A DNA stretch of 57,867 nt, from contig QZIP01000038.1 in the NCBI GenBank assembly GCA_003599595.1, forward strand, positions 1-57,867. The letters run 5' to 3'. Made by a program: the position numbers and the translations under genes. The DNA comes from Candidatus Parcubacteria bacterium. Lineage in GTDB: Bacteria; Patescibacteriota; Microgenomatia; Levybacterales; GWA1-39-11. Below the pieces are notes generated by a model. That model was not told the origin of the DNA. It ran no database searches and saw only the letters and a program-made list of their open reading frames with translations. Of the stretch, positions 1 through 57,867 are shown one piece after another; position 1 is the first letter of the stretch, and each line of letters opens with the position of its first letter.

Positions 1-1
1 C

Positions 2-173
2 GATTTTGGATATTAGTTCAGAATTTAACAAAGGACTGTCATTGCGAGCACGTCCGATTACACTCACAGTGCGAAGCAATCTCAAAATAGAGACCGCCAC
101 GTCGCTAAAGCTCCTCGCGATGACAGCAAAAAAGGTTTTTGGAAACTCCTGAACAGTTGAGATTTTGAATATT
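2..173. repeat. Nested-palindrome MITE/REP-like element upstream of lon
   Basis: Inverted termini CTGTCATTGCGAG (36-48) / CTCGCGATGACAG (114-126), 12 of 13 complementary. Outer GTTCAG (16-21) / CTGAAC (149-154). Flanking direct repeat GATTTTGGATATT (2-14) / GATTTTGAATATT (161-173). GCGAAGCAA core at 71-79. Confidence 0.55.
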
Positions 174-267
174 GATATAAGGTTAGAATTTAAATATACT
201 ATAAATCAGCCTTGATAAGCTTTAACAATTTATATAGATAGATATATTTAAAAAGACTTTGAGGCAA

Positions 268-296
268 TTGACAATTAGCAAATAATGTGCTAGACT
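268..296 (+). promoter_or_regulatory. Sigma70-type promoter of lon: TTGACA, 17-nt spacer, TGC-TAGACT
   Basis: TTGACA at 268-273, 17-nt spacer, TAGACT at 291-296 preceded by TG. The ATG at 305 is only 8 nt past the -10 box and there is no SD, implying a leaderless or near-leaderless mRNA. Confidence 0.5.
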
Positions 297-301
297 GCTA
301 A
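275..301 (+). promoter_or_regulatory. CIRCE-like dyad overlapping the lon promoter (candidate HrcA operator)
   Basis: TTAGCAAAT-N9-GACTGCTAA has the 9+9+9 geometry of CIRCE (TTAGCACTC-N9-GAGTGCTAA). The outer 6 bp of each arm match; the inner positions are poorly conserved. Confidence 0.3.
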
Positions 302-304
302 AGT

Positions 305-2707
305 ATGAATTCAGCTGTTGATAAGCCTCAAGATAAATTAATTCCTATAATTCCAATTAGAGACGGAATCGTCTTTCCTCATACGGAATCAATTCTAACA
401 TTTGGAAGGCCCAAAAGCCTTGCTGCACTTGAGTCTGCTTTTGCAGGAGAAAGAGTGGTATGTTTTGTACTTCAAAAAAACCCCAAGCAAAATGACCCGG
501 AATCCCAGGATCTATATGGAATGGGCACAGTTTCTCACATTGAGAGAATGATCAGAACTGACGGAGAAGTTAATGCTTTGGTTAAAGGTTTGGCTAGAGC
601 AAAAATCCTTGGATATGAAGAAAGAGATGGATATCTTATGGCACGGGTTGAAGAAATTGATGAAAATTTGGCAGGCAATCCTGACATAAAAGCTCTTTCA
701 AATCATTTAGTAGCAGAATTTAAAAAAGCACTTAGTCTTGGAAAACAGGCAGACTTTTTGGTTTATATGAATATATTGTCTGAAATAACCGCCGGAGAAC
801 TGGCAGATCAAATTGCCTCAACTCTTGATATCAAAGGTTCTGAGAGACAAGAAATTCTTGAAACAATAGACATAAGACAAAGGCTTGAGAAAGTTACTGA
901 ATTTTTGTCCCGTGAGGTTAAAGTTCTAGAATTAGAAAGAAAAATAGCAGCAAAAACTCAAGAACAATTTGAGAAAAGCGCAAAAGAAGCGATACTGCGC
1001 GAAAGACTAAAAACTATTGAAAAAGAGCTTGGGGAAAGTGATGAAGGCAGTGAGATAAAAGAATTGGCATTGAAAATCAAAAAGGCAGGAATGCCAAAAG
1101 ATGTTGAAGAAAAGGCACACAAGGAACTTAAAAAACTTCAGCAGATCACACCTTACAATCCAGAAGCTGGCTGGATTAGAAATTATCTTGACTGGTTAAT
1201 AGCTCTTCCATGGAGTAAGACAAGCAAAAATAATATTGACATAAAAGAAGCAGAAAAGATCTTAAATGAAGATCATTTTGGTCTTAATAAAGCCAAAGAA
1301 AGGATTATCGAATATTTGGCAGTTCATAAGCTTGCAGGCAAAATGAAAGGTCCTATTCTTTGTTTTGTAGGACCACCAGGGGTTGGTAAAACATCCATTG
1401 GTAAATCCATTGCAAGAGCATTGGGAAGAAAATTTGTTAAGGTTTCACTTGGTGGAATTAGAGATGAAGCAGAAGTAAGAGGTCACAGAAGAACTTATGT
1501 TGGTGCGCTTCCAGGAAGAATTATTCAGGGGATAAAAGACGCCGGAACAGTAAATCCTGTCTTTATGTTGGATGAAATAGATAAAGTTGGTGCTGACTTC
1601 AGAGGAGATCCATCATCTGCACTTCTTGAAGCACTAGATCCTGAACAGAACCACGCATTTTCAGATCATTATTTAGACGTTCCATTTGATCTTTCAGATG
1701 TGATGTTTATTACTACAGCGAATATGTTGGACACTATTCCTCCCGCTTTAAGAGATAGACTTGAGATCATTCATTTTGCAGGCTACACAGAAGATGAAAA
1801 ATTCCACATTATTAAAGATTTCTTAATAAAAAAACAATATAAAGCCCACGGATTAAAATATGAAGATGCTCAGATTTTAGATGAGGCTTTGCATTATGTT
1901 ATTCAAAGATACACAAAGGAGGCAGGAGTTAGAAATTTAGAAAGGGAACTTGCAACAGTTCTTAGGAAAATTGCCAAAACAAAAGCAGAAGGCAAAAATA
2001 AAAAGGTTATTGTTACGCCTAAAAATGTTTCAAAATTCCTTGGGGCAGAAAAGTTTAGTCAGTCCCTTGCGGAGAAAAAAGATGAGGCGGGTATGGCAAC
2101 AGGACTTGCCTGGACACAAGCAGGTGGGGAGATACTTTTTATAGAAGTTGCTCTTATGCCAGGCCGCGGCCGGCTAACCTTGACAGGTCAATTAGGAGAA
2201 GTAATGAAAGAAAGCTGCCAGGCGGCTCTATCATATATTAGGGCAAGAGCCAAAAAGTTTGGCGTAAAGGATAATTTTTATCAGAAAACTGATATTCATG
2301 TCCATGTTCCTGAAGGTGCGGTTCCAAAAGACGGTCCATCAGCAGGAACCGCAATAACAACAGCTCTTGTTTCTGCCTTGGCAAAAAATCCCGTTAATCA
2401 TCTAGTGGGTATGACAGGGGAAGTGACGCTTAGAGGTAGGGTGCTTGAGATAGGCGGAGTAAAAGAAAAAGTAATTGCCGCTCACCGTGCAGGACTTAAA
2501 ATTATTATTATGTCCAAAGAAAACAGAAAAGATTTAGAGGATATTCCCAAAGAAGTATTAAAAGATCTTAGATTTGTCTTTGTGTCTCATATGGATGAAA
2601 TTCTTAAAGTTGCGCTTACCAAGCCTCTACCAGGATTTAAAGAAATCAAAGGAGAAAAAGAAATAAGAGAAAATCTTATCTCTCTCCAGCCCACCCCTGC
2701 AGAATAA
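305..2707 (+). CDS. lon: ATP-dependent Lon protease (LonA type)
   Basis: 800 aa. N-terminal LON domain (IPIIPIRDGIVFP), Walker A GPPGVGKTS, Walker B FMLDEIDK, protease serine motif KDGPSAGTA. Confidence 0.97.
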   Translation: MNSAVDKPQDKLIPIIPIRDGIVFPHTESILTFGRPKSLAALESAFAGERVVCFVLQKNPKQNDPESQDLYGMGTVSHIERMIRTDGEVNALVKGLARAKILGYEERDGYLMARVEEIDENLAGNPDIKALSNHLVAEFKKALSLGKQADFLVYMNILSEITAGELADQIASTLDIKGSERQEILETIDIRQRLEKVTEFLSREVKVLELERKIAAKTQEQFEKSAKEAILRERLKTIEKELGESDEGSEIKELALKIKKAGMPKDVEEKAHKELKKLQQITPYNPEAGWIRNYLDWLIALPWSKTSKNNIDIKEAEKILNEDHFGLNKAKERIIEYLAVHKLAGKMKGPILCFVGPPGVGKTSIGKSIARALGRKFVKVSLGGIRDEAEVRGHRRTYVGALPGRIIQGIKDAGTVNPVFMLDEIDKVGADFRGDPSSALLEALDPEQNHAFSDHYLDVPFDLSDVMFITTANMLDTIPPALRDRLEIIHFAGYTEDEKFHIIKDFLIKKQYKAHGLKYEDAQILDEALHYVIQRYTKEAGVRNLERELATVLRKIAKTKAEGKNKKVIVTPKNVSKFLGAEKFSQSLAEKKDEAGMATGLAWTQAGGEILFIEVALMPGRGRLTLTGQLGEVMKESCQAALSYIRARAKKFGVKDNFYQKTDIHVHVPEGAVPKDGPSAGTAITTALVSALAKNPVNHLVGMTGEVTLRGRVLEIGGVKEKVIAAHRAGLKIIIMSKENRKDLEDIPKEVLKDLRFVFVSHMDEILKVALTKPLPGFKEIKGEKEIRENLISLQPTPAE

Positions 2708-2810
2708 CTCACATTAATTTTAAAATCAAGTTATTTTTTAGAATCATAATACAAATAGGGTAGTTTATTGGAATAAATAAGTCCTTAGGATCACAGAGGA
2801 AGCCAGTCTC

Positions 2811-2819
2811 TGCTATAAT
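2811..2819 (+). promoter_or_regulatory. Extended -10 box TGCTATAAT, 9 nt upstream of the dus ATG
   Basis: TGnTATAAT at 2811-2819, ATG at 2829, no SD in between. Confidence 0.4.
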
Positions 2820-2828
2820 AGCCTCAAT

Positions 2829-3791
2829 ATGAATAATTTTTGGATAAAGTTACCTATTCCTTTTACTGTTCTTGCTCCAATGGATGGAGTGACAGACATA
2901 GTTTTCCGTAGTGTTATAAAAAGTATTGCAAGACCAGACGTCTTTTTTACAGAATTCACAAGCTGTGACGGAATAATCTCTGCTGGGAAAAATATTTCAA
3001 TGCAAAAATTAAATTTTGATCCAAATGAAAAACCAATTGTGGCGCAAGTTTGGGGATCAAATCCTTCAAATTTTTATCAAACTGCAAAATATGTTAAAAA
3101 GTTTGGCTTTTCAGGTATTGACATAAATATAGGTTGCCCCGACAAAACAGTTGTAAAAAGTGGAGCAGGGGCAGCGTTAATTAATAATCCTTCTCTTACA
3201 AGAGAGATTATTAAAGCAGTAAAGGAGGGGGCAAATGGTCTCCCTGTTAGTGTGAAAACAAGAATAGGTTTTCAAAAAGAGCAAGTTGAGGAATGGATAG
3301 GGTTTTTATTGGAACAGGATCTAGAGGCAATAAGTATTCATTTGAGAACTGTAAAAGAACTTTCAAAAGTGCCTGCCCATTGGGAATTAATGCCAAAAAT
3401 CATTGATTTAAGAAATAAAATTAATCCAAAAACTTTAATTATTGGAAATGGTGATGTTAATTCTTTATCTGAAGTAGATGAAAAACATAAATTATATGGT
3501 TGTGAGGGTGTAATGATTGGAACAGGTGTCTTTTCAAACCCCTGGTTGTTTAATAAGACAATTAAAATGGAAGATATTTCAACTCTAGAGAGACTAGATT
3601 TATATTTGAAACACATAAGATTGTTTAATAAAATTTGGGGTGAAGAAAAAAAACCAGTAACCTTGAGAAAGTTCTGCAAAACATATGTAAATAATTTTTC
3701 CGGAGCAAGTGCTTTAAGGGAAAAAATGATGCAAACAGAAACAATAGAAGACTTGGTCAGCCTAATAAACAACTACAAACAAAACCTATAA
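2829..3791 (+). CDS. dus: tRNA-dihydrouridine synthase (Dus family)
   Basis: 320 aa. LAPMDGVTDIVFR N-terminus, IDINIGCP motif, TIM-barrel flavoenzyme pattern typical of Dus. Confidence 0.88.
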   Translation: MNNFWIKLPIPFTVLAPMDGVTDIVFRSVIKSIARPDVFFTEFTSCDGIISAGKNISMQKLNFDPNEKPIVAQVWGSNPSNFYQTAKYVKKFGFSGIDINIGCPDKTVVKSGAGAALINNPSLTREIIKAVKEGANGLPVSVKTRIGFQKEQVEEWIGFLLEQDLEAISIHLRTVKELSKVPAHWELMPKIIDLRNKINPKTLIIGNGDVNSLSEVDEKHKLYGCEGVMIGTGVFSNPWLFNKTIKMEDISTLERLDLYLKHIRLFNKIWGEEKKPVTLRKFCKTYVNNFSGASALREKMMQTETIEDLVSLINNYKQNL

Positions 3792-3834
3792 ATTATTTTC
3801 TTTATTAGAAACTAAAATAGCTTGTAAAATCTTA

Positions 3835-4356
3835 AGAAAAATATGGCGTCCTGATCCCAAAAATAAATCATTAATTCAGCTCCCAACCTGGCTTAATGGT
3901 TTTAAAAAACATAGGGAAAAGTTCCAGGGGTCTGGTCCATTTCCAGAAGCATTATTCTTAAGAACAGAAGATTTTTTCAAGGAGAATTATTTAAAACAAA
4001 CAAAAAGTCAGATGCTGCTTCACGGAGATTTTCATCACACTCATATCCTTTCCTCAAAAAGAGATGAATGGCTTGCAATTGATCCAAGGGGAATTACCGG
4101 TTGTCCTGTTTACGACGTTGCAACATTTCTAAATAATCCTAGACCAAGCTTATTAAAAAAACCAAATATAAAACAAATAATCAAAAAAAGAATCGAGATA
4201 TTCTCTAAAGAGTTTGATATGGATAAAAAAGAAATTATAGAGTGGGGAATTACTCAGTCAATGCTTTCTGCAATTTGGAGCCTGGAAGATCATGGAAGAG
4301 GTTGGGAATATGGAATAAATTTTGCAGAACTACTTTTTGAGATAGAGCTAGAATAA
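3835..4356 (+). pseudogene. 5'-truncated aminoglycoside 6-phosphotransferase (APH(6)/StrB-like) remnant
   Basis: The frame is open from 3835 but the first ATG is at 4012. LLHGDFHHTHIL...WLAIDPRG...YDVA parallels the LHGDLHHENI...LVIDPVG catalytic region of APH(6). About 100 N-terminal residues have no counterpart, and dus ends at 3791. Confidence 0.7.
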
Positions 4357-4365
4357 ATACCGACA

Positions 4366-4396
4366 AAGGTTACACCTTGACAAAAGGTGTAACCTT
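4366..4396. repeat. GGTTACACC-family perfect hairpin between convergent genes (possible bidirectional terminator)
   Basis: AAGGTTACACCTT (4366-4378), loop GACAA, AAGGTGTAACCTT (4384-4396). 13-bp perfect stem. Confidence 0.6.
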
Positions 4397-4455
4397 AATC
4401 CTTAAAACTGTTAAAGCTATTTCAGTCCCATGACTGTGTTCAGCAAAAATCAAGC

Positions 4456-5307
4456 TTAAACGTATCTTCTTGCTATTTCTCTGCAAAGGGTGTCAAGCTC
4501 TCTTCTTGATCTTAAGAATGCACTTGTTTTTCTAAAAGGAAAAACCTTGTCCCATAAACTTCTTTTAATTCCTGCCTTTTCATATTGACTAGTTTTAATA
4601 GTATGTGTCCCTCTTTTAGTATGAGGAATTGTTCCTTCTAACTCGCCATATATTCTTTTAAGCCGTTTTGGCACCCGTTGTCCCCTTGGATATTGATCTA
4701 ATTTTCTATTTGTGCCCTCATTGTATCTTTTAAGAGCAAGCGCTTTATAGTCATCCACTTCATATTCATCAACTCCTTTAAAATAATCATTCCAATACCA
4801 CACGGGAATCTTGGTATAGGCTATTTGCGTTTCTACTATTGCTTCAGGAAATGCCTCGGTGAATAAATCATTTGCCCGCTGGATGCTTTCTCCTTTATCT
4901 TTATAGTCATCAACTATTAGTATTCTTCCTTTTGTGTCAATACTCTTTCCATAAGTTTGTTCAACAATTAAAGGTGGTCCTTTAAAACTTCTTTCTAGGG
5001 ATGCATCAGAGAGTGGGCTGATATTTATAAATCTTATAGCAGGTAAAGTAGCGCCGGGAAAATAAACAGGAAATAGTTTTTTAAAGATATAAGCAAGAGG
5101 TCTAGCGCTTTTATCAAGAAAAAAAATACTATTAGGCATTTTTTGGTCCCTTACACGATCGGAGAAGCTGCACATAAATTTATGGGTTTCATCAATTAAT
5201 TCTGACAAGGAAAGCCTTTCTGGCATCTCTGATGTGTAAGCCTTCTCTGTTTGCTCGTATGTTGCTTCATACATTGGAAAAATTATGGAACATTCGCAAC
5301 TTCTCAT
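4456..5307 (-). CDS. Hypothetical protein with a phosphoribosyltransferase-like motif
   Basis: 283 aa. RILIVDDYKDKGESI resembles the PRPP-binding loop of type I PRTases. The start is ambiguous (alternative Met at MYEATYE). No SD. Confidence 0.45.
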   Translation of the reverse strand: MRSCECSIIFPMYEATYEQTEKAYTSEMPERLSLSELIDETHKFMCSFSDRVRDQKMPNSIFFLDKSARPLAYIFKKLFPVYFPGATLPAIRFINISPLSDASLERSFKGPPLIVEQTYGKSIDTKGRILIVDDYKDKGESIQRANDLFTEAFPEAIVETQIAYTKIPVWYWNDYFKGVDEYEVDDYKALALKRYNEGTNRKLDQYPRGQRVPKRLKRIYGELEGTIPHTKRGTHTIKTSQYEKAGIKRSLWDKVFPFRKTSAFLRSRRELDTLCREIARRYV

Positions 5308-5391
5308 AGATCAACTTATAGTAGAAAATTATAGCAGAAAAAGAAAGAAAATTAAATCTTATAAGATTGATTCACTTAAAAAGTGTTATTA

Positions 5392-6477
5392 GCTGAATTC
5401 GCAGTGGAAGTGCACCAGTTGTTAGGTGCGGGGATTCGCAAGTATTCTCTCAAGCATTTCATTTGGTGTCAAGTACCCCAGACATTTTCTCGGCGTGTTA
5501 TTCATGATATTCTCAATCCGGGTTAAATCTTTTTGGGTTAAATTGTCGACACTTTGTTTCTTGGGAACAAATTTTTTTAATCTACCAATGCCATTTTCAA
5601 TTGATCCTTTCTCCCAGGAGTGATATGAATTACAAGCATAGACTGGCATCATTGTTTGTTTGGTAAACTTCTCGTGTTGACTGTTCTCAGATCCTCGATC
5701 TATTGTCATGGTCTTTCGTAGTGTTTGATTCTCATGCTTCAATTGTATAACCAATGCTTTCCGTTTGGTTTGTGACTTTTGATCTTTGAGTTTTCTGATT
5801 CTCATTACCCGTGATTTTCTCTCAACTGTTGCTGATATTCCTGTTTTGTCTGTTGTAACAGTTCCCACATTATCTGTTTCCCAATGTCCTGCCTCACACC
5901 GTGTATTTGCCGCTTCTGGCCTCATTTCTATTGGTAAGGCTGTGGGTAACCTCACAGCCTTTACCTTTCTTCCATGCTTTTTCATCCGTCGTTTCCGGTG
6001 AAATGTTAAATGCTGCCACAGTTTCATTCCCCGTGTCTTTGACCGTTGTGAATAAATATACCGATAAATCGTTTCATCATTAAATGAATACTCAGGATAG
6101 TCAATTGAAAGTCTTGCTGCAATTTGTTCAGGACTCCAATAATATGGTTTTCTTAAATGCTTCCTTAGATACAAAAATACCAAAGGACATTTAAGTGGTG
6201 CTCTATATCGTTGTCTGTCTGCCCAAATCGTTGATCTTCTATCAGCAATGCACGGAAGATAGTTTTTTCCATATTTTGTATGTCGTTTGAGTTCACGAGA
6301 CAAACTTGAATGGGACCGTCCTAACCGGCGCGCTATTTCCCGTAATGATTCTCTTGACTCCTTCCGGGCAAACAGCTTTTCCCGTTCCTCAAGCGATAAA
6401 TGATGATATGTCCGCATTGATTTTACACCTCCTCCCGAATCCTATATTATACCTGAGTGGTGCACTTCGTTTGCGAA
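5392..6477 (-). mobile_element. IS30-family insertion sequence, apparently intact
   Basis: Imperfect terminal inverted repeats TTCGCAGTGGAAGTGCACCA (5398-5417) and TGGTGCACTTCGTTTGCGAA (6458-6477), 17 of 20 complementary. Single transposase ORF. About 1.08 kb. No clear target-site duplication. Confidence 0.8.
5422..6417 (-). CDS. IS30-family DDE transposase
   Basis: 331 aa. N-terminal HTH (SLREIARRLGRSHSSLSRELKR), HWETD, TIDRGSE and HSWEKGSIEN match the IS30 DDE pattern. Strong SD GGAGGAGGTG 8 nt upstream of the ATG. Confidence 0.9.
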   Translation of the reverse strand: MRTYHHLSLEEREKLFARKESRESLREIARRLGRSHSSLSRELKRHTKYGKNYLPCIADRRSTIWADRQRYRAPLKCPLVFLYLRKHLRKPYYWSPEQIAARLSIDYPEYSFNDETIYRYIYSQRSKTRGMKLWQHLTFHRKRRMKKHGRKVKAVRLPTALPIEMRPEAANTRCEAGHWETDNVGTVTTDKTGISATVERKSRVMRIRKLKDQKSQTKRKALVIQLKHENQTLRKTMTIDRGSENSQHEKFTKQTMMPVYACNSYHSWEKGSIENGIGRLKKFVPKKQSVDNLTQKDLTRIENIMNNTPRKCLGYLTPNEMLERILANPRT

Positions 6478-6537
6478 CCTAAAAACGTGCGGGTTTTTAT
6501 TTAAGCTTTGTATGTTGCAAATACCTTTCTAAACAGC

Positions 6538-6606
6538 AAAAACACCCTTGATCTTATTCAGAATCCCGACTTTGTCGGAATGATCCCTTTCGGGACCTCA
6601 AGGGTG
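6538..6606 (-). terminator. Complex stem-loop plus T5 run downstream of the 131-aa membrane-protein gene
   Basis: CACCCTTGA (6543-6551) pairs with TCAAGGGTG (6598-6606) around inner CCCGAC/GTCGG hairpins. It is followed on the minus strand by TTTTT (6538-6542). Confidence 0.5.
6563..6581. repeat. Degenerate CCCGAT-family palindrome copy
   Basis: ATCCCGACTTTGTCGGAAT. 7 of 9 arm positions pair. Confidence 0.4.
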
Positions 6607-6660
6607 CTCCTGCACTTTTATTCAGTTGTTGTGGAAAATGTTAGGTTACTGGCTCAAGAC

Positions 6661-7056
6661 CTACATGAACAGGTGGAAGATCCAGCCGATCACAAGTATT
6701 ACCATTGGGAAGAAGATCGCCTGGAGTGCGCTCTGTATGAAGTCCTTCTGTTTGCGCTCTATCACGGCCTTGATCGACCTGCCTGTTACAGGATCTGTGA
6801 GTGTCATCTCCTGGTTAGATCTCTCATTAGTACCGAAACCGGTCACGACCAATCTCCCAATAAGGAACAATCCCAAGGCTTGGGGGATGGTTAGACTAGG
6901 GAGGTCATTGAATGTGCTGACTGCGAACCACTGCCAGAAGATAGTGAGAACGTACCCTCCAAGAACGAGCGAGATCAGGAATAGAATTATGTTGCTGACG
7001 AATTTCGCTACACGGTTTTCCATGTTCTCGCTTACCTCAGATGTTTTGGTAGTCAT
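6661..7056 (-). CDS. Small integral membrane protein, unknown function (GC-richer block)
   Basis: 131 aa with hydrophobic helices. SD-like AAAGGA 7 nt upstream of the ATG. Terminator downstream. Overlapping plus-strand ORFs look like antisense shadows. Confidence 0.6.
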   Translation of the reverse strand: MTTKTSEVSENMENRVAKFVSNIILFLISLVLGGYVLTIFWQWFAVSTFNDLPSLTIPQALGLFLIGRLVVTGFGTNERSNQEMTLTDPVTGRSIKAVIERKQKDFIQSALQAIFFPMVILVIGWIFHLFM

Positions 7057-7175
7057 TAGATTGTCCTTTCTGTCCTTGCCAAGTTTGATTAGATGATATT
7101 AGCAAGAAGTAGGTGCGTGGTTAACACCGTCCCCACCAAAGGTGAGCTTGCCACCGCTTTTTTGAGATCGAGAAG

Positions 7176-7463
7176 TTAGTCCTTGATGACAAACCCGATG
7201 ACACAGATGATAAGTAGCGTAGCTGCCCAGATTGCACCCCATACTACATTCGCAGCAATGAGGCCGAAAAACGTTACACTAATTTCGACGATGAGTCTCG
7301 GCCACACCATGAGGGAGTTCATGTTGATAGATCCCCACTCATATTTGGGTATTCCGATGAATACTAGGGAAAGCAGTGCAACTATTGCTATCCACCACCC
7401 CCATGCCATTCCTATAGCAACCAGACACGCGATTCGGATACTAAGAAGGATTAGAAAACTCAT
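7176..7463 (-). CDS. Small integral membrane protein, unknown function (GC-richer block)
   Basis: Start chosen at the Met of MSFLILLSI because AAGGGAG lies 7 nt upstream. About 95 aa, three hydrophobic segments. Confidence 0.55.
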   Translation of the reverse strand: MSFLILLSIRIACLVAIGMAWGWWIAIVALLSLVFIGIPKYEWGSINMNSLMVWPRLIVEISVTFFGLIAANVVWGAIWAATLLIICVIGFVIKD

Positions 7464-7650
7464 GTCCAAGCTCCCTTCTGAACCAATACACATGTGAATT
7501 CCGCAACTCTCAATAGGCGGCACACCAGATACCTAATTTAATATTTCACCATAGGGATGACAGATATCCAGAGAACCACCTACTGAGTAGATTAGCTTTC
7601 CTCCAATCTTAGTTCGGTCTACCTAAGTCAAACACGATTTTTCACAACTA

Positions 7651-7669
7651 ATCCCGATTAAATCGGGAT
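7651..7669. repeat. CCCGAT-family 19-nt perfect palindrome
   Basis: ATCCCGATTAAATCGGGAT. Confidence 0.7.
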
Positions 7670-7866
7670 AATCTGTCAAAGTGCAAAAAATCCTTCTACG
7701 CATAAAGCTTTGAAGGACAAGAAATAAACAAAAGAAACAAAAAAACAGGCAGCAAAAAAATGCCTAGATTTATTTCTTTTGTGGAGTTGATTATATCTTA
7801 AAGAGGAAGAAAAGTCAATTACTATGAGATTTATCAGCAAAGCTAGGTTCCGCGTGGCACCTTAAT

Positions 7867-7901
7867 ATAAGATTACACCTTGTAACAAGGTGTAATCTTA
7901 T
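7867..7901. repeat. GATTACACC-family perfect hairpin downstream of the erm-like gene
   Basis: ATAAGATTACACCTT, loop GTAAC, AAGGTGTAATCTTAT. 15-bp stem. Confidence 0.6.
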
Positions 7902-7941
7902 ACACCATAATACTTATTATACTTTTACCTATAATGAAAGA

Positions 7942-8703
7942 CTAACATAACTCACTATAAAGCTTGATCCACTGACTCAAAGACAAATAACTTGGCTTTA
8001 TATCTTTTCTAATACCAATCTTATTAAAAGCACTAGATGTCTTTTTAAGGCCAAACTTATTTTTCAAATTTTTCATCAGTGGTAGTCCCTGGTTAAACCC
8101 AAGCCGGACAAGATCTTGATAATCTTTTCTTTCTTTCCGGGAAATCAAGGGATTATCCTGTTTTTTAAACCTTAGTATTACCACATCAACACTTGGCACT
8201 GGAACAAAATCAGTCCGTTCGAAATGATGGTAAATAGAAAAATCAAACCAGGGTTTATGCATGACTGAAAACATATTTTCCTTGTATGGAGCACAAAGAC
8301 GGTAAGCAAGCTCTTTCATCATCACCAAATAGCAATCTTCTGGCGGATTGTAAGACCCTATAAGTTTTCTAATGATTTTTCCTTCAATTGAAAAGGGAAT
8401 ATTTGCAAAAACCTTATAAGGTGAGGACGGAAGCTGAAAATCCAATATATCCGCCTTGTACAAGTTTATATTTTTAACATTAATAAACTTATTTTGTAAA
8501 TATTTATACCAATAGCCATCAATTTCAACAGCAATTACCTGCTTTGCTTGATTGATAAGTTTTTGGGTAATAATTCCTTTCCCGGGACCAATTTCTAAAA
8601 CAAGATCATTTTTACCAATAGAAGATTTTAGGACTAGCTTTTTAACAAGCTTCCTTTTATAAAGAAAGTTTTGTGAGAAGAGCTTCCGCCGTAAACTGTA
8701 CAT
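7942..8703 (-). CDS. erm: Erm-like 23S rRNA (adenine-N6)-methyltransferase (Erm/KsgA superfamily)
   Basis: 253 aa. FSQNFL, EIGPGKGIIT SAM motif, YKVFANIPFSI catalytic NIPY-like motif, C-terminal LSLSQWIKLYSEL. Length and C-terminal domain resemble ErmC/ErmB more than KsgA. Canonical SD AAGGAGG 7 nt upstream of the ATG. Confidence 0.65.
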   Translation of the reverse strand: MYSLRRKLFSQNFLYKRKLVKKLVLKSSIGKNDLVLEIGPGKGIITQKLINQAKQVIAVEIDGYWYKYLQNKFINVKNINLYKADILDFQLPSSPYKVFANIPFSIEGKIIRKLIGSYNPPEDCYLVMMKELAYRLCAPYKENMFSVMHKPWFDFSIYHHFERTDFVPVPSVDVVILRFKKQDNPLISRKERKDYQDLVRLGFNQGLPLMKNLKNKFGLKKTSSAFNKIGIRKDIKPSYLSLSQWIKLYSELC

Positions 8704-8849
8704 AGCGAAACCTCCTTATGAAAAACATCATAATATTAATATTCCTTAACTAACTTTTATATTATTGCTTATTGTATTATATCATTCTTAATTCAAAAAT
8801 AAAAAGCAACCCTAAATAATTTTGTTAAAAATTATTATTTTAGATAAAC

Positions 8850-10127
8850 TTAGTTTAATAACACTAAAATCTCATCTTTAATAGCCAGTTGAATATCACT
8901 TGGTAATAATTCACGCTCCTGAAGTTCAACCACTTTATCGCTATCTCTTCCTCCCAAAATGACAAAGCCAGATTCTGTTGCGACCTCTTTTAAAGTTTCT
9001 CTAATACCTTGTATAAATAATATAATTTCTGCTTTTTCTGTATTGCCCATATTTTCTGGAAATGGAATATGGTGGGTTTTGCTGGTTGTGTCTATGAAGA
9101 TTACACTTTGGCAAAACTGATAGAGACCCTCAACTTTTTGTAAATTTTTATGCAGAGGAAATCTTTCAGGAAAAGTATGGCTGGAAATGCCAATTTTTAT
9201 GCCTGCCCTATGAAGTTGTCTTGCAAGTGAAAGAACACAACCATACGCTTCAGCTGTACCAGAATCACCATGATAAAAATAGGACCTGATTTTTACTTCA
9301 TGTTCTGAAAAAGTTTCTCTGATTTGCCATTCTATTTTTTCATCACTTTCAAATGCTCCGTCTCTTAAAAACCCTCCAACATATGAACCTGTAGTTATCA
9401 TTTTTTTAACACCAATTATGCTTGCCAAATATTTAGAAAATGAAATTAAAGGTAACTGGGAGTATTCAATGGGGTCATCAAAAATTCCAGCAGGTCTTTT
9501 GTAATCAACTCCCTTTGTGGCTACGTGTTCAATTCCAGCTTCTCTGATAAAAGATTCAGGATTTTCAGCCATTTTAATATAGTCTTGAGTGGAAACAAGT
9601 GGGGCAGGGGAGTCCTGACGGGTAAAAACAACAAAAGCCGATTCTGGAGATAAGACAATATTATGTTTTTGCAACTCTTTTTTTAGTGCAATTTCTGCTT
9701 CGTAAATATTTTGTGGTTTTGTTAAAGAATAACCAGCAGGTTGAAAGAATATAATTGGGAGTCCCATTTCATTAGCTCTCTGAATGAGCTTGCATAGTTC
9801 CTGACTATAAATTTCAAATCTTCTTTGATAGGGCCAATCACTTACTGTCTCTGGGTAATCTTCATACATAAAAGGGTGAACTACTGCAAGACCAGCACCT
9901 TTTTCTTTAAAAGCAGCCTTTAATTTTTCTTCTTGATCTGCCGGGAGGCTAATTCCATCAAAATCCAAATGTTGTAAAAAAATATTTTTCGTTTCAGCTT
10001 CTGTAGGATGTAAGCACAAAACGTCAGAATTAGATTGATAAGGGCTTCCCTCTTTTAACATATTGTTTAAAATGTTGTTTAAGATATATGAGGAAAGAAT
10101 TATAACAAAGGAGTAGACCAAAAACAA
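8850..10127 (-). CDS. Hypothetical protein
   Basis: 425-aa ORF from a TTG start. The first ATG is at 10061 (MLKEGSPYQ). No motif recognised. Confidence 0.55.
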   Translation of the reverse strand: MFLVYSFVIILSSYILNNILNNMLKEGSPYQSNSDVLCLHPTEAETKNIFLQHLDFDGISLPADQEEKLKAAFKEKGAGLAVVHPFMYEDYPETVSDWPYQRRFEIYSQELCKLIQRANEMGLPIIFFQPAGYSLTKPQNIYEAEIALKKELQKHNIVLSPESAFVVFTRQDSPAPLVSTQDYIKMAENPESFIREAGIEHVATKGVDYKRPAGIFDDPIEYSQLPLISFSKYLASIIGVKKMITTGSYVGGFLRDGAFESDEKIEWQIRETFSEHEVKIRSYFYHGDSGTAEAYGCVLSLARQLHRAGIKIGISSHTFPERFPLHKNLQKVEGLYQFCQSVIFIDTTSKTHHIPFPENMGNTEKAEIILFIQGIRETLKEVATESGFVILGGRDSDKVVELQERELLPSDIQLAIKDEILVLLN

Positions 10128-10162
10128 GTTACTATAGGGTTATAAACAGATTTTGAGTAAGA

Positions 10163-10186
10163 ATGCTGAATTCGCAGTGGAAGTGC
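10163..10186. mobile_element. Solo IS30 terminus remnant
   Basis: GCTGAATTCGCAGTGGAAGTGCAC is identical over 24 nt, in the same orientation, to the left terminus of the intact IS (5392-5415). The IS interior is replaced by the dus-tail copy. Confidence 0.75.
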
Positions 10187-10236
10187 ACTTGGTCAGCCTA
10201 ATAAACAATTACAAACAAAGTCTCTAAATTGTTTCC
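10187..10236 (+). repeat. Imperfect duplicate of the dus 3' end (partner at 3751-3800)
   Basis: ACTTGGTCAGCCTAATAAACAATTACAAACAAAGTCTCTAAATTGTTTCC versus 3751-3800 ACTTGGTCAGCCTAATAAACAACTACAAACAAAACCTATAAATTATTTTC. A handful of mismatches over 50 nt. Confidence 0.75.
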
Positions 10237-10262
10237 TGAAGTGAGCCTATTATACTTTATAG

Positions 10263-10336
10263 TACCGCCAGCGGGAGTCGAACCCGCGATCTTCACGTTG
10301 AGAACGTGACGTCCTAGGCCACTAGACGATGGCGGC
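10263..10336 (-). tRNA. tRNA-Glu (anticodon CUC)
   Basis: The reverse complement GCCGCCATCGTCTAGTGGCCTAGGACGTCACGTTCTCAACGTGAAGATCGCGGGTTCGACTCCCGCTGGCGGTA folds as a cloverleaf. Anticodon stem TCACG/CGTGA, loop TTCTCAA, T-loop TTCGACT. No encoded CCA. Confidence 0.9.
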
Positions 10337-10397
10337 TCTATTTACTATTTTTTCAATTGCAACCTTACTTTTTAGTATATATGTCGTAAACATTTTA

Positions 10398-10471
10398 GTC
10401 CTGGGCCACTAGCCCCGATGATCGTTGTCATCGGGATCCCGATGGAATCTACCATCGGGAACGATGAGGCC
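10398..10471 (-). pseudogene. tRNA-Glu 5'-half-like fragment interrupted by two tandem CCCGATG hairpins
   Basis: On the minus strand, GGCCTCATCGT, then a 48-nt insert, then CTAGTGGCCCAGGAC matches the acceptor-5' plus D-arm of the adjacent tRNA (about 22 of 26). The insert (10413-10460) is CCCGATGA..TCATCGGG plus CCCGATGG..CCATCGGG. There is no anticodon or T arm. Confidence 0.4.
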
Positions 10472-10559
10472 AACTGCTTACACTATTTTACCTTATCCAG
10501 CCACAAAACTCAACAAAAAATTACAAAACATCCAATTTTCAAAAACAGCGGAAGTTGTG

Positions 10560-10565
10560 TATAAT
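10560..10565 (+). promoter_or_regulatory. -10 box TATAAT, 10 nt upstream of the GT2 start
   Basis: TATAAT at 10560-10565, ATG at 10576, no SD. Confidence 0.35.
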
Positions 10566-10575
10566 ATTTTATGAT

Positions 10576-11337
10576 ATGAATAAATTCTTGCTTTCAGTTG
10601 TTATCCCTTCCTACAATGAAATGGCAAATCTCAGAAAGGGAACACTGGAAAAACTAAAAAATTATCTAGACAAACAAAAAGATAAGTGTTCTTATGAGGT
10701 AATTATTGTAGACGATGGATCAAATGACGGTAGCAGGGAATTTGTTGAAAAATTTGTCAAAGAAAATAATGGTTTCAAACTTGTTAAAAACTCTCATACA
10801 GGTAAAGCGGGTGCTGTCACAGCCGGAGTTCTATCCTCAAAGGGAGATTATGTCCTTTTTACTGATATGGATCAGGCAACTCCAATTGAAGAACTTGATA
10901 AGTTCTTTCCGGCAATTGAAGAAGGGTATGATATTGTGATCGGCTCAAGAAGCAGCAGAAGAAAAGGCTCTCCACTAACCCGTATTATTATGTCAAAAGG
11001 AATAATAGTTTTAAGGACTATTCTGGTAGGTTTACCAAAGGTTAAAGATACGCAATGCGGTTTTAAAATGTTTAGTAAATCAGCGGCAAAAAAGATATTT
11101 AGCAAAGTTAAAGATATTCACCAAGGATATAGTCAGATCAAAGGCTCCTCAGTTACAGCAGGTTTTGATATAGAACTTCTTTATTTAGGAGAAAAGTTTG
11201 GGTACAAGACAAGGGAAATTCCTGTTGATTGGTTATATGTGGAAACCAGGCGTGTAAGTCCCATTAAAGACTCTATTGAAGGCGTGCTTGACTTAGTAAA
11301 AATAAAGTTAAATATTATTAATGGAACCTATAAATAA
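10576..11337 (+). CDS. GT2 polyprenyl-phosphate sugar synthase (DPM1/ALG5/ArnC/CsbB-like)
   Basis: LSVVIPSYNE, IIVDDGSNDGS, FTDMDQATP, DTQCGFKMF. The ORF track starts at a TTG at 10555; the ATG at 10576 is preferred. Confidence 0.8.
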   Translation: MNKFLLSVVIPSYNEMANLRKGTLEKLKNYLDKQKDKCSYEVIIVDDGSNDGSREFVEKFVKENNGFKLVKNSHTGKAGAVTAGVLSSKGDYVLFTDMDQATPIEELDKFFPAIEEGYDIVIGSRSSRRKGSPLTRIIMSKGIIVLRTILVGLPKVKDTQCGFKMFSKSAAKKIFSKVKDIHQGYSQIKGSSVTAGFDIELLYLGEKFGYKTREIPVDWLYVETRRVSPIKDSIEGVLDLVKIKLNIINGTYK

Positions 11338-11339
11338 AT

Positions 11340-11543
11340 AAAGCTAAAAAGTCAAATCTAAAATCTCAAATCTCAAATCTACATCTTAAATATTAAAACT
11401 TATAATCGATTAATGATTAAAGAATAAAGATTAATGAATAAATATATATAAAATATCATTAATCATAAATTCCGATTTAATCGGAATCAATCATTATTCA
11501 TTATTCAAGATATTATAGATTTTAGATTTGAGATTAATAAATT
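11340..11543. repeat. Large imperfect palindromic intergenic element built from heptamer arrays around a CCGAT palindrome
   Basis: Left arm is (CAAATCT/AAAATCT) heptamers at 11353-11394. Right arm AGATTTTAGATTTGAGATT (11518-11535) is complementary to it. Inner pairs are ATTAATGATT/AATCATTAAT and GATTAATGAATAA/TTATTCATTATTC. Central palindrome is ATTCCGATTTAATCGGAAT (11469-11487). Confidence 0.65.
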
Positions 11544-12749
11544 ATGTTTAAAAAATTACTATTTCCCGGCTGGATATTATCAGCCTTATCTCTTTTTCTC
11601 TATTCATTCACTCAGGTTGATCTCTCACTCACTCTTTCAAGGATTTCTATTTGGCAGACAATTCAAAAAGCCTTTCAGTATATTGGCTACTTTGATAGAC
11701 CTTTATCATTAAACTTGTTTCTTGCAATAATGCTGATCTTCATCTTCCTCTACCTTGTTACCTTATACCTTGCCAGCAAAAATAAAATCAAAAGAAAAAA
11801 TGCTTGGCAGATAATTTTTGTGGTAAGCGTAATACTTTTTTTCTCCTACAATGCTTTTTCCTATGATCTTTTTAATTATATGTTTGATGCGAAAATTGTC
11901 ACATATTACCAGCAAAATCCATATGAGCATAAAGCCCTTGATTATCCAGGTGATCCTTATCTTTCCTTCATGCACTGGACTCATAGAGTCTACCCTTACG
12001 GGCCTGTGTGGCTCGCCTTGACAGTTCCCTTGTCTTTTATTGGTTTTAATTTCTTCTTAATCACTTTGTATTTATTTAAATTTCTTGCTCTTTTATCTTT
12101 CTTGGGAACATCCTACTTTTTAGAAAAAATATTAACTAAGATTAATCCAAAAACATCACTCTTAGGCTTAGTTTTCTTTGCCTTTAACCCCTTGGTCTTA
12201 GTAGAATCATTGGTCTCAGCACATAACGACATTGTTATGATTTTCTTTGCTGTATCCGCTGTTTATCTATCACTCGGAAAAAAACTAATTCCTGCAGTTA
12301 TTTCTTTTATATTGTCAATTGGCGTAAAGTTTGTTTCCGTATTTCTAACCCCGTTAATTTTGGTGTTTCTTTTTATGTCTTATAAAAAGAGAATGAATAT
12401 TGAATCAGATTTGCTCAGATTTCAAATTCTTTCCTTGATTGCCTTAGTTCTAATGACCTTTGCTGTAGTTTTTGCTTCTTTTAGAACCAATTTTCAGCCT
12501 TGGTATCTTTTCTATCTTTTACCTATCGCAGCTATGCTCGTAAATAGATATTTTGTTTTAGTTCCAGCCATCATTGTATCGGTTTTCTCTCTATTTCAGT
12601 ATGCTCCTTATATATATCTTGGAAATTGGGACGATCCCGTACCGCAAATTCTATCATTGATAACTATCTCCTCGATTCTAGTCTCATCAGTATTGGTGGT
12701 CCTGGTATTTGTAAGAAGTAGGAAACGGATTTTTAATTTTAAATTTTAA
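11544..12749 (+). CDS. Polytopic membrane protein, putative GT-C (DUF2029/GT87-like)
   Basis: 401 aa, more than 10 hydrophobic segments. First-loop motif YDLFNYMFDAKIVTYYQQNPY, YPYGPVWL, SAHNDIVM. Confidence 0.5.
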   Translation: MFKKLLFPGWILSALSLFLYSFTQVDLSLTLSRISIWQTIQKAFQYIGYFDRPLSLNLFLAIMLIFIFLYLVTLYLASKNKIKRKNAWQIIFVVSVILFFSYNAFSYDLFNYMFDAKIVTYYQQNPYEHKALDYPGDPYLSFMHWTHRVYPYGPVWLALTVPLSFIGFNFFLITLYLFKFLALLSFLGTSYFLEKILTKINPKTSLLGLVFFAFNPLVLVESLVSAHNDIVMIFFAVSAVYLSLGKKLIPAVISFILSIGVKFVSVFLTPLILVFLFMSYKKRMNIESDLLRFQILSLIALVLMTFAVVFASFRTNFQPWYLFYLLPIAAMLVNRYFVLVPAIIVSVFSLFQYAPYIYLGNWDDPVPQILSLITISSILVSSVLVVLVFVRSRKRIFNFKF

Positions 12750-12781
12750 ATTTTATATTATTGTTTATAACACCAGTGTTT

Positions 12782-12790
12782 TAGTATAAT
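12782..12790 (+). promoter_or_regulatory. TAGTATAAT -10 box, 8 nt upstream of the ATG (leaderless-type)
   Basis: TAGTATAAT at 12782-12790, ATG at 12799, no SD. Confidence 0.45.
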
Positions 12791-12798
12791 CTTTTAAT

Positions 12799-14304
12799 AT
12801 GTCAATTTTGAAGAAAAACAAAAACTTACTTATTATTTTTGCCATTTTTACCGTCCTTTATTTCTTTACCCGCCTCTTCAATGTAATGGCTCTGCCAATT
12901 TTTACTGATGAAGCTATTTATACCCGTTGGAGTCAGATAGCAAGGTATGATGCCGCCTGGCGTTTTATCTCTCTAACAGATGGAAAACAACCTCTTTTTG
13001 TCTGGATAAATATGATTCTTATGCGTTTTATTTCAGATCCTCTGCTTGCTGGAAGATTAGTGTCTGTGGGTGCAGGCTTTTTTACTATGATTGGTATGTT
13101 TTTCCTTTCTTCAGAAATTTTTAAGAATAAAAAAATAGGAATTATTGGATCATTCTTGTATTTAGTTTTTCCCTTTTCTCTTGTTTATGATAGGATGGCG
13201 CTTTATGACTCTTTGGTTGCCTGCTTTGCTGTTTGGTCTCTTTATTTAGAAGTTTTGCTAATAAGACTTAAAAGACTTGATATTGCATTAATATTAGGAC
13301 TGATACTTGGTGGCGGCTTTCTAACTAAAAGTTCAGCTTTTTTCTTTGCATACCTTTTACCATTCTCACTTGTACTTTTTGATCTAGAAAAACCTAAGAG
13401 GGTAGAGAGATTATTAAAATGGGGCAGTCTTGCATTATTATCTGCATCACTTGGCTACTTTTACTATTCAGTTCTAAGACTCTCACCGTTAAGATATATG
13501 ATTAATGAAAAGAACTCAATTTTTATTTATCCTTTTTCAGAATGGATACAGCACCCTCTTAGATTCTTCCATGGAAATTTAGCTGGATTATATGATTGGC
13601 TAATTGCATATCTTGGTATCCCAATTGCATTACTTATAGTTTTTTCCTTGATAATTAGTAAGAAATTCTTTAGAGAAAAAATCCTTTTACTGCTTTGGTT
13701 TTCAATTCCTTTTGTTGCTCTTGCTCTTTTTGGAAAGACACTTTATCCGCGCTTTATTCTCTTTATGACAATGCCTCTTTTGGTACTTGCCGCCTACTCT
13801 CTTTTTGTACTTACTGAAAAATTTAAATCTAAAAAATTTAAAGCTTTGATTATAATTCTTTTTGTAGCACTAAGCCTGAGATCCGATTACTTCATAATTA
13901 CTGATATTGCCAGATCCCCAGTTCATAGGGCAGATTTAACGCAGTATGTTAACGGATGGCCGGCAGGAGGAGGAATGAAAGAAATAGTGGAGTATCTAGA
14001 TGAAAAATCAAAAAAAGGCAAGATATATGTTGCAAGTGAAGGCACATTTGGTAGTATTCCAACATATGTTATGGAGATTTACTTAGATGAGAATAAAAAT
14101 ATAGAAAAAAGAGGAATGTGGCCTCTGCCTCATGAGATACCTCAGGACCTGATAGAAAAAGCAAAGATTATGCCGGTATACTTTATATTTAATAACACTC
14201 AAGAGCCACCTGAAACAACTTGGCCAATAAAGTTAGTGGCAAAATATAATAAAGGGATTAGTAATTCTAGGATCAGCTTATATCAGGTTGTGCCAAATAA
14301 GTAA
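12799..14304 (+). CDS. GT-C family C (ArnT/PMT GT39/GT83-like) membrane glycosyltransferase, divergent member C0
   Basis: 501 aa. PIFTDEAIYTRW acidic first-loop motif, multiple TM segments, soluble C-terminal domain. Confidence 0.65.
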   Translation: MSILKKNKNLLIIFAIFTVLYFFTRLFNVMALPIFTDEAIYTRWSQIARYDAAWRFISLTDGKQPLFVWINMILMRFISDPLLAGRLVSVGAGFFTMIGMFFLSSEIFKNKKIGIIGSFLYLVFPFSLVYDRMALYDSLVACFAVWSLYLEVLLIRLKRLDIALILGLILGGGFLTKSSAFFFAYLLPFSLVLFDLEKPKRVERLLKWGSLALLSASLGYFYYSVLRLSPLRYMINEKNSIFIYPFSEWIQHPLRFFHGNLAGLYDWLIAYLGIPIALLIVFSLIISKKFFREKILLLLWFSIPFVALALFGKTLYPRFILFMTMPLLVLAAYSLFVLTEKFKSKKFKALIIILFVALSLRSDYFIITDIARSPVHRADLTQYVNGWPAGGGMKEIVEYLDEKSKKGKIYVASEGTFGSIPTYVMEIYLDENKNIEKRGMWPLPHEIPQDLIEKAKIMPVYFIFNNTQEPPETTWPIKLVAKYNKGISNSRISLYQVVPNK

Positions 14305-14327
14305 TCGCAATTCCTTTTAAACTCGCT

Positions 14328-15989
14328 ATGATCACCGATAATCTGCAGGATTTTATTCTTGACCATAAATATCTACTTCTAATAATACTGATTTCTTTTA
14401 TTCCTTTTATTGGTTTTCTGTTTAATCCTTTACTTTTTCATACCCACGATGGACTAGTTCATATTCCCAGAATCGCAGCCTATTTTAAAGCCTTAACAGA
14501 TGGACAATTTCCTGTGAGGTGGGCAAGCGGTCTTAATTATGGGTATGGAATGCCTTTATTTAACTTTATGTATGTGACTCCTTATTTTATTTCTTCAATG
14601 CTTGTTTTTATTGGCCTTGGTTTAGTTTCATCTTTCAAGATAACAATTTTTATAAGTTACCTTTTATCAGGCATATTTATGTTCAAATTCTCAAAAACCT
14701 TTTTTGAAGATGAGAAAAAAGCATTTCTTGTTGCAGTTTTTTATCAATTTTTCTCTTTTAGATTTGTTGATGCAATAACCCGTGCAAGCTTTGGAGAAGT
14801 ATATGCTTACACCTTTTTACCTCTTGTGCTTTATGGATTGACTCTGTTTTTTAAATCTGGCAGATATATTCACTTTCTTCTTGCATCGATTGCAACAGGC
14901 TTATTAATTATTTCCCATAATTCTATAAGTCTTGCATTCTTTGGAGTCTGTTTTTTGTTCGTTCTTTTCTTTGCCGGTAATAAAAAAAATATGGTTTTTG
15001 GTTTATCTGCTTTATTTACCGGTTTACTGCTTTCTTCATTTTATTGGGTCCCAGCAATATTAGAGCACAGATATACATATGGCGATCTATTTATGAAAGA
15101 CATATATTTATCCCATTTCCCACCTCTTCAAAATCTATTTATTCCTAACTTGTTTAATAATCAAATATTATATACAGAAGGAATTTCAGTTCAACTGGGA
15201 GTATTTCCTACAGCTGCAATTTTATTATCGGTCTTCTTGTTCTTTAGAAAAAAGAAAAAGCAATTAGGTTTTAATTCAAGACTATTTTTATTTTCTTTAA
15301 CCTTAATCATTATTAGTATCTTCTTTATGCAGCCTGTTTCAGGATTTTTTTGGCAAAATATCTCTCTTCTTAGGCAGTTTCAATTTCCCTGGAGACTTTT
15401 ATCTGTCTGTGGCTTTGCGGTATCTCTTCTTGCAGTAAATTTTTTGCTAATTCCCTTCTTTAAAAAGAAAAAAGTTTTTATTCTGCTTATTGTCTTGGTT
15501 GTTATTTCTAATTACTTTTATTGGCAGCCAAATCTTGGAGTGGATAAAATTGATGAAAAATATTACTGGAATTTTCCACTTAATACTACTTATTATGGAG
15601 AGACAGACATAATTTGGTCAGAGGGTCCTAAAAAATTATACCCAAAACAGAGAGTAGAGGTCATATCAGGTAAAGGAGAAGTGTTTGACTATGACCAGAA
15701 ATCAAATATAAAAAACTACAAAGTAGAGGCAGTCACAAATATAGTCCTGGTAGATCATACGCAATTTTTTCCCGGCTGGAAAGTTTATGTAGACAAAAAA
15801 GAAGTGCCAATCCAGTTCCAGGATCCAAATTGGAGAGGGGAAATAACCTTTTCAGTTCCCAGAGGGAATCACATTGTACAGGTAAAATTTCAAGAAACAA
15901 AAATGAGACTTATTTCAGATGGATTGAGTCTTGTCACGTTAATATTATTAATTGCCCTTTTTCCCACATTTAGAAAACATAGAATATGA
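14328..15989 (+). CDS. GT-C-like family A (PTPS-related-type membrane protein) A1
   Basis: 553 aa. THDGLVHIPRIAAYFKALTDGQFPVRW..GYGMPLFNF, IISHNSISL, FYWVPAILEHRYT, FQFPWRLLS. C-terminal FFPGWKVYVDKKEV..GNHIVQVKF plus a TM anchor. Confidence 0.6.
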   Translation: MITDNLQDFILDHKYLLLIILISFIPFIGFLFNPLLFHTHDGLVHIPRIAAYFKALTDGQFPVRWASGLNYGYGMPLFNFMYVTPYFISSMLVFIGLGLVSSFKITIFISYLLSGIFMFKFSKTFFEDEKKAFLVAVFYQFFSFRFVDAITRASFGEVYAYTFLPLVLYGLTLFFKSGRYIHFLLASIATGLLIISHNSISLAFFGVCFLFVLFFAGNKKNMVFGLSALFTGLLLSSFYWVPAILEHRYTYGDLFMKDIYLSHFPPLQNLFIPNLFNNQILYTEGISVQLGVFPTAAILLSVFLFFRKKKKQLGFNSRLFLFSLTLIIISIFFMQPVSGFFWQNISLLRQFQFPWRLLSVCGFAVSLLAVNFLLIPFFKKKKVFILLIVLVVISNYFYWQPNLGVDKIDEKYYWNFPLNTTYYGETDIIWSEGPKKLYPKQRVEVISGKGEVFDYDQKSNIKNYKVEAVTNIVLVDHTQFFPGWKVYVDKKEVPIQFQDPNWRGEITFSVPRGNHIVQVKFQETKMRLISDGLSLVTLILLIALFPTFRKHRI

Positions 15990-18364
15990 ATAATAAAATG
16001 ACAAAAAATATTTTACCTTTTTTTGTACTTTCTCTAATTTCGGTAGTTTTCTTCTATAAAATGTTTATATTTGGACAAATTCCATTTCCTGGAGATCTAT
16101 TGGTATCGGAATATTCTCCATGGAAGTTTGAATCATATCTTGGATATAACCCAGGTTCCTACCCAAGTAAAGTTCAATATTTTGATGTTTTAAGACAGAT
16201 TTATCCCTGGAAAACAATATCAATAGAAATTCTAAAAAACGGACAAATTCCCTTATGGAATCCATATAGTTTTGCAGGTGCGCCTCTTCTTGCAAATTTT
16301 CAATCAAGCGTTTTTTACCCCCTAAATATAGTATATTTTATACTTCCACAGATTTACGGTTGGAGTTTTCTTGTTTTTTTGCAGCCTTTTCTAGCAAGCA
16401 TATTTACTTATTTTTATTGCAGGAAAATTGGAATTGGAAAAACTGCCTCACTACTGTCTTCCATTGCTTTTTCTTATTCCCTTTTTACAACAGTTTTTCT
16501 TGAGTATAATATTATTATTCAAACTGTTCTTTGGCTTCCCTTGCTTCTTTATCTTATCGAAAGGTTGATAGAAAAACTTGAAATTAAAAACATTCTATTC
16601 TTTATTGCAGCCACTATGTTTTCTTTTCTTGCAGGCCACATTCAGATTTTTGGCTTCCTGGTAATATTTGTTTTTCTTTATGTTTTTTCTAGAATAGTTT
16701 GTTTCAATGCCGCAAGAAGATACAAGATCAAAACATTAAGTGTCATTTCTTTATCAATATTTTTTGCTCTTGGAATATCTTCTTTTCAGCTTCTGCCTAC
16801 TATTGAGCTGATCAATAATTCTGCAAGAGTATCTCAGTCTTACCAATTTTTAATAGAAAAACTACTTATACAGCCGGACCAGTTAATTCTCTTTTTATCT
16901 CCTGATTTTTTTGGAAACCCAGCTGCTATAAATTATTTATTATCTGATTCTTACCCGGGGAATGCCGTTTATATAGGGCTTATTCCAGTAATCTTTTCTT
17001 TCTTCTCAATGTTTTTGTTCAGGAAAAAATACTTAGTCAAATTTTTTATAACATCTACATTCATATTAGCCTTTTTTATTACAAGATCTCCTTTTACAGA
17101 ATTTTTCTATTCTTTTGAAATTCCACTATTTTCTACAGGGTCTCCTACAAATTCCATTTTTCTTCTTAGCTTTTGTTTGAGTATTCTTGCAGGTTTTGGG
17201 GTAGATCACTGGATTAGTAATAAGTCTAGAAAGCATCTTTTAATTCTTGCCGCCTTTCTTGTAATATTTATATTTGTTTGGCTGCTAAAATCTGCCTTAT
17301 ACTCTTCAGTCTCTACAAAAAACCTTCTTTATTCAAGTCTTTTGTTTTTTTCAATACTACCTCTTTTTATATTTGGTTCAAGATTCAACAAGAAAAAATT
17401 GACATCAATTTTGTTTATTGGAATTTTAATTATAGATCTATTTTATTTCTTTCAAAAATTTAATCCATTTGTTCCTAAGGATTTTGTTTTTCCTTCTCAA
17501 GAAGTTTTTGGATTTCTCAAAGACAAAGCAGAGACAAACCGTTTTTGGGCTTTTGGTCATACTGCAATACTTTCCAACACTACTGCTCAGTATTCCTTGT
17601 TCCATCCAGAAGGATACGATCCACTATATCCACGTGCCTATGGAGAATTTATCCAGAGTTCAAAAGACGGAAAAATAGTAACTAGCTTTGATAATTCAAG
17701 CCGCTCAGATGCTTTCCTTGCCCCAAGTTTTGGAGAGGAGGATTTCTCAAAAAACCAGAATAGGCTTAAGGTCTTAGATTTGTTAGCCGTTAAATATATT
17801 GTAGACAGAGCAGAAAATGGTAGCACGCAAAAAACATTTCCAGAGAATAGATTTAAAACAATTTATCAAAAAGACGGTTGGACAATACAGGAAAATCTAA
17901 AAGCGCTACCCCATATGTTTTTAGCAAATGATTATGTCATCTATAAAAACAATCAGGAATTTGAAAAAATATTTTTTTCTGAAGATTTTAACCCCCGGAA
18001 GACAGTATTGTTAAAAGAAAGTTTAATGAATTTTAATCTCACAAAAAATCAAGAAGCAAAGCTTGACCTGTTATCTTATACTCCCAACAAAATTACCTTA
18101 AATTCAGAAAGTAAAGAGAATAAAATATTGTTTGTTTCAGACACTTATTATCCGGGATGGAGGGCACTTATTGACAATGAAGAAGTAAAAATTTATAAAG
18201 CAAACCACGCTTTTAAAGCAGTAATAGTTCCTAAAGGAAAACATAGGGTTATACTTGAATACTGGCCTGGATCCTTTAATTTAGGTTATAAAATATCTAT
18301 AATAAGCTTATTGTTGCTTTTTGCACTCATTATGATTTCTAGAAAAAAGTTATATGCAAAATAA
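15986..18364 (+). CDS. GT-C family B (YfhO-like) membrane glycosyltransferase B1
   Basis: 792 aa. IYPWK..GQIPLWNPYSFAGAPLLANFQSSVFYPLN, PDFFGNP. C-terminal YYPGWRALIDNEEVKIYKAN..GKHRVILEY plus a TM anchor. ATGA overlap with A1. Confidence 0.7.
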   Translation: MNNKMTKNILPFFVLSLISVVFFYKMFIFGQIPFPGDLLVSEYSPWKFESYLGYNPGSYPSKVQYFDVLRQIYPWKTISIEILKNGQIPLWNPYSFAGAPLLANFQSSVFYPLNIVYFILPQIYGWSFLVFLQPFLASIFTYFYCRKIGIGKTASLLSSIAFSYSLFTTVFLEYNIIIQTVLWLPLLLYLIERLIEKLEIKNILFFIAATMFSFLAGHIQIFGFLVIFVFLYVFSRIVCFNAARRYKIKTLSVISLSIFFALGISSFQLLPTIELINNSARVSQSYQFLIEKLLIQPDQLILFLSPDFFGNPAAINYLLSDSYPGNAVYIGLIPVIFSFFSMFLFRKKYLVKFFITSTFILAFFITRSPFTEFFYSFEIPLFSTGSPTNSIFLLSFCLSILAGFGVDHWISNKSRKHLLILAAFLVIFIFVWLLKSALYSSVSTKNLLYSSLLFFSILPLFIFGSRFNKKKLTSILFIGILIIDLFYFFQKFNPFVPKDFVFPSQEVFGFLKDKAETNRFWAFGHTAILSNTTAQYSLFHPEGYDPLYPRAYGEFIQSSKDGKIVTSFDNSSRSDAFLAPSFGEEDFSKNQNRLKVLDLLAVKYIVDRAENGSTQKTFPENRFKTIYQKDGWTIQENLKALPHMFLANDYVIYKNNQEFEKIFFSEDFNPRKTVLLKESLMNFNLTKNQEAKLDLLSYTPNKITLNSESKENKILFVSDTYYPGWRALIDNEEVKIYKANHAFKAVIVPKGKHRVILEYWPGSFNLGYKISIISLLLLFALIMISRKKLYAK

Positions 18365-20042
18365 AGCTAGATTATTAATCTTAATTTTTATATTTTTAAT
18401 AGCCTTTATCTTGCGTTTTTACAAACTGGGTGAAGTTCCTTTTGGCTTCTATCAAGATGAATCAGCAATAGGCTACAACGCATACTCAATAATTGAAACA
18501 GGAAAAGATGAGTACGGGGAAAATTTACCCTTATACTTTAAGTCTTTTGGAGACTATAAACTTCCTGTTTATATTTACCTGGATACTATTCCAATAAAGC
18601 TTTTTGGTCTTAATGAATTTGCCGTCCGTTTTCCCTCTGCTTTTTTTGGATTCTTATCTGTTGTAGTTTTCTACTTTTTTGTTAAAGAATTCACAAGAGA
18701 TAAGAATCTTTCACTTGTTGCTGTTGGGTTATTTGCTTTAAATCCTTGGTCTTTGCACTATAATAGGGCAACGTTTGAGGTAAGTATTTCACTGTTTTTG
18801 TTTCTGCTGGGAGGGCTAATTCTTCAAAAAGCCTTCAATGGTGGATCAAAAGGAAAATTTGCATCAGGAACATTATTGTTTATAATCAGTCTTTATTCCT
18901 ATAATCTCACCAGGCTTTTATCTCCCGCTTTTTATCTCTTGCTCTTAATATTAAATATCAAAAAAATTAAAAACATCTCAAAAACTGAAATAATTATAAC
19001 ATCATTTATCTCAGTGGTAATGCTTGTTCCCTTTGTTAAGACGCTATTGGCAAGTGGAGGAATATCTTCTGCATCAGGAACATTAATTTTTTCAAGCGCT
19101 TCTGTTCTTGCCCCAATGATTGAACTTAGAAGTTATTTTGTAGATGTGCCGTTATCAAAATTTTTCTTTAATACTCCAGAGCTTATATTTATTAAATATC
19201 TGCAAAATATTATTTCCTATTTTTCTCCAGCATTTTTCTTTATATCGGGCTCATCGCACGGGAATCACGGAATCGGCAACATTGGACAGTTGTATTTGTT
19301 TGAGTTTCCTCTTGTGATTCTTGGATTAATTAAAATCGTAAAAGAAAAAAGCTCAAAATACAATTTATTCATATTTTGGGCTCTAATTGTTATTATGGCG
19401 GCAAGCTTAACCCGTGAAGCTCCACATGCAACTAGAAGCTTCTTTCTAATTTCTTCACTGGAAGTGTTTTCAGCACTAGGTGTGCTTATTTTAATAAATT
19501 GGGCTAAATCCATAAAACCATCTTTTCTAAAAATTGGGATATCCTTGATTTTTGTAGGTTTTCTTTTCTATAACTTAATATATTATTTCTATTCTTATTA
19601 TGTCCGTTTCCCAATTTATTACGCCAAAGCTTGGCGCCTGGCAGATAAAGAAGTATCTCTATACATAAAAGAAAATGAACATAAATATAGTAAAATAATT
19701 TTTGATAGCAAAGCAGGCTTTATGTATTCTTCTCTTCTTTTTTATTCCAGGTTTAATCCATCTGAGTTTCAAGGAACCGTCCAAAGGCTTCCCGATGACT
19801 CCGAAGGTTTTAGTAAGGTGCAGTCTTTTGGGAAATATGAATTTAAAGATATTGACTGGTCAAGTTATGACAAGCCTGGAGAGAAGGTACTGTATGTCAC
19901 CACGACAGAAGGAAAGCCGCTTGAAGTTCCACCTTTAAAGGCTGTTTATTATCCAAAAAAACCGGTTGTATTTTCCCTGGGACAGGAGATTATCCAGTTC
20001 CCAATAGAGGAAATTGCCTATGTACTTGTTGAAAAAAAATAA
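18354..20042 (+). CDS. GT-C family C (ArnT/PMT GT39-like) C1
   Basis: 562 aa. LRFYKLGEVPFGFYQDESAIGYNAYSI, NPWSLHYNRATFE, REAPHATRSFF. 11-nt overlap with B1. Confidence 0.75.
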   Translation: MQNKARLLILIFIFLIAFILRFYKLGEVPFGFYQDESAIGYNAYSIIETGKDEYGENLPLYFKSFGDYKLPVYIYLDTIPIKLFGLNEFAVRFPSAFFGFLSVVVFYFFVKEFTRDKNLSLVAVGLFALNPWSLHYNRATFEVSISLFLFLLGGLILQKAFNGGSKGKFASGTLLFIISLYSYNLTRLLSPAFYLLLLILNIKKIKNISKTEIIITSFISVVMLVPFVKTLLASGGISSASGTLIFSSASVLAPMIELRSYFVDVPLSKFFFNTPELIFIKYLQNIISYFSPAFFFISGSSHGNHGIGNIGQLYLFEFPLVILGLIKIVKEKSSKYNLFIFWALIVIMAASLTREAPHATRSFFLISSLEVFSALGVLILINWAKSIKPSFLKIGISLIFVGFLFYNLIYYFYSYYVRFPIYYAKAWRLADKEVSLYIKENEHKYSKIIFDSKAGFMYSSLLFYSRFNPSEFQGTVQRLPDDSEGFSKVQSFGKYEFKDIDWSSYDKPGEKVLYVTTTEGKPLEVPPLKAVYYPKKPVVFSLGQEIIQFPIEEIAYVLVEKK

Positions 20043-21594
20043 TAAATTACTGCTCAGTCTAATTCTTCTTATTTGTCTATCAATCCCAGCAATTGTCTGG
20101 CTCTTTTATCCTGGTTTTTTTCAGACTGATGATGGTGAATGGATGATTATTAGGTTCTCAGCCTTTTACGAAGCGCTTAAAGATGGTCAGTTTCCTATAA
20201 GATTTCTTGGAAGGCTAAACCATGGATATGGTTACCCTGTAGCAAACTTCCTTTATCCAGGATTTATGTATTTGGCTTCCCCAATTCATCTTATCGGAAT
20301 AAATTTTATTGACACAATCAAAATTTTATTTGCAATGTTTATGTTAAGCTCTTCAATATTTTCTTTCCTCTGGCTTAGAAAAATTTTTAACAACTTGCCT
20401 GCCTTTATCGGAGCCCTATTTTATCTTTATGCACCTTACCACTTGTTTGATCTGTATAGCCGTGGTTCGATAGGAGAAGTTATGGCTCTTGCTGTTGTCC
20501 CTTTCATTTTATGGATGATAGAAAGAAAAAATATTTTATTTTTAACTCTTGGAGTATCACTTCTTATTATTTCTCATAACACGCTTGCAATGCTGTTTTT
20601 GCCAATTATCGTGCTCTATATAATCTTTTTTCATATGAAATCATTAAAGTTTAATAGTTCACTAATATACCAATATGCTAGTATATTGGTATTGGCTTTA
20701 GGTTTGTCCGCCTTTTATTGGATTCCTGCAGTTATAGAGCTTTCCTATACAAACTTTTCAAACACACAAGTATCAAGTGTTAAAGAATACTTTGTTAACT
20801 TTAATTTAGTAAGTTATTCCAGTGTGGCTGTTTTATTGATGTCATCAATAATCTTATTGAAGGATTGGGATAAGGTTTCAAAAAGAAGCGTCCGTTGGAT
20901 TACTCTCTTTTTTATTATTATTTCATCATTGTCAATAATTTTAAGTTTGGAAATTAGTCTTCCGGTGTGGAATATTATCCCATCCTCTTTTATTCAGTTT
21001 CCATTTAGGTTACTGTCTTATCTAATTCTAGGAATAAGTTTTTTAGCTGCATACGTGGTCTCATCACTCAGGGGGAGATATAGATATTTAGCTGTTATTC
21101 TTTTGTTGGTTTTATTATCATTATCTTCATATAAATATATTAAGCCTTCTAATTTTTTAAGCAATATTGATAGTTTTTATTCAACAAACGAAGCAACAAC
21201 AACAGTAAAAGATGAATATATGCCAGTTTGGGTGAAAACAAAACCGATTGAGCGGTATAAAAACAAAGTGGAAATAATTCAGGGAAGAGGTGAAATAAAT
21301 AATCTTTACTATAACAACTCCAAAAAAGTTATATTTGATTACAGCTCGGACACAGATTCCAAGGTAAGAATTAACACAATTTATTATCCAGGCTGGAAAA
21401 TATATGTGGATGGTGTAGAGGGTAGCATAGATTATTCAAATGAAAAAGGGTTAATTGAAACAAATGTAGGAAAAGGTAATCACAAAATCGAATTAATTTT
21501 CTCAGAAACCCCAATAAGAATTTTTGCAGATCTACTGTCTATAATCTCTGTCTTCGCAATTCTGATATTCGCTAAGTACTCAAAAAACAATTGA
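20020..21594 (+). CDS. GT-C-like family A, A2
   Basis: FFQTDDGEWMIIRFSAFYEALKDGQFPIRF..GYGYPVANF, IISHNTLAM, FYWIPAVIELSYT, IQFPFRLLS, YYPGWKIYVDGVEG..GNHKIELIF. ATG at 20020 preferred over the TTG at 20014. Overlaps the C1 end. Confidence 0.6.
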   Translation: MYLLKKNNKLLLSLILLICLSIPAIVWLFYPGFFQTDDGEWMIIRFSAFYEALKDGQFPIRFLGRLNHGYGYPVANFLYPGFMYLASPIHLIGINFIDTIKILFAMFMLSSSIFSFLWLRKIFNNLPAFIGALFYLYAPYHLFDLYSRGSIGEVMALAVVPFILWMIERKNILFLTLGVSLLIISHNTLAMLFLPIIVLYIIFFHMKSLKFNSSLIYQYASILVLALGLSAFYWIPAVIELSYTNFSNTQVSSVKEYFVNFNLVSYSSVAVLLMSSIILLKDWDKVSKRSVRWITLFFIIISSLSIILSLEISLPVWNIIPSSFIQFPFRLLSYLILGISFLAAYVVSSLRGRYRYLAVILLLVLLSLSSYKYIKPSNFLSNIDSFYSTNEATTTVKDEYMPVWVKTKPIERYKNKVEIIQGRGEINNLYYNNSKKVIFDYSSDTDSKVRINTIYYPGWKIYVDGVEGSIDYSNEKGLIETNVGKGNHKIELIFSETPIRIFADLLSIISVFAILIFAKYSKNN

Positions 21595-21646
21595 TTCCCC
21601 CCTTCTCAATCCCGGATGTGTCCATCTATTCCAAACTTCTTGTGTA

Positions 21647-22945
21647 TTAAACCGCGTAGGATTTAAGCATAGCTGTGTGTCCTGTAGCAAAATTATCTAC
21701 TTTTTTCCGAATCCAATCCCATTGTGGATTTATTTTTCTAATGAGACGGACTGATTCTAAAGGATAAACTTGAACATTGTCTATATTTAATTTTTGCAGC
21801 CAGGACCTTATAAAAGGTACTTGTTCAATAGTAGCGTAAGCTGCACCTAATTGAGAGTGTAAATCAATCTCATGACCAACTCTCCGTGATGCATGAAAGT
21901 CCTCTGCTCTAATAGTGGGTAAATCCTTAAGCCCAAAAACAATTGGAAAAGGTGGGTCATCTGTTTCGGGAGGATGAACTTCTAACTCTGCTAACTCTTC
22001 TTCTAAGAATGCTATCTTGGCAAGCGTTAAATCTAAACCAATTTTTATATCGTCATAATGGTCTTCATAAATTTCAGCTTTATTTAATTTTTCTCGTAAA
22101 TAGTTTGCGCTTGTTTTTAATCTCTCAATCTCAATTCTTTCTTTTGCTGGGTCTCGATGGTAAGCATCACAACATAAGGAAGAATACGCATCTCCCATTT
22201 CAAACCATCTTGAAACAGAAATCCCGTCTTTGGAGGATTCCAAGTTTGCACCACCCTTAAATCCCTCCCCAGTTCTTCTAACAATTCCTAACTCTTTTAA
22301 TTTTACTAATGAGCATATTTTCCCTCTAGCTTGCCCAATTCCAGGAAGAGCAGCAGATGAAGTTCCTTGATAATCTTCTGATAAAAAATCATAGCTAGGT
22401 AAGCGAAGCAATTCACGGGCATGTCTAACAATATTTAAATCCTTGCTATTTCCAGCTTGATGTGTATCTTTTTCTGCCCTTTGTAGTATTACATCGCAGA
22501 CAACTTTCTGTAGATCAATATTTTCCTCCCAAGCTCTTTCCCAAAGAGGTATCGATCTCCAACTTTTAGGCATTGGAAAGTTTTCAAATCCAGGAGAGGG
22601 TTTATCCCATTCAGGAGGATTAGGAACAACTTTATCCATAAACCTCCGAGTAATAACTGATAGGTCATCTCTACTTATATCAACATTATCAAGGAATATT
22701 TCTGATAGCATTTTTAATGCATGCACAGTCTCGATACCCCTGAAATCATCTATATCAACTTTTGTTGCCTCATTACTAGAGGCAGTCAAGAAGAGACTAT
22801 TTAATAAGTCAATTTGATAATAGTTTGGATCTTCTCCAAGTTTAAAATCCAAAGGAGGTAAATTTTCTTCGCTTTCAGCTTGTTTATGACACTCATTTTG
22901 AATTACAGGTCTCTGTTTCCTCTGATCATCAACATGCTCTTCCAT
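21647..22945 (-). CDS. Hypothetical soluble acidic protein, the only non-membrane, non-GT gene in this stretch of the array
   Basis: 432 aa, no TM segments, no recognised motif. Preceded on its own strand by TGATATAGT 6 nt upstream of the ATG. Confidence 0.6.
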   Translation of the reverse strand: MEEHVDDQRKQRPVIQNECHKQAESEENLPPLDFKLGEDPNYYQIDLLNSLFLTASSNEATKVDIDDFRGIETVHALKMLSEIFLDNVDISRDDLSVITRRFMDKVVPNPPEWDKPSPGFENFPMPKSWRSIPLWERAWEENIDLQKVVCDVILQRAEKDTHQAGNSKDLNIVRHARELLRLPSYDFLSEDYQGTSSAALPGIGQARGKICSLVKLKELGIVRRTGEGFKGGANLESSKDGISVSRWFEMGDAYSSLCCDAYHRDPAKERIEIERLKTSANYLREKLNKAEIYEDHYDDIKIGLDLTLAKIAFLEEELAELEVHPPETDDPPFPIVFGLKDLPTIRAEDFHASRRVGHEIDLHSQLGAAYATIEQVPFIRSWLQKLNIDNVQVYPLESVRLIRKINPQWDWIRKKVDNFATGHTAMLKSYAV

Positions 22946-22951
22946 ATACTT

Positions 22952-22960
22952 ACTATATCA
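22952..22960 (-). promoter_or_regulatory. Extended -10 box TGATATAGT, 6 nt upstream of the ATG at 22945
   Basis: Plus-strand ACTATATCA at 22952-22960. No SD. Confidence 0.4.
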
Positions 22961-23020
22961 TAACTGCTAGAAGGTTGTTAAATCTGCCTCGAAAATCAAA
23001 AGAATTAAACTTCTTTTACA

Positions 23021-23051
23021 AAGGTTACATCTTAAGAGAAGGTGTAGCCTT
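23021..23051. repeat. GGTTACACC-family hairpin, degenerate copy
   Basis: AAGGTTACATCTT, loop AAGAG, AAGGTGTAGCCTT. The two mismatches would be G-U pairs in RNA. Confidence 0.5.
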
Positions 23052-23074
23052 AACTGGAGAACTACATCGAGCAC

Positions 23075-23120
23075 ATCGAGGTCTCACCTCTATTTGTGCC
23101 TATCGAGGTGAGACCTCGAT
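23075..23120. promoter_or_regulatory. Perfect 16-bp inverted repeat in a divergent intergenic region (operator or REP candidate)
   Basis: ATCGAGGTCTCACCTC (23075-23090), 14-nt spacer, GAGGTGAGACCTCGAT (23105-23120). Confidence 0.5.
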
Positions 23121-23170
23121 ATCTACTCTCGATATCTATCCATGAGGTTATTTTGTTATTAGCTTTTAAT

Positions 23171-23179
23171 TAGTATAAT
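23171..23179 (+). promoter_or_regulatory. TAGTATAAT -10 box, 10 nt upstream of the ATG at 23190
   Basis: The nonamer is identical to the one at 12782-12790. No SD. Confidence 0.45.
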
Positions 23180-23189
23180 ATGAGTCAGT

Positions 23190-24905
23190 ATGGCTTTTGT
23201 GAAATCATATTGGTCTTTAATTTTAGTACTCATTTTGTCACTTGGTACTATTCTCCCTCTTTTTCACCCTGGATTTTTTCCTATTCATGACAATACTCAG
23301 ATAGAGAGAGTATATGAAATGAACAAAAGTCTTTCAGATGGATTTTTTCCGGTTAGATGGGTAGAAGATCTGGGATATGGGTATGGTTATCCAATTTTTA
23401 ATTTTTATTCTCCTCTTCCTTATTATCTTGGCTCTATGTTTATCTTTTTAGGATTAAACGCCTTAGTTGCCACAAAAGCTATATTTGCATTAGGAATAAT
23501 CTTGTCAGGAGTGTTTATGTACATATTTATTAAGCAAATATTTGGAGAATTACCAGGTTTGATATCCGCAATTATTTATCTATATTTCCCCTACCATGCA
23601 ATAAATATCTATGTAAGAGGAGATTTAGATGAGATTTTTGCTTATGCATTTTTACCATTAGTATTTCTTGGAATCTTTAAAACATTTTTAATTTTCAAAG
23701 AAAAACCCCAGACAAACAGTGGCTTAAAATGGTTGATTATTCTTGCAGTTTCCGTGGCATTGGTAATTATATCCCACAATCTAACCTCATTTATGCTTTT
23801 AATAATACTTATGCCTTTGGTTCTAGTATTGTTCGGAGTATCCAATTTTAATTTAAAGCTCATTTCATATTATTTTATAGCTCTGTTTGTAGGTTTTCTA
23901 TTATCTTCATTTTACTCAATTCCGGCTCTTCTTGAAATGAATTACACTAATGTTACTTCCCAGATTGGTGGAGGAGCAAGTTTCTCTGACCACTTTGTTT
24001 GTCTAGATCAATTTTGGAATAGTGCCTGGGGGTATGGTGGATCTACAAAAAGTTGTCTGGATGGCATGAGTTTTAAGATTGGAAAATTAAATATAGCCAT
24101 TGCATTTTTGTCACTATTAATACTGTTTACCATCAGGCTGAAAAACAAAATGAAACTTGAAAAGAAAGATTATATTTATTTATTGTCTATCGTCTTTTTT
24201 TTCATCTCCCTGATTATGTCTACATCCTACTCATCATTTGTATGGAATCTCGTTCCAAATATGTCCTTTATACAATACCCTTGGAGATTTTTAAACTTTG
24301 CAGGTCTTTTTATTTCCATAGCCGCAGGGTTTATGGTTTTAAAAACTGAGACATTAATAGGTAAAAAAATACATCTTTTAATAGTATCTTTAATAGTCAT
24401 TTTAACAATTGGCTATAATCTTAAACTCTTTAATCCCCAATCTTATTATTTAAGTCCATCAGATTATTATACCAATCAAAATCATATAAAATGGGAAACT
24501 TCAAAAATATCAGATGAATATATGCCAAGAGACTTCTTTAAACCAAAAAATCAAACAGAAATTGTCCAAAAAAGATTTGAGTTTGATCAAGAAGTGAAGA
24601 TAAATAGCATACTTGATAATACGCAAAATATTGCACTTGATTTTGAAGCCCTGAAACCAACAAGGTTATATATAAATATTGCTCATTTCCCTGGATGGAA
24701 AATTACTTCTGATGAAAAAGAAGAAGCTATGATAACAAATAAAGGATATATCCTTAATGTTTCACCGGGACATAGGCTTGTAAATATTAGATTTGAGGGT
24801 ACAAAGGTACAAAAAACAGCAAATATGCTAACAATTATTGGAATTTTGATTGTTGTTATTGGTATAATAAATATCAGGCAGAAACGGATTTCTAGGGGGT
24901 CGTGA
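23190..24905 (+). CDS. GT-C-like family A, A3
   Basis: 571 aa. FFPIHDNTQIERVYEM..DGFFPVRW..GYGYPIFNF, IISHNLTSF, FYSIPALLEMNYT, IQYPWRFLN, HFPGWKITSDEKEE..PGHRLVNIRF plus a TM anchor. Confidence 0.6.
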   Translation: MAFVKSYWSLILVLILSLGTILPLFHPGFFPIHDNTQIERVYEMNKSLSDGFFPVRWVEDLGYGYGYPIFNFYSPLPYYLGSMFIFLGLNALVATKAIFALGIILSGVFMYIFIKQIFGELPGLISAIIYLYFPYHAINIYVRGDLDEIFAYAFLPLVFLGIFKTFLIFKEKPQTNSGLKWLIILAVSVALVIISHNLTSFMLLIILMPLVLVLFGVSNFNLKLISYYFIALFVGFLLSSFYSIPALLEMNYTNVTSQIGGGASFSDHFVCLDQFWNSAWGYGGSTKSCLDGMSFKIGKLNIAIAFLSLLILFTIRLKNKMKLEKKDYIYLLSIVFFFISLIMSTSYSSFVWNLVPNMSFIQYPWRFLNFAGLFISIAAGFMVLKTETLIGKKIHLLIVSLIVILTIGYNLKLFNPQSYYLSPSDYYTNQNHIKWETSKISDEYMPRDFFKPKNQTEIVQKRFEFDQEVKINSILDNTQNIALDFEALKPTRLYINIAHFPGWKITSDEKEEAMITNKGYILNVSPGHRLVNIRFEGTKVQKTANMLTIIGILIVVIGIINIRQKRISRGS

Positions 24906-25038
24906 TTACACAGGCACAAATGTCTGTAAAAATCCAAACGTTAGTCTTTAAGTCTGCCTATCGGTAGACAGGGATTTGTGCGGATTAAAAATCTGTGAAA
25001 CCAAAAAATCACGGTAACATATCTGTCAAAAAGTATTT
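24906..25038. repeat. Nested-palindrome intergenic spacer carrying GATTACAC and GGTTTCACRGATTTTTAATCCGC modules
   Basis: GCACAAAT / ATTTGTGC arms around hairpin GTCTGCC-TATC-GGTAGAC. 24972-25004 is the reverse complement of 34479-34510 at about 90% identity. Confidence 0.5.
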
Positions 25039-25752
25039 ATGGTAAAAAAGCTTCCTGAACTTTCAATTTTTTTTCCTTTCTGGAATGAGGGTAAAAACAT
25101 AGAAAATGTAGTCACAAGCGCTGTCGCAGTTGCTGAAAAAGTGGCAGATCAGTGGGAAATTGTTATGGTTGATGATGGATCATCAGATGATACCCTTGAA
25201 AAGGCCCAAAAACTTGCGCAAAAGAACAAGAATTTAAAAGTTGTAAGTCATTCTCCCAATAGGGGATATGGAGCAGCATTAAAAGAAGGTTTTTTAAACT
25301 CAAAATATAGATATATTGTATTTACAGACGGTGATAGGCAATTTGATTTTCAGGAGGTTACAAAATTCATTGAAAAAATTGATAATGCTGATATTGTCAT
25401 AGGATACAGAAGGGAAAGAAAAGATCATCCTGTCAGGCACCTTTTAATGAATTTGTTGAAGATATGGGACTATATCTTCTTTAGATTTTATTTTAAAGAC
25501 ATAGATTGTGCTTTTAAAATGTTTAAGAAAGAAGCAGTTGAAAGAATTATGCCTTTAAGATCGGAAGGGGCAATGATAACTACAGAAATACTTGCAAAAG
25601 CCAAAAACAAAAATCTAAAAATAGAACAGGTTGAGGTAAGTCATTATCCAAGAAAATACGGTGATCAAAGTGGAGCAAATATTTTTGTTATAGTCAGGGC
25701 TATCCTTGAAAGTTTAACCTTATGGCTAGATATAAAAAATGCAAGAATCTAA
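25039..25752 (+). CDS. GT2 polyprenyl-phosphate sugar synthase (DPM1/ArnC/GtrB-like)
   Basis: 237 aa. LSIFFPFWNE, MVDDGSSDDT, FTDGDRQFD, DIDCAFKMF. Confidence 0.8.
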   Translation: MVKKLPELSIFFPFWNEGKNIENVVTSAVAVAEKVADQWEIVMVDDGSSDDTLEKAQKLAQKNKNLKVVSHSPNRGYGAALKEGFLNSKYRYIVFTDGDRQFDFQEVTKFIEKIDNADIVIGYRRERKDHPVRHLLMNLLKIWDYIFFRFYFKDIDCAFKMFKKEAVERIMPLRSEGAMITTEILAKAKNKNLKIEQVEVSHYPRKYGDQSGANIFVIVRAILESLTLWLDIKNARI

Positions 25753-27190
25753 CTTTGAAACAATTGGCAAAAGATCTGCCCGGGGAATAGCTGCCTTAAT
25801 TTCCCGCTCTTTTTTTCTCAACATTATTTCCTACGCTACTTCTTTGGTGATATTTACCTACTTAACGCCAAAAGAGTTCGGAATTTATGCCGTGGTAATT
25901 GCAATGCAGCGTGTGGTAAGTTTTGTCACAGATTTTGGTTTGGGAGCAGCTCTTGTGCAGAAAAAAAATGAATTAAAGAAAGAAGATACAACAACATTTT
26001 TTACAATTCAGGTAGTTATTACACTTCTTGCTTTAATAATTCTCTTTTTTGCAAGAGACCTTATATCTTCATACTTCAAACTAAGCGAGACCTCCATATG
26101 GCTTTTGTTAGTATTGGTATTCACTGTTTTTCTTTCTTCATTCAAAGTTATTCCATCAGTTCAGCTTGAAAGAAAAATTAGGTTTGACAAACTTATTATC
26201 CCTCAAATAATAGAATCTTTTGTTTTTAATATGTTGCTTATTGTTTTGTTGGTAGCAAACCAAGGATTAAAAAGCTATATATGGGGATTTCTTGTCTCAA
26301 GTCTAGTAAGCATTCCTGCCTATTATTATATTTCTCCCTGGAAAATACGTATTGGAATATATAGAGAATCTTTAAAGCACTTAAAATACGGAATCCAGTT
26401 TCAGGGTAAAAACATTTTAGCTACCATAAAAGATGATTTTCTCACAATATTTCTTGCAAAAATACTTACATTCCAGGAAATTGGCTACATAGGATTTGGG
26501 CAAAGAAACGCTTTTTTTGCATACCGTTCAGTGGTTGATAATGTCACAAAGGTAACTTTTTCAACTTATTCAAGGATACAAGATAATTTAGAAGCATTAA
26601 GAGTAGCAATAAATAAATCGTTTTTTTATGTAAGTCTTTTAATGTTTCCAATTCTATCTGGAGTGATAATATTTGCTCCTTATCTAGTTGAGTATTTTCC
26701 CAGATGGCAGGGTAAATGGGAACTAGGATTGGTAAGCCTAACTTTTTTTAGTCTTAACGCGCTTATTTCTTCAATCTCCGGGATCTTAATTACCTTGTTA
26801 GATTCTTCAGGAAAAGTGAAAACAACCTTAAAGCTTATGACTTTATGGACAATACTCACATGGACTCTAACGCCCTTGTTTATTTATATTTTTGGTTTTA
26901 ATGGAGTTGCGATTGCATCATTTTTAATCACCTTCACTATCGTTATCACTATCCGCCTGGCTAAGAAAGTTGTTGAGTTTGATTTGTTGCAAAATATCTA
27001 CAAACCATTAATATCAACTGTGGTAATGAGCGTATTTGCTTATTGGTGTGCGCAGCTGCTAGTTTCAAACATGATAAGTCTAATAGTGGTTGTTTTCATT
27101 TCAGGATTGATATATGTTATAAACATATATCTTTTAGCCAAAGAAGAATTATTTCAAGGGGTTAAGTTAATTTTTATAAAAAGCACATGA
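25739..27190 (+). CDS. Wzx-like oligosaccharide flippase (MOP superfamily / polysaccharide biosynthesis protein)
   Basis: 483 aa, about 12-14 TM segments. N-terminal RSARGIAALISRSFFLNIISY..FGIYAVV..GLGAALVQ pattern. 14-nt overlap with the upstream GT2. Confidence 0.7.
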   Translation: MQESNFETIGKRSARGIAALISRSFFLNIISYATSLVIFTYLTPKEFGIYAVVIAMQRVVSFVTDFGLGAALVQKKNELKKEDTTTFFTIQVVITLLALIILFFARDLISSYFKLSETSIWLLLVLVFTVFLSSFKVIPSVQLERKIRFDKLIIPQIIESFVFNMLLIVLLVANQGLKSYIWGFLVSSLVSIPAYYYISPWKIRIGIYRESLKHLKYGIQFQGKNILATIKDDFLTIFLAKILTFQEIGYIGFGQRNAFFAYRSVVDNVTKVTFSTYSRIQDNLEALRVAINKSFFYVSLLMFPILSGVIIFAPYLVEYFPRWQGKWELGLVSLTFFSLNALISSISGILITLLDSSGKVKTTLKLMTLWTILTWTLTPLFIYIFGFNGVAIASFLITFTIVITIRLAKKVVEFDLLQNIYKPLISTVVMSVFAYWCAQLLVSNMISLIVVVFISGLIYVINIYLLAKEELFQGVKLIFIKST

Positions 27191-28134
27191 GTAATAAAAA
27201 TAATCTTTCTGTTGTCATATCTGCATATAATGAGCAAAAACATATCAAAGACTGTCTAGAGTCAGTTAGGGATCTTGCGGATGAAATAATTTTTATAGAC
27301 AACACGTCAGAGGATGACACATTAAAAATCGCAAAAAAATACACGGATAAAGTTTTTACCCATCCCAATAATCCAATGCTTAATATCAACAAAAATTATG
27401 GTTTCACAAAAGCAAGTTGTGATTGGATCTTAAACCTCGACGCAGACGAAAGAGTCACTTCAGAACTTGCAAACGAGATTAGGGAAGTAATCGGCTGCAA
27501 GTCACAAGTCACAAGCCACAAGCCAATTCAGGGTTACTGGATTCCAAGAAAAAATATGATCTTTGGAAAATGGATTCAAAATGATATGTGGTGGCCGGAT
27601 TACCAGTTAAGATTGTTTAAAAAAGGAAAGGGAAGCTTCCCAGAACAACACGTCCACGAATATCTCACGGTTCAAGGAGAAACTGAAAAACTCAGAGAGT
27701 CAATATTGCACATTAATTATTCATCCATTGATCAGTTTATCAATAAAATAGGTCTTTACACAGATAATGAAACAGAACAGGTACTGTCCTCAGGCAGAAA
27801 AATTATTTGGTTAGATGCCATAAGATTTCCTGCAAAGGATTTTATAAAGACCTTTTTTGCTCAAAAAGGGTATAGGGATGGTTTACATGGACTAGTATTG
27901 AGTATTCTTCAGGCATTTTATGCAGAGATTGTATTTGTAAAAATTTGGGAAAAACAAGGATTCACAGAGGAAAATAATAAAACCTTTTTAAAAGAGGTAT
28001 ATAAAGAATTTATAAAGATTGCTCTAGAAATAAGATATTGGTTTCTTTCCATTTTGATAGAGCAAGCCAGTAATCCCTTTAAAAAGATATTTTACCGCCT
28101 TCAAAGAAAAAACATAACCAGAAAACTTAAATAA
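27187..28134 (+). CDS. GT2 glycosyltransferase (WaaE/KdtX-like subgroup)
   Basis: 315 aa. LSVVISAYNEQKHIKDCLESVRDLADEIIFIDNTSEDDT, LDADE. ATGA overlap with the flippase gene. Confidence 0.75.
   Translation: MSNKNNLSVVISAYNEQKHIKDCLESVRDLADEIIFIDNTSEDDTLKIAKKYTDKVFTHPNNPMLNINKNYGFTKASCDWILNLDADERVTSELANEIREVIGCKSQVTSHKPIQGYWIPRKNMIFGKWIQNDMWWPDYQLRLFKKGKGSFPEQHVHEYLTVQGETEKLRESILHINYSSIDQFINKIGLYTDNETEQVLSSGRKIIWLDAIRFPAKDFIKTFFAQKGYRDGLHGLVLSILQAFYAEIVFVKIWEKQGFTEENNKTFLKEVYKEFIKIALEIRYWFLSILIEQASNPFKKIFYRLQRKNITRKLK
27498..27525 (+). repeat. Heptanucleotide array (CAAGTCA)2(CAAGCCA)2 inside the GT2 CDS
   Basis: Four tandem 7-mers encoding KSQVTSHKP in a region with no counterpart in paralog 33363-34112. 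Confidence 0.7.
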
Positions 28135-28145
28135 ATTCTTTATTA

Positions 28146-29093
28146 ATGGATATGAAAAAAGTAGCAATAGTAACATTAAGTTACAACAATGAAAAAGATA
28201 CAGCTGAATGTATAGAGTCAATAAATAACTTAAATACATCTACCTTTGACTTATCGGTTATAGTAGTAGATAACGGTTCAAATTCAAAATTCAACCCTTC
28301 GGCAAAGATCAGAGCAAGAATTCAAAATTCAAAATTAAATAAAGGACAATTGAACATAATAAGAAGTGAAGAAAATTTAGGGTTTGCAGAAGGGAACAAT
28401 ATCGGAATAAGGTATTCACTTGAAGAGGGTGCAGAATATATTTTATTGCTTAATAATGATACTTTAATAGACAAGAATTTAATTGTTGAATTGATAAAAA
28501 CAATTGAATCAAGTGACAAAATAGGTATAGTAGTTCCCAAGATATATTTTGCTCCCGGATACGAATTTCACAAAGACAGGTATGAAGAAAAAGAAAAAGG
28601 AAAAGTTATTTGGTATGCGGGGGGAGAAATAGATTGGAAAAATGTCATTGGTCATCATAGAGGTGTGGATGAAGTTGATCATAATCAGTTTGATAAAACA
28701 GAAGAAACTGAATTTGCAACCGGCTGCTGTATGTTGATTAAAAAAGAAGTGTTTGAAAAAATTGGAGCTTTTGACAAAAATTATTACCTTTATTATGAGG
28801 ATAGTGACTTCAGTGAAAGAACAAAAAAAGCAGGTTACAAAATCTTATTTAATCCAAAGGCTATAGTCTGGCACAAAAACGCAGGTTCAGCTGGAGGATC
28901 AGGTTCAAAACTTCAAGATTATTATATTACTCGCAATAGAATTTTATTTTCAATAAAATACGCTCCATTAAGATCAAAACTCGCCGTCTTAAAAGAAAGT
29001 GTAAAGATATTATTAAAAGGTAGAGATTGGCAAAGACGTGCAGTTGCCGACTTTTACTTTGGTAAGCTTGGTAAAGGAAGCTATGAAGAATAA
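28146..29093 (+). CDS. GT2 glycosyltransferase (WbbL/rhamnosyltransferase-like subgroup)
   Basis: 315 aa. VAIVTLSYNN, VVDNGSN, GFAEGNNIG, LLNNDT, GCCMLIKKEVFEKIGAFD, YYEDSDF. Confidence 0.75.
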   Translation: MDMKKVAIVTLSYNNEKDTAECIESINNLNTSTFDLSVIVVDNGSNSKFNPSAKIRARIQNSKLNKGQLNIIRSEENLGFAEGNNIGIRYSLEEGAEYILLLNNDTLIDKNLIVELIKTIESSDKIGIVVPKIYFAPGYEFHKDRYEEKEKGKVIWYAGGEIDWKNVIGHHRGVDEVDHNQFDKTEETEFATGCCMLIKKEVFEKIGAFDKNYYLYYEDSDFSERTKKAGYKILFNPKAIVWHKNAGSAGGSGSKLQDYYITRNRILFSIKYAPLRSKLAVLKESVKILLKGRDWQRRAVADFYFGKLGKGSYEE

Positions 29094-30843
29094 TTTCAGC
29101 TCCGATTTAACCAGATTCAAATTTCAAAAAAAGATCGGCGCATATACTGGTTTAATCTTAATCCTATTGTTCTCCCTTATTCCTCTCACTGATCTTTTTC
29201 ATCCGGGTCTACCCTTAACCCATGATGGTCAAGATCACGTGGCCCGGATTGCTAACTTTTATCAATCTTTTTCAGAAGGGAACTTTATTCCCAGATGGGC
29301 GGCTAATCTCAACTGGGGTTATGGACATCCAATACTTATGTTTCTTTATCCCTTGCCCTCTTATGCAAGTTCTCTGTTTCACTTTATAGGTTTTTCTTTG
29401 ACAGATTCCCTAAAAATTGTATTTGGCTTAAGCTTCATTTTGAGCGGGCTTGCAATGTATCTTTGGGTTAGAAATTTTCTTGGAGAGGCATCAGCACTTA
29501 TTGCGGGAGTATTCTATATTTTTGCTCCTTATAGATTTGTAGACCTTTATGTTAGGGGAGCAATTGGGGAACATACTGCTTTCATTTTTCCTCCACTACT
29601 ATTATATTTCTTGCTTAAGCTTTTCAAGGTTAAGTCATCAAATAGCCATGAACAATATTTTTACTCTATCGGTATTGCTTTTTCGCTTGCAGGCTTTATT
29701 CTTTCTCATAATGCAATCAGCCTTATGTTTCTTCCCTTTATATTCTTTTACGTTCTATACTTATCTCTTGATAAGAAGATAAAGACTAATAGTTCCTTGA
29801 TTAAATCACAACTATCAAGATTAGATGTGAATTATTTGATAAAAAGCTTATCATTTCTTGCTTTTGGATTTCTTATATCATCCTATTTTTGGGTTCCCGC
29901 TTTTTTTGAAGGGAAATATACTCTGAGAGACATAGTGACAAAAGGTGAGTATGCAAATCATTTTGTTAATGCTCCACGGTTGTTTAGTTCTGTTTGGAGT
30001 TACGGCGGGAGTCAAGATCTAAGTGTTCAAATAGGAATAATTCATTTAATAGGTACTGTCCTTTCAGTATTTCTTGCTATTAAATTATTCCATAAAAGCA
30101 AAAAAATATTTATGTTATACATTTTGTCTCTTATGTATTTATTAATATCATTAGTTCTCATGTTGGATCAATCTATTATAATTTGGCAAAAAGTTACTAT
30201 TTTACAAAAATTTCAATTTCCCTGGAGACTTTTATCTGTTGTTGTTTTTATGTCCTCATTTTTAGCAGCAATTGCTTTTTACGTTATTGAAAATAAAAAA
30301 ATGAAAAAGATTATTTTAATCATTTTTTTGGCATCCGTAATTATATTTAACAAAGACTATTGGCGGGCAAATGATTATCTTTACTTATCAGACAGCTTTT
30401 TTAAATCCATTTACAATGGCACGACAGATACAGGAGAAAGTGGACCTAAATGGTCTGTAAGATTTATGGAAAAAAGACCTAATAGTAGAATTGAAATTAT
30501 AGAAGGTAGCGGCAACATAAAAGAAATCTTTAGAGGTTCGACAGACCATAGATATATTATAGAATCCCCAGTAGATAGTGCCAGAGTTAGGGAAAATACT
30601 TTATATTTTCCCGGATGGGCAGTTTTTGTTGATGGAAAACCTGTTAACGTTGAATTCCAAGACCCAAGACATAGAGGTCTTATAACTTTTTATGTTGATA
30701 AGGGAAAACATTTAGTAGAAATTATTTTTGCCGAAACAAAACTCAGGCAAGCATCAAATATCTTATCTTTAATTTCGTTTATTACCATTTTGGTTTATGG
30801 CGCCCACGTATTTTCGTTAAAAAGACAAAAAAAAACTAAATAA
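29083..30843 (+). CDS. GT-C-like family A, A4
   Basis: LTHDGQDHVARIANFYQSFSEGNFIPRW..GYGHPILMF, ILSHNAISL, YFWVPAFFEGKYT, FQFPWRLLS, YFPGWAVFVDGKPV..GKHLVEIIF plus a TM anchor. ATG at 29083 preferred over the GTG at 29038. Confidence 0.6.
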   Translation: MKNNFSSDLTRFKFQKKIGAYTGLILILLFSLIPLTDLFHPGLPLTHDGQDHVARIANFYQSFSEGNFIPRWAANLNWGYGHPILMFLYPLPSYASSLFHFIGFSLTDSLKIVFGLSFILSGLAMYLWVRNFLGEASALIAGVFYIFAPYRFVDLYVRGAIGEHTAFIFPPLLLYFLLKLFKVKSSNSHEQYFYSIGIAFSLAGFILSHNAISLMFLPFIFFYVLYLSLDKKIKTNSSLIKSQLSRLDVNYLIKSLSFLAFGFLISSYFWVPAFFEGKYTLRDIVTKGEYANHFVNAPRLFSSVWSYGGSQDLSVQIGIIHLIGTVLSVFLAIKLFHKSKKIFMLYILSLMYLLISLVLMLDQSIIIWQKVTILQKFQFPWRLLSVVVFMSSFLAAIAFYVIENKKMKKIILIIFLASVIIFNKDYWRANDYLYLSDSFFKSIYNGTTDTGESGPKWSVRFMEKRPNSRIEIIEGSGNIKEIFRGSTDHRYIIESPVDSARVRENTLYFPGWAVFVDGKPVNVEFQDPRHRGLITFYVDKGKHLVEIIFAETKLRQASNILSLISFITILVYGAHVFSLKRQKKTK

Positions 30844-33251
30844 TGAAAAAAAAGATTATCTCTCTTCTACCAATATTTTTTATTTTTATTTTATGGATTA
30901 TTTTTTCTTATCCCTACTTTTTCAATAACAAAATTCCATACCCTTCTGATTATCAGGTAAATTTTTTCCCTCCCTGGAGCTCATATGAAGAATTTTGGGG
31001 GCCAATTAAAAATAATGCAATGCCAGACGTTGTCACTCAAATATATCCGTGGAAGCATTTTACAATAGAAACCTGGAAAATGGGCCAAATACCTCTATGG
31101 AATCCGAATAGTTTTGTAGGAAATGTTCATTTAGCAAACTACCAATCTGCTGTTCTCTCACCCTTCAACTTATTATTTTTTTTACTTCCCTTTGTTGATG
31201 CCTGGAGCTTGCTCGTTTTATTACAGCCATTGCTTGCCGGAATATTTACCTACGTATTTGTCAGAAGCTTAAAAGTAAGTAAAATTGGAAGCCTTATTTC
31301 TTCTATTTCTTTCATGTTTTGCGGTTTTATAACCGTCTGGATGGCTTATGGAACACTTGGATATGCTCTTCTTTTTTTGCCGCTTGCGCTTTTAGGTATA
31401 GAAAAATTTCACCAGACTCAACAAACAAAGTATCTAGTTCTCTTATCTTTAACTATTCCCTTATCCTTCTTTAGTGGACACTTTCAAATCAGTTTATACT
31501 TCTTTGCTACAGTTTTAGCCTACATCATTTATAAATTTGCTGTTACAAAAAAAGTACCTAATACTTTATACCTAATACTTTATGCCTTCTTCGGTCTTTT
31601 GCTATCTCTTCCTCAAATACTTCCTTCAATAGAATCATACTCGCAAACTTTTAGAAGTCTGCTTTATCAAAAACATGAAGCAATACCCCTAAATTATATT
31701 TTGACCTTTTTCCCCCCAGACTTTTACGGTAATCCTGTCACACGCAACGACTGGTTTGGTCATTACGCAGAATGGAATGCTTACTCAGGTGTAATTCCCC
31801 TACTTTTAGCAATTCTTGCTGCTTTTAGTAGAAAGTTTTATAGCACCGGATTCTTTGTCATTATTTGTTTAGGCACATTTTTTCTTGCTGTTGATACTGT
31901 GATTGTTAATATTGTAGTTAATATGCATATTCCTGTTATCTCCACCAGCTCTTTAAGTAGGATTGTTGGAGTTTTCAGTTTTTCAGTTGCAGTTTTGGCA
32001 GGATTTGGATTTGATGAAGTTATTAAAAAAACTTATAGTCAGAAGAAATATATTTACTGGATAATCAGTTCTCTTGTTATTTTTGCAATTCTTTGGATTG
32101 TTGTATTTTTGAAACTAATTCCTGACCCCTCAAAAATACATATTGCAAAAAGCAACCTTATATTTCCTACAATAATATTTACTTTAGGGTTCTTTGTAAT
32201 AATTTCTCATCTTTTAATTAACAAAATTATCAAGTTTCTTTCCTTGCCCTATTTCAATTCATTGCCTAACATAATTAAACAAAAGAAAAATATAACAGCT
32301 CTTTTATCTATCACAATTTTACTGATAATATCGTTTGACTTGGTTAGATTCTCAAGTAAATGGATGCCATTTGATCCAAGGGACCGTGTTTTCCCAAGCC
32401 TCGCTATCACAAAATTTCTTCCCCAAATATCATCAGCAGACCGTGCTCTTGGCAATTATGGTGCTGAGTTATCAGCTTACTACAACATTCCTTCTTTGGA
32501 AGGCTATGACCCAATCTATCTTAAGAGATATGGGGAATTTGCCGCCTACATAGAAAGAGGTGAGTTTGGTGAGTCGGGACGCTCTGTTGTAAATTTTCCA
32601 AGGAGCGGAGTTTATACAGATAAAGCAATTGATTTATTGGGGGTAAGATATATATTGCATAAGACATCAGATAATGGAGTAGGGTGGACATTTCCTTACT
32701 GGAATTACCCAAACAAGTTCAAGCTTATTTTTGAAGATGGAAAATATCAGGTTTATGAGAATAAAGAATCTTTCCCAAGAGCTTTTCTAGTAAATAATTA
32801 CAAGGTGATTAAACAAGAAGAAGAGATTTTAAAAACTCTATTTAATAACAGCTTTGATTTAAGCAAAGAAGTTATTCTTGAAGAAGAGCCAAATATTGAA
32901 TCAAGTAAAAAAATTCCAGCAGGTGAGGCAAAAATCATAAGATACATGCCCAACTCTATAGATGTGACAGTCAATGCAGTCTCCAGTTCAATCCTTCTCC
33001 TGACTGATAATTATTACCCTGGATGGGAAGCTTATATAGATGGGAATAAAACAAAAATATACCGCGGAAATTACACTTTCCGCGCTGTCATTGTTCCAAA
33101 AGGACAACACAATGTTAAATTTGTATATAATCCTCTAAGTTTTAGGATTGGAGTGTTTTTAGCAATCCTTGGCTTACTTGGAATTGTTGGATTTACTGTT
33201 ATAATAAAAAAGCGAAAAATGCAAAACTCAAAAGTCAAAACCAAAGTTTAA
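30843..33251 (+). CDS. GT-C family B (YfhO-like) B2
   Basis: 802 aa. IYPWK..GQIPLWNPNSFVGNVHLANYQSAVLSPFN, PDFYGNP, YYPGWEAYIDGNKTKIYRGN..GQHNVKFVY plus a TM anchor. TAATG overlap with A4. The C-terminal tail is encoded by heptamer repeats. Confidence 0.7.
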   Translation: MKKKIISLLPIFFIFILWIIFSYPYFFNNKIPYPSDYQVNFFPPWSSYEEFWGPIKNNAMPDVVTQIYPWKHFTIETWKMGQIPLWNPNSFVGNVHLANYQSAVLSPFNLLFFLLPFVDAWSLLVLLQPLLAGIFTYVFVRSLKVSKIGSLISSISFMFCGFITVWMAYGTLGYALLFLPLALLGIEKFHQTQQTKYLVLLSLTIPLSFFSGHFQISLYFFATVLAYIIYKFAVTKKVPNTLYLILYAFFGLLLSLPQILPSIESYSQTFRSLLYQKHEAIPLNYILTFFPPDFYGNPVTRNDWFGHYAEWNAYSGVIPLLLAILAAFSRKFYSTGFFVIICLGTFFLAVDTVIVNIVVNMHIPVISTSSLSRIVGVFSFSVAVLAGFGFDEVIKKTYSQKKYIYWIISSLVIFAILWIVVFLKLIPDPSKIHIAKSNLIFPTIIFTLGFFVIISHLLINKIIKFLSLPYFNSLPNIIKQKKNITALLSITILLIISFDLVRFSSKWMPFDPRDRVFPSLAITKFLPQISSADRALGNYGAELSAYYNIPSLEGYDPIYLKRYGEFAAYIERGEFGESGRSVVNFPRSGVYTDKAIDLLGVRYILHKTSDNGVGWTFPYWNYPNKFKLIFEDGKYQVYENKESFPRAFLVNNYKVIKQEEEILKTLFNNSFDLSKEVILEEEPNIESSKKIPAGEAKIIRYMPNSIDVTVNAVSSSILLLTDNYYPGWEAYIDGNKTKIYRGNYTFRAVIVPKGQHNVKFVYNPLSFRIGVFLAILGLLGIVGFTVIIKKRKMQNSKVKTKV

Positions 33252-33362
33252 AAATCAAAACTTATTATACTATTATTGCAAAGTTTTTAGCTTTAAGTTT
33301 TAGTTTTGAGCTTTGACCCCGATTTAATCGGGGTTGAGATTTAAGTTTTGAGATTGTTTATT
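33220..33362. repeat. Palindromic element built from heptamer arrays around a CCCCGAT palindrome
   Basis: AAACTCA/AAAGTCA/AAACCAA heptamers (from 33224), complementary AAGTTTTAGTTTTGAGCTTTGAC, palindrome ACCCCGATTTAATCGGGGT (33316-33334), then TTGAGATTTAAGTTTTGAGATT. Confidence 0.6.
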
Positions 33363-34112
33363 ATGCTCTCAATACTAATCATTACAAAAAATGAAGAAAA
33401 CTCAATTGGCGACTGCTTAAAAAGCATCAAAGATTTAGCAGATGAGATAATAGTCATAGACTCATATTCTTCTGATAAAACTGTTGAAACCGCAAAAGAA
33501 TATGGTGTAAGTATACTCTTGAATAGGTTTGAAGACTTTTCAAAACAAAGAAATGTTGGTTTTGACAGCTCAAAAGGAGACTGGATTTTATATCTTGATG
33601 CAGACGAAGAAGCAACAGAAGAATTCAATAAAGAAATAAAAAAAACCATTAAAGATTTTGATCCAACTTGTAGATATGGCGGATATTATGTGAGAAGAAA
33701 GACTTATTTTTTAAATAAAGATTGGGATTACTCAGACAAGGTGCAAAGACTTTTCTATAGAAAATCGTTTAGAGGATGGAGCGGAATGTTACATGAAACA
33801 CCTCGGGTACAGGGAGAGTTTGGAGAAATTTCTTCTCCGATTTTACACTTTACTCATAAAAATTTAAGTCAAATGCTTGAAAAAACAAATGAATGGTCAG
33901 ATTATGAGGCGGATCTTAGAATAAAAGCAAAACACCCTAAAATGAATATTTTAAGATTTATAAGAGTGATTGGTACCGGCTTTCTAGATTCATATGTAAA
34001 ACAAAATGGTTACAAAAATGGTACAAAAGGTTTTATTGAATCAATGTATCAAGCCTTTTCTCTTTTTATAACCTATGCAAAGCTATGGGAAAAACAGGAA
34101 ATGAAGAAATAA
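33363..34112 (+). CDS. GT2 glycosyltransferase (WaaE/KdtX-like subgroup), paralog of 27187-28134
   Basis: LSILIITKNEENSIGDCLKSIKDLADEIIVIDSYSSDKT, LDADE. ATG at 33363 preferred. Confidence 0.75.
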   Translation: MLSILIITKNEENSIGDCLKSIKDLADEIIVIDSYSSDKTVETAKEYGVSILLNRFEDFSKQRNVGFDSSKGDWILYLDADEEATEEFNKEIKKTIKDFDPTCRYGGYYVRRKTYFLNKDWDYSDKVQRLFYRKSFRGWSGMLHETPRVQGEFGEISSPILHFTHKNLSQMLEKTNEWSDYEADLRIKAKHPKMNILRFIRVIGTGFLDSYVKQNGYKNGTKGFIESMYQAFSLFITYAKLWEKQEMKK

Positions 34113-34355
34113 TTATGATTGGGGTTTTGAAAACCAGCTTTTTATTTGTTCAAGAGTTAATCTTTTTTTGGCAAACCTAAATAGGTATATAAGCTCAAGA
34201 ATTCCCATTGTGTTGATGGGTAAAATAAATATTATAAACCAATATTTCTGTTCATTCTTTGCCGCTCTCCAAAGAGCAACAGCTTTCCAGAATATTGTCC
34301 AAATGTAAATTATGAAAAATAAGAAAGTAAACCCGTTTGGTTGGAAATCAAACAT
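34113..34355 (-). CDS. Small two-TM membrane protein (DUF5652-like by recollection)
   Basis: 80 aa. WKAVALWRAAKNEQKYWF..NTMGILELIYLF. Its stop codon directly abuts the stop of the convergent GT2. Confidence 0.5.
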   Translation of the reverse strand: MFDFQPNGFTFLFFIIYIWTIFWKAVALWRAAKNEQKYWFIIFILPINTMGILELIYLFRFAKKRLTLEQIKSWFSKPQS

Positions 34356-34439
34356 AAATTCTTCTCCTGTCCTGTAATCACTATATCAGAACTTTTAATG
34401 ACAATCAATACTTGATAAAATAGATATATATATATAGCT

Positions 34440-34620
34440 TTAACAATACTATAGTCTTTGGATTACACCAAGCTCAGCTTGGTTTCACGGATTTTTATCC
34501 GCTAAAATCCTTAATGGCTTATGTATTTTGATTTGCACAGATAAGTAATAAATCTGCGCAGTCCGTAGCGCGTCAGAATAAGTTTAGTGAGGTAAGCTGC
34601 GGATAGCGCTAAAATCAGTG
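34440..34620. repeat. Intergenic spacer with GATTACAC, GGTTTCACGGATTTTTATCCGC and GC-richer palindromes
   Basis: GGATTACACC at 34460. 34479-34510 is shared with 24972-25004 in inverted orientation. TGCACAGAT-N9-ATCTGCGCA hairpin near 34535-34561. Confidence 0.5.
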
Positions 34621-34658
34621 TGAATCCAAACCTAGAAGGTTATATAGCTATAAACGAT

Positions 34659-35723
34659 ATGAGAATTGGAATTTATGATCCCTACCTTGATGATTTAGGG
34701 GGTGGAGAAAAATACATGATGAGTATTGCCTCCTGCCTTTCTGAAAAACACAAGGTCACAGTCTTTTGGGACAAAAAAGAAGACTTTGATAAAATCTTTG
34801 AAAGATTTGCAATAGATCTTTCTAAAGTTAATTTGTCTGAGAATATTTTTTCTCCAAAATATCCTTTCTTAAAGAGAGCTTTAAAAACAAGAGAATTTGA
34901 TGTAATTATTGCTCTAAGTGATGGAAGTATTCCTTTGGTTTTTTCAAGAAGAACCCTTATACATTTTCAATCTCCAATTCCAAAGATTAAAATTGATCTT
35001 AAAACAAGACTTAAGTTCCTTAAAGTAAGTAAAATATTTTGTAATTCTTATTATACAAAGTCATATATAGATAAAGATTTTAAAATAAAGACTATGGTTT
35101 TGTATCCACCAATAGATATTAATGCAAAAGATATAAAAAAAGAAAATACTATTTTACACGTTGGTAGATTTAGAGCAAGAAATGTAGGAAATGATGATTA
35201 CAAGAAGCAGAATGTAATGATTGATGTGTTTAAGGATATGATTGATAAAGGGCTGAAAGGATGGAGCTTTATTCTTGCAGTTGGGCTTCAGGAAGAGGAT
35301 AAAAATAGCTTTGAGAAGATGCAGGCAAAAACAAAAGGTTATCCAATAAAATTTATGATTAATAAAGCTAATAAAGAGCTTTGGGAACTGTATTCCATAT
35401 CAAAAATTTATTGGCACGCTAGTGGTTTTGGTGAAGATCTTGAAAATCATCCAGAATATGCGGAACATTTTGGTATTTCAACAGTGGAGGCAATGAGTGC
35501 AGGGTGTGTGCCGGTTGTAATCAATGCAGGAGGTCAGAAGGAAATTGTTGAAGACGGAATAAATGGCTTTGTCTGGAATACGCTTGATGAACTTAGGATC
35601 CAGACAATGGAGCTCATAAACAGCAGTACGCTGTTAGAAAAAATGTCAAAAAAAGCAAAAATTAGATCTTTAGATTTTGCCGGCGGAAGATTTTCACAAG
35701 AAGTTTTCAGTTTACTTAAGTAA
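34659..35723 (+). CDS. GT4 glycosyltransferase (GT-B fold)
   Basis: MRIGIYDPYLDDLGGGEKY N-terminus, EHFGISTVEAMSAGCVPVV (E-x7-E region). ATG at 34659 preferred over the GTG at 34620. Confidence 0.75.
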   Translation: MRIGIYDPYLDDLGGGEKYMMSIASCLSEKHKVTVFWDKKEDFDKIFERFAIDLSKVNLSENIFSPKYPFLKRALKTREFDVIIALSDGSIPLVFSRRTLIHFQSPIPKIKIDLKTRLKFLKVSKIFCNSYYTKSYIDKDFKIKTMVLYPPIDINAKDIKKENTILHVGRFRARNVGNDDYKKQNVMIDVFKDMIDKGLKGWSFILAVGLQEEDKNSFEKMQAKTKGYPIKFMINKANKELWELYSISKIYWHASGFGEDLENHPEYAEHFGISTVEAMSAGCVPVVINAGGQKEIVEDGINGFVWNTLDELRIQTMELINSSTLLEKMSKKAKIRSLDFAGGRFSQEVFSLLK

Positions 35724-35762
35724 AACGGTGTACTTAGGCTGTAAGCTTTCATTTCAAGCTCA

Positions 35763-38114
35763 ATGAAAAAGATAATAAAAAAAAACATATATTATTTCTT
35801 ATTGGTAGTAGTTGTCTTTATTTTTTTTTATCAGTTCTTTTTGAAAGGTTTTTTGCCTATCCCTTCAGACACAATCATCGGCCTTTATCACCCTTTCAGG
35901 GATTATTATTCAAAAGATTATCCAAATGGTATTCCATTCAAAAATTTTTTAGTTACAGATCCAGTACGCCAAACTTTTCCCTGGAAAAAACTTGCCCTGG
36001 ACACATCTCCAGGTTCAACTCTTCCAATCTGGAATCCTTATGAGATGGCAGGAAAGCCTTTAATTGGCAATTTTCAAACAGGTTTTTTCTATCCATTTAA
36101 TCTGATTTTTTTCCTCAAGCCCTTTTATTTATCCTGGTCAATCTTTATTTTTTTGCAATCACTTTTTGCCGCCACATTTATGTATTTATATTTAAAAAAT
36201 TTAAATTTGGATAATAGAGCTGTTTATTTAGGTACAGTCTCTTTTTGTTTTTCAAGTTTTTTTATCTCCTGGCTTGAATGGGGAAACGTAATACATACGG
36301 CATTGTGGCTACCTCTCATCTTGTTAGCCATCGACAAAATCTTTATTTATCAAAAGCAAATAAACTCAAATCTCAAAGCTCAAAATTCAAAGCCACAACT
36401 CAAAACTCAAAACTTATTTGTTTGGTCAATGATATTCCTTTTTTCACTTACATCCTCATTTTTTGCAGGACACCTACAAATATTTTTTTATCTTTTTATT
36501 TTTTCCTCGATTTATTTTTTTGCTAAATGGTATAAAGAAGGAAAAAAGACAAAATTGTTTATATCATACTTAATACTTAATACATTCTTCTTAATACTTA
36601 CTTCAGTTCAATGGGTTCCAACTCTACAGTTTATTCTCTTATCCGCAAGAGGCGTTGACCAAGTCTATTATCAAGCTGAAGGATGGTTTATTCCCTGGCA
36701 GCATCTTGTTCAGTTCCTTGTTCCAGATTTCTTTGGAAATCCTACCACCTTAAATTATTGGGGGACGTGGAATTATGCAGAGTTAAGCGGATATGTAGGG
36801 GCTGTTCCATTAATATTCGCTTTAATAGCAATATTTTTTAGATTTGATAAAAAAACTCTTTTTTTTGGGACAGCATTACTAATATCTTTATTATTTTCTC
36901 TACCTACCTTTTTCGCCGGGCTTCCTTATGTTTTAAATATTCCATTTATTTCTTCTTCTCAGCCCACAAGGCTACTTTTTATAACCTCTTTTTGCTTGGC
37001 TGTCTTGTCTTCTTTGGGGTTTAATCTGATGATAAAAAATCCTAGACTAATTAATAAGGCAATAATAACAAGTATTGTAGTAGGCTTGTCTTACGCCGCT
37101 TTATGGATTTTTGTTCTGACAGGTTCGTTAAGCATGTTTAATATTTCACCTGAAAATATTGCTACAGCAAAAAGAAACTTAATTTTTCCATCTAGTATTT
37201 TTCTTGCAGTTTTCTTTTTAATTATAGTTGTAAAATATTTTAAAAATCATCTTTTCCAAACAATAATATTTATCGCCATTTTAATTCTTGCATCATTTGA
37301 GCTTTTAAGATTTTCATTTAAGTTTGAGCCTTTTACAGACAAGGCATATCTTTTTCCTGAAACAAAAGTTATAGAATTTCTTAATAGTCAAAAAAAACCT
37401 TTTAGAATTGCATCTTTAGATTCAAGAATTTTTCCACCTAATTTTTCAACTTATTACAAGCTGGAATCAATAGAAGGGTACGACCCTCTCTATTTATCGT
37501 CTTACGCTGAATTTATAGCCGCCTCAGAAAGAAACAGGGCAAATGTTGATCCTCCTTTTGGTTTTAATAGAATCATCACTCCACGAAATCTAGATTCAAA
37601 ATTAATAGACCTTTTAAATGTTAAATACACTCTTTCATTATCAGAAATTAACTCGGGTAAGTTTAACAAAGTCTTCCAAGAAGGACAAACCCGGATTTAC
37701 GAGAATAAAGATGTTTTACCCCGGATATTTTTTACTGAAAACATAAAACTCGTGAATAACAAAAAAGACGCGTTAAATATTATGTTTGAAAAAGACTTTG
37801 ACCCTCTTAAATTAGCGGTTATAGAATTTCACACTTCAGATCTTGCCTTGTACCCCCGGAGCGCAAAGCAGAATGCATCCCAGGGGTGCCTAAGGTGTAG
37901 CGTTGAAATATTAGATTACAGAGAGAATGAAATAAAAATTAAAACAAAAAATGAAGTTAGTGGATTTTTAGTAATTACTGACACGTACTATCCAACCTGG
38001 AAAGTATTAATTGATGGAAAAAAAGATAAAATTTATAAAACTAACTATACTTTCAGAGGTTTGTTTATTCCGGAGGGAGAACATATAATAACAATGTACA
38101 CAACGCTATTCTAA
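35763..38114 (+). CDS. GT-C family B (YfhO-like) B3, lacking the terminal TM anchor
   Basis: 783 aa. TFPWK..LPIWNPYEMAGKPLIGNFQTGFFYPFN, PDFFGNP, YYPTWKVLIDGKKDKIYKTN..GEHIITMY. It then stops, whereas B1, B2 and B4 continue about 30 aa into a TM helix. Confidence 0.7.
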   Translation: MKKIIKKNIYYFLLVVVVFIFFYQFFLKGFLPIPSDTIIGLYHPFRDYYSKDYPNGIPFKNFLVTDPVRQTFPWKKLALDTSPGSTLPIWNPYEMAGKPLIGNFQTGFFYPFNLIFFLKPFYLSWSIFIFLQSLFAATFMYLYLKNLNLDNRAVYLGTVSFCFSSFFISWLEWGNVIHTALWLPLILLAIDKIFIYQKQINSNLKAQNSKPQLKTQNLFVWSMIFLFSLTSSFFAGHLQIFFYLFIFSSIYFFAKWYKEGKKTKLFISYLILNTFFLILTSVQWVPTLQFILLSARGVDQVYYQAEGWFIPWQHLVQFLVPDFFGNPTTLNYWGTWNYAELSGYVGAVPLIFALIAIFFRFDKKTLFFGTALLISLLFSLPTFFAGLPYVLNIPFISSSQPTRLLFITSFCLAVLSSLGFNLMIKNPRLINKAIITSIVVGLSYAALWIFVLTGSLSMFNISPENIATAKRNLIFPSSIFLAVFFLIIVVKYFKNHLFQTIIFIAILILASFELLRFSFKFEPFTDKAYLFPETKVIEFLNSQKKPFRIASLDSRIFPPNFSTYYKLESIEGYDPLYLSSYAEFIAASERNRANVDPPFGFNRIITPRNLDSKLIDLLNVKYTLSLSEINSGKFNKVFQEGQTRIYENKDVLPRIFFTENIKLVNNKKDALNIMFEKDFDPLKLAVIEFHTSDLALYPRSAKQNASQGCLRCSVEILDYRENEIKIKTKNEVSGFLVITDTYYPTWKVLIDGKKDKIYKTNYTFRGLFIPEGEHIITMYTTLF
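36362..36415 (+). repeat. Degenerate heptamer array (AANCTCA-like, about 8 units) inside the B3 CDS
   Basis: AAACTCA AATCTCA AAGCTCA AAATTCA AAGCCAC AACTCAA AACTCAA, encoding NSNLKAQNSKPQLKTQN. This segment is absent from B1, B2 and B4. Confidence 0.65.
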
Positions 38115-38252
38115 TCCTTGAAATGCCCGAAATAAAATGTATGAATTAAAATAGATGATCCGTGTAATCCTAAAATCTAACCCAGAAGGATATCTCGGAT
38201 AATAAAATCCGTGTAATCTAAAGATTATAATAACATTTTAGATGAAAATTGT

Positions 38253-39197
38253 ATGAAGATAGATATTATTATTCCAAATTACAACGGTTTACGTTTGGTA
38301 GAAAAGAATCTTCCGCTCGTTATTGACAGAGTTAAAGATTTTAATGGTGTTTCGATAGTTATCGTAGATGACTGTTCAAGCCGCGATGAGTTTGAAAAAA
38401 TCAAAGAATTAATCACTTCATTGTCAGACATTGATCCCAAAACTAAAATAGAACTTATTAGAAATGAGAAAAATCTAGGATTTTCATCCTCAATTAATAA
38501 AGCCGCCTTAAAATCAAATGCCGATTACCTAGTATTTTTGAATACGGATGTTATTCCGGAAAAAGACTTTTTAAAAGCGGCAATAGAGGACATGATGGAA
38601 GACAACAATCTTTTTGGCATAGGTTTTTTAGATAAAAGTATTGAAGGGGAAAAAACAATACTTAGAGGTAGAGGGGTTGGAGCATGGAAAAGAGGATTTT
38701 TGATTCACAAGCGTGGAGAAGTGGATAGAGACAATACTCTTTGGATCTCAGGTGGCAGTTGTTTGGTTAATGCTAAAGTCTTTAAAAAACTGGGAGGCTT
38801 CGACAATATATACAATCCATTTTACTGGGAAGATATTGATTTATCTTACAGAGCTCAAAAAGCAGGATTTAACATATTATTTGAAAAAAGAAGTGAGGTT
38901 GTGCATAAGCACTTTGAGGGAGCAATAAAAAAATATTACAGCGGTTTTCAAATAAAGACCTACGCTTACAGAAATCAATTTATATTTATTTGGAAAAATA
39001 TTACTGATTTGAGTTTGGTTCTTTCACATATTTTATGGCTGCCTTATCATTTGCTTCGTGCTTTAATAAGGCTAGACACTCCCTTTTTTCTTGGATTTGT
39101 TCTTGCACTAGTCAAGATTCCTGTTATAATTTTTAAAAGGATAAGAGAGGCAAAAAACACTAAAACAGACAAGCAAGTCCTGCAAAAATTTAAATGA
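38253..39197 (+). CDS. GT2 glycosyltransferase (WbbL-like subgroup), paralog of 28146-29093
   Basis: 314 aa. IDIIIPNYNG, IVDDCSS, GFSSSINK, FLNTDV, GGSCLVNAKVFKKLGGFD, YWEDIDL. Confidence 0.75.
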   Translation: MKIDIIIPNYNGLRLVEKNLPLVIDRVKDFNGVSIVIVDDCSSRDEFEKIKELITSLSDIDPKTKIELIRNEKNLGFSSSINKAALKSNADYLVFLNTDVIPEKDFLKAAIEDMMEDNNLFGIGFLDKSIEGEKTILRGRGVGAWKRGFLIHKRGEVDRDNTLWISGGSCLVNAKVFKKLGGFDNIYNPFYWEDIDLSYRAQKAGFNILFEKRSEVVHKHFEGAIKKYYSGFQIKTYAYRNQFIFIWKNITDLSLVLSHILWLPYHLLRALIRLDTPFFLGFVLALVKIPVIIFKRIREAKNTKTDKQVLQKFK

Positions 39198-39907
39198 AAC
39201 TATCAATAATAATTCCCGCTTACAATGAAGGAAAAACAATTGGTGAAATACTGAAAAAAGTAGAAAAAGTTCAATTGAATGGCGTTGGGAAAGAAATTAT
39301 TGTAGTTGACGATGGATCAATCGATGCCACAGCATCGGTAATTTCCAATTTCCAATTTCCAATTTCCAATTTTAAAATTATAAGGCACAAAAGAAACCTT
39401 GGAAAGGGGGCGGCAGTGCAAACGGGCATTGAAAACGCAACAGGTGATATGATATTGATTCAGGATGCAGATTTAGAATATGACCCCAAAGATATACCCA
39501 GACTTATAGAGCCAATAATTAAGAATAAATCCAAAGTTGTTTATGGCACAAGACTTAGGACCAAGCCCGTACTGTTTGGAAACAAAAGAACGCCATTATT
39601 AGCTCATTTTTTTGGAAATAAGTTTCTAAGCTTAGCAACAACAATATTATATGGTAAAAAAATAACAGATATGGAAACGGGATATAAAGTGTTTCACAAA
39701 TCCGCTCTTGCAGGCATTAAATTAAAAGCAAAATCTTTTGATTTTGAGCCAGAAATAACCGCAAAAATTTTAAGAAAAGGTATTGAAATTCACGAAATAG
39801 ATATAAAAACAAATCCAAGAGGATATGGGGAAGGAAAAAAATTAGTCGCTCTAAAAGATGGCCCTCTTGCCATGTGGACACTAATAAAATACAGATTTAT
39901 TAATTAG
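39194..39907 (+). CDS. GT2 polyprenyl-phosphate sugar synthase (DPM1/ArnC-like)
   Basis: 237 aa. LSIIIPAYNE, VVDDGSIDAT, IQDADLEYDP, ETGYKVF. ATGA overlap with the upstream GT2. Confidence 0.8.
   Translation: MKLSIIIPAYNEGKTIGEILKKVEKVQLNGVGKEIIVVDDGSIDATASVISNFQFPISNFKIIRHKRNLGKGAAVQTGIENATGDMILIQDADLEYDPKDIPRLIEPIIKNKSKVVYGTRLRTKPVLFGNKRTPLLAHFFGNKFLSLATTILYGKKITDMETGYKVFHKSALAGIKLKAKSFDFEPEITAKILRKGIEIHEIDIKTNPRGYGEGKKLVALKDGPLAMWTLIKYRFIN
39342..39369 (+). repeat. Perfect heptanucleotide array (TTTCCAA)x4 inside the GT2 CDS
   Basis: Four exact tandem 7-mers encoding ISNFQFPISNF. Confidence 0.85.
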
Positions 39908-39908
39908 A

Positions 39909-41042
39909 TCACAAGGTCTTAGCCAATATTTTATTGTAGACATTTTCGTAATTTTCAACCATTTTTTCAACTGTAAAATTATCTTCTACGTGTTTTCTGC
40001 AGTTAAGCCTCATTTGTTCATATTCTTTCTTATTCATTGAATAAACTTTTTCTACAGCTTCCAATAATCCCTCCATTCCTGTTTTTTTAATGATCCAGTC
40101 TCCTCTTATATCCTCTGGTGAAGAATTTACAATAAAACCTGTTTCTCCATCTTTAATTATTTCAGGAACAGATCCTCGGGCAAAGGCCACAACAGGAGTT
40201 CCAGTTGACATAGCTTCTGTGAAAATCAATCCAAAAGGCTCTTCCCATTTTATCGGCGAAATTAAACATCTTGCGTTTCCTAGAAAACTTATCCTTTCTT
40301 GAGATTTTATTTCTCCTTTGAAAATACAAAACTGATTATCAAAATATTTTTTAACTTGATCATAGTAATCAATATCAGTTATTGGATCTACTTTTGCTGC
40401 AATCAATAACTTTTTTTTGAGCTTGTGCGCTATTTGTGCGGCCTCTAACACTCCCTTTTCTGGAACCATGCGCGCTAAAAAGGCCATATAATCATTATTG
40501 TTTTCAGTCTCATGTTCATTGAAGTGAAACTGGTCTATATCTATTCCATGATATATATTTGCAACAAAATTTAGATCTGGACAGTCTCTTCTTTGATTAT
40601 AGGAAATAGAAACATATGGATAGTCTTTGTGATCTAGATATGCAATTCTTCTGTAGTCAGGAGATAATGCACTGTGGCACGTTGTAACTATCTTTTGATT
40701 TATAAAATTTGCAAAATACATTAAAACTCTATCCACATGATTATGTACAATGTCATAATTTCTTTGATTTATTTGACTAGCAACCTTAGACATTGTCATC
40801 ATAATTTCCACCTCTCTTTGTTTATAATCTTTTTCAAACCATGACTGTCCTCTTATGTGTGTTTTGGTGATAGGTATTAGATTATAGCTATCTTCTTTAC
40901 GTGAGTTTCCTGAAGCATACAGATCAACTTGATGTCCTTTTTTACCCAATCCAGAAGCTAAGAAATAAACAATCCATTCTATTCCGCTATAGCCAAGAGG
41001 AGGGACACTCTCAACACAGTTGGCAACCAAGGCTATCTTCAT
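39909..41042 (-). CDS. GT4 glycosyltransferase (GT-B fold)
   Basis: 377 aa. MKIALVANCVESVPPLGYSGIEW, EPFGLIFTEAMSTGTPVV. Convergent with 39194-39907 with 1 bp between the stops. Confidence 0.75.
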   Translation of the reverse strand: MKIALVANCVESVPPLGYSGIEWIVYFLASGLGKKGHQVDLYASGNSRKEDSYNLIPITKTHIRGQSWFEKDYKQREVEIMMTMSKVASQINQRNYDIVHNHVDRVLMYFANFINQKIVTTCHSALSPDYRRIAYLDHKDYPYVSISYNQRRDCPDLNFVANIYHGIDIDQFHFNEHETENNNDYMAFLARMVPEKGVLEAAQIAHKLKKKLLIAAKVDPITDIDYYDQVKKYFDNQFCIFKGEIKSQERISFLGNARCLISPIKWEEPFGLIFTEAMSTGTPVVAFARGSVPEIIKDGETGFIVNSSPEDIRGDWIIKKTGMEGLLEAVEKVYSMNKKEYEQMRLNCRKHVEDNFTVEKMVENYENVYNKILAKTL

Positions 41043-41070
41043 TTAAACATCTTAACATATATGATATTCT

Positions 41071-41109
41071 TTGAAAATAGCTTAGATATTTCAATCTAGT
41101 TGAAAATAG
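41071..41109. promoter_or_regulatory. Direct repeat TTGAAAATAG x2 in the divergent GT4/otsA control region
   Basis: Identical 10-mers at 41071-41080 and 41100-41109, 29 bp start to start. Confidence 0.3.
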
Positions 41110-41181
41110 AACGTTACTGTGAAATAATCTAGGGGTAGATAAAGAAAATAGCCGTGCAAGCTTATTTGTTCTTAGTAGTAT

Positions 41182-42711
41182 ATGACAAATTTTCAAGACT
41201 TAAAAGACATCTTTTTAAAACAAAACACAAACTTGATATTGGTCGCAGATGCAGAAACCAGATCACATTTTAAAAAGAATTCTCAATGTGTTTCCAGGAC
41301 TTCTGCTGGCGGAGTTTCTGTAGCACTTGAGCCTGTTGTAAAAGCCTCAGGTGGAATTTATATTGGGAGAAGTAAGACAGATGAATGTAGGGAAATTCTT
41401 GACAAAAATAATAAAATTAAAATAAATGATGCTCAAGGAGATTACACCCTACGCAAAATATTTTTGTCGGAAAAAGAAGTAGAAGAATATTATTATGGTT
41501 TTTCCAATCAGACTCTTTGGCCGCTTTGTCATGTTACTTTTGAAAAACCTGAATTTAGACAAGATTGGTTTGAGGGTTACAAAAGAGTAAATCAAAAATT
41601 CGCCGAAGCGGTAAAGCAAGAGATAAAGAGTAATAGTCTTATTTGGCTGAATGATTACCAGTTGTCTCTTGTCCCAAAGCTCTTAAACAAACCCAAAAAT
41701 TCTGTAGTTGCTTTTTTCTGGCACATTCCATGGCCTACCTGGGAAGTGTTTAGAATACTTCCCTTTAAAAGGGAAATATTGGAGAGTCTTTTGTCTTGTG
41801 ATTTTCTGGCTTTCCACAGAGGTTATCATGTAAGAAATTTTCTTGAGACAGTAGAAAGAGAATTTGAAGTAAGGATAGATGAGGAAACAAATAGGATTTA
41901 TTACAACAATAACATAACAACTGTAAAAAGTTTGCCTATGGGAATTGATACAGATGTTATTAGTTCTCTTGCATTTGATGGGTCAAACAATGAAACATCT
42001 TTAATTAAAGTAGTTAAAACAATATTTCATTTAGAAAAAAAAGTAGAAATTTCAGAAGAAAATGAAATTGATGAACTCTTTAAGCATAATAAAATCATAC
42101 TAGGAGTTGATAGGCTGGATTATACAAAGGGATTATTTCTAAGACTTCAGGCCATTGACAGGTTCTTTGAGAAAAATCCTAAATATATAGGAAACGTTTC
42201 TTATCTGGGTATTCTTGCTCCATCAAGAGAAGTAATTCCAAGTTATAAAAAATTAAAAAAAGAAGTCTATGATTTGTCAATTGAAATCAATAAAAAGTAT
42301 TACAAGTCTCAAAGAAATTGGATGCCCATTCATTTAGTTAGCAGAGTATTTGAAAGAAAAGATATAATTGAATATTATAAAAAAGCATCCTTGTGTTTAA
42401 TTACTCCAAGAGATGATGGAATGAATTTAGTTTCAAAAGAATTTGTTATATCTACCTCTTTTTCTAAAACTCCCGGGATGATAATTTTATCTCAATTTGC
42501 AGGGTCTGCAATAGATTTAACAAGAGCCTTAATAATAAACCCATATGATATAGATGAAGTTGCAGGAGCTATTAAAAAGGGATTGGAAATGAGCGATAAA
42601 GAAAAAAAGGAAAGAATAGGATATATGGTTGATATTTTAGAAGAGAAAAATATTTACACGTGGGCAACAGAGTTTATACGTTCCGCACGGATATCGGTTA
42701 AAGAAAAGTAG
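41182..42711 (+). CDS. otsA: Alpha,alpha-trehalose-phosphate synthase (GT20)
   Basis: 509 aa. YYYGFSNQTLWPLCH, LNDYQLSLVP, GVDRLDYTKG, PRDDGMNLVSKEF. These are all hallmark OtsA/TPS motifs. Confidence 0.85.
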   Translation: MTNFQDLKDIFLKQNTNLILVADAETRSHFKKNSQCVSRTSAGGVSVALEPVVKASGGIYIGRSKTDECREILDKNNKIKINDAQGDYTLRKIFLSEKEVEEYYYGFSNQTLWPLCHVTFEKPEFRQDWFEGYKRVNQKFAEAVKQEIKSNSLIWLNDYQLSLVPKLLNKPKNSVVAFFWHIPWPTWEVFRILPFKREILESLLSCDFLAFHRGYHVRNFLETVEREFEVRIDEETNRIYYNNNITTVKSLPMGIDTDVISSLAFDGSNNETSLIKVVKTIFHLEKKVEISEENEIDELFKHNKIILGVDRLDYTKGLFLRLQAIDRFFEKNPKYIGNVSYLGILAPSREVIPSYKKLKKEVYDLSIEINKKYYKSQRNWMPIHLVSRVFERKDIIEYYKKASLCLITPRDDGMNLVSKEFVISTSFSKTPGMIILSQFAGSAIDLTRALIINPYDIDEVAGAIKKGLEMSDKEKKERIGYMVDILEEKNIYTWATEFIRSARISVKEK

Positions 42712-42975
42712 TATTATCTTATTTACATAAAACAAATTCAAGAAAATCATTATTAATCTTTGTTCCTCAAGTCTGCTCAATTATTCTGTTGACTACTATT
42801 ATGAATATCATAAAAACAACTTCAATAAAATAATATATATTACTAATATATCTTTGTTATTGAGAGTATTATGAAGCAGTAAAGGGATCGCTGTGGTTAC
42901 ATATTGGTCCCACGATGACAATTTTATGTTAGGATTATTATAATTTAATAATTTCTATATTGAAGTAGTGAAAAA

Positions 42976-45471
42976 ATGAGAAAAACCGCAGAAAAATATT
43001 TAATATTAGTATTTACACTATTAACAATTATTGTTTTTAGGGAGTATTTTTTTGAAAATAAAGTTCCTTTTCCTTCCAATTTACTTGTTTCATTCTATGA
43101 ACCCTGGGTTTCTTATGAATGGGAAGGTTATCCAAATGGCCCACCTAATAAGCCAGCAGGGTTTGATAATCTAAGAATCTTTTATCCTTTAAAAAAAATT
43201 ACCATTGACCAGCTGAAAAATTTCGATGTGCCACTGTGGAATCCTTATAGTTTTTCCGGGAATACCCATTTGGCAACTTATCAATCTGCAGTTTTTCATC
43301 CACTCGGTTTTTTATTTTTAGTTCTTCCTCAGATAGATGCTTGGTCAATCATCATTATCCTTCAGCCCTTTCTTTGTCTGATTTTCACCTACTTATACCT
43401 TAGAGAAATAGGATGTAAAAAGAATACAAGTTTCTTTGGCGCAGTAGTATTTGCCTTTTCAAGCTACATGATCGTCTGGTGGGAAGAGTCTTATATGTCA
43501 GTATATTCAACGTTATTTTTACCACTTATTTTATTTTCCTTAGAAAAACTAATAAAAAGAATAAATTCATTGGCTTTTACGCTGCTTGTTATAGGTCTAA
43601 CTTTTTCTCTTTTATCAGGTTGGTTTCAGAGCACCCTTTATGTTTGGTCATTCTCATTCATATATGCACTTTTTCATTTTATAAGTCCAAAACAAAAAAT
43701 GGCAAGGTTTATTTTTTTTGTAATTAGTGCATACATAGTTTCTCTTCTTTTAAGCTCTATACATCTCATCCCAAGCCTAGAAGCATATTTTTATTCTGCT
43801 AGAGGCAGTACTGACGCAAAATTTATTTTTGACTCATATTTTTTAACCATGCCAGATCTTGTCAAATTTATTGCACCTGATTTCTGGGGTAATCCAGGTG
43901 CATATAATTATATGGGACAAGGTTTTTACTATGAAAAATCATTTTATTTTGGCATATCAGCATTAATATTTGTCCTATATGAACTTTTTTCATTTAAAAA
44001 TATTAAAAAGAAAGAAAATTTTTTCAAGCTTTCTTTTATTGTTACCTTTTCCTTAGCCTTTTCTTTGCCTACAAGTTGGTTATTATTATATCATTTAAAA
44101 CTTCCTTTAATATCTACGGTTTTACCCTCTAGGATCCTTCTTCTTTCTGTGTTTTGTGCTTCGGTTCTTTCTGTTTATGGTTTGGAAAAATTTTTGTTGG
44201 AGACAAATAGAAAGAAAATGATTTTGATTCTGTCATTTATTGCGGCAGTCTTTACCATCCTTGGTATATTATCTTTCTATTATAAAGCCATTAGTTATCC
44301 TACTCCTTATTATTCTTCCGTCCCAATGAGAAATCTTATTCTACCTTTAATTATATTTTTTACAAATGTCTCACTTATTATATTTTTTTTAAAATTCAAA
44401 GAAATCAATCTTGCCCGTTACTTTTCTACTATATATTTTTTGAAGATAATTTATAGGTCTTTTTATTCACCTTTTAAGTTTAAGGATAGATTATTTCATA
44501 TTCAAATAAAAACACTTTTTGTAATAAGTGTTATCCTAATATCTCTATTTAATTCTTTTTATCAATCAAATAAGTATCTTTATTTCTCAGATAGAAAATT
44601 AATTTATCCTGAAGTTTCTGTGTTGTTAACTCTTTCAAAAAATTCTGGAATTAACCGTTTCTGGAGCTTGGGTAAGGGGTATGTTGACCGTAACCTTGCC
44701 GCCTACTATAATCTATTTTCTCCTGAAGGGTATGACTCAATATATATAAAACGTTACGGAGAGTTGATGTATGCCGCACAAAATAAAGGCAGGTATTATA
44801 ATCAAATTCCAAGAACTGACGCAGCATTTTCAAATTTTAACAGTCTTGATGAGTTTATTGTTGATCCTTATAGAGAAAAATTATTTTCTCTTTTAAGTGT
44901 TAAGTATATTATTGTCAAAAATGACCAGAAAGGAAAAACTATAGACGGCCGTTTCCAGGAGGTTTGGAATGACAATAGTTTTACAATTTTTCATTACAAA
45001 AACGCACTTCCCCGGATGTTTTTAGTAGATAATTATGTCATTTCCAAACAGCCATCAGAAATACTTGCAAATCTATTTAATAATAATTTAGATTTATCAA
45101 AAACATTGATTCTGGAAGAAGAACCATCAATGTTATTAAGGGAAAATTTACCATTAAAAGGAATAATTAATTTAGAATATTATAAAGCCAATGAGATTTT
45201 GTTTAAAACAAATTCAAACAAAGACTCTCTTTTATTTCTATCAGATAATTATTTTCCAGGATGGAAAGCATACATTGATGGTAAAGAAACAAAGTTGTAC
45301 AGAGCTAACTATTCATTCCGTTCAGTAGTTTTGCCAAAGGGAAAGCATTCGGTGATTTTTAAATATGAACCAAAAACATTCTTTATAGGAGCAGGAGTCA
45401 CAGTTTTTGGAATTGTGATATTTGCTATAATAATTATTTATATAAGGAGAAAAAAATATGGAAAGAATTAA
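42976..45471 (+). CDS. GT-C family B (YfhO-like) B4
   Basis: 831 aa. FYPLK..DVPLWNPYSFSGNTHLATYQSAVFHPLG, PDFWGNP, YFPGWKAYIDGKETKLYRAN..GKHSVIFKY plus a TM anchor. Confidence 0.7.
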   Translation: MRKTAEKYLILVFTLLTIIVFREYFFENKVPFPSNLLVSFYEPWVSYEWEGYPNGPPNKPAGFDNLRIFYPLKKITIDQLKNFDVPLWNPYSFSGNTHLATYQSAVFHPLGFLFLVLPQIDAWSIIIILQPFLCLIFTYLYLREIGCKKNTSFFGAVVFAFSSYMIVWWEESYMSVYSTLFLPLILFSLEKLIKRINSLAFTLLVIGLTFSLLSGWFQSTLYVWSFSFIYALFHFISPKQKMARFIFFVISAYIVSLLLSSIHLIPSLEAYFYSARGSTDAKFIFDSYFLTMPDLVKFIAPDFWGNPGAYNYMGQGFYYEKSFYFGISALIFVLYELFSFKNIKKKENFFKLSFIVTFSLAFSLPTSWLLLYHLKLPLISTVLPSRILLLSVFCASVLSVYGLEKFLLETNRKKMILILSFIAAVFTILGILSFYYKAISYPTPYYSSVPMRNLILPLIIFFTNVSLIIFFLKFKEINLARYFSTIYFLKIIYRSFYSPFKFKDRLFHIQIKTLFVISVILISLFNSFYQSNKYLYFSDRKLIYPEVSVLLTLSKNSGINRFWSLGKGYVDRNLAAYYNLFSPEGYDSIYIKRYGELMYAAQNKGRYYNQIPRTDAAFSNFNSLDEFIVDPYREKLFSLLSVKYIIVKNDQKGKTIDGRFQEVWNDNSFTIFHYKNALPRMFLVDNYVISKQPSEILANLFNNNLDLSKTLILEEEPSMLLRENLPLKGIINLEYYKANEILFKTNSNKDSLLFLSDNYFPGWKAYIDGKETKLYRANYSFRSVVLPKGKHSVIFKYEPKTFFIGAGVTVFGIVIFAIIIIYIRRKKYGKN

Positions 45472-46678
45472 ATTAAGTTCTATACTGCTTTTTATTCTTG
45501 CTGTCACTTTTATTATGCAGGTAAGAATAAGTCCCAGCACTACCCCCTATTGGTTATTTGGCTTAATATTTCTTGCCTTACTGCTTTTTCTTTCTATAGA
45601 TATTATTAAGATTAAAGAGAATATTTATTTTAAACTCAAAGAAGCATTACTATGGATAATAGTAGTTACCATTATCGGAAGTGCTTTTGGGTCTTCAATT
45701 ATTGTCAGGCATCAGACCGCTCCTGTCTATCAGGTGCACGACATTATTCTTCAGCAAGAATCTGCAATTAGATTTCTTCTCGATGGTAAAAATCCATATT
45801 CAGCAACCTATTTTAATACTCCACTAGAGGAATGGCATTACTCAGATACGGAGATAAATCCTGCTCTTTATCACTTTGTTATGGAGCCATTCTATCTAAT
45901 ATTTTCACTGCCTTTTTACTTTGTGAGCAACCATACAATTGGATATTTTGATGGAAGAATTCCTCTGCTGTTTCTATTTTTATCTACTTTATTGCTAACT
46001 TTATTTTTGATTAAAGATCAAGAAAAAAGGCACCTTTTTATAGCTCTTTTTACATTTAATCCCGCAACTGTCTACTATACTCTTGAAGGCCGGTCAGACA
46101 TATTTATGTTTGCCTTTTTATTTGCAGGCCTATTCCTGCTCTGCAAGCAAAAATATTCCCTTTCAGGTATACCAATCGCTCTTGCTTTTGCTGTCAAACA
46201 GTCTGCTTGGCCTCTCTTCCCTTTTTACATAGCCTTTCTTTATTTTAGAACAAAGAGTTGGATGAAAACTGCTCAAGCAATAATCCCCTTTGTTTTAGTT
46301 TTTGCAATAATAGTTGCACCTTTTCTTTTGTGGAATTCAAAGGCCTTTATTGATAGTACTATTAATTATTTATCTGGAAGCACACAACATAGTTATCCAA
46401 TTGCAGGATATGGATTTGGGAAGCTATTGAACGAATTTGGTTTCATCAAGGATGTAAATGCATATTATCCATTTCAAATATGGCAAGCAATAATAGGTGT
46501 TCCTCTTTTTACAGCGTTAGTAATGTACCTTAAGAAATCCCCCCAGGTTTCCCGCTTAATACTTGTTTACGGAATATTTTTATTTGTTTACTGGTACTTT
46601 TCAAGATATTTTCACAATAGCCACCTTGGGTATTTGTCTATGCTTTTTCTTACTGCCTATTTCTGGCCAAAGGAATAA
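45458..46678 (+). CDS. Polytopic membrane protein, putative GT-C (DUF2029/GT87-like)
   Basis: 406 aa. VHDIILQQESAIRFLLDGKNPY first-loop motif, many TM segments. 14-nt overlap with B4. Confidence 0.5.
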   Translation: MERIKLSSILLFILAVTFIMQVRISPSTTPYWLFGLIFLALLLFLSIDIIKIKENIYFKLKEALLWIIVVTIIGSAFGSSIIVRHQTAPVYQVHDIILQQESAIRFLLDGKNPYSATYFNTPLEEWHYSDTEINPALYHFVMEPFYLIFSLPFYFVSNHTIGYFDGRIPLLFLFLSTLLLTLFLIKDQEKRHLFIALFTFNPATVYYTLEGRSDIFMFAFLFAGLFLLCKQKYSLSGIPIALAFAVKQSAWPLFPFYIAFLYFRTKSWMKTAQAIIPFVLVFAIIVAPFLLWNSKAFIDSTINYLSGSTQHSYPIAGYGFGKLLNEFGFIKDVNAYYPFQIWQAIIGVPLFTALVMYLKKSPQVSRLILVYGIFLFVYWYFSRYFHNSHLGYLSMLFLTAYFWPKE

Positions 46679-46714
46679 CCTTATATTTTTTTATTCCTTT
46701 TAATCAAGAATTTA

Positions 46715-47335
46715 TTGCTAAAGAACTTAATGAAGAAGAGTAATATCAATAACTTTACAAGAGGAACAGGAGTTCTTGAAAATCTTTTGTCAAATCTAAG
46801 GGCACAAAAAGCAAATAGTTTAATAGATAATAATTTAAGAGCCGGTAAGGTGCTGGACATCGGCTGTGGTCTTTTTCCGTATTTTCTTTCATCAACAGAA
46901 TTTAAAGAAAAATATGGAATAGATAAGTATATTTACCAAAAAGGATTCAACGATAAAGAGGTTCATTTAAAGCAAATTGACGTTGAAAATGAAAAAATCC
47001 CATTCCCAGAAGAACACTTTGATGTAGTAGTGATGCTTGCGGTATTTGAACATATTAAACCTGAAAACCTTGAATTTGTTATAGGAGAAATTTTTCGGGT
47101 TCTTAAAAAGAATGGACAACTCATTGTTACTACCCCTTCACAGTGGTCAGTTCCAGTACTTCATATACTTTCAAGAATTAATATTATTAGCAAGGTAGAA
47201 ATAGATGACCACAAAAATTCCTTTAGCGCCTTGAGTATCGCAGATCAGATTAGAAAATCAGGGTTTAATAAAGAAAAAATAAAAAAAGGATATTTTGAAT
47301 TATTTTTAAATATGTGGTTTATGGCAAGAAAATGA
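46715..47335 (+). CDS. Class I SAM-dependent methyltransferase
   Basis: VLDIGCGLFPY (motif I), DVVVMLAVFEH, LKKNGQLIVTTP. The start may be the ATG at 46730. Confidence 0.75.
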   Translation: MLKNLMKKSNINNFTRGTGVLENLLSNLRAQKANSLIDNNLRAGKVLDIGCGLFPYFLSSTEFKEKYGIDKYIYQKGFNDKEVHLKQIDVENEKIPFPEEHFDVVVMLAVFEHIKPENLEFVIGEIFRVLKKNGQLIVTTPSQWSVPVLHILSRINIISKVEIDDHKNSFSALSIADQIRKSGFNKEKIKKGYFELFLNMWFMARK

Positions 47336-49002
47336 AAAAAATCAACTTTTTGATTAAGAAAAATAATATTAAGACATTGTTAGTTATAGGTGCGGTCATT
47401 ATTTTTATTGTGTACTTTCTTCATCCTTTATTAAGAGAAGAAATGTATGTAAGCCATGATAGTGAGCCTCAAATTGTTAGAATAGGAGCGTTTTACAAGG
47501 CAATAACAAGCGGGCAGATTCCTCCGCGCTGGGCATCAGACCTTAACTATAGATATGGTTCCCCCACTCTTAACTTCTTTTTTCCACTGGAAGGTTATCT
47601 GGGAACAATAATTCATCTTATCGGTTTTAATCTACAGAACACATTTAAAATCTTAATGGGCGCAAGTTTTATCTTCTCTATAGTCTTTTTCTTTTACTGG
47701 CTTAGGGAGATTTTTGATAAAAATACTGCTTTCTTTGGAGCAGTACTCTATGGTATTGTTCCATACAAATTTTTAGACATGTACGTTAGAGGTCAATTGG
47801 GGGAAATGTTAGCCTTTGTTTTTGTACCGCTTGTTCTACTGTTTATAGAAAAAAACAAGAAAAATTCAAGAATTGAAAATGTAATTATAGGAGGAATTTC
47901 TTATGCTCTTCTGATATTGTCTCATAATATTTTAGCTCTTATATTTTCAGTCGTTTTTGCTGGATACTTACTTACAAATAATTGGTTTAACAAAGATGCA
48001 ATTCTTAAAAATGGATTAATGTTGGTAACTGGTTTATTCCTTGCAGCATTCTTTTGGCTTCCAGCCCTTTATGAGTCAAAATATGTAAATAGTAAAATTT
48101 TTGTGGGAGATATGTTTAAAAACCACTTTATAGAGCCTCAAAATCTTATTTATTCAGCCTGGGGATATGGTAGTAATATTAATGAGGCGGGGGGATTATC
48201 TCCATATCTTGGCCCAATGCATTTTCTTTTTGCTTTATTAAGTCTTGTTTTTATAGTTATTTCTAGAAATAAAGTTAGGAATAAAAGAATATTTTACTAC
48301 TGGTTGGTTATCCTTGTCTTTTCGTTATTTATGTCTACCAAGCTTTCCAGTATATTTTGGCAGGAATTTCATATCATTCAACAATTTCAATTTCCATGGA
48401 GATTTATGGCTCTTTCTAGTTTTGCAATTTCCGTGATTGGAGCTTTTTCATTTTCAGTCATAAAAGATAAATCCATTATAGTTATTGGGATAATAATCTT
48501 GATACTAATTAGTGGCTCAATTATAAAAGTTTCAGATTATACAAACAAGGAAGACTCATATTATCTTGATTATCCTGGAACCGCAGCCTACCATGGTGAA
48601 GCGACCACAATTTGGACGGCAGGAGATGCGGATAAATTTGCAAAATCACAAATAGAAGTTATTGAGGGGCAATTAATAATAAAAGAATATATTAAAAAGC
48701 CAAACATTCATACCTTGTTTGTGGATTCAAAAACAGAAGCGCGGATAGTAGATAACACTGTGTATTTTCCCGGGTGGAAAGCTTATGTAGACAACAAAAA
48801 AACATCAATCGAATTTCAGGATATAAATCATAGAGGGCTTATAACGTTTAAAGTTCCTGAGGGGGTACATAAGGTAGAAATAAAATTTGAAGAATCTCCT
48901 ATTAGAATATCGGCGAATTTTATATCTTTCTTTACATTAATAATTGTAATATTGTTTTTGCTTAAGAGAAAGTATATAAACAATGCTATTATAAAATTAT
49001 GA
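47332..49002 (+). CDS. GT-C-like family A, A5
   Basis: YVSHDSEPQIVRIGAFYKAITSGQIPPRW..RYGSPTLNF, ILSHNILAL, FFWLPALYESKYV, FQFPWRFMA, YFPGWKAYVDNKKT..GVHKVEIKF plus a TM anchor. ATGA overlap with the methyltransferase gene. Confidence 0.6.
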   Translation: MKKINFLIKKNNIKTLLVIGAVIIFIVYFLHPLLREEMYVSHDSEPQIVRIGAFYKAITSGQIPPRWASDLNYRYGSPTLNFFFPLEGYLGTIIHLIGFNLQNTFKILMGASFIFSIVFFFYWLREIFDKNTAFFGAVLYGIVPYKFLDMYVRGQLGEMLAFVFVPLVLLFIEKNKKNSRIENVIIGGISYALLILSHNILALIFSVVFAGYLLTNNWFNKDAILKNGLMLVTGLFLAAFFWLPALYESKYVNSKIFVGDMFKNHFIEPQNLIYSAWGYGSNINEAGGLSPYLGPMHFLFALLSLVFIVISRNKVRNKRIFYYWLVILVFSLFMSTKLSSIFWQEFHIIQQFQFPWRFMALSSFAISVIGAFSFSVIKDKSIIVIGIIILILISGSIIKVSDYTNKEDSYYLDYPGTAAYHGEATTIWTAGDADKFAKSQIEVIEGQLIIKEYIKKPNIHTLFVDSKTEARIVDNTVYFPGWKAYVDNKKTSIEFQDINHRGLITFKVPEGVHKVEIKFEESPIRISANFISFFTLIIVILFLLKRKYINNAIIKL

Positions 49003-50690
49003 AAAAAAAGTATATATTATTATCTCTGATATTTGCATTGGCATTGGTTTTGCGTTTTTATAGACTTGGAGAAGCCCCCATTAGCTTGCATAGAGATGAG
49101 GCTTTTCTTGGGTATAATGCATATTCAATACTGAAAACAGGAAAAGATATCAGCGGTAATTTTTTACCGCTTCACTTGCAGTCCTTTCTTTATAGTCCTG
49201 CAGGATATTCATACTTTTCAATTCCATTTATATATCTTTTTGATCTAAGCTCTTTTTCTGTTAGATTTGCATCCGCATTCTTTGGTAGTTTAACAATATT
49301 ATTAACTTACTTTCTAACAAAAGAAATATTCTTTCAGAATAGATTATCACAGATTAAAAAACATATTAACACAGATAGACTTGCGCTTCTTGCTTCCTTG
49401 CTTCTGGCTATTAGCCCTTGGCATATTAATCTTTCAAGAACTGCAACAGAAAACACTATTGTTGTCTTTTTTATTGCTTTGGGAATCTTACTGTTTTTAT
49501 ATTGGATAAAAAATAATAAATTAATATTGTTAATTTCATCTTTTGTATTTTTCGGCTCTACATTTCTAATTTATCAGGCTCCACGTGCATTTTTACCATT
49601 ATTGTTACCTCTCTTAATCTTGATATTTATCAAACCATCTTGGAACAAAAAATTTATTATGCTCCTCTCATTGTTTATTTTTACTATAATTATTCCATTG
49701 TTTTTGGTCTTGAACTCAGAAAATCTTTCTCTTAGATTAAAATCTGTAAGTTTTTTTTCTAGTTTAGAAAAAAAAGAAGTTATTTATGAATACGCAGCAA
49801 GGGATAATCTAGAACAAGTTCCAATCTTAATTACAAGAAGTATCCATAACAAGCCAACAGAATATTCAAGCCAATTTCTCCGCAATTATTTTAATCACTT
49901 TTCATATGAATTCCTCTTTACTGACTCTGGATTTCCGGGTAGATATAGGATTCCAAGCGCTGGTTTAGTTTACCTTATGGAACTGCCTTTTCTAATATTG
50001 GGCATCTGGTATTTAATGAATTACAAAAAGAAAGAAGGGCTTCTTCTATTGGGCTGGATAGCTCTTGTCCCAATTGGAAGCTCTTTGACATTTGATGACA
50101 TCCCAAATTTACAAAGAACCTTAATTGTCTTCCCCGCTTTTTCAATAGTCGGCGCATGCGGCATCTTATATTTATTTAATATTTTCCCCAAAAAAAAACC
50201 TTTGTATATACTGACAATCACATTTATTCTGACTTTTATTGGCTATGGCTTCCTATCCTATCTTCACCAATACTACGTTCATGCACCTGCATATAGGCCT
50301 TGGTTTAGGCAGGATGGATATGAGGAGCTTGTAACAAGAGTAAATAAATATTTGCCAAATTATGAAAAGGCTATTGTTACTAATAGAGAATCTGCTCCAA
50401 CGATCTTTTTTCTATTTTTTAGTAAGTATGATCCTTCTTCGTTTCAAGAAGAAACTAAAAACACTAATATGAAAGATTTTGACAGAATAGGATTTGGGAA
50501 ATACATTTTTTCACAGGAAGAATGTCCATTAAAAGAGGCAGGTTCCGATACTAAAAAATTAATAAATGCAGATAAAAATACCTTGTACGTGAATAGCTCG
50601 CTGTGTCCCCCTCTCTCTACGGGAATAACTGATATAATTAAGAGATCGGATGATTCGAAAGTTTTTCAAATTCTCTCTTTAAGAGAATAG
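48999..50690 (+). CDS. GT-C family C (GT39-like) C2
   Basis: 563 aa. LRFYRLGEAPISLHRDEAFLGYNAYSI, SPWHINLSRTATE. ATGA overlap with A5. Confidence 0.75.
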   Translation: MKKKYILLSLIFALALVLRFYRLGEAPISLHRDEAFLGYNAYSILKTGKDISGNFLPLHLQSFLYSPAGYSYFSIPFIYLFDLSSFSVRFASAFFGSLTILLTYFLTKEIFFQNRLSQIKKHINTDRLALLASLLLAISPWHINLSRTATENTIVVFFIALGILLFLYWIKNNKLILLISSFVFFGSTFLIYQAPRAFLPLLLPLLILIFIKPSWNKKFIMLLSLFIFTIIIPLFLVLNSENLSLRLKSVSFFSSLEKKEVIYEYAARDNLEQVPILITRSIHNKPTEYSSQFLRNYFNHFSYEFLFTDSGFPGRYRIPSAGLVYLMELPFLILGIWYLMNYKKKEGLLLLGWIALVPIGSSLTFDDIPNLQRTLIVFPAFSIVGACGILYLFNIFPKKKPLYILTITFILTFIGYGFLSYLHQYYVHAPAYRPWFRQDGYEELVTRVNKYLPNYEKAIVTNRESAPTIFFLFFSKYDPSSFQEETKNTNMKDFDRIGFGKYIFSQEECPLKEAGSDTKKLINADKNTLYVNSSLCPPLSTGITDIIKRSDDSKVFQILSLRE

Positions 50691-50694
50691 TATT

Positions 50695-52194
50695 ATGAAT
50701 AGAGTATTAAAGATCCTATTTTTCATTATTATTGCCTTCAATATTTTCTTTGCCTCGTGGTATGTTTTGCATAACGATATTGAATTCACATCAGAAGTAG
50801 CCCGTGATTTGTTCCTTTTGGATGAAATTTCAAAAAAGAAAATTGTCCTTATTGGGCCCAGTTCAACAACAGGGCTTTTTCATGGACCATTATGGACTTA
50901 TATTAATTATCCCGCTTATGCCATAGGCCAAGGAGATCCTGTTGTTGTAGGCTGGGGGTGGATATCATTTATTATTCTTTTTCTTATTTCTAGCTATTAT
51001 ATTGGCAAGAATCTCTTTGATTCAAGAACTGGCTATTTATTTACTCTTATGCTTTCAATTTACTCTGTCTATATTGCAAAAAATCTTTATAATCCTCATG
51101 GCGCTTTTTTTCTCGTCCCAGCTTTTTTCTTCTTTTTTATCCGCTATATAGAGACTCTAAAAGTTAAATATTTAATTATTCACGTTTTACTTACAGGTAT
51201 GATTATTCAGTTTCAGATGGCAATTGGTATTCCATTTTTAATCTTGTCATTTTTATATATTGCCTTATTAACAATAAAATCTCAAAAATACCTACATCTA
51301 CTATCTTTTTCATTAATACTTTTGACACTCAGTAATTTTTTAATTTTTAATCTTAGACATGAATCTCTTTTATCACAACAGGTAATGAAATTTATAACAT
51401 CTGGAAGTAGTGGTTATCATCATATTCTTCAAATGCTAGAACAAAGATTTAGATTTATGGTTGGTGGAGCAGAAATTTTAAGAGTAGATCCAGGCAACAT
51501 TAATTACATATTGTTCTTAATTCTTATTGTTTTTCTCGTGTTCCAGATTGTCCAAAATAAAAATAAAAAAATATATTTTAGTTTCCTATATTTCTATTTT
51601 GGATACTTAATTATTAGCAATTTAAATGGAGGTGGTCTTTTATATTTTTATCTTTTTCCACTATTTCCTTTGGTTTTTCTTATCTTCTCATCTTTTTCAA
51701 ATTCAAAATATCCAAAAGTGTTTATGGGTATATTTTTTGTAATTTTTCTTCTTAATACATTCAATGCTTTAGATTTTGATATTAAATCCTCTTATCACTC
51801 AATGGGTAAAAGTGAATGGTCATGGATGTTCTATAAAAAACTTGCTCTTGAAGTTTTTACAGGGAAAGAAGAATTTGGATATTTTGTTTATTCCCCTGAC
51901 GTTGTTGGGTATAGACCTAAGTACGCCCTTTTTTATACAGAGAAATTATATCCTCACAAAGCCATTTACTTTCAAAAAAAACCCGTCACTTATCTTATTA
52001 TCGCTCCTCCACCATCCAACAATCCTTATATGAAAGATGAGTGGTGGAGAATTAATCTTTTACACATAAATAAAAAGCCGGAATCAGTAATTAATTTTGA
52101 CAATGGGTACAAAATAGAAAAATACTTTCTATCAGAAAAAGAAATCCTTGTTCCTGTTGAGCAAGGGATTGATCCTGGCATTCATTTTAGGTAA
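50695..52194 (+). CDS. Polytopic membrane protein, possible GT-C of another family
   Basis: 499 aa, more than 10 hydrophobic segments. Acidic first loop EVARDLFLLDE and GLFHGPLWTY. No firm family call. Confidence 0.4.
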   Translation: MNRVLKILFFIIIAFNIFFASWYVLHNDIEFTSEVARDLFLLDEISKKKIVLIGPSSTTGLFHGPLWTYINYPAYAIGQGDPVVVGWGWISFIILFLISSYYIGKNLFDSRTGYLFTLMLSIYSVYIAKNLYNPHGAFFLVPAFFFFFIRYIETLKVKYLIIHVLLTGMIIQFQMAIGIPFLILSFLYIALLTIKSQKYLHLLSFSLILLTLSNFLIFNLRHESLLSQQVMKFITSGSSGYHHILQMLEQRFRFMVGGAEILRVDPGNINYILFLILIVFLVFQIVQNKNKKIYFSFLYFYFGYLIISNLNGGGLLYFYLFPLFPLVFLIFSSFSNSKYPKVFMGIFFVIFLLNTFNALDFDIKSSYHSMGKSEWSWMFYKKLALEVFTGKEEFGYFVYSPDVVGYRPKYALFYTEKLYPHKAIYFQKKPVTYLIIAPPPSNNPYMKDEWWRINLLHINKKPESVINFDNGYKIEKYFLSEKEILVPVEQGIDPGIHFR

Positions 52195-52308
52195 TATTAA
52201 TCATTGGAAATATCTTTCAATAGGCAAACTAAAAAATATTCAAATGATATAGTAATCAATAATGTATAGGTTTCTGACTCATTGCCAATGCATTTACAAT
52301 CTTTATTA

Positions 52309-53940
52309 ATGAATAAAAATAATCTTATATTTGGATTAATTATTCTCATTGCGTTTTTTTTACGTTTTTGGCAGCTTGATCAAGTTCCGTCAGGAGCTCA
52401 TGCAGATGAGGCAGACACAGCTTACTCTGCTTATAGTATTTTAAAAACAGGATTAACTCAGTACGGTACCTTTAATCCTTTAGCTTTTACAGAATTTAAT
52501 GGAGGGACCCACCCACCCTTGTATACATATTTTTTAATTCCATTTGTTAAATTTTTTGGGTTAAATATCTTTGTAGAAAGAATGCCTTCTGCAGTATTTG
52601 GAACATTGACGATTCCCATTTTTTACTTTTTATTAAAGAAAATATTGCAGTCGTCAGCTGCTGCTCTTGTTGGATCTTTCTTTCTTACAGTAAATCCGTG
52701 GTTTTTGCATATGTCTAGACAAGGACTTCTGGAATCAATAGCCGTTTTTTTCGTAGTACTAGGCATAACTCTTTTTGTATATGCAAAAGAAAAGAAATAT
52801 TTATACATATTGTCCTTTATTGCCTTTGGATTATCACTTCATGCTTATGACGCTCCTAAAATATTTGTCCCCTTGTTTTTAATTGCTCTTATTATTTATC
52901 AATATAAATCAATCATAAGAATTAAGAAATATTTTATTGCCACTTTTGTTGTTTTTGTTATCTTTTATTTACTTATGTTAAAAACTATTTTTTTGGATGG
53001 ACAAATAAATGATTATAATAAAGTAAGTCTTTTTAACACATTGTCATTAGAAAATGCAGTAAATTATGAGAGACAATATACTAGGGCTCCTCTATGGTTA
53101 AGTGGAATATTCCACAATAAAGCTACTGTTTTACTCAAACAATTAGAAACAAGTTATTTTAATATTTTTTCAATAAATTGGTTATTTATTAATGGTGAAG
53201 GAAACCTTCAGCAAGCAGTTGTAAGACACGGTCAATTCCACTTATTTGAACTCCCGCTATTTTTTGTAGGTGCTTATGCTCTGTTTAGAAAAAGGAGAAA
53301 TACTGGTCTCCTGCTCATGATTTGGTTATTATTAGCACCAATTCCAGGAGCTTTAACACAGGGAAATTATCCTTACAGGTCTGTTTTATTATTGCCGGCA
53401 CCAATTATCTTTTCATCTTATGGACTAGTGTGGTTATGGAGCTATTTAGAAAAGTTAAAACAAAAGATAATCAAAAGATTAATCCGCATTTTTATTATTT
53501 TATTAATCATAGGGTACACGTCAAGCTTTATCTTTACATACTTTTTTGATTATCCTGTTTATGCTTCTAAATGGTGGTTCAAAGAAAGAAACGAAGCATT
53601 AAATTACGCTATTTCTCTTCAAGATAAATATGACCGCATTTTTATTGATGGAGATATTGAATGGGCAGTAATGTACGCTTTCAACGGTAAGGTTTCTCCC
53701 CATATTTTTCAAAATTCATACAAAAATAAAAGCAAGTATAAAAATGAAGATGTAATCAGTATTGGTAAGTTTACCTTTGGAAGTTTTAAATCAAGGCAGA
53801 TATCTAGTCCTTCTGCATATTTCCCCAAAAACTCAATTGTATTAACTGATGAGTCTAATTTTTCTGAAGAAAAAGGAATGAAGATCTTTACAGCAGCAGA
53901 TCCTTTAGACAGAGTATATAAAATATTTGAAATAAAATAA
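52309..53940 (+). CDS. GT-C family C (GT39-like) C3
   Basis: LRFWQLDQVPSGAHADEADTAYSAYSI, NPWFLHMSRQGLE. ATG at 52309 chosen by alignment with paralog N-termini; the ORF is open from 52282. Confidence 0.7.
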   Translation: MNKNNLIFGLIILIAFFLRFWQLDQVPSGAHADEADTAYSAYSILKTGLTQYGTFNPLAFTEFNGGTHPPLYTYFLIPFVKFFGLNIFVERMPSAVFGTLTIPIFYFLLKKILQSSAAALVGSFFLTVNPWFLHMSRQGLLESIAVFFVVLGITLFVYAKEKKYLYILSFIAFGLSLHAYDAPKIFVPLFLIALIIYQYKSIIRIKKYFIATFVVFVIFYLLMLKTIFLDGQINDYNKVSLFNTLSLENAVNYERQYTRAPLWLSGIFHNKATVLLKQLETSYFNIFSINWLFINGEGNLQQAVVRHGQFHLFELPLFFVGAYALFRKRRNTGLLLMIWLLLAPIPGALTQGNYPYRSVLLLPAPIIFSSYGLVWLWSYLEKLKQKIIKRLIRIFIILLIIGYTSSFIFTYFFDYPVYASKWWFKERNEALNYAISLQDKYDRIFIDGDIEWAVMYAFNGKVSPHIFQNSYKNKSKYKNEDVISIGKFTFGSFKSRQISSPSAYFPKNSIVLTDESNFSEEKGMKIFTAADPLDRVYKIFEIK

Positions 53941-53942
53941 TC

Positions 53943-55677
53943 CTAGTTAAAACTTGTGATAAATTTTTCACAAAACAATTTTTCTGACAATCTTTCAACC
54001 TCTAAGTCGTTCAGCCCAATGCCTATAGGGTATCTATTTAGCATGTATTTATTACAAACTTTGTCATTAAATATTTTATAGATCTCTCCTCCATCTGATA
54101 ATTGACTAATGCTTAAATTCTTTGAAAGAGAACTTGTAGACTTGCACTTGTTGTCAGGAAGAGTGATGATTGTATAATTCAAGGGCAAAGATTCTTTAGG
54201 GCAAAGAGAAACCTTAAAATTTTTATAATCATAATTACTCCTTTTTACTACAGAAGAGATTTCACTTACTGTTTTCCTACTAAGCATATTGTTATAGAAT
54301 AAATACTGCTTAAATAATGGTGGAATTGAACTTTCTAAACTATGATCAATTAGAACAACGTTTTGATTATTATCCGATGCAAGACTGATGTATTTAGAAA
54401 GTATTCTTCCGCTAAATCCAAAACCTTCAGAGTTGTATAGGGGATTTTGAAGCAAATATATATGTAGGAAATTAGAAAGAGAAATAGCGTAAAGAAAAAT
54501 AACACCAAAAACAATAATGGATTTTAAATATCCCTTGAATAAGTTTATAGAAAAATAAATTCCATACCCCGTTATTAATAATAGGGTTGGGAATAGAAGA
54601 AAAGAGCGTGTGGCATAGCTCACCCCCACAGTGCTTAATACTGTAGGTAGGGGGGGAAATCAAGACAATAGCAAATAGTAAGAGACTTGCTTTACGGTGG
54701 TACTTAAAAAGCGAATATGCACCAATAATTAGAAATATTACATCTATATAAAAGAATAGACCATGATTCCACACGGAAAATGTAGATCTTCCATCTCCAT
54801 ATAGAAATAGTAATTGAGGTGAAAAAGCTCCATAGTATTTTTCCAAAGAGTATTTTAGGTAAGTAGAAATCTTATTTTCCAATAAATTATTTATGGGAGA
54901 TTCAATCGATAGCTTCCGCTCTTTATTAACTCTTTGTTCAATTGAATAGTGAAAAGGTGTTGATATTTCTGCTGTTCTTGATGATCCTGGCTGAAAAACC
55001 GAGAAGAATAAATAGTGAGCCATAATGCCTAAAGACATAAGAAGAATAAAAATATATACCTTTGTATACCTCTTCTTATTTATATATTTCCATGAAAAGA
55101 GGATAATTATAATTGAGAATGGAAGAAAGACTATTTTAGAACCAATATAAGAAAAGAATGCTAAAAACAGTAGCGGAATAGCAAGTAGAAGCATATGTCT
55201 TTTTGCATAAAGCAATACAAGAAGGGAAGAAAAATAAAAGAAGGAAGAGATAGGAGAATCAAAAGCCGTACGGCCGAAATATATCATCCAGGGATTAATT
55301 GCTGCAAGTAGTCCTATTGCTATAGCTTGTGGCTTTCCAAAGAGCTTTTTTGCAATAAAATACAAGACAAGTACAAGCATCGTATTAATAAAAACATATG
55401 GAAGTCTTGCATAGAAGAGAGAAAAAGGAAAAATACCAATAATTGGGGCAATAAAAACATATGGAAGCTCGGCTTTGGGATATTCCAAAGGAGGCGGCTT
55501 AAGACTAAGGGGGTTCCATGTTCCACTTATATCACTTCCACTCAGAAAGAGTGCCTTAGCATTGAAGACATAATCAAGTTCATCATCGCTTATGCCTGTT
55601 GGAATCTTGTCTAGCCACAATAATCTTAAAGACAATGATAAGATTAGTATTATGATTATAGGTAGATATCTTGTCAC
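53943..55677 (-). pseudogene. GT-C family C (GT39-like) C4, split by a frameshift at a C7 homopolymer
   Basis: The N-terminal ORF 54472-55677 (LRLLWLDKIPTGISDDELDY) loses paralog similarity after ..AIVLISPP. ORF 53943-54629 resumes with VGVSYATRSFLLFPTLLLITGYG. Removing one C from C7 (plus-strand G7 at 54650-54656) gives LISPLPTVLSTVGVSYATRSF, colinear with the paralogs. Confidence 0.8.
54650..54656 (-). repeat. C7 (plus-strand G7) homopolymer at the frameshift point
   Basis: TAGGGGGGGAAAT on the plus strand. G/C runs are rare in this AT-rich window: the only others I noted are two C6 runs (near 21600 and 31712). Confidence 0.9.
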
Positions 55678-55731
55678 AATTAAACTTTATGTGTATTATA
55701 ATATACTTAATATAGTTTAGCATATTGATGT

Positions 55732-57435
55732 ATGAGTAGAAAATATATTCTAATATTAATTATCCTTCTTGCATTTATATTACGTTTTTATCAAATATCA
55801 AACATTCCCCCTTCTCTTACTTGGGATGAAGCGGCGTGGGGCTATAATGCATATTCATTAGGAATTAATGGAAGAGATGAGTTCGGAAAATTTCTACCCA
55901 TAACTTACATTGAGTCTTTTGGCGACTTTAAGCCCCCTCTATATGCTTATTTGTCAATTTTACCAATAAAATTGTTTGGCCTTAATGAATTTTCTGTAAG
56001 ATTTGCATCTGCCTTTTTAGGAACATTAACGGTTTTATTGACATATTTTCTAACAAAACAAATATTTTCGCAAAAATCACAGTTACTTGATATTTGGCAT
56101 TTGAAATTTGGAATTCCAGAAGTAGCATCACTACTTCTGGCTATCTCTCCTTGGCATATTCTTCTATCCCGTGCTGCTTTTGAAGCTAACGTTGCCACTT
56201 TTTTTATAGTCCTTGGAGTATTGTTGTTTTTTATCTCTACTCAAAACACCAAGGGCGCATCTTCAATCTCATTAATTCCACTTTGGATATGGAGACGTAT
56301 TAACACATCGGGAGGCTTGTTCTTGCTTTCAGTGCTATCATTTACCGCATCTATGTATACTTTTAATACTGCACGTGTTGTTGTTCCACTTTTGGTTTTT
56401 GGTCTTATTACCGGAAAAAGAAAAGCACTCCTAAATATAAAGAAACAAGTATTCATAGCCGCAGTAATCGGATTTATTATCTTTCTTCCTTTAGGACTAT
56501 TTCTTAAAACACCTCAGGCTCAGCTAAGATTCCAAGAGGTCAATATTTTTTCTGATCCTTCTGTTATTGAAAGATCCAATCAGCAGATAAAAAATGACAA
56601 TAATGCTTTTTGGTCAAAAATAATTCACAATAGAAGGCTGGCTTATTCTGTAGAATTTCTAAGGCATTACTTTGACAACCTTAACCCCTCATTCCTCTTC
56701 TTTAAAGGTGATGGTAACCCAAAATTTTCTACACAAGACATAGGTCAAATGTATGTTTGGGAACTCCCATTCTTTATATTCGGTTTTCTTTATCTGTTTA
56801 GAAATAGGCAAGGAAATTGGTGGATTGTTCCTTACTGGTTATTGATTGCAATCTTGCCTGCTGCAACAGCCAGGGAAACACCTCATGCTCTTAGAATAGA
56901 AGCTGCTTTGCCAACATTTCAAATAATAACTGCTTATGGATTATTCCAAATAATTTCAAATTTCAAATTTCAAATTTCAAATTTCAAATTAAATTATCTA
57001 TTGCCAAGTATTGTTTTTGTATTAGCATTATTTAATTTGGCATATTTCATGCATAATTATTTTGTTCATTACCCGCGGGAATTCTCAGGAGAGTGGCAAT
57101 ATGGTTATAGGGAAGCAATAAATTATGCAAAGAGTGTTGAAGATCAGTATAGCAATATTTATTTAACAGACAGTCTTGGCAGACCATATATATACACTCT
57201 TTTCTATACTCAGTACGATCCTAATAAATTCTTACAGGAAGCAAAAATAGAGAGAGAAGTTTTTGGTTTTGTAAAAGTTAAAAATTTTGGAAAATACACT
57301 TTTGAGAAAACACAAGAACCCTCTGTAAATACATTATTTATTGATAGACCAGGCAATGTTCCTGGAGGAGCAAATATATTAAAAGAATTTTATCTATTAA
57401 ATGGTGAAAAAATATTAACAGCCTACACAATATAA
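55732..57435 (+). CDS. GT-C family C (GT39-like) C5
   Basis: 567 aa. LRFYQISNIPPSLTWDEAAWGYNAYSL, SPWHILLSRAAFE, RETPHALRIEAALP. Contains an in-frame heptamer array. Confidence 0.75.
   Translation: MSRKYILILIILLAFILRFYQISNIPPSLTWDEAAWGYNAYSLGINGRDEFGKFLPITYIESFGDFKPPLYAYLSILPIKLFGLNEFSVRFASAFLGTLTVLLTYFLTKQIFSQKSQLLDIWHLKFGIPEVASLLLAISPWHILLSRAAFEANVATFFIVLGVLLFFISTQNTKGASSISLIPLWIWRRINTSGGLFLLSVLSFTASMYTFNTARVVVPLLVFGLITGKRKALLNIKKQVFIAAVIGFIIFLPLGLFLKTPQAQLRFQEVNIFSDPSVIERSNQQIKNDNNAFWSKIIHNRRLAYSVEFLRHYFDNLNPSFLFFKGDGNPKFSTQDIGQMYVWELPFFIFGFLYLFRNRQGNWWIVPYWLLIAILPAATARETPHALRIEAALPTFQIITAYGLFQIISNFKFQISNFKLNYLLPSIVFVLALFNLAYFMHNYFVHYPREFSGEWQYGYREAINYAKSVEDQYSNIYLTDSLGRPYIYTLFYTQYDPNKFLQEAKIEREVFGFVKVKNFGKYTFEKTQEPSVNTLFIDRPGNVPGGANILKEFYLLNGEKILTAYTI
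56954..56988 (+). repeat. Perfect heptanucleotide array (TTTCAAA)x5 inside the GT39 CDS
   Basis: Five exact tandem 7-mers encoding ISNFKFQISNFK. Confidence 0.9.
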
Positions 57436-57438
57436 AAT

Positions 57439-57867
57439 ATGTCAAAAAAAATTGAAATAATAACATTTGTCATAATTGTCGCCATTGCCGCATTGTTAAG
57501 GCTTTATCAGATTGGAAATGTTCCTCCATCTCCTGACTGGGATGAAGTATCATTAGGTTACAATGCCTACTCAATAATGCTTACGGGAAGAGATGAATAT
57601 GGAGAACTGCTTCCTGTTATAATGCGCTCTTTTGATGATTACAAACCCGCTCTTTATTCGTATTTTATTATTCCCTTTATTAAGATTTTCGGACTCAATA
57701 CAATATCTGTCCGCTTGCCATCGGTTGTGTTTGGAATAATTGCGGTTATAGCAACTTACTTCTTAACAAAAGAACTATTTAAAAATTCGAATATTAAATT
57801 TGAAATTTGCCTGCCCCGTTTATTTGCGAAGCAAATTTTTCGGGGGAATTTGAAATTAGAAATTCCA
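57439..57867 (+). CDS. GT-C family C (GT39-like) C6, 3'-partial (runs off the window)
   Basis: LRLYQIGNVPPSPDWDEVSLGYNAYSI..SVRLPSVVFGIIAVIATYFLTKELF. Open to the end of the window. Not in the ORF track because it has no stop. Confidence 0.75.
   Translation, partial: MSKKIEIITFVIIVAIAALLRLYQIGNVPPSPDWDEVSLGYNAYSIMLTGRDEYGELLPVIMRSFDDYKPALYSYFIIPFIKIFGLNTISVRLPSVVFGIIAVIATYFLTKELFKNSNIKFEICLPRLFAKQIFRGNLKLEIP
57814..57845 (+). repeat. GC-rich nested hairpin with a GCGAAGCAA core inside the C6 CDS
   Basis: CCCCG-TTT-ATTTGC-GAA-GCAAAT-TTTT-CGGGG, flanked by AATTTGAAATT repeats and translated as ..CLPRLFAKQIFRG.. Confidence 0.65.

Follow-up and report, generated by a model that had tools for sequence, protein, structure and literature searches.

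The window analysed here, by which we mean the whole stretch of DNA of 57,867 nucleotides, comes from a small uncultivated groundwater bacterium, a Levybacteria-like member of the CPR with a reduced genome of 1.4 Mb (a MAG of 52 contigs, 85% complete, 2.7% contamination), and it raises the question of how the 3′ end of a gene came to lie on both sides of a block of accessory DNA. The block is an islet of 6.4 kb between dus and a tRNA-Glu gene, a patchwork of accessory genes, an intact insertion sequence (IS) and broken remnants: a 5′-truncated aph(6), orf283, an intact IS30-family element, a GC-rich block, an Erm-type gene and orf425 (Table 1). Its left flank measures only 3.8 kb, because the contig begins at lon. 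We consider it somewhat probable that this is a genuine accessory islet, mosaic in structure and now decayed, which several separate recombination events assembled; it is neither a working transposon nor an integrative element, and is best described as an ordinary decaying scar of gene import.

Table 1. Features of the islet and of its two borders, with positions in the window
Feature	Position	Strand	Evidence
dus (tRNA-dihydrouridine synthase), intact, 320 aa	2829..3791	+	Pfam Dus 5.2e-55
Direct repeat copy 1: final 41 nt of dus and 10 nt downstream	3751..3801	+	repeat comparison
5′-truncated aph(6)-type aminoglycoside phosphotransferase pseudogene	3802..4356	+	PF04655 5.4e-25, NF012171
Hairpin separating aph(6) remnant and orf283 (convergent)	4366..4397	.	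repeat comparison
orf283, orphan, weakly phosphoribosyltransferase-like	4456..5307	-	ILIVDDYKDKG motif; weak PDB/Pfam matches
IS30-family insertion sequence, intact, 1,092 bp	5392..6483	-	NF033563 and ends by alignment
IS transposase, 331 aa, sole ORF of the IS	5422-6417	-	NF033563, HTH_38
GC-rich block	6484..7650	-	45-48% GC vs 35% genome
orf131, small membrane-like ORF in GC-rich block	6661-7056	-	ORF
orf115, small membrane-like ORF in GC-rich block	7176-7523	-	ORF
Perfect 18-bp-stem hairpin just downstream of erm	7866..7902	.	repeat comparison
Erm-type 23S rRNA adenine methyltransferase gene (predicted), 253 aa	7942..8703	-	NF000499 230.3 bits vs 212
orf425, orphan; N-terminal hydrophobic helix, alpha/beta pattern	8850..10127	-	ORF
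Solo 24-nt outer IS end (transposase-distal IR) of a putative second, directly oriented copy	10165..10188	+	100% = 5392-5415
Direct repeat copy 2: displaced dus 3′ end, still coding ...LVSLINNYKQSL and stop	10187..10237	+	repeat comparison
tRNA-Glu(CTC), 3′ end toward islet	10262..10336	-	ARAGORN; Rfam tRNA 63.2 bits

The dus gene is present in a single copy in the MAG, and its product agrees in length and C-terminus with its homologues (317-329 aa). A sequence-only reading of this DNA had reported that the end of the gene (3751-3800) recurs at 10187-10236, and the duplication is real: the copies that bracket the islet measure 51 nt each (3751-3801 and 10187-10237), 45 of which are identical (88%), with a blastn E-value of 1e-10 and no third match in the whole 1.4-Mb MAG. 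Both copies retain the reading frame and the TAA stop. Nucleotides 1-22 of the repeat are clean and the six mismatches lie at repeat positions 23, 34, 35, 38, 45 and 49; four of the differences are coding, three of them at third codon positions, and together they give two synonymous third-position changes and one Asn to Ser codon. Since the mismatches are clustered, the coding ones mostly at third positions, and the stop is kept in both copies, two orthologous gene ends would fit the repeat better than one decaying duplicate. The calculated probability that the first 22 of 51 positions stay clean, given six mismatches, is 0.026, and that of zero changes in a 24-nt IS relic under in-situ decay, given 6/51, is about 0.06-0.24; both are weak statistics.

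Copy 2 is followed by the tRNA-Glu gene, whose 3′ end faces the islet as had been claimed, at a distance of 24 nt (ARAGORN) instead of 27 bp. In the closest available relatives, whose Dus proteins are at most 67% identical, dus adjoins a tRNA-Glu/tRNA-Lys cassette, in convergent order with tRNA-Glu in L028 (the closest Dus relative, 67% identity) and L005, and with the cassette inverted in L065, L016, L017, L006 and L031; the tRNA adjoining dus in the relatives is tRNA-Glu(TTC), not CTC. Given that dus abuts such a cassette in relatives, repeat copy 2 and the tRNA gene together look like a stranded ancestral junction, and the comparison supports reading the islet as an insertion relative to that dus/tRNA-Glu adjacency. 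The search for an empty site proposed in the sequence-only reading thus recovered the adjacency but no true empty site and no donor, as none of the collections searched held a Dus relative above 67% identity.

The intact element had rightly been assigned to the IS30 family: its transposase scores 189.5 bits against NF033563 (cut-off 80) over model positions 1-267 of 267, and carries an N-terminal HTH_38 domain. Its ends were set by alignment with L018 (81% nucleotide identity), L022 (72%), G007 and a mini-IS on contig C10, and the outer boundary, which starts GCTG..., is fixed by the three related copies L018, L022 and G007. The terminal inverted repeats are imperfect and about 27 bp long (5392-5418 and 6457-6483), their 20-nt core being 85% complementary; the transposase score, the single ORF, the length (about 1.0-1.25 kb for the family) and the inverted repeats (20-30 bp) all agree with IS30 membership. 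IS30-type transposition produces target duplications of 2-3 bp. None is found at the intact IS (flanks ...tta and aac...), nor at the related copy L022; recombination at the IS after its insertion could account for this, and membership of the family is therefore not excluded. The element is the only full copy within the MAG; the mini-IS on C10, 179 bp long and internally deleted, keeps both inverted repeats of the same IS family.

The terminus GCTGAATTCGCAGTGGAAGTGCAC is found at 5392-5415 and again, 100% identical and in the same orientation, at 10165-10188 (and not, as first placed, at 10163-10186), with no match in 100 shuffles even when three mismatches were permitted; the boundary fixed by the three related copies shows it to be a genuine outer IS end. 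The solo copy departs from the IS at nucleotide 25, and the IS interior expected rightward is missing. It overlaps repeat copy 2 by 2 nt (AC, 10187-10188), so that the two are fused directly, as had been stated. The solo end turns its inner side toward dus, which places the junction within the IS, at a point where a transposase does not cut, and this points to illegitimate recombination. The relic fused to copy 2 shows zero decay. Beside the same tRNA, a GIY-YIG gene has a 196-nt in-frame deletion between 9-nt repeats, and microhomology-bounded deletions, in this gene and in the C10 mini-IS, are recurrent in the MAG. Like the IS relics and MITE-like derivatives known elsewhere, the 24-nt solo end and the C10 element are typical IS decay products; the direct fusion to a displaced gene end sets this relic apart from ordinary ones, and otherwise there is nothing unusual about it.

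By the 4-mer signature of windows, only 5401-7800 is atypical of the genome, and the 1.2-kb GC-rich block falls in the bottom 2-4% of genome windows; the IS and this block are the sole compositionally foreign part, while the remaining genes are similar in composition to the host or to close CPR relatives. A weak YccF-like match is the only family hit in the block. The Erm-type gene has a strong Shine-Dalgarno sequence and, in contrast to the IS and the GC-rich block, is host-like in composition. Its product is predicted to be an Erm 23S rRNA (adenine-N6) methyltransferase, above the curated model threshold and distinct from KsgA/RsmA: it scores 157 bits against the ksgA model (cut-off 171), and a separate KsgA-like gene on C43 shares 26% identity with it. 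Its homologues number over 1,000 at 55-73% identity, the named ones from CPR/Microgenomates lineages, and the gene is common yet patchy in CPR bacteria. The homologue loci L058-L064 share with this one only erm, in varied contexts and with no IS. A full Erm function would include macrolide-lincosamide-streptogramin B resistance; selected CPR methyltransferases are reported to have given no significant antimicrobial resistance phenotype when expressed in E. coli (10.64898/2026.07.13.738296, 2026 preprint). The neighbouring orf425 has no Pfam, NCBIfam or PADLOC match, a word-based homologue search was empty, and only eight matches came from 1.84 billion representatives, the strongest sharing 40% identity along 376 aa.

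The left third of the islet (3802-5391), formed by aph(6) and orf283, lies outside the IS-bounded unit. The aph(6) remnant, at whose start repeat copy 1 exactly ends, covers profile positions 95-251 of 252 (homology over 3811-4290) and misses about 94 N-terminal residues, which are found nowhere in the MAG; it is the sole APH(6)-like sequence there and, for want of a full-length kinase domain, a pseudogene. The two hairpins of the islet belong to one small family. For orf283, of host-like composition, the matches are a purine PRTase (PDB 4z1o, E=0.01) and Pfam Pribosyltran (E=0.14). The content of the islet is accessory, since orf425 is absent from 40 relatives, orf283 is present in one of the 49 genomes of the family and Erm exceeds the NF000499 cut-off in five of the 49. 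Three cargo genes are intact (the erm-like gene, orf283 and orf425), and aph(6) is dead; as for mobility, the intact IS alone could still move.

The sequence-only reading had seen in these features a compound transposon, in which two direct IS30-family copies carrying the GC-rich block, erm and orf425 inserted as a unit and then decayed in situ, the right IS being reduced by a deletion to 24 nt that adjoin another dus-like 3′ end. The two outer IS ends in direct orientation around cargo stand, the IS and GC-rich block are foreign in composition, and there is an erm-bearing precedent in Tn4351, an IS30-family compound transposon with the structure IS4351-tetX-ermF-IS4351 (PMC12366310). The locus resembles the Tn4351/Tn4400 type of Bacteroides and relatives in its direct IS30-family ends around cargo that includes an Erm-type gene; the second IS is here a 24-nt stump, with neither a transposase gene nor the other end, and no flanking target duplication can be read around the unit, whose right outer end is deleted. 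One complete IS and a 24-nt outer end are thus present in place of two complete copies, and because of the stump the IS-bounded unit cannot move. Moreover, the IS is only distantly related to IS4351 and belongs to a CPR lineage (its closest relatives, at 81% and 72% nucleotide identity, are in other MAGs), and the erm gene falls in a CPR-wide clade, apart from ermF. No second example of this unit turned up. A Tn4351-like composite transposon is plausible only for 5392-10188. It does not account for the dus repeat, since IS30-type target duplications of 2-3 bp leave 51 nt at 88% identity unexplained, and we reject a transposon origin for the repeat; it also calls for another copy of dus beyond the right end of the unit, for which it has no source, and leaves aph(6) and orf283 inside the repeat yet outside the unit. 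The missing target duplication at the intact IS, the host-like erm and its homologues in varied contexts without this IS argue against it too, and we think the model unlikely.

Genomic islands in gene 3′ ends carry a replacement end and attL/attR direct repeats, and the alternative that the copies are the attL/attR of an integrative element targeting the dus 3′ end, whose integrase was lost, for example in the IS-truncating deletion, has the classic layout on its side: an identical 22-nt block 5′, then a diverged 3′ end that replaces the lost one and makes the gene whole again, an abrupt loss of homology on the element side and a site beside a tRNA gene. As in such islands, an imperfect gene-end repeat flanks accessory DNA and dus is intact. 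However, the cognate recombinase is missing: neither PF00589 nor PF00239 matched C3:3802-10188 at E<=1, as the earlier claim of no integrase had it, and the tyrosine/serine recombinases of the MAG are on C20, C18 and C8. The element-side ends are broken genes (the truncated aph(6) and 24 nt of IS), not dedicated att arms, no other such repeat pair occurs in the MAG, and viral contigs held no related element. A dus-targeting example comes from Proteobacteria, where islands with dusA-specific integrases enter at the 5′ end of dusA, whereas here it is the 3′ end of a DusB-like gene in a CPR bacterium. The att alternative lacks any recombinase or remnant of one in the islet, and we judge it very improbable. 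Equally doubtful is an assembly chimera, in which the assembler would have linked two strains or loci by way of the IS, or by crossing a collapsed repeat, so that the dus gene and the 3′ relic were never on one molecule. The fragmented MAG, with the contamination given above, and the short left flank would allow it, an intact IS without target duplication is what flanks from different insertion sites would give, and two strains could explain why the repeat copies differ by 12%. Yet the junction of the 24-nt end with dus shares only 2 nt and therefore was not made by k-mer overlap; an assembler could be misled only by the IS, as no other internal sequence is long enough, and the IS occurs once in the assembly, with IS sequence at none of the contig ends; and neither lon, dus nor the islet genes are present in the MAG as duplicates from a second strain. 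Even then, a real junction of orf425, the 24-nt IS end, the dus 3′ end and the tRNA would remain to be explained.

With no recombinase or remnant in the islet, and a transposon unable to make a 51-nt repeat at 88% identity, we read the repeat as a recombination scar within the mosaic islet that we favour. In the ancestor, to judge from relatives, dus would have ended a few tens of nucleotides from the 3′ end of the convergent tRNA-Glu gene. Incoming DNA from a related lineage may have carried its own dus 3′ end, about 12% diverged and already joined to the truncated aph(6), and a crossover with the resident dus could have taken place in or left of the 22-nt identical stretch, either as a single crossover with a circular molecule or after DNA uptake with one homologous and one illegitimate joint. 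This would leave dus complete but ending in imported sequence (copy 1), and the resident end (copy 2) stranded beyond the insert; which copy is resident and which imported we infer from position alone. Two directly oriented IS30-family copies would have come to surround the GC-rich block, erm and orf425, as the anatomy indicates, by a presumed mechanism, and all but the first 24 nt of the right copy would then have been lost, through an illegitimate deletion or joint that made use of its 2-nt microhomology (AC) to dus. The favoured explanation has no mechanism for the left joint, from 10 nt beyond dus to the truncated aph(6).

Homology-facilitated illegitimate recombination and Campbell-type single-crossover insertion of homeologous DNA are described in naturally transformable bacteria. 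The islet resembles these in having one joint in 22 nt of identity and one at 2-nt microhomology, and in an insert that carries a diverged copy of the anchor sequence; it differs in that the process is here deduced from a single scar in one MAG. That the repeat and the 2-nt joint are the natural scar of DNA uptake and homology-anchored recombination between two CPR lineages is a possibility we hold tentatively.

The islet reveals neither a new mechanism nor a new class of element. It is a small concrete example of a reduced CPR genome gaining, then eroding, accessory DNA, in which one tRNA-adjacent hotspot combines an IS30-family element that looks active, relics of IS, an intact Erm-type gene and a dead aph(6), and it cautions that direct repeats of gene ends are not always att sites or transposon footprints. 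CPR genomes have been reported to be rich in resistance-like methyltransferases (PMC8651080; 10.64898/2026.07.13.738296), and the locus adds genomic context to those reports. If the uptake reading were true, it would be direct sequence evidence that transformation-type recombination, and not dedicated mobile elements, brings these uncultivated, episymbiotic bacteria accessory genes, resistance-like ones included, from their close relatives.

A repeat search of the window showed that the 3' end of dus stands on both sides of the islet, the mosaic accessory DNA between dus and tRNA-Glu(CTC): the duplication described in the sequence-only reading is real, and it forms a 51-nt direct repeat with 45 of 51 positions identical (blastn E = 1e-10 against the whole metagenome-assembled genome, or MAG, which holds no further copies). 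The tRNA-Glu said to lie beyond the islet is also present, on the minus strand, although its spacing from repeat copy 2 had to be corrected to 24 nt; an Rfam scan matched this tRNA alone. The frame and stop codon are kept in both repeat copies, and the distal 3' end of copy 2 reads ...CAATTACAAACAAAGTCTCTAAATTGTTTCCT. All six mismatches fall after the first 22 nt (chance C(29,6)/C(51,6) = 0.026), three of the four differences in the coding part are at third codon positions, the other giving Asn->Ser, and the neutral 24-nt IS relic joined to copy 2 shows zero changes. Each of these arguments is weak alone, but together they speak for two orthologous dus ends of related lineages rather than for a single duplicate that decayed where it lies. 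A target duplication was ruled out by the length of the repeat at 88% identity. A recurrent tendency of this MAG to duplicate gene ends was likewise rejected, the other short direct repeats being intergenic hairpin elements or paralogous genes; no other gene-end repeat like the dus pair occurs in the MAG, and no dus relic lies near the paralogous tRNA-Glu(TTC) on contig C10.

Features of the islet and its flanks (window positions)
Feature	Position	Strand	Remarks
lon	305-2707
dus	2829-3791		intact
dus repeat, copy 1	3751-3801		51 nt
aph(6)-type gene	from 10 nt after the dus stop (end of repeat copy 1)		5' part missing
Hairpin	4366-4397
orf283		minus	weak phosphoribosyltransferase likeness
IS30-family element	5392-6483	minus (transposase)	1,092 bp; NF033563 (IS30-family model) 189.5 bits, cut-off 80
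GC-rich block	~6484-7650		1.2 kb, 45-48% GC; two small membrane-type ORFs
Perfect hairpin	7866-7902		preceded by AT-rich spacer
Erm-type methyltransferase gene	7942-8703		NF000499 (Erm model) 230 bits, cut-off 212
orf425	8850-10127
Solo IS terminus	10165-10188		24 nt, identical to 5392-5415
dus repeat, copy 2	10187-10237		51 nt
tRNA-Glu(CTC)	10262-10336	minus	24 nt past repeat copy 2

The window is contig C3 of the MAG (1.40 Mb in 52 contigs, 35% GC, 85% complete, 2.7% contamination), which is the sole species of its genus in the genome collection searched. Its Dus is closest to annotated proteins of Candidatus Levybacteria and Patescibacteria (best identity 67%), which makes this a CPR genome of the Microgenomates type. 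Neither a genome with a more similar Dus nor a species-level empty site occurred in the collections searched. An exact-protein look-up of Dus and the transposase gave no match. Among indexed sequencing runs, only groundwater metagenomes had any words in common with the region, nine of them matching just the tRNA together with a small number of words from the module upstream of it, and neither the dus junction nor the IS was matched in any run. In the closest locus, a Hainich groundwater contig (L028), dus runs right up to a minus-strand tRNA-Glu, its stop codon touching the tRNA 3' end, and a small ORF and tRNA-Lys come next; the same order is found in the relative G035 (locus L005), with tRNA-Glu ~300 nt downstream of dus, and in five other relatives (L065, L016, L017, L006 and L031) this cassette is inverted yet beside dus. 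The comparison of related genomes for an empty site thus yielded relatives where dus adjoins tRNA-Glu without islet genes, though at no more than 67% Dus identity. The islet gene order was kept in none of the 14 + 29 relative loci, no islet gene lying near dus in any of them, a pattern consistent with the islet being an insertion. Given this adjacency and the lack of islet genes, repeat copy 2 and the tRNA-Glu after it look like the ancestral junction, with 3802-10188 inserted. The dus-side cassette of the relatives consists of tRNA-Glu(TTC), a small membrane ORF and tRNA-Lys(TTT) and is found in both orientations, which suggests recurrent inversion between its two tRNA genes.

At its right end the islet carries one half of a perfect 24-nt repeat found in the same search (blastn E = 4e-4 against the whole MAG, no further copies there); shuffles of the window never contained this 24-mer, even with three mismatches allowed. 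The identical second copy of the IS end was correctly recognized in the sequence-only reading, although placed 2 nt too low. The outermost base of the solo copy, 10165, faces orf425, while the IS sequence is lost at nt 25, where dus sequence begins, the two overlapping by AC (10187-10188). This change at nt 25 puts the break inside the element, and because a transposase cuts at IS ends, we rejected junctions made by intramolecular transposition, IS dimers or adjacent deletion. Judged from its sequence, this is an illegitimate joint with 2-nt microhomology. A surrogate IS end past the GC-rich block, as in one-ended mobilisation, was rejected as well, there being no IR-like sequence with <=4 mismatches of 20.

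The intact element is a new member of the IS30 family. Its ends were set by alignment of four related copies. L018 is an IS of 81% identity that takes up a 1,360-bp contig, and L022, from a Microgenomates MAG, is 72% identical; the third copy stands where a contig ends in G007, a genome of the family, and the fourth is a mini-element on C10. The transposase-distal IR is the one at 5392, from which the IS body runs rightward, and no target duplication surrounds the element. L018 (DATDTA010000102.1; 81% nt, 82% aa), the closest IS relative, is binned as a Candidatus Nanoarchaeia archaeon, which is either an error or the sign of an IS lineage common to CPR bacteria and DPANN archaea. A search for other copies in the MAG returned no second full copy, but did return the C10 mini-element (C10:30140-30318), which derives from the same lineage and is MITE-like: it measures 179 bp, has both IRs and matches the window IS at 83% identity over its first ~106 nt. 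The element follows the 3' end of tRNA-Glu(TTC) at a distance of 585 nt, past a second GIY-YIG ORF, so that, with the solo terminus, each of the tRNA-Glu loci has a relic of the IS30 family on its 3' side. The MAG also holds a second, unrelated IS30-family transposase gene (C33:3646-4710, 30% identical, above the NF033563 cut-off) and a 30-residue transposase fragment (C15:1949-2038). Two C-terminal transposase remnants of 46 and 20 residues, 76-95% identical, on one 12-kb contig of Candidatus Daviesbacteria (MFCX01000001.1; L024 and L027) suggest that truncated relics of this lineage are common in Microgenomates. Viral contigs contained no copy of the IS terminus and no relatives of orf283 or orf425.

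About 150 nt upstream of tRNA-Glu(CTC) (10337-10480, minus) are nearly identical to the region upstream of tRNA-Glu(TTC) (C10:29160-29560; L057:7160-7560), the two tRNAs themselves being ~82% alike. The shared module begins inside a pseudo 5' half of tRNA-Glu, split by a 48-nt double hairpin, and on C10 it holds an 84-aa GIY-YIG ORF (Pfam 1.7e-13) reading into the tRNA; the window ORF has lost 196 nt in frame relative to C10, between 9-nt repeats TAAAAAGTRAG. The module looks like a decaying GIY-YIG cassette that had earlier spread, or been converted, between the two tRNA-Glu loci.

With regard to the cargo, atypical 4-mer composition is confined to 5401-7800, the IS and GC-rich block (bottom 2-8% of MAG windows), which seem to come from a more distant source. 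Although host-like in composition, aph(6), orf283, erm and orf425 all count as accessory genes. The aph(6)-type gene starts mid-domain (profile positions 95-251 of 252 matched), and its N-terminal part is nowhere in the MAG. orf283 is unique to the MAG among 49 family genomes. orf425 has no homologues in 40 relatives and no matches in PDB or PADLOC; a word-based homologue search was empty, an exhaustive one gave eight distant matches among 1.84 billion representative proteins, and the AlphaFold model built from the single sequence had too low a confidence to be used (pLDDT 38). The Erm type exceeds the threshold in 5 of 49 family genomes, and a very large number of homologues share 55-73% identity with it, the named ones being CPR (Microgenomates group, Woese-, Pace- and Dojkabacteria), in neighbourhoods that vary by locus and never include the window IS. 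This rarity in the family, together with the CPR-wide and varied erm contexts, makes the cargo look as though related CPR bacteria had passed it among themselves. In CPR, genes of this erm-like kind are often listed as resistance genes (PMC8651080), although selected CPR methyltransferases expressed in E. coli reportedly gave no significant resistance phenotype (10.64898/2026.07.13.738296, 2026 preprint); the window gene is intact, with a putative methyltransferase function. On a CPR-like contig, a 337-aa APH gene (PF01636) immediately precedes an erm homologue of 66% identity in the same orientation (L061 5896-7768; L062 4186-6058), near a TraG/TrwB-like ATPase gene, and a kinase and Erm pairing may recur in CPR-like genomes. 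Hairpins with GATTACACC stems form a small family at gene ends: two belong to the islet, where they lie downstream of aph(6)/orf283 and of erm, and others are at 23018-23053 and C9:35465-35497.

The most likely history is that of an imported dus end. Incoming DNA from a related lineage would have carried a dus 3' end already fused to the truncated aph(6), and this end would have recombined with the resident dus, in the identical stretch or upstream of it, either through one crossover with a circular molecule or by one homologous and one illegitimate joint, stranding the resident dus 3' end beside the tRNA. Two directly oriented IS copies would once have flanked the GC-rich block, erm and orf425, the right-hand one being later reduced to 24 nt. 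This IS-bounded unit may have moved as a compound transposon, its architecture agreeing with that of Tn4351, in which IS4351 (IS30 family) flanks tetX and ermF (PMC12366310). The in-situ compound transposon first proposed requires a second dus that it does not explain and leaves out the left third of the islet, and we consider it unlikely. The observation behind that proposal was confirmed and the interpretation partly supported: its directly oriented IS ends find support, but transposition does not explain the dus repeat.

The form of the repeat would suit att sites of an integrated element, but the islet contains neither a tyrosine or serine recombinase nor a fragment of one, and the genes at both element ends are broken, making this reading quite improbable. 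It is equally improbable that the contig is a chimera, since the joint of solo terminus and dus shares just 2 nt, which k-mer overlap cannot create, the IS is single-copy in the assembly with no IS sequence at contig ends of the MAG, and the flanking genes have no strain duplicates there.

Deletional decay at short repeats recurs in this MAG, as the 179-bp IS derivative on C10 and the 196-nt GIY-YIG deletion in the window illustrate. The region as a whole amounts to an unremarkable, decayed islet of accessory genes next to a tRNA in a CPR genome.

Follow-up and report, generated by a model that had tools for sequence, protein, structure and literature searches.

Positions 10555 to 57867 of the window (i.e., the whole stretch of 57,867 nucleotides that was analysed) hold a 47.3 kb array with 19 genes of GT-C type, which take up 68.5% of its bases (Table 1), a density far above chance. 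By all-against-all BLASTP and Pfam searches, these genes were assigned to PTPS_related (family A; five genes), YfhO (family B; four), PMT/PMT_2-type (family C and relatives; eight) and GT87/MptA_B-like (two) families; grouped by lineage, nine are YfhO/PTPS_related, eight PMT_2/ArnT-like and two GT87/PIG-M-like. They are accompanied by three DPM1/ArnC/GtrB-like GT2, four other GT2 and two GT4 genes, as well as by genes for a Wzx-type flippase, a methyltransferase, OtsA and a small DUF5652 membrane protein. Packing is operon-like, with 30 of the 33 array genes on one strand and with numerous starts that overlap the upstream stop by 1-56 nt. All gene families that an earlier note on this DNA had named are present at the positions it gave. 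That note had placed the start of the array at 12799, an extent that includes 18 of the 19 GT-C genes. The start itself was moved about 2.2 kb upstream because the first two genes of the array are syntenic with the remainder in relatives, where they form its head.

Table 1. Genes of the array, in order of position.
Position	Strand	Assignment	Evidence
10555..11337	+	GT2, DPM1/ArnC/GtrB-like, 260 aa	Glycos_transf_2 1e-28
11544..12749	+	GT87/MptA_B-like GT-C, 401 aa, ~9 TM	TIGR03459 and orthologue annotation
12799..14304	+	PMT_2-type GT-C, divergent, 501 aa	PMT_2 9.1e-10, 39.4 bits vs 26.1
14328..15989	+	family A ('short YfhO') GT-C	PF10131 4e-7
15986..18364	+	family B (YfhO) GT-C, 792 aa	PF09586 1.2e-34
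18354..20042	+	family C (PMT/PMT_2) GT-C	PMT 2.5e-7, PMT_2 1.5e-6
20014..21594	+	family A GT-C	PF10131 2.2e-7 and C-terminal YfhO match
21647..22945	-	soluble near-orphan, inserted on opposite strand	no TM helix predicted, no Pfam match
23190..24905	+	family A GT-C	PF10131 4.4e-12
25039..25752	+	GT2, DPM1/ArnC/GtrB-like, 237 aa	Glycos_transf_2 5e-27
25739..27190	+	Wzx-type MOP flippase	Polysacc_synt_3 1.5e-49
27187..28134	+	GT2, other type	Glycos_transf_2 3.8e-21; TIGR04283, SunS-like matches
28146..29093	+	GT2, rhamnosyltransferase-like	Glycos_transf_2 5e-18; TIGR01556 1.2e-22
29038..30843	+	family A GT-C	PF10131 3.2e-11
30843..33251	+	family B (YfhO) GT-C	PF09586 2.1e-26
33348..34112	+	GT2, other type	Glycos_transf_2 1.9e-21
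34113..34355	-	DUF5652 small membrane protein, 80 aa	PF18893 1.4e-20
34620..35723	+	GT4, cytoplasmic	Glycos_transf_1 2.1e-19
35763..38114	+	family B (YfhO) GT-C	PF09586 6.2e-18
38253..39197	+	GT2, other type	Glycos_transf_2 1.2e-19
39194..39907	+	GT2, DPM1/ArnC/AglJ-like, 237 aa	Glycos_transf_2 1.7e-35
39909..41042	-	GT4	Glycos_transf_1 1.2e-20
41182..42711	+	OtsA trehalose-6-phosphate synthase (GT20)	Glyco_transf_20 1.6e-115; TIGR02400 2.5e-122
42976..45471	+	family B (YfhO) GT-C	PF09586 5.5e-21
45458..46678	+	GT87/DUF2029-like GT-C, 406 aa	orthologue annotation
46715..47335	+	SAM-dependent methyltransferase	Methyltransf_23 2.3e-14, Methyltransf_11 1.1e-12
47314..49002	+	family A GT-C	PF10131 3.3e-9
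48999..50690	+	family C (PMT/PMT_2) GT-C	PMT_2 6.4e-8, PMT 2.3e-7
50695..52194	+	PMT_2/GT39-like GT-C, divergent, 499 aa, ~8 TM	orthologue annotation
52282..53940	+	family C (PMT/PMT_2) GT-C	PMT 2.2e-12, PMT_2 1.5e-10
53943..55677	-	family C GT-C, +1 frameshift	broken at G7 run 54650-54656
55732..57435	+	family C (PMT/PMT_2) GT-C	PMT 7.6e-9, PMT_2 1.2e-5
57439..57867	+	family C GT-C, N-terminal 143 aa	PMT_2 3.4e-6, PMT 4.5e-5

Fifteen of the 19 GT-C genes score above the Pfam gathering score and a sixteenth, the frameshifted PMT-type gene, lies slightly below it (25.7 vs 26.1); the remaining three (11544-12749, 45458-46678, and 50695-52194), for which direct Pfam searches gave no match, were assigned to GT-C via the annotation of their orthologues. 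The protein encoded at 11544-12749 matches TIGR03459 (alpha-1,6-mannosyltransferase) at 3.1e-10, under the cut-off of that model, and its orthologues (50-59% identity) carry PF26314 (MptA_B_family). Orthologues of 45458-46678 (61-70% identity) are annotated as 'glycosyltransferase 87 family', with PF09594 and/or PF26314 present, in agreement with the earlier reading of this gene as DUF2029-like; its family profile matches GPI mannosyltransferase 1 (PIG-M, 23gx_B; 2.8e-5) and aligns with 11544-12749 in hhalign (96%, E 3.3e-9). The same DUF2029-like reading of 50695-52194 was rejected, as PF13231 is present in some of its orthologues, whose names read 'glycosyltransferase family 39' or 'ArnT-like', making it PMT_2-like; its location differs among genomes. 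The family C profile matches ArnT (5ezm, 1.4e-4), and the divergent 12799-14304 matches the family C HMM (6e-9). In the frameshifted gene, ORF 54472-55677 covers positions 6-355 of this HMM and ORF 53943-54629 covers positions 359-544; the frame switches at the G7 run, the longest G/C run of the window. The last gene is a partial ORF cut by the window end.

Families A and B, with mutual identities of 29-35% and 30-34%, respectively, had been read as GT-C enzymes in the earlier note, which proposed Pfam searches and structure comparison as checks. All five family A proteins match PF10131 (29.3-45.7 bits vs a gathering score of 26.4) and all four family B proteins match PF09586 (65-120 bits vs 28.5). 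PTPS_related is a listed member of Pfam clan CL0111 (GT-C), with its function listed as unknown and no characterised member (PMC7801869). AlphaFold models of the two families had, at high probability, only GT-C enzymes as PDB matches (STT3/PglB/AglB, AftD, Emb, and ArnT). For the family A protein 14328-15989 (AF2 pLDDT 89.9, pTM 0.91), Foldseek ranks 1-25 were all GT-C, and the earliest match outside this fold had a probability of 0.25; for the family B protein 15986-18364, the top 18 matches were all GT-C, with a moderate model (pLDDT 66, pTM 0.75) and TM-scores of 0.29-0.39. In hhalign, family A aligns with family B at 99.7% (E 2.4e-25) and with the PMT_2-type family C at 93.8%. Pfam, hhalign and the models thus support a GT-C fold for both families, which are homologous across their TM core as well as the C-terminal domain, a beta-sandwich in both, and hence not independent families.

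Acidic residues are kept immediately after TM1, namely 'DE' in family C (D35-E36 in 18354-20042, invariant across the family alignment), '(H/D)D' in family A (the invariant Asp41 of 14328-15989, within an 'HTHDG' motif), and 'PxPxD' in family B; the divergent 12799-14304 has 'TDEA' at this place. Not all 19 GT-C genes may be active, given that Asn takes the place of the otherwise nearly invariant Asp of the first loop in the family B protein 42976-45471 ('PFPSN') and that one family C gene is frameshifted.

The three DPM1/ArnC-like GT2 enzymes that the earlier note had recognised are closest, among proteins of solved structure, to DPMS, ArnC, and GtrB, all of which make polyprenyl-phosphate monosaccharides. 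The first, encoded by the opening gene of the array, is of the polyprenyl-phosphate sugar synthase type, with PgfS and ArnC as top NCBIfam matches and DPMS (5mlz, 6.5e-16), ArnC, and GtrB as top PDB relatives. The second (25039-25752) matches PgfS, ArnC, AglJ, and PpgS in NCBIfam, and ArnC (9bhc, 1.5e-15) and DPMS (5mlz, 3.9e-13) in the PDB over residues 6-222. The third (39194-39907) matches AglJ (6.2e-33), PpgS (5e-22), and, over residues 1-214, DPMS (5mlz, 1.7e-19). While GtrB, ArnC, and DPMS have C-terminal TM helices, none was predicted in any of the three array enzymes, which counts against the function proposed below.

Among the other genes, Pfam bore out the accessory set listed before (seven GT2, two GT4, OtsA, Wzx, and methyltransferase), with NCBIfam matches of the Wzx-type protein to MOP flippase (1.5e-30) and O-glycosylation flippase (3.5e-19) models. 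The DUF5652 protein, a possible accessory subunit, has two hydrophobic stretches read off its sequence and is kept at the same position in five related loci; a homologue of the methyltransferase lies within three related arrays. The second GT4 gene (39909-41042) is missing at that position in five related loci and OtsA was not found in related arrays either; OtsA lies outside the conserved core, and the GT4 gene is probably an accessory insertion. A further protein, 21647-22945, is probably the one previously listed as an unclassified membrane protein, an assignment rejected here given zero predicted TM helices.

The gene order recurs in Levybacteria (GT2-GT87-PMT_2-A-B-C-A-A-GT2-Wzx-GT2-GT2-A-B-GT2-DUF5652-GT4-B-GT2-GT2-...), including the complete chromosome CP066685.1 (762,565 bp), in which 46 kb with 14 GT-C genes make up ~6% of the genome. 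Gottesmanbacteria and Woesebacteria have rearranged versions. Of 35 related loci that span 20 kb or more, 34 have 7-12 GT-C genes. By these comparisons, the array is not restricted to one genome but occurs lineage-wide in the Microgenomates group. The earlier note had proposed a combinatorial glycosylation system; this was rejected, as each paralogue has its own 1:1 orthologue elsewhere, at about twice the score of the next-best paralogue; the enzyme set is thus ancient and fixed, which suggests non-redundant steps over mix-and-match variation. That note had also held that its reading would fail if the array proved to be a common, characterised locus; common it is, across Microgenomates, but no sign of characterisation was found, and with no description located in the searchable literature the array appears uncharacterised.

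The GT-C fold of families A and B, together with the DPMS/ArnC/GtrB-like GT2 enzymes, makes extracytoplasmic glycosylation driven by polyprenyl-phosphate sugars, as proposed before, a reasonable reading. We see a little better than an even chance that the array is a conserved envelope-glycan super-operon of Candidatus Levybacteria (Microgenomates group, Patescibacteria/CPR), whose most likely role would be to build or decorate a complex glycan at the cell surface, outside the membrane. The acceptor may instead be a protein, as YfhO- and PMT-type enzymes glycosylate proteins too (e.g., PgfM1/M2 in S. mutans and actinobacterial Pmt). A polymer acceptor is pointed to by the MptA_B-type genes and by the C-terminal beta-sandwich of families A and B, as noted for the carbohydrate-binding domains of AftD and YfhO (PMC8035078). 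In agreement with the earlier note, Pfam searches of the window found neither a priming phosphoglycosyltransferase nor a nucleotide-sugar pathway, and no evident gene for an acceptor. The window likewise has no GtrA-type small flippase, LCP ligase or Wzy polymerase, which counts against the proposed function; absence of a priming phosphoglycosyltransferase fits a glycolipid anchor from the GT4 enzymes.

We infer that the product is most likely a complex envelope glycan or lipoglycan, assembled stepwise outside the cytoplasm from polyprenyl-phosphate sugars. The six cytoplasmic GT2/GT4 enzymes would make a lipid-anchored primer, the three DPM1-like GT2 enzymes would attach as many as three different sugars to polyprenyl phosphate, and primer and/or lipid-linked sugars would be flipped; on the outer face, every GT-C enzyme would then add one specific residue or linkage, with each paralogue representing a non-redundant step and not an interchangeable variant. 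Donor sugars, acceptor, and order of action are all what we infer. This candidate-phylum bacterium with a tiny genome carries, over 47 kb, GT-C sugar transferases along with the putative enzymes for their lipid-linked donors. The Wzx-type protein adjoining a DPM1-like GT2 recalls GacI-GacK of Streptococcus pyogenes, and the proposed stepwise building outside the membrane has parallels in mycobacterial PIM->LM->LAM and arabinogalactan assembly as well as in the ER-lumenal ALG steps.

The window has a GC content of about 32%, and its + strand is almost fully coding from 10.5 kb to the end. All-against-all BLASTP of the ORFs that reach 150 aa (39 in total), together with Pfam scans, recovered the gene families named in an earlier note on this DNA, as well as the accessory genes listed there, i.e., seven GT2, two GT4, OtsA, a Wzx-type flippase, and a methyltransferase. 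The start of the array had been set at 12799, which is too late; the array begins at 10555, as a GT2 gene (10555-11337) and a gene encoding a 9-TM protein (11544-12749) precede 12799 and are syntenic with the array in relatives. Altogether, 19 GT-C-type genes lie in 47.3 kb and make up 68.5% of the bases.

Gene families and further features of the glycosyltransferase array, with window positions
Feature	Location	Strand	Size	Pairwise identity	Assignment or remark
Family A			five proteins, 526-601 aa	29-35%	PF10131 PTPS_related
Family B			four proteins, 783-831 aa	30-34%	PF09586 YfhO
Family C	18354, 48999, 52282, 55732				PMT/PMT_2 proteins (Pfam)
Family C, divergent	12799				PMT_2-type (Pfam)
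Family C	53943-55677	-			split into two ORFs
Family C fragment	window end		143 aa		cut by window end
Short GT2 genes	10555-11337, 25039-25752, 39194-39907		237-260 aa		DPM1/ArnC/GtrB-like
Wzx-type gene	25739-27190
DUF5652 membrane protein	34113-34355	-	80 aa		between GT2 and GT4
GT4	within 39909-42711	-			with OtsA; apparent array addition
Near-orphan	21647-22945	-	432 aa		soluble, acidic; no TM segment

All five family A proteins matched PF10131 (29.3-45.7 bits; gathering threshold, 26.4), with the match spanning only about positions 1-340 of the 621 in the model; the C-terminal part of these proteins is instead similar to the C-terminus of YfhO. Family B matched PF09586 at 65-120 bits (gathering threshold, 28.5) in 2-3 stretches. 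Four full-length members of family C matched PF02366 (PMT) at 31-47.5 bits, against a threshold of 22.7, and D35 and E36 of their first-loop DE motif are invariant in the alignment. Pfam searches at E <= 0.01 found none of the MIR or PMT_4TMC domains of canonical PMTs in family C, and membership in the canonical GT39 PMTs was rejected because of the missing MIR domain; family C is better described as PMT_2/ArnT-like, and its profile matches ArnT (5ezm; E 1.4e-4). Direct Pfam searches at E <= 10 yielded nothing useful for 45458-46678, 50695-52194, 11544-12749, and 21647-22945, and the first three were thus classified through orthologue annotation and profile comparison. The 11544-12749 protein weakly matches TIGR03459 (MptA; 3e-10; 39.6 bits versus a cut-off of 439 bits), and its orthologues (50-59% identity) carry PF26314 (MptA_B_family) in precomputed annotation. 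Orthologues of 45458-46678 (61-70% identity) carry PF09594 (GT87/DUF2029) and/or PF26314, again in precomputed annotation; the profiles of these two families are related (hhalign, 96%), and that of 45458-46678 matches GPI mannosyltransferase 1 (PIG-M) in the PDB (2.8e-5). The gene at 50695-52194, previously described as DUF2029-like, is instead divergent PMT_2/GT39-like according to orthologue annotation. This gene is part of the array here, and in one related locus (L005) it is found at the array head on the opposite strand; it also occurs among housekeeping genes, with GreA/AspRS as neighbours in locus L088 and a hydrolase and a sigma factor as neighbours in locus L089, indicating that GT-C genes are also present outside the array in these Levybacteria genomes.

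The proposal that families A and B have a GT-C fold, the main point on which the earlier note was open to refutation, holds up, with profiles, Pfam clan, and predicted structures in agreement. Profiles made from the window paralogues recognise each other's families, with E-values of 1.6e-21 to 2.7e-6 for B members searched with the A profile and of 9.2e-20 to 2.3e-7 for A members searched with the B profile; the matches span the TM core and the last ~100 residues. Comparison of deeper alignments by hhalign linked A to B at 99.7% (E 2.4e-25; 299 columns) and A to C at 93.8% (143 columns); the match of B to C is weak (86%; 39 columns), and B is connected to the PMT-type enzymes through family A and through the fold search. 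Judged from the alignments, family A is a shortened YfhO without the ~250-residue extracytoplasmic insert. As PDB sequence searches with single A and B proteins gave no relatives at E <= 1, fold-level tests were used for both families. The AlphaFold2 model of the family A protein 14328-15989, built from a 40-sequence alignment, reached a pLDDT of 89.9 and a pTM of 0.91, and ranks 1-25 in its Foldseek search of the PDB were all GT-C enzymes (STT3, AglB, PglB, AftD, EmbA/B/C, and ArnT; probability 0.93-1.00; TMq up to 0.49), with an rmsd of 6.0 over 423 columns to AftD. For the family B protein 15986-18364, the model was only moderate (pLDDT 66; pTM 0.75) due to a thin alignment; its top 18 Foldseek hits were all GT-C enzymes with a probability of at least 0.98, at a TMq of only 0.29-0.39. 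Families A and/or B might alternatively be transporters or other polytopic proteins, an idea for which one could cite that we know of no characterised member of PTPS_related and that MFS transporters do enter the Foldseek lists. However, these enter only at rank 26 for family A (the first unrelated hit, probability 0.25) and from rank 23 for family B (probability <=0.25), while every high-probability structural match is a GT-C enzyme, Pfam assigns both families to the GT-C clan, their profiles show homology to PMT_2-type enzymes, and the first-loop Asp is conserved. A transporter identity was rejected on the low probability of the MFS matches, and we consider it extremely improbable. Previous reports place PTPS_related, as a family of unknown function, in Pfam clan CL0111 (GT-C) (PMC7801869) and assign the GT-C role in the glycosylation systems of Gram-positive bacteria to YfhO and PMT_2 proteins (PMC8035078).

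Of the 17 GT-C genes that are complete and intact, 15 have 8-12 TM segments in a crude hydropathy scan, with only 4 for 55732-57435, 6 for 45458-46678, and 7 and 2 for the halves of the frameshifted gene. Acidic motifs follow TM1, with 'DE' in the PMT-type proteins, '(H/D)D' in family A (where Asp41 is invariant in 40 sequences), 'PxPxD' in family B, and 'HD' in the 45458-46678 protein; 50695-52194 has no clear acidic motif at this position. Lys/Arg clusters located N-terminal to TM1 in most members place this loop outside, according to the positive-inside rule. In the YfhO protein at 42976-45471, the first-loop Asp that is shared by the remaining B members and almost all relatives is replaced by Asn ('PFPSN'), whereas the second invariant Asp (D67 equivalent) is retained; based on these residues, its catalytic site may be altered or inactive. 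Families A and B also share a C-terminal beta-sandwich (residues 443-521 in the 14328-15989 model), a kind of domain that has been discussed as carbohydrate-binding in AftD and YfhO (PMC8035078). Two regular expressions for a WWDYG-type motif ([WFY]WD[WYFN]G and W[WYF]D) found no match in the 19 proteins, and membership in the canonical oligosaccharyltransferases was therefore rejected, even with STT3 and PglB heading the structural matches.

The best solved relatives of the three short GT2 proteins are Pyrococcus DPMS (5mlz), ArnC (9bhc/8vxh/9hwj), and GtrB (5ekp), with E-values of 1.7e-19 to 1.3e-10, and their best NCBIfam matches are PgfS, ArnC, AglJ, and PpgS; the presence of these three genes in the same array supports, by association, a possible use of polyprenyl-phosphate donors by the GT-C enzymes. 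None of the C-terminal TM helices of DPMS, ArnC, and GtrB is predicted in the three proteins, and the alignments reach only to around residue 212-229 in solved enzymes that are 322-374 aa long. This places them in a soluble subclass, which elsewhere, as in GacI/GacJ and human DPM1/DPM3, needs a membrane partner. The only small membrane ORF in the array, which encodes a DUF5652 protein (E 1.4e-20) and is found at the same place in five relatives, is a candidate for this partner. The widest intergenic gaps in the array measure 206-264 bp, too short to hold a gene of GtrA size. The Wzx-type gene (Polysacc_synt_3, 1.5e-49; MOP flippase NF007773, 1.5e-30; 8 TM in the crude scan, against about 12 expected) is located directly 3' of the second short GT2 gene; a matching adjacency of GT2 and Wzx-type genes is seen in the GacI-GacK arrangement of S. 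pyogenes (PMC8035078). Consistent with the earlier account, neither a priming phosphoglycosyltransferase nor nucleotide-sugar genes were found in the window, and no acceptor gene was found in the array. In one relative, an NAD-dependent epimerase gene follows the array.

Exact-sequence look-ups of window proteins in an assembly index gave no match, and genomic context of the array genes was taken from the loci of their orthologues. For three array proteins, the best homologues with a named source belong to Candidatus Levybacteria (Microgenomates group, Patescibacteria), and the 14328-15989 orthologue is found at 53-60% identity in >100 clusters. Three related loci (L001, L003, and L006) share the order Lon ... 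GT2-MptA_B-PMT_2-PTPS_related-YfhO-PMT-PTPS_related-PTPS_related-GT2-Wzx-GT2. A scan of GTDB species representatives identified 531 relatives; the best 80 of these 531 loci are from Levybacteria, Gottesmanbacteria, Woesebacteria, and unnamed Patescibacteria. Annotation of the relatives' ORFs against the window proteins showed that one contig (carrying L032 and L084) is collinear with window genes 10555-39907, followed by a GT87-like and a PMT-type gene. In the complete 762,565-bp chromosome CP066685.1, the array is located at 343,762-389,846 and takes up about 6% of the sequence; the two 21.6-kb loci read from it contain 14 GT-C genes. The array is rearranged in Gottesmanbacteria and Woesebacteria, with three tandem PMT-type genes and a GT87-like gene divergent from A-B-C. 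Among 35 loci of at least 20 kb, 34 carry 7-12 GT-C genes (median 8). Many GTDB-representative MAG records that carry this Microgenomates-type array (including L011-L013, L016, L018, L021, and L025-L035) are entitled 'uncultured Gammaproteobacteria bacterium' (TPA_asm), with one each entitled Pacearchaeota, Limisphaerales, and Parcubacteria; some also carry a Lon 67-79% identical to that of the window. These titles look wrong, or the bins look mixed.

An ORF from a relative typically has one clearly best window paralogue, with a score about double that of the second-best one. This ratio of best to second-best score is 1.8-2.3 for family A (1.3 for 47314-49002), 1.6-2.0 for family B, 2.2 for the PMT-type genes at 18354 and 48999, and 1.3 for genes resembling the one at 55732, indicating that the duplications predate the divergence of Levybacteria, Gottesmanbacteria, and Woesebacteria; the tandem PMT-type genes turn over faster. 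The earlier note had interpreted the locus as combinatorial; by contrast, A, B, and most of C have 1:1 orthologues across the three lineages, with gene order kept. One version of that interpretation would have interchangeable or switchable, phase-variable paralogues diversify the surface, so that glycan patterns vary to evade phages or hosts. The split PMT-type gene at 53943-55677 could be cited for such a mechanism; one of its ORFs covers family C profile positions 6-355 and the other 359-544, and the frame changes, through one extra base, exactly at a G7 run (54650-54656) that is the longest G/C homopolymer in the window and of a type prone to slipped-strand events. Genes resembling the one at 55732 also show the weaker orthology and vary from 2 to 5 tandem copies between genomes. 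However, the G7 break could be an assembly error or a pseudogene as well as a slipped-strand switch, this is the single gene interrupted by a homopolymer, and a non-exhaustive look revealed no invertible promoters or repeats. Together with the conserved 1:1 orthologues and gene order, this makes phase-variable diversification very unlikely in our judgement.

Two parts of the array have the appearance of additions. The near-orphan gene at 21647-22945, probably the unclassified one that the earlier note counted among the membrane GT-C-like genes, has no match in Pfam, NCBIfam, or PHROG and is absent from all related loci examined, with 11 other representative clusters matching among 1.84 billion proteins; it separates two PTPS_related genes that are adjacent in relatives and looks like a recent insertion outside the system. 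At 39909-42711, OtsA (trehalose-6-phosphate synthase) is present without OtsB; the GT4 and OtsA genes are missing at that position in all related arrays examined, so that OtsA is not a core component, and the pair appears to be an addition specific to this genome. Inside the array, the one strong terminator-like structure is a hairpin (12-bp stem) at 33312-33338 (+), in the 96-bp gap between the end of a YfhO gene (33251) and the start of a GT2 gene (33348). Scans for sigma-70 promoters and intrinsic terminators across 10-50 kb gave counts equal to those in shuffled controls, and Rfam found only a tRNA-Glu; this tRNA-Glu(CTC) gene (10262-10336, -) is located immediately upstream of the array. 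Also just upstream, 8850-10127 (-) encodes a protein of 425 aa that has a single hydrophobic segment near its N-terminus and matches no family, and which was not seen beside the array in relatives, where the array almost directly follows Lon. The patch at 3800-7950, between Dus and KsgA, is probable mobile or foreign DNA; an APH(6)-type aminoglycoside kinase is represented there by its C-terminal 114 aa (4012-4356), an IS30-like transposase gene lies at 5422-6417 (-; phrog_4646, 5e-65), and the GC content of the patch reaches 0.415 at 6-8 kb, where the ORFs are unconvincing. Apart from the transposase, PHROGs gave no match for the near-orphan or the upstream unknowns.

For the array, the analysis shows to which folds and families the parts belong, how they are packed, and how they are conserved; with regard to function, we infer, as somewhat probable, that its product is one conserved, complex envelope glycan or lipoglycan. 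Cytoplasmic GT2/GT4 enzymes would make a lipid-anchored primer, the three DPM1-like GT2 enzymes would provide as many as three polyprenyl-phosphate sugars, flipping would fall to the Wzx-type protein and/or to further proteins, and the 19 GT-C enzymes would each add a specific residue on the outer face. This reading is favored by the ratio of 19 GT-C enzymes to 3 donor synthases, by the ancient and non-redundant paralogues, by the presence of putative MptA_B-type enzymes, a type that acts on polymers or glycolipids, by the C-terminal beta-sandwich of A and B, which is of a kind discussed as carbohydrate-binding, and by the absence of a priming enzyme, which fits a GT4-made glycolipid anchor (as in PIM->LM->LAM). 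The favored model and its rivals can hold together and are not mutually exclusive.

Protein O-glycosylation, in which PMT- and YfhO-type GT-C enzymes would transfer polyprenyl-phosphate sugars to Ser/Thr of surface or secreted proteins (e.g., S-layer, pili, or adhesins), with paralogues serving different acceptor classes or O-glycan extension, appears to us rather unlikely, despite several points in its favor. Family C matches PF02366 as well as PMT_2 and keeps the loop-1 DE, the only NCBIfam matches of family B are S. mutans PgfM1 and PgfM2, the short GT2 proteins match PgfS and AglJ, and the best structural neighbours of A and B (STT3, PglB, and AglB) are protein-modifying enzymes; PMC12041528 also documents GT-C-dependent glycosylation of Ser/Thr-rich regions of membrane proteins in streptococci. 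The PgfM matches, however, reach 36.7 bits versus a cut-off of 1500 and cover only the C-terminal ~80 residues, and neither a MIR domain (Pfam, family C) nor a WWDYG-type motif (any of the 19) is found. Furthermore, neither this array nor those of relatives contain a gene for a candidate acceptor protein, and putative GT87/MptA_B-type enzymes, a type that to our knowledge is known only from glycolipid and polymer synthesis, are present. The array could also represent several independent, merely co-located three-component systems, each with a GT2 synthase and one or a few GT-C enzymes, that add side-chain sugars to different pre-made polymers (teichoic-acid-like, wall polysaccharide, or lipoglycan). 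The three DPM1-like GT2 genes are indeed spread through the array, each beside GT-C genes, modules are shuffled between lineages, with the 50695-52194 counterpart outside the array in other Levybacteria, and Gram-positive genomes can carry several GT-A/GT-C pairs for different polymers (Table 1 in PMC8035078). On the other hand, known systems pair the two enzyme types 1:1, a ratio very different from 19 GT-C enzymes to 3 synthases, the order of the core genes is held across a large evolutionary distance, and the array encodes no backbone-polymer genes (TagF/LtaS-type, ABC exporter, or LCP); we thus regard such a bundle of systems as unlikely.

CPR/Patescibacteria have very small genomes with few biosynthetic pathways, and we know of no envelope polymers of Microgenomates-group organisms. 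Members of this group nevertheless retain an outer-face glycosylation array of ~46 kb and ~20 enzymes, about 6% of a complete 0.76-Mb chromosome, and its retention in such small genomes suggests that a complex surface glycan is central to their biology (e.g., for envelope integrity or attachment to a host or partner). While the array does not point to a new principle, it predicts an unknown major envelope glycan in Microgenomates, gives PTPS_related a genomic context of donor synthases, flippase, and partner GT-C enzymes with five conserved paralogues, and, as the densest natural GT-C gene cluster for which we found evidence, offers a compact model for division of labour among GT-C enzymes.

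A search of the literature on Levybacteria, Microgenomates, Patescibacteria, and CPR found no counterpart to a conserved array of 19 GT-C genes, nine of them YfhO/PTPS_related, in a reduced genome; the parts are of known kinds, and it is their scale and composition that are without a described counterpart in the literature searched. The parts list itself is that of the Gram-positive CsbB-GtcA-YfhO, GtlA-GtcA-GtlB, and GacI-GacJ-GacK-GacL systems and of Gtr/ArnC-ArnT, namely a GT-A/GT2 polyprenyl-phosphate-sugar enzyme, a flippase, and an outer YfhO- or PMT_2-type GT-C (PMC8035078; PMC11127046), and the GacI/GacK variant of S. pyogenes shares with the array a soluble short GT2 beside a Wzx-type flippase. 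These systems, however, use one GT-C per synthase to add a single side-chain sugar, as compared to 19 GT-C enzymes and 3 synthases here, and the array differs further in its GT2 enzymes without TM helices, its five PTPS_related members, its CPR host, and the absence of a small GtrA/GtcA-type flippase; the CsbB-type membrane GT2 and GtcA/GtrA that go with YfhO in teichoic-acid GlcNAc transfer in B. subtilis, S. aureus, and Listeria are likewise absent. The S. mutans Pgf operon (PgfS-PgfM1-PgfE-PgfM2) also combines a GtrB-like GT2 with two YfhO-type GT-C enzymes, and PgfS, PgfM1, and PgfM2 are among the best NCBIfam matches of the short GT2 proteins and family B, but these matches are weak, partial, and far below equivalog cut-offs; Pgf has 2 GT-C genes versus 19 in the array, and its acceptors are known adhesins.

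The ER dolichol pathway proceeds from ALG1/2/11 through RFT1 to ALG3/9/12/6/8/10, with DPM1/ALG5 donors, and on to STT3, and thus combines cytoplasmic GT4/GT2 enzymes, a MOP-superfamily flippase candidate, GT2 Dol-P-sugar synthases, and non-redundant GT-C enzymes that each add one residue across the membrane, on its far side. This logic matches that of the array, and the structural matches of families A and B are headed by STT3; however, the array has no WWDYG motif and no sequence-level orthology to ALG enzymes. We consider it quite unlikely that the array gives bacteria an equivalent of the eukaryotic/archaeal dolichol pathway, one that ends in en bloc transfer by a YfhO/PTPS_related enzyme. 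In such a pathway, cytoplasmic GT2/GT4 enzymes would make a lipid-linked oligosaccharide, a MOP flippase would turn it outward, the non-redundant GT-C series would extend it from three polyprenyl-phosphate sugars, and a YfhO/PTPS_related enzyme, assigned this step because its nearest structural neighbours are STT3, AglB, and PglB, would move the finished glycan to protein or wall. If this were true, PTPS_related would be a new class of oligosaccharyl- or glycan-transferase, and CPR bacteria would own an ER-like outer-face glycan assembly line that occupies about 6% of the genome.

In the synthesis of mycobacterial PIM/LM/LAM and arabinogalactan, many GT-C enzymes extend a lipid-anchored glycan outside the membrane from polyprenyl-phosphate sugars. 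Such stepwise extension is also covered in PMC7341804 and 10.1101/2019.12.22.885152. The mycobacterial set (Ppm1, PimE, MptA/MptB/MptC, EmbA/B/C, and AftA-D) shares putative members of the MptA_B family with the array, AftD and Emb are among the structural neighbours of the array proteins, and cytoplasmic GT4 steps before flipping represent a further likeness. On the other hand, this set is without YfhO/PTPS_related, and its sequence similarity to the array is remote, as reflected by the TIGR03459 score of 39.6 versus 439 bits. Mycobacterial genes for these pathways are spread over several loci in a genome of roughly 4 Mb; unlike these dispersed loci, the array is packed into one 47-kb stretch and accounts for about 6% of a relative's 0.76-Mb chromosome.

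Follow-up and report, generated by a model that had tools for sequence, protein, structure and literature searches.

Heptanucleotide repeats are over-represented in many bacterial genomes, as reported in a 2007 survey that is cited in a later account, together with examples such as the STRR heptamers of cyanobacteria and the GGGNATC repeats of Xanthomonas and Nostoc (PMC4692102). There, polymerase slippage is already put forward as a hypothesis for the over-representation. The repeats described lie mostly between genes, and many of them are rich in G. A glycan-modifying enzyme with a heptanucleotide tract in its coding sequence is known as well. The neuO gene of the E. coli K1 prophage CUS-3 encodes a phase-variable capsule O-acetyltransferase and contains (AAGACTC)n in its 5' coding part; the copy number of the tract ranges from 3 to 53, with OFF alleles in 66% of 64 genomes (PMC13001214).

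Simple-sequence repeat (SSR) contingency loci are also found in glycosyltransferase genes of host-adapted bacteria (Haemophilus, Neisseria, Campylobacter, Pasteurella). CPR bacteria rely on cell-surface contacts with their hosts, and little is understood of the large glycosylation clusters that they carry. Literature searches that named the group listed no report of heptamer repeats or phase variation in CPR/Patescibacteria. What is added here is a CPR lineage, the Levybacteria, with short, mostly coding, length-fixed arrays that different species have conserved and that are concentrated in the glycosylation clusters.

These arrays resemble the bacterial heptanucleotide repeats described in PMC4692102 in their tandem 7-nt units, a period-7-specific excess and an abundance that is specific to genomes or lineages, as well as in intergenic convergent array pairs, such as those at 11338-11543 of our sequence, and in slippage as the proposed cause. 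Unlike the described heptamers, most arrays of the Levybacteria loci are in-frame parts of genes; their sense strand is rich in AT and poor in G, and they gather in glycosylation clusters. They do not belong with the cyanobacterial STRR repeats, which are mainly intergenic and occur in heterocystous cyanobacteria, whereas the host here is a member of the Levybacteria and the array under study is coding. The likeness to neuO consists in a heptanucleotide tract within the coding region of a surface-glycan enzyme, the three-frame reading of the tract as a 7-aa repeat and the dependence of the full-length product on copy number modulo 3. The Levybacteria array differs from the neuO tract in its copy number of about 4.7, in a length that stays the same from species to species and in that no OFF allele was seen; it takes the place of a core helix-loop in the fold, whereas the neuO tract forms an N-terminal extension. 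The SSR contingency loci likewise have units that are not a multiple of 3, a position in the 5' part of the gene and a place in surface-glycan clusters, but usually consist of 1-5 nt units in many copies and are hypervariable, whereas the Levybacteria units are 7 nt long and few, with no variability seen.

The GT2 array and its site in the protein

The analysed stretch of DNA, referred to as the window, is 57,867 nucleotides long and belongs to a genome of ~32% GC. The named homologs of both the family-2 glycosyltransferase (GT2) studied here and the Lon protease (305-2707) are from Candidatus Levybacteria / Levyibacteriota (Patescibacteria, CPR), with top identities among those listed of 71% for GT2 and 82% for Lon. 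The first 10 kb of the window contain Lon, DusB, an IS30 transposase and an Erm-type methyltransferase. From ~10.5 kb to its end, the window constitutes one large glycosylation cluster of GT2, GT4, trehalose-phosphate synthase and many YfhO and PMT/GT-C membrane proteins.

The original prediction described four exact TTTCCAA units at 39342-39369 in a DPM1-like GT2 gene. The units are present, and the perfect period-7 run extends beyond them on both sides to 33 nt (AATTTCCAATTTCCAATTTCCAATTTCCAATTT; Table 1). It is read in frame across codons 49-60 of 237 and encodes the segment V49-F60 with the peptide VISNFQFPISNF. Among its codons are rare ones: TCC accounts for 10% of Ser codons and TTC for 18% of Phe codons. 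A second array with a unit one base different from that of GT2 had also been described, and was found in the PMT/GT-C gene as (AATTTCA)x5.6.

The GT2 protein has a GT-A domain with a DXD motif, as is characteristic of polyprenyl-phosphate glycosyltransferases; the assignment draws on the Pfam match (PF00535), the GT-A fold of an AlphaFold model and the best PDB match, the Pyrococcus dolichol-phosphate mannose synthase (DPMS) 5mlz (E=1.7e-19). The protein is shorter than this homolog (237 aa vs 374 aa). Its QDADLEY motif is invariant across orthologs. NCBIfam equivalog scores are 114 for AglJ and 78 for PpgS, both far under their cut-offs, and an exact-protein database look-up returned no exact copy of the window protein. 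At the C terminus, where enzymes of this class have membrane or interface helices for the lipid acceptor, the AlphaFold model, which was built on 61 orthologs (pLDDT 84.8, pTM 0.82), ends in a single long helix (219-235).

The array had been regarded as an insertion absent from paralogs. This view had to be abandoned: the paralogs 25039 and 10555 align through the segment without a gap, and most of the best 120 orthologs are also 237-238 aa long and have an equally long non-repeat segment at this position. Aligned with 5mlz, the array segment falls on helix alpha2 and the turn that leads to strand beta3. In the AlphaFold model, it runs from the end of helix 46-52 through loop 53-59 to the beginning of strand 60-64, with a dip in confidence only in this loop. 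The gapless paralogs, the equal-length orthologs, the 5mlz alignment and the model together indicate that the array overwrote a surface helix-loop of the GT-A fold with the length unchanged. A tandem repeat can thus overwrite the core helix-loop of a conserved fold at constant length, and its synonymous sites can then remain identical across species. Arrays directly after the D-D/N-G/C-S motif are found in three GT2 families (window 39194, window 28146 and L212 6864), which makes the post-motif site of GT2 proteins a recurrent tolerant spot. For annotation, peptides of the ISNFKFQ or ISNFQFP type in CPR and other MAG proteins are to be read as translated heptamer repeats and not as signals of homology.

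Period-7 arrays in the window and beyond

Chance expectations were obtained from order-3 Markov simulations of the window, with arrays counted by score threshold. Period-7 arrays number 16 at score >=8, compared to 2.4 expected, 9 at score >=10 (0.28 expected) and 5 at score >=12 (0.04 expected); the GT2 array has a score of 26. Among periods 4-15, a consistent enrichment is seen at 7 only; period 14, which is twice 7, shows one or two arrays, and period 6 shows three, solely at the middle of the three thresholds. The window contains three perfect repeats with units of 5-15 nt and at least 3 copies, and all of them are heptamer arrays. Matches of 6-7 nt at offset 7 outside the discrete arrays are not clearly above those at other offsets, so the period-7 signal resides in discrete arrays. 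The GT2 array thus has the properties of a heptanucleotide SSR, namely at least three head-to-tail copies beyond chance and a period-specific excess with varied units. The claim that a DNA-level process, rather than protein homology, underlies the array is borne out, since the array belongs to a period-7-specific excess with many different units.

Table 1 Period-7 arrays of the window and the two principal host genes (coordinates from the first nucleotide of the window).
Feature	Position	Strand	Context or evidence
Perfect heptanucleotide array (AATTTCC)x4.7	39340-39372	+	Kept as DNA in 6 orthologous genes
DPM1/GtrB-like family-2 glycosyltransferase, 237 aa, soluble GT-A domain only	39194-39907	+	PF00535 E=1.7e-35
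Perfect array (AATTTCA)x5.6, encodes ISNFKFQISNFK, loop between membrane helices	56952-56990	+	In GT-C ORF
PMT/GT-C-type membrane glycosyltransferase, 567 aa	55732-57435	+	PF02366 E=7.6e-9, PF13231
Imperfect array TTGAAAT/TTGGAAT, reverse-complement orientation, AATTTCC/AATTTCA unit family	56087-56115	+	In GT-C ORF 55732-57435
Two short AAATTCA arrays (28280-28294 and 28319-28336)	28280-28336	+	GT2 ORF 28146-29093, directly after DNGS motif
(CAAGTCA/CAAGCCA)x4 array	27498-27525	+	In GT2 ORF 27187-28134
Imperfect AAACTCA-type array, 7.7 copies	36362-36414	+	Length-variable loop, YfhO ORF 35763-38114
Period-7 DNA (ATACTTA) encoding membrane helix	36566-36604	+	YfhO ORF 35763-38114
Period-14/7 array TACCTAATACTTTA	31555-31587	+	In YfhO ORF 30843-33251
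Imperfect CAAAACT array	33222-33262	+	3' end of YfhO ORF 30843-33251
Four heptamer arrays forming long imperfect palindrome	11340-11535	not assigned	Intergenic
(ATTTTAA)x4.4 array	12729-12759	+	3' end of ORF 11544-12749

Seven related Levybacteria glycosylation loci contain 20 period-7 arrays (score >=10) and almost none at other periods. Their units are varied and include TATTTGC, AATTCAA, AGTATCA, TGGAAAA, AATATCA and AAATCAA, among others. Orthologs of YfhO either lack an array at the loop (window 36362-36414) or have one that differs in unit and length. At the YfhO membrane helix (36566-36604), all orthologs are equally long and have period-7 DNA with lineage-specific units. Compared with some of its orthologs and paralogs, the GT-C loop at 56952 is 7 aa, or three units, longer in L201, L206 and the window, and at this site the L201 ortholog and an adjacent paralog that is 36% identical to it both carry AGTATYA arrays. 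In the YfhO and GT-C loops, arrays occupy orthologous positions, their units are specific to the lineage and their lengths vary by multiples of 7 aa. A unit that is uniform within each lineage and changes from one lineage to the next at one site is the signature of concerted evolution of tandem repeats, and the arrays offer a clean natural case for such evolution of short repeats.

It was also proposed that the process preferentially marks glycosylation genes. For the Levybacteria loci this part of the proposal stands; in other genomes it does not, as the TTTCMAA unit is found there in varied housekeeping genes. In Levybacteria DNA, 51 arrays (score >=8) lie in 190 kb of glycosylation clusters compared to 1 in 56 kb of neighbouring non-glycosylation DNA, in a sample partly chosen via an array-bearing gene and with counts that include orthologous arrays, which are not independent observations. 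The density of heptamer arrays is ~10-fold higher in these clusters than in the adjoining housekeeping DNA. Three loci picked via Lon, and thus blind to arrays, have 7 arrays in 18.6 kb of GT cluster compared to 1 in 40.6 kb of other DNA (binomial p about 0.002, hand calculation). The glycosylation clusters are dominated by fast-evolving membrane proteins and are slightly more AT-rich. An enrichment of ~10-fold would also be predicted by an adaptive contingency role.

A scan for three copies of TTTCMAA with one genome per species (GTDB) yielded at least 120 loci. Among the matches listed, Patescibacteria account for 34 of the 80 titled loci, and the remaining ones are from Kuenenia, Planctomycetes, Nitrospirae, uncultured Gammaproteobacteria, Acidobacteria, Bacteroidota and others. 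The copy number of these listed arrays is bounded: 59 of 122 have 3-3.99 copies, 57 have 4-4.99, five have 5-5.99 and one has 8, such that 116 of 122 are below 5. Most of them (111/122) are homogeneous at the M base. Among the same matches, 76 ORFs of at least 150 aa contain an array, 63 in sense and 13 in antisense orientation. A Pfam scan of these 76 ORFs identified GT4-type transferases (7) and O-antigen ligase (2), as well as class I aminoacyl-tRNA synthetases (5), Mur ligases (4) and, as further hosts, KsgA, Fmt, RecJ, SecA and pyruvate kinase. Because hosts such as aminoacyl-tRNA synthetases, Mur ligases and SecA are among them, the TTTCMAA unit is not specific to glycosylation genes and is also found in genes that cannot be turned off.

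In 841 kb, the TTTCMAA loci among the matches listed contain ~150 further heptamer arrays whose units are different. Unrelated GT2 loci from the listed matches of a metagenome scan (41-58% identical to GT2), used as controls only, contain 10 heptamer arrays in 360 kb. Richness in heptamers is thus a property of particular genomes.

Conservation of the GT2 array among orthologs

The peptide (D)ATASVISNF(Q/K)F(P/Q)ISNF(K/Q) is present in 19 of the 120 best orthologs, and these 19 are 62-70% identical to the window protein. Several array-less orthologs contain peptides that resemble decayed copies, for example SVLSNF... in P0120, where decay is our interpretation. DNA was retrieved for six of the array-bearing orthologs, and the comparisons below refer to seven genes including the window GT2. 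The array is located at identical codons in genes of equal length in all seven. Three of the genes are identical over the 33 nt, and P0095 has one extra full unit with the gene length unchanged. Three arrays are degenerate (P0004, P0088, P0119), with a few unit-to-unit substitutions that convert TTTCCAA to TTTCAAA or TTTTAAA.

Averaged over the seven genes, the amino-acid identity is 0.70 (62-71% to the window protein) and the third-codon-position identity 0.50. Across the 11 codons of the array, the third-position identity rises to 0.90, the highest value in the gene, while stretches of the GT2 gene with equally conserved amino acids elsewhere reach at most about 0.61. The rare TCC and TTC codons are retained in most of the seven genes, with TCA or TTT in some units of P0004, P0088 and P0119 only. 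The third-position identity together with the retained rare codons points to some force that acts on the nucleotides of the GT2 array, beyond the peptide.

In a bootstrapped NJ tree of the GT2 orthologs, computed with the array region masked, 14 array-bearers form one clade (99/100 bootstrap). The window protein, P0004 and P0005 are located outside that clade, among array-less orthologs, and this distribution requires repeated decay in the intervening lineages, recombination or convergence. The simplest history would be that of an old array that decayed in many lineages, with recombination or convergence as the alternatives.

The length of the array was compared at several levels. All 19 array-bearing orthologous proteins are in frame, and 17 of them have a segment of equal length; the two exceptions are in-frame non-repeat insertions and not simple unit gains. 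No unit indel is present in the seven orthologous DNA sequences, and no array indel was found in six pairs of 99-100% identical contigs (~85 kb, roughly 15 arrays). Frameshift-split genes at arrays were not confirmed among one candidate in Levybacteria and 16 in other genomes. The Levybacteria candidate is a junction between two adjacent genes, and the 16 others are presumably gene junctions as well. The length polymorphism expected in the original prediction was thus not seen among orthologs, strain pairs or as frameshift-split genes. The prediction was to fall if enrichment in glycosylation genes and length polymorphism were both absent; enrichment was found, and of the two only polymorphism was not seen.

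Origin of the arrays and competing explanations

The GT2 array looks like a stable product of replication slippage and not like a proven on/off switch. It is probably a heptanucleotide SSR that arose by slippage or misalignment over 7 nt, survives where it is stop-free in three frames and structurally tolerated, and is kept homogeneous by concerted evolution. This reading builds on the period-7 excess, the in-frame survival of the arrays, their homogeneity, the lineage-specific units, the three-unit steps in length and the enrichment in clusters, all of which are observed. In Levybacteria and scattered other bacteria, replication misalignment would have a strong preference for a 7-nt offset, and such misalignments may create, extend and homogenise short period-7 arrays. 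An array within a gene would survive only if its unit is stop-free in all three frames, its total length preserves the reading frame and its peptide lands in a tolerant place; in GT2 this is where helix alpha2 ends at the surface, together with the loop that leads to strand beta3. AT-rich DNA would favour units composed of an A-run, a T-run and then C, such as AAATTTC and AATTTCC. Templated correction between neighbouring units could keep the synonymous sites identical, either through transient misalignment without net change in length or through cycles of loss and regain, with selection on the fold holding the length of the array constant. The glycosylation clusters may be enriched since their genes are fast-evolving and encode mostly membrane proteins with tolerant loops. 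Since no array indel separates near-identical strains, the synonymous conservation is harder to explain by homogenisation alone, and active slippage is not demonstrated on short time scales.

A different explanation is that the array serves as a contingency locus, in which gain and loss of units by slipped-strand mispairing would switch GT2 ON and OFF, resulting in neuO-like phase variation of surface glycosylation; repeated OFF/ON cycling would then also keep the array homogeneous. The tract lies in the 5' coding part (codons 49-60 of 237), its unit is not a multiple of 3 and, in silico, a change by one or two units in either direction leads to a stop at residue 55-67, ahead of the DXD motif, while changes by three units remain in frame. 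The perfect homogeneity of the array, its conserved synonymous sites and the ~10-fold enrichment in glycosylation clusters, a gene class that is typically phase-variable elsewhere (PMC13001214), are in line with such a role. Copy-number variation with OFF alleles was not seen in a sampling that is limited and biased to intact proteins, as the ortholog look-ups used intact proteins and could miss OFF alleles. The uniform frame and length of the orthologs, the lack of indels in the seven DNA sequences and six strain pairs and the lack of arrays coinciding with frameshift-split genes speak against a switch, as do the mere 4.7 copies compared to the range and OFF frequency of neuO (PMC13001214) and the presence of the TTTCMAA unit at like copy numbers in essential genes elsewhere. 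Phase variation is possible in principle and mechanically feasible, but unsupported, and we consider it unlikely. That Levybacteria, and perhaps other CPR, keep homogeneous heptamer tracts in glycosylation genes as low-frequency switches or recombination anchors is similarly doubtful; if it were so, the conservation of the DNA and the ~10-fold enrichment would reflect selection for cell-surface evolvability in episymbionts and not mere tolerance of slippage. Improbable, too, is an array maintained as a selected motif, be it a DNA or mRNA binding site or signal, a 33-nt recombination anchor or the peptide itself. It would account for the most conserved nucleotide stretch of the gene, rare codons included, for a length that is fixed across species, for the occurrence in GT2 lineages outside the main clade and for TTTCMAA arrays of similar size in many phyla among the matches listed; in one strain pair, a divergent patch also stops exactly at the heptamer array of another GT2 gene. 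Equivalent sites in other genes and lineages, however, carry quite different units, which argues against a specific recognised sequence, many orthologs have no array, and there is no known binding partner. A search for an internal promoter or terminator at the GT2 array gave nothing above shuffles, with 7 promoter-like hits compared to 4.8 expected and no terminator.

The original prediction further named the seeding of slippage-prone or mobile repeats as the process behind the GT2 and GT-C arrays. A direct shared origin, by a mobile or gene-converting repeat copied between glycosylation genes, could explain why the two units are one base apart, and a composition-weighted null restricted to units that are stop-free in all frames places only ~2% of pairs within one mismatch. 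Nearly identical AGTATYA arrays in the L201 paralogs at 36% identity, and the unit AATATCA in both GT4 and YfhO genes of L212, are also compatible with copying. For the real arrays of these genomes, however, the two units fall within one mismatch of each other in 22% of pairs from one genome and in 15% of pairs from different genomes; the excess within genomes is not significant (permutation p=0.08). The GT2 array is moreover ancestral to a clade whose GT-C site bears other units, and hallmarks of mobile elements are not found in the flanks. Mobile seeding was rejected once the composition-only null was replaced by this empirical repertoire, in which a one-base similarity needs no common origin, and a shared origin is now very improbable. 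Least of all is the array a chance low-complexity run or an assembly artefact. Although the genome is AT-rich and the assembly metagenomic, this explanation has practically no probability left: it is effectively refuted by the Markov-3 null, under which 0.04 arrays per window are expected at score >=12 compared to the observed score of 26, and by the recurrence of the array at identical codons in independent assemblies (ENA, JGI, NCBI, Logan).

Dense in-frame heptamer repeats in the glycosylation genes of a whole lineage provide a handle on the evolution of CPR surface enzymes. The Levybacteria arrays are also a candidate mechanism of variation that can be tested with metagenomic reads. The repertoire of surviving units is narrow, being AT-rich and G-poor on the sense strand with an A-run, a T-run and then C, and for this reason the resemblance between the GT2 and GT-C units does not require a common origin. 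From the genetic code it can be reasoned that AAATTTC is the only contiguous-run arrangement of three A, three T and one further base that lacks TAA, TAG and TGA in every frame. By inspection, AATTTCC does not fit the X XXY YYZ slippery heptamer of -1 ribosomal frameshifting; AAATTTC of the GT-C array matches it in form, as a pattern only.

A second type of repeat at the GT2 array site

Among the listed orthologs of the array-bearing DPM1-like GT2 of the window, P0002, encoded on the related Levybacteria locus L204, is the closest, with 71% identity. The segment that corresponds to the window heptamer array reads SELLTLIKELTLIKH in P0002 and is built from another short repeat, LTLIKE/LTLIKH, whose period is 18 nt. 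The comparison of the two sequences indicates that this site also attracts tandem duplication of periods other than 7.

Arrays and possible sequence exchange in glycosyltransferase genes

The strains represented by L212 and L213 are 99% identical, and their intragenic differences lie mainly in a single patch in the 5'-terminal part of a GT2 gene other than the DPM1-like one. The divergence stops precisely where a heptamer array (AAATCAA x4.6) lies downstream of the DDCS motif of this gene, which suggests a recombination tract with the array as its boundary. In L201, nearly identical AGTATYA arrays occupy the homologous loop of two neighbouring GT-C paralogs that share only 36% identity. Either the paralogs have undergone conversion with each other or their arrays were homogenised in parallel.

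Coordinates of the features described in this part
Feature	Locus	Position	Context
IS30-family transposase and adjoining methyltransferase	window	5422-6417 and 7942-8703	both (-) strand
Intergenic palindrome	window	11338-11543	between GT2 10555-11337 and ORF 11544-12749
A-rich tract	window	47267-47287	
ORF pair	window	46715-47335 and 47314-49002	same strand
AGTATYA arrays	L201	17993-18020 and 19786-19817	
P0002 gene	L204	10001-10753	
Divergent patch	L212	6884-7043	
AAATCAA array	L212	7012-7043	
AAAATCT/AAATCTC array	L215	2547-2586	
Composite array, 78 nt	L049	1728-1805	Candidatus Kuenenia stuttgartiensis MAG

Arrays in intergenic and non-glycosylation DNA

Convergently oriented heptamer arrays form the arms of an imperfect intergenic palindrome of roughly 200 nt in the window, pairing AAATCTC... 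with ...GAGATTT and TAATGAT... with ...ATCATTA. RNA folding of the region gives -42.4 kcal/mol (z=-6.1 versus shuffles). Heptamer pairs in convergent orientation are known from Xanthomonas (PMC4692102), and the window palindrome is similar to these.

In 56 kb of scanned non-glycosylation Levybacteria DNA, a single heptamer array was found (about 5.7 copies), internal to a gene for a class I (GltX-type) aminoacyl-tRNA synthetase. The TTTCMAAx3 scan of GTDB species genomes matched at least three separate contigs of the Kuenenia MAG. The longest TTTCAAA-type array among the matches listed is the composite one of this MAG, in which (CGAATCT)x3 precedes (GAAATTT)x8.

Other features of the window

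Just downstream of the A-rich tract (AATAAAAAAAA x1.9), two ORFs overlap by 22 nt; they may represent one gene that has been split, or just two separate genes. The methyltransferase beside the IS30-family transposase scores 230 bits against the NCBIfam cut-off of 212 for Erm-type 23S rRNA methyltransferases. The GC content around the pair is raised (0.415 versus about 0.32), and the region may be acquired DNA in this CPR genome.

Follow-up and report, generated by a model that had tools for sequence, protein, structure and literature searches.

One extra base in a C7 tract disrupts a predicted GT-C fold glycosyltransferase gene of a Microgenomates glycosylation island

Phase-variable glycosyltransferase genes of Campylobacter jejuni, Neisseria (pgtA and the lgt genes) and Haemophilus carry a G or C homopolymer within the coding sequence, where a one-base change switches the gene between a full-length and a truncated product. 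Poly-G/C tracts of this kind recur across strains and are found in many genes per genome. In C. jejuni the tracts are long, mainly G9–G10, and change at a rate of 1e-4 to 1.6e-3 per division (PMC8355987). In M. smegmatis, the rate for a 7G tract is 3.1e-8 per generation (PMC10334774). Short tracts can nevertheless matter: glpK of M. tuberculosis has a mid-gene run of seven C/G bases, in frame as 7C, in which a +1 insertion produces a reversible null allele; such insertions have arisen recurrently and independently across thousands of isolates, and the selective agent is known (PMC10334774). Ordinary slippage pseudogenes and null alleles offer a further comparison, with a single indel in the longest local homopolymer, a redundant array of paralogs and a tract that is not conserved.

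The locus described here lies in a window (the whole stretch of DNA analysed) of 57,867 bp with a GC content of 32.9%. It shares with the phase-variable glycosyltransferases an intragenic G/C homopolymer and a one-base step between full-length and truncated reading; unlike the long tracts of C. jejuni, its in-frame state is C6, and among about 75 relatives no other sequence has the tract, which is also not above chance expectation. It shares with glpK the mid-gene seven-base run and the +1 insertion, whereas the in-frame state of glpK is 7C and comes with population data, and here we have a single observation with C6 as the in-frame state. The likeness to ordinary slippage null alleles extends to the position of the indel, the paralog array and the unconserved tract; the difference is that no secondary lesions have yet accumulated, so that the event would be very recent.

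The disrupted gene and its C7 tract

The gene, named C4 in the first-pass annotation, occupies 53943–55677 on the minus strand, as delimited by its ORFs, by repair of the frame and by its orthologs. It is present as two overlapping minus-strand ORFs in different frames, 54472–55677 (401 aa, GTG start) and 53943–54629 (228 aa), as had been described. The first-pass annotation had also located the break at a C7 homopolymer and proposed that C6 would restore the gene, and both points are borne out: exactly one extra base within the tract at 54650–54656 (C7 on the minus strand, G7 on the plus strand, in-frame state C6) disrupts the gene, and deletion of one G yields a single 577-aa ORF reading ..LISPLPTVLSTVGVSYATRSFLLFPTLLLITGYG... 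The repaired protein is colinear with its paralogs in the window, as had been claimed, and with about 70 orthologs as well; the RE(A/T)PHA(T/L)R motif cited for the paralogs is indeed present in those at 18354–20042 and 55732–57435.

In the +1 frame, a TGA codon lies immediately 5′ of the tract. Homology to the orthologs in frame 0 stops at S341–P342 (..LISP) and picks up in the +1 frame with L343–P344 at LPTVLSTVGVSY; together with the TGA codon, this switch means that the indel must sit inside TCCCCCCC. The in-frame C6 state reads TCC CCC CTA CCT, encoding S341, P342, L343 and P344, and in the full-length reading the junction spans LISPLPTVLSTVGVSYATR and the junction peptide contains SPLPTVLSTVGVSYATR. 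As it stands, the upstream ORF (54472–55677, minus strand) encodes 342 native residues and then 59 out-of-frame ones, and the downstream part (53943–54649, minus strand), read in the +1 frame, corresponds to native residues 343–577. A tract of C6 thus gives 577 aa, C7 gives the 342 native and 59 out-of-frame residues, and C8 leads to a stop after six codons, so that a change of one unit toggles the gene between a full-length and a truncated ORF, as it does in phase-variable loci. The tract lies 59% of the way into the gene, not near its 5′ end.

The G7 at 54650–54656 is the sole G/C homopolymer of at least seven bases in the window, which has five runs of six; it is the single longest G/C run, in agreement with the earlier remark that no longer one was present. 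A hairpin at the tract was also considered: the C7 can pair with a G5 located 23 nt downstream, and the predicted stability did not go beyond that of shuffled sequences for either RNA (z = −0.59) or DNA (z = −1.44).

The neighbouring genes lie close on both sides, at the distances given in the first-pass annotation. A 2-bp gap (53941–53942) separates the stop codon from that of the convergent paralog at 52282–53940, and a divergent intergenic region of 54 bp (55678–55731) separates the GTG at 55677 from the ATG of the paralog at 55732–57435. This region contains promoter-like hexamers in both directions. The deposited gene models begin at different points: the NCBI product (402 aa) begins with MVTRY, which means that the deposited CDS starts one codon before the GTG at 55677, at 55680, with an ATT codon (55678–55680), and the IMG product (382 aa) begins with LWLDK and starts 19 residues further in.

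The gene belongs to a glycosylation island of about 47 kb (10555–57435) encoded nearly entirely on the plus strand. The island contains at least five or six PMT_2-like, six PTPS_related and four YfhO GT-C membrane proteins, as well as several GT2 genes, a GT4 gene, a methyltransferase and a Polysacc_synt_3 flippase.

Outside the island, an IS30-like insertion sequence was found at 5398–6477, with a transposase ORF at 5422–6417 on the minus strand (HTH_38 domain) and 20-nt terminal inverted repeats at 5398–5417 and 6458–6477 that are 85% complementary. Two copies of a 32-nt palindrome, AAGGTTACACCTTGACAAAAGGTGTAACCTTA, located at 4366–4397 and 7869–7900 and 84% identical, flank a 3.5-kb segment that comprises a hypothetical gene, the IS30-like element and a stretch of 43% GC (about 6480–7530) whose small membrane-like ORFs gave no Pfam match. 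Possible explanations are that the bracketed segment is a mobile insertion or that the palindromes are plain terminators. Adjoining this putative insertion, the 114-aa ORF at 4012–4356 on the plus strand matches only the C-terminal third (residues 161–251 of 252) of the APH(6)/hydroxyurea kinase family and resembles the remnant of a truncated gene. Three stretches of low coding density in the window are accounted for by the IS30-like element with its cargo, by the truncated kinase fragment and by a small reverse ORF.

Protein family and consequences of the shift

The repaired protein has about 70 full-length relatives of 560–600 aa (E-values of 1e-190 to 1e-51, best identity 52%), which are labelled, where they are named at all, as “glycosyltransferase family 39 protein” or ArnT-like. 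A genome scan located orthologs in Levybacteria, Gottesmanbacteria, Shapirobacteria, Woesebacteria and unclassified Patescibacteria MAGs. Identity to the other PMT_2-like genes of the window is only 24–25%, which identifies the gene as a member of an old, separate ortholog group and not as a recent duplicate.

The assignment to GT39 made in the first-pass annotation is not borne out at the Pfam gathering score: the repaired protein scores 25.0 bits against PMT_2, for which the cut-off is 26.1, and has no PMT match. Some orthologs carry a weak precomputed PF13231 match. GT39 is a database label here, not a demonstrated membership.

Compared with solved structures, the family profile gave a marginal match to ArnT (5ezm, E = 0.13). 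We then relied on the AlphaFold (AF2) model of ortholog P0002, which is 52% identical to the repaired protein and is modelled with a pLDDT of 94.9. With this model, and not the window protein itself, as the query, Foldseek returned STT3, ALG12, ArnT, PglB and AglB at a probability of 1.0, with E-values for STT3, ALG12, ArnT and PglB of 4e-6 to 2e-5 and TM-scores of only 0.4–0.5. The confident model and these matches together indicate a GT-C fold. The acidic motif of the first loop, GISDDELDY, is present, and in an alignment of 71 sequences E33 is invariant and D31 and D32 are at least 90% conserved. As modelled through its ortholog, the gene encodes a conserved GT-C fold membrane glycosyltransferase resembling ArnT, PMT and STT3, and its donor is probably a polyprenyl-phosphate-linked sugar. 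The multi-pass membrane fold and the acidic first external loop are common to GT-C enzymes (ArnT/GT83, PMT/GT39, STT3-PglB/GT66 and ALG12), whereas the similarity of this protein to any solved structure is marginal and its PMT_2 score falls just below threshold. Unlike known GT-C enzymes, the protein has a C-terminal cysteine-containing domain specific to this Microgenomates ortholog group.

Mapped by homology onto the P0002 model, the break comes directly behind transmembrane helix 331–343 of P0002. The part downstream of it comprises the final two to three transmembrane helices and, at the C terminus, an alpha/beta domain of some 140 aa that has conserved cysteines. The truncated product would lack the loop with the invariant proline, these helices and the C-terminal domain and, because of these losses, is very probably inactive.

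Apart from the single extra base, the gene is well preserved. In the 71-sequence alignment the junction follows the motif [AS]P[LI]P with P344 invariant, and the repaired junction matches it. The strongly conserved columns (at least 90%) are kept at 34 of 35 positions before the shift and at all 26 after it (60/61 overall), and the +1 frame is open through all 235 residues that follow. Relative to the N-terminal part, C-terminal identity stands at 0.87, a ratio that falls in the range of intact orthologs (0.82–0.885). No second lesion and no relaxed constraint were found in the rest of the gene in this alignment. The reading frame is thus disrupted relative to intact orthologs, with no further inactivating mutations. 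The lack of decay downstream (26/26 columns) implies that the lesion is very recent, reversible or artefactual, and all three fit equally.

The tract in relatives and against chance expectation

The first-pass annotation had proposed a comparison of orthologous tracts, which gave no sign of a conserved switch. No G/C run of at least six bases was found at the homologous site in the genomic loci of 69 orthologs (0/69) or in the four closest relatives from Logan assemblies (0/4); seven Logan loci also lack the tract, and codons at the site in Logan relatives read, for example, GCA CCA CTA CCT or GGA CCC TTG CCG. Related loci amounting to 594 kb contained seven further G/C runs, seven or eight bases long and all in frame. 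One of them lies in the closest genomic ortholog (L001, Levybacteria CG2_30_37_29; positions 4133–4139), where an in-frame C7, ACG CCC CCC CTA, encodes T-P-P-L. That run is located elsewhere in the gene, within the conserved PP(L)EYP loop, for which the window reads CCG CCT CCT.

A second frameshifted member of the family was encountered in the MAG SRP135725_co2_582 (ortholog L024), which passes from frame 2 to frame 3 at about 5088–5116, in a poorly conserved loop. The shift site differs from that of the C7 and contains short T and C stretches without a long homopolymer. Sporadic breaks, real or artefactual, thus occur in this ortholog family at about 1 in 70.

The inverted orientation of the gene had been offered as a sign that it was special, as the only inverted member of its family in the window. 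This argument fails, since the closest orthologs are inverted as well, lying a few bases from their convergent neighbours and a short distance from their divergent ones; the tight convergent junction is found in L072, L073 and L078. Judged from these gene orders, the inverted orientation is ancestral to the ortholog group and, being common to the closest orthologs, tells nothing about a switch.

Chance expectation was estimated by synonymous-codon shuffles of all coding sequence of the window (37 genes), the observed count being taken with the gene repaired. The shuffles gave 3.44 ± 1.77 G/C runs of at least six bases, whereas the window has five (P = 0.26); for runs of at least seven, the expectation is 0.76. 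Under the codon usage of the window, TCC-CCC-CTN arises at any one Ser-Pro-Leu with a probability of about 0.01. The C6/C7 tract is therefore no anomaly; it is what codon usage predicts. We take it to be an incidental outcome of codon choice in this lineage. That the frameshift fell in the longest G/C run is an outcome that slippage and a homopolymer miscall would both yield.

Homopolymers of A/T of at least seven bases are significantly depleted in the coding sequence (90 observed against 115 ± 7 in synonymous shuffles), which is consistent with selection against slippery runs in an AT-rich genome.

A general tendency of the assembly to homopolymer errors was also considered and set aside, as no other frameshift was found in the window. 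Of 96 A/T runs of 7 to 9 bases, 89 fall within long ORFs that are intact, and the 57.9 kb showed no second split gene. The assembly therefore gives no impression of being error-prone at homopolymers.

The organism is represented by one assembly. Its sequence cluster consists only of the NCBI and IMG copies of the same contig, an exact-flank pattern with a variable gap gave no matches in metagenome_contigs, and a protein scan of the same dataset returned no close relative of the protein. Looking up the exact products likewise gave no entry.

Origin of the extra base

We favour a real and very recent slippage insertion, at a probability of about 0.5, which would make the gene a nascent pseudogene or a majority null allele within a redundant array. 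In this lineage, the Ser-Pro-Leu codons TCC CCC CTA would have happened to give a C6 run, a single strand-slippage insertion would have extended it to C7, and translation would now depart from the native frame after residue 342 and terminate 59 codons later. The event would be very recent, so that the sequence represents either a nascent pseudogene or a loss-of-function allele carried by the majority of the sampled population; reversion by slippage would be possible in principle, and there is no sign that the tract was selected as a switch. We infer that the extra base is present in the cells and not in the consensus only. Loss of the gene may be tolerated thanks to the many paralogous GT-C genes of the island; the window has five or six that are PMT_2-like, six PTPS_related and four YfhO genes.

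An error of consensus or assembly is the main rival, though less probable: in the organism the tract would be C6 and the 577-aa gene intact, sequencing or assembly having introduced the seventh C. Such an error would explain why the gene is perfect bar one base, with 26 of 26 conserved downstream columns kept and 235 codons open, and why the lesion lies in the contig's single longest G/C run, where homopolymer miscalls concentrate; the organism is also known from one assembly only. However, a run of seven bases is normally resolved correctly by short-read consensus, the 89 A/T runs of 7 to 9 bases in long ORFs came through without a frameshift and no other gene is split, and in related MAG loci none of the seven G/C runs of 7 or 8 bases shifts the frame. 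With the assembly clean elsewhere, a miscall at the single G7 becomes less likely, though it is possible. An evolved contingency locus, in which slipped-strand mispairing would toggle C6 (ON) and C7 (OFF) at a raised rate and generate surface-glycan heterogeneity, is unlikely. The one-base toggle of the full-length ORF, a gene class (surface glycosylation) typical of such loci and an OFF allele without secondary decay all accord with it, the closest ortholog has an in-frame C7 at another site, and C7 tracts can frameshift reversibly without mismatch repair, as in M. tuberculosis glpK (PMC10334774). The comparative data point the other way, in that the tract is missing at the site in 69 of 69 orthologs and likewise in the four closest relatives, no enrichment of G/C runs is seen relative to synonymous shuffles (5 vs. 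3.44 ± 1.77; P = 0.26), the tract lies 59% into the gene, away from the 5′ end, and the seven other G/C runs of at least seven bases in related loci are all in frame. Length may speak against it too: with C7 as the OFF state, ON would correspond to C6, below the lengths of classical contingency loci, where hypermutable G/C tracts have about eight bases or more, or seven without mismatch repair. A functioning slippage switch at the C6/C7 tract, in a bacterium that may have no mismatch repair, strikes us as slightly more doubtful still.

Two further accounts would keep the protein functional despite C7, and even taken together they are improbable. In the first, which we consider very improbable, the full-length protein would be made from the C7 sequence by recoding, through a +1 ribosomal slip on tRNA-Pro at CCC-C or through transcriptional slippage. 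CCC-C is a shift-prone motif, and a +1 slip at UCC CCC C|CU A would regenerate exactly the conserved S-P-L-P; however, the site is common to no ortholog, the 0 frame continues with CCU, a frequently used Pro codon (38%) and so not a slow one, no Shine-Dalgarno-like stimulator precedes the tract, and the local RNA structure stays within shuffles (z = −0.59). The conserved slippery site and the stimulator of a programmed +1 frameshift were thus both missing. In the second, the least probable of all, the two ORFs would be translated separately and assemble into an active enzyme. The downstream ORF does have a GTG at 54629; against this, no ribosome-binding motif precedes that codon, a start there would leave out the invariant P344 loop, and none of about 70 orthologs is naturally split at the position of the C7.

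The recent slippage insertion thus remains our preferred reading. The first-pass description of a gene switched off by a single-base change stands, and its interpretation as a phase-variable switch is not supported, given that relatives have no tract, G/C runs show no enrichment and the ON state would be C6; the alternatives that it listed, an assembly indel or a plain pseudogene (here a very young one), are more likely than a switch. For annotation, the two deposited ORFs should count as one frameshifted gene, of which the NCBI and IMG products (P0081, 402 aa, and P0001, 382 aa) are truncated versions.

On the likeliest reading the finding matters little, as one broken copy or miscalled base among redundant membrane glycosyltransferase genes. 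In the literature searched, no paper combined “phase-variable” with “candidate phyla radiation”. If the tract did act as a switch, it would be the first indication of homopolymer phase variation of surface glycans in candidate-phyla-radiation (Microgenomates) bacteria, and slippage could then bear on phage evasion or on host attachment in an episymbiotic lifestyle.
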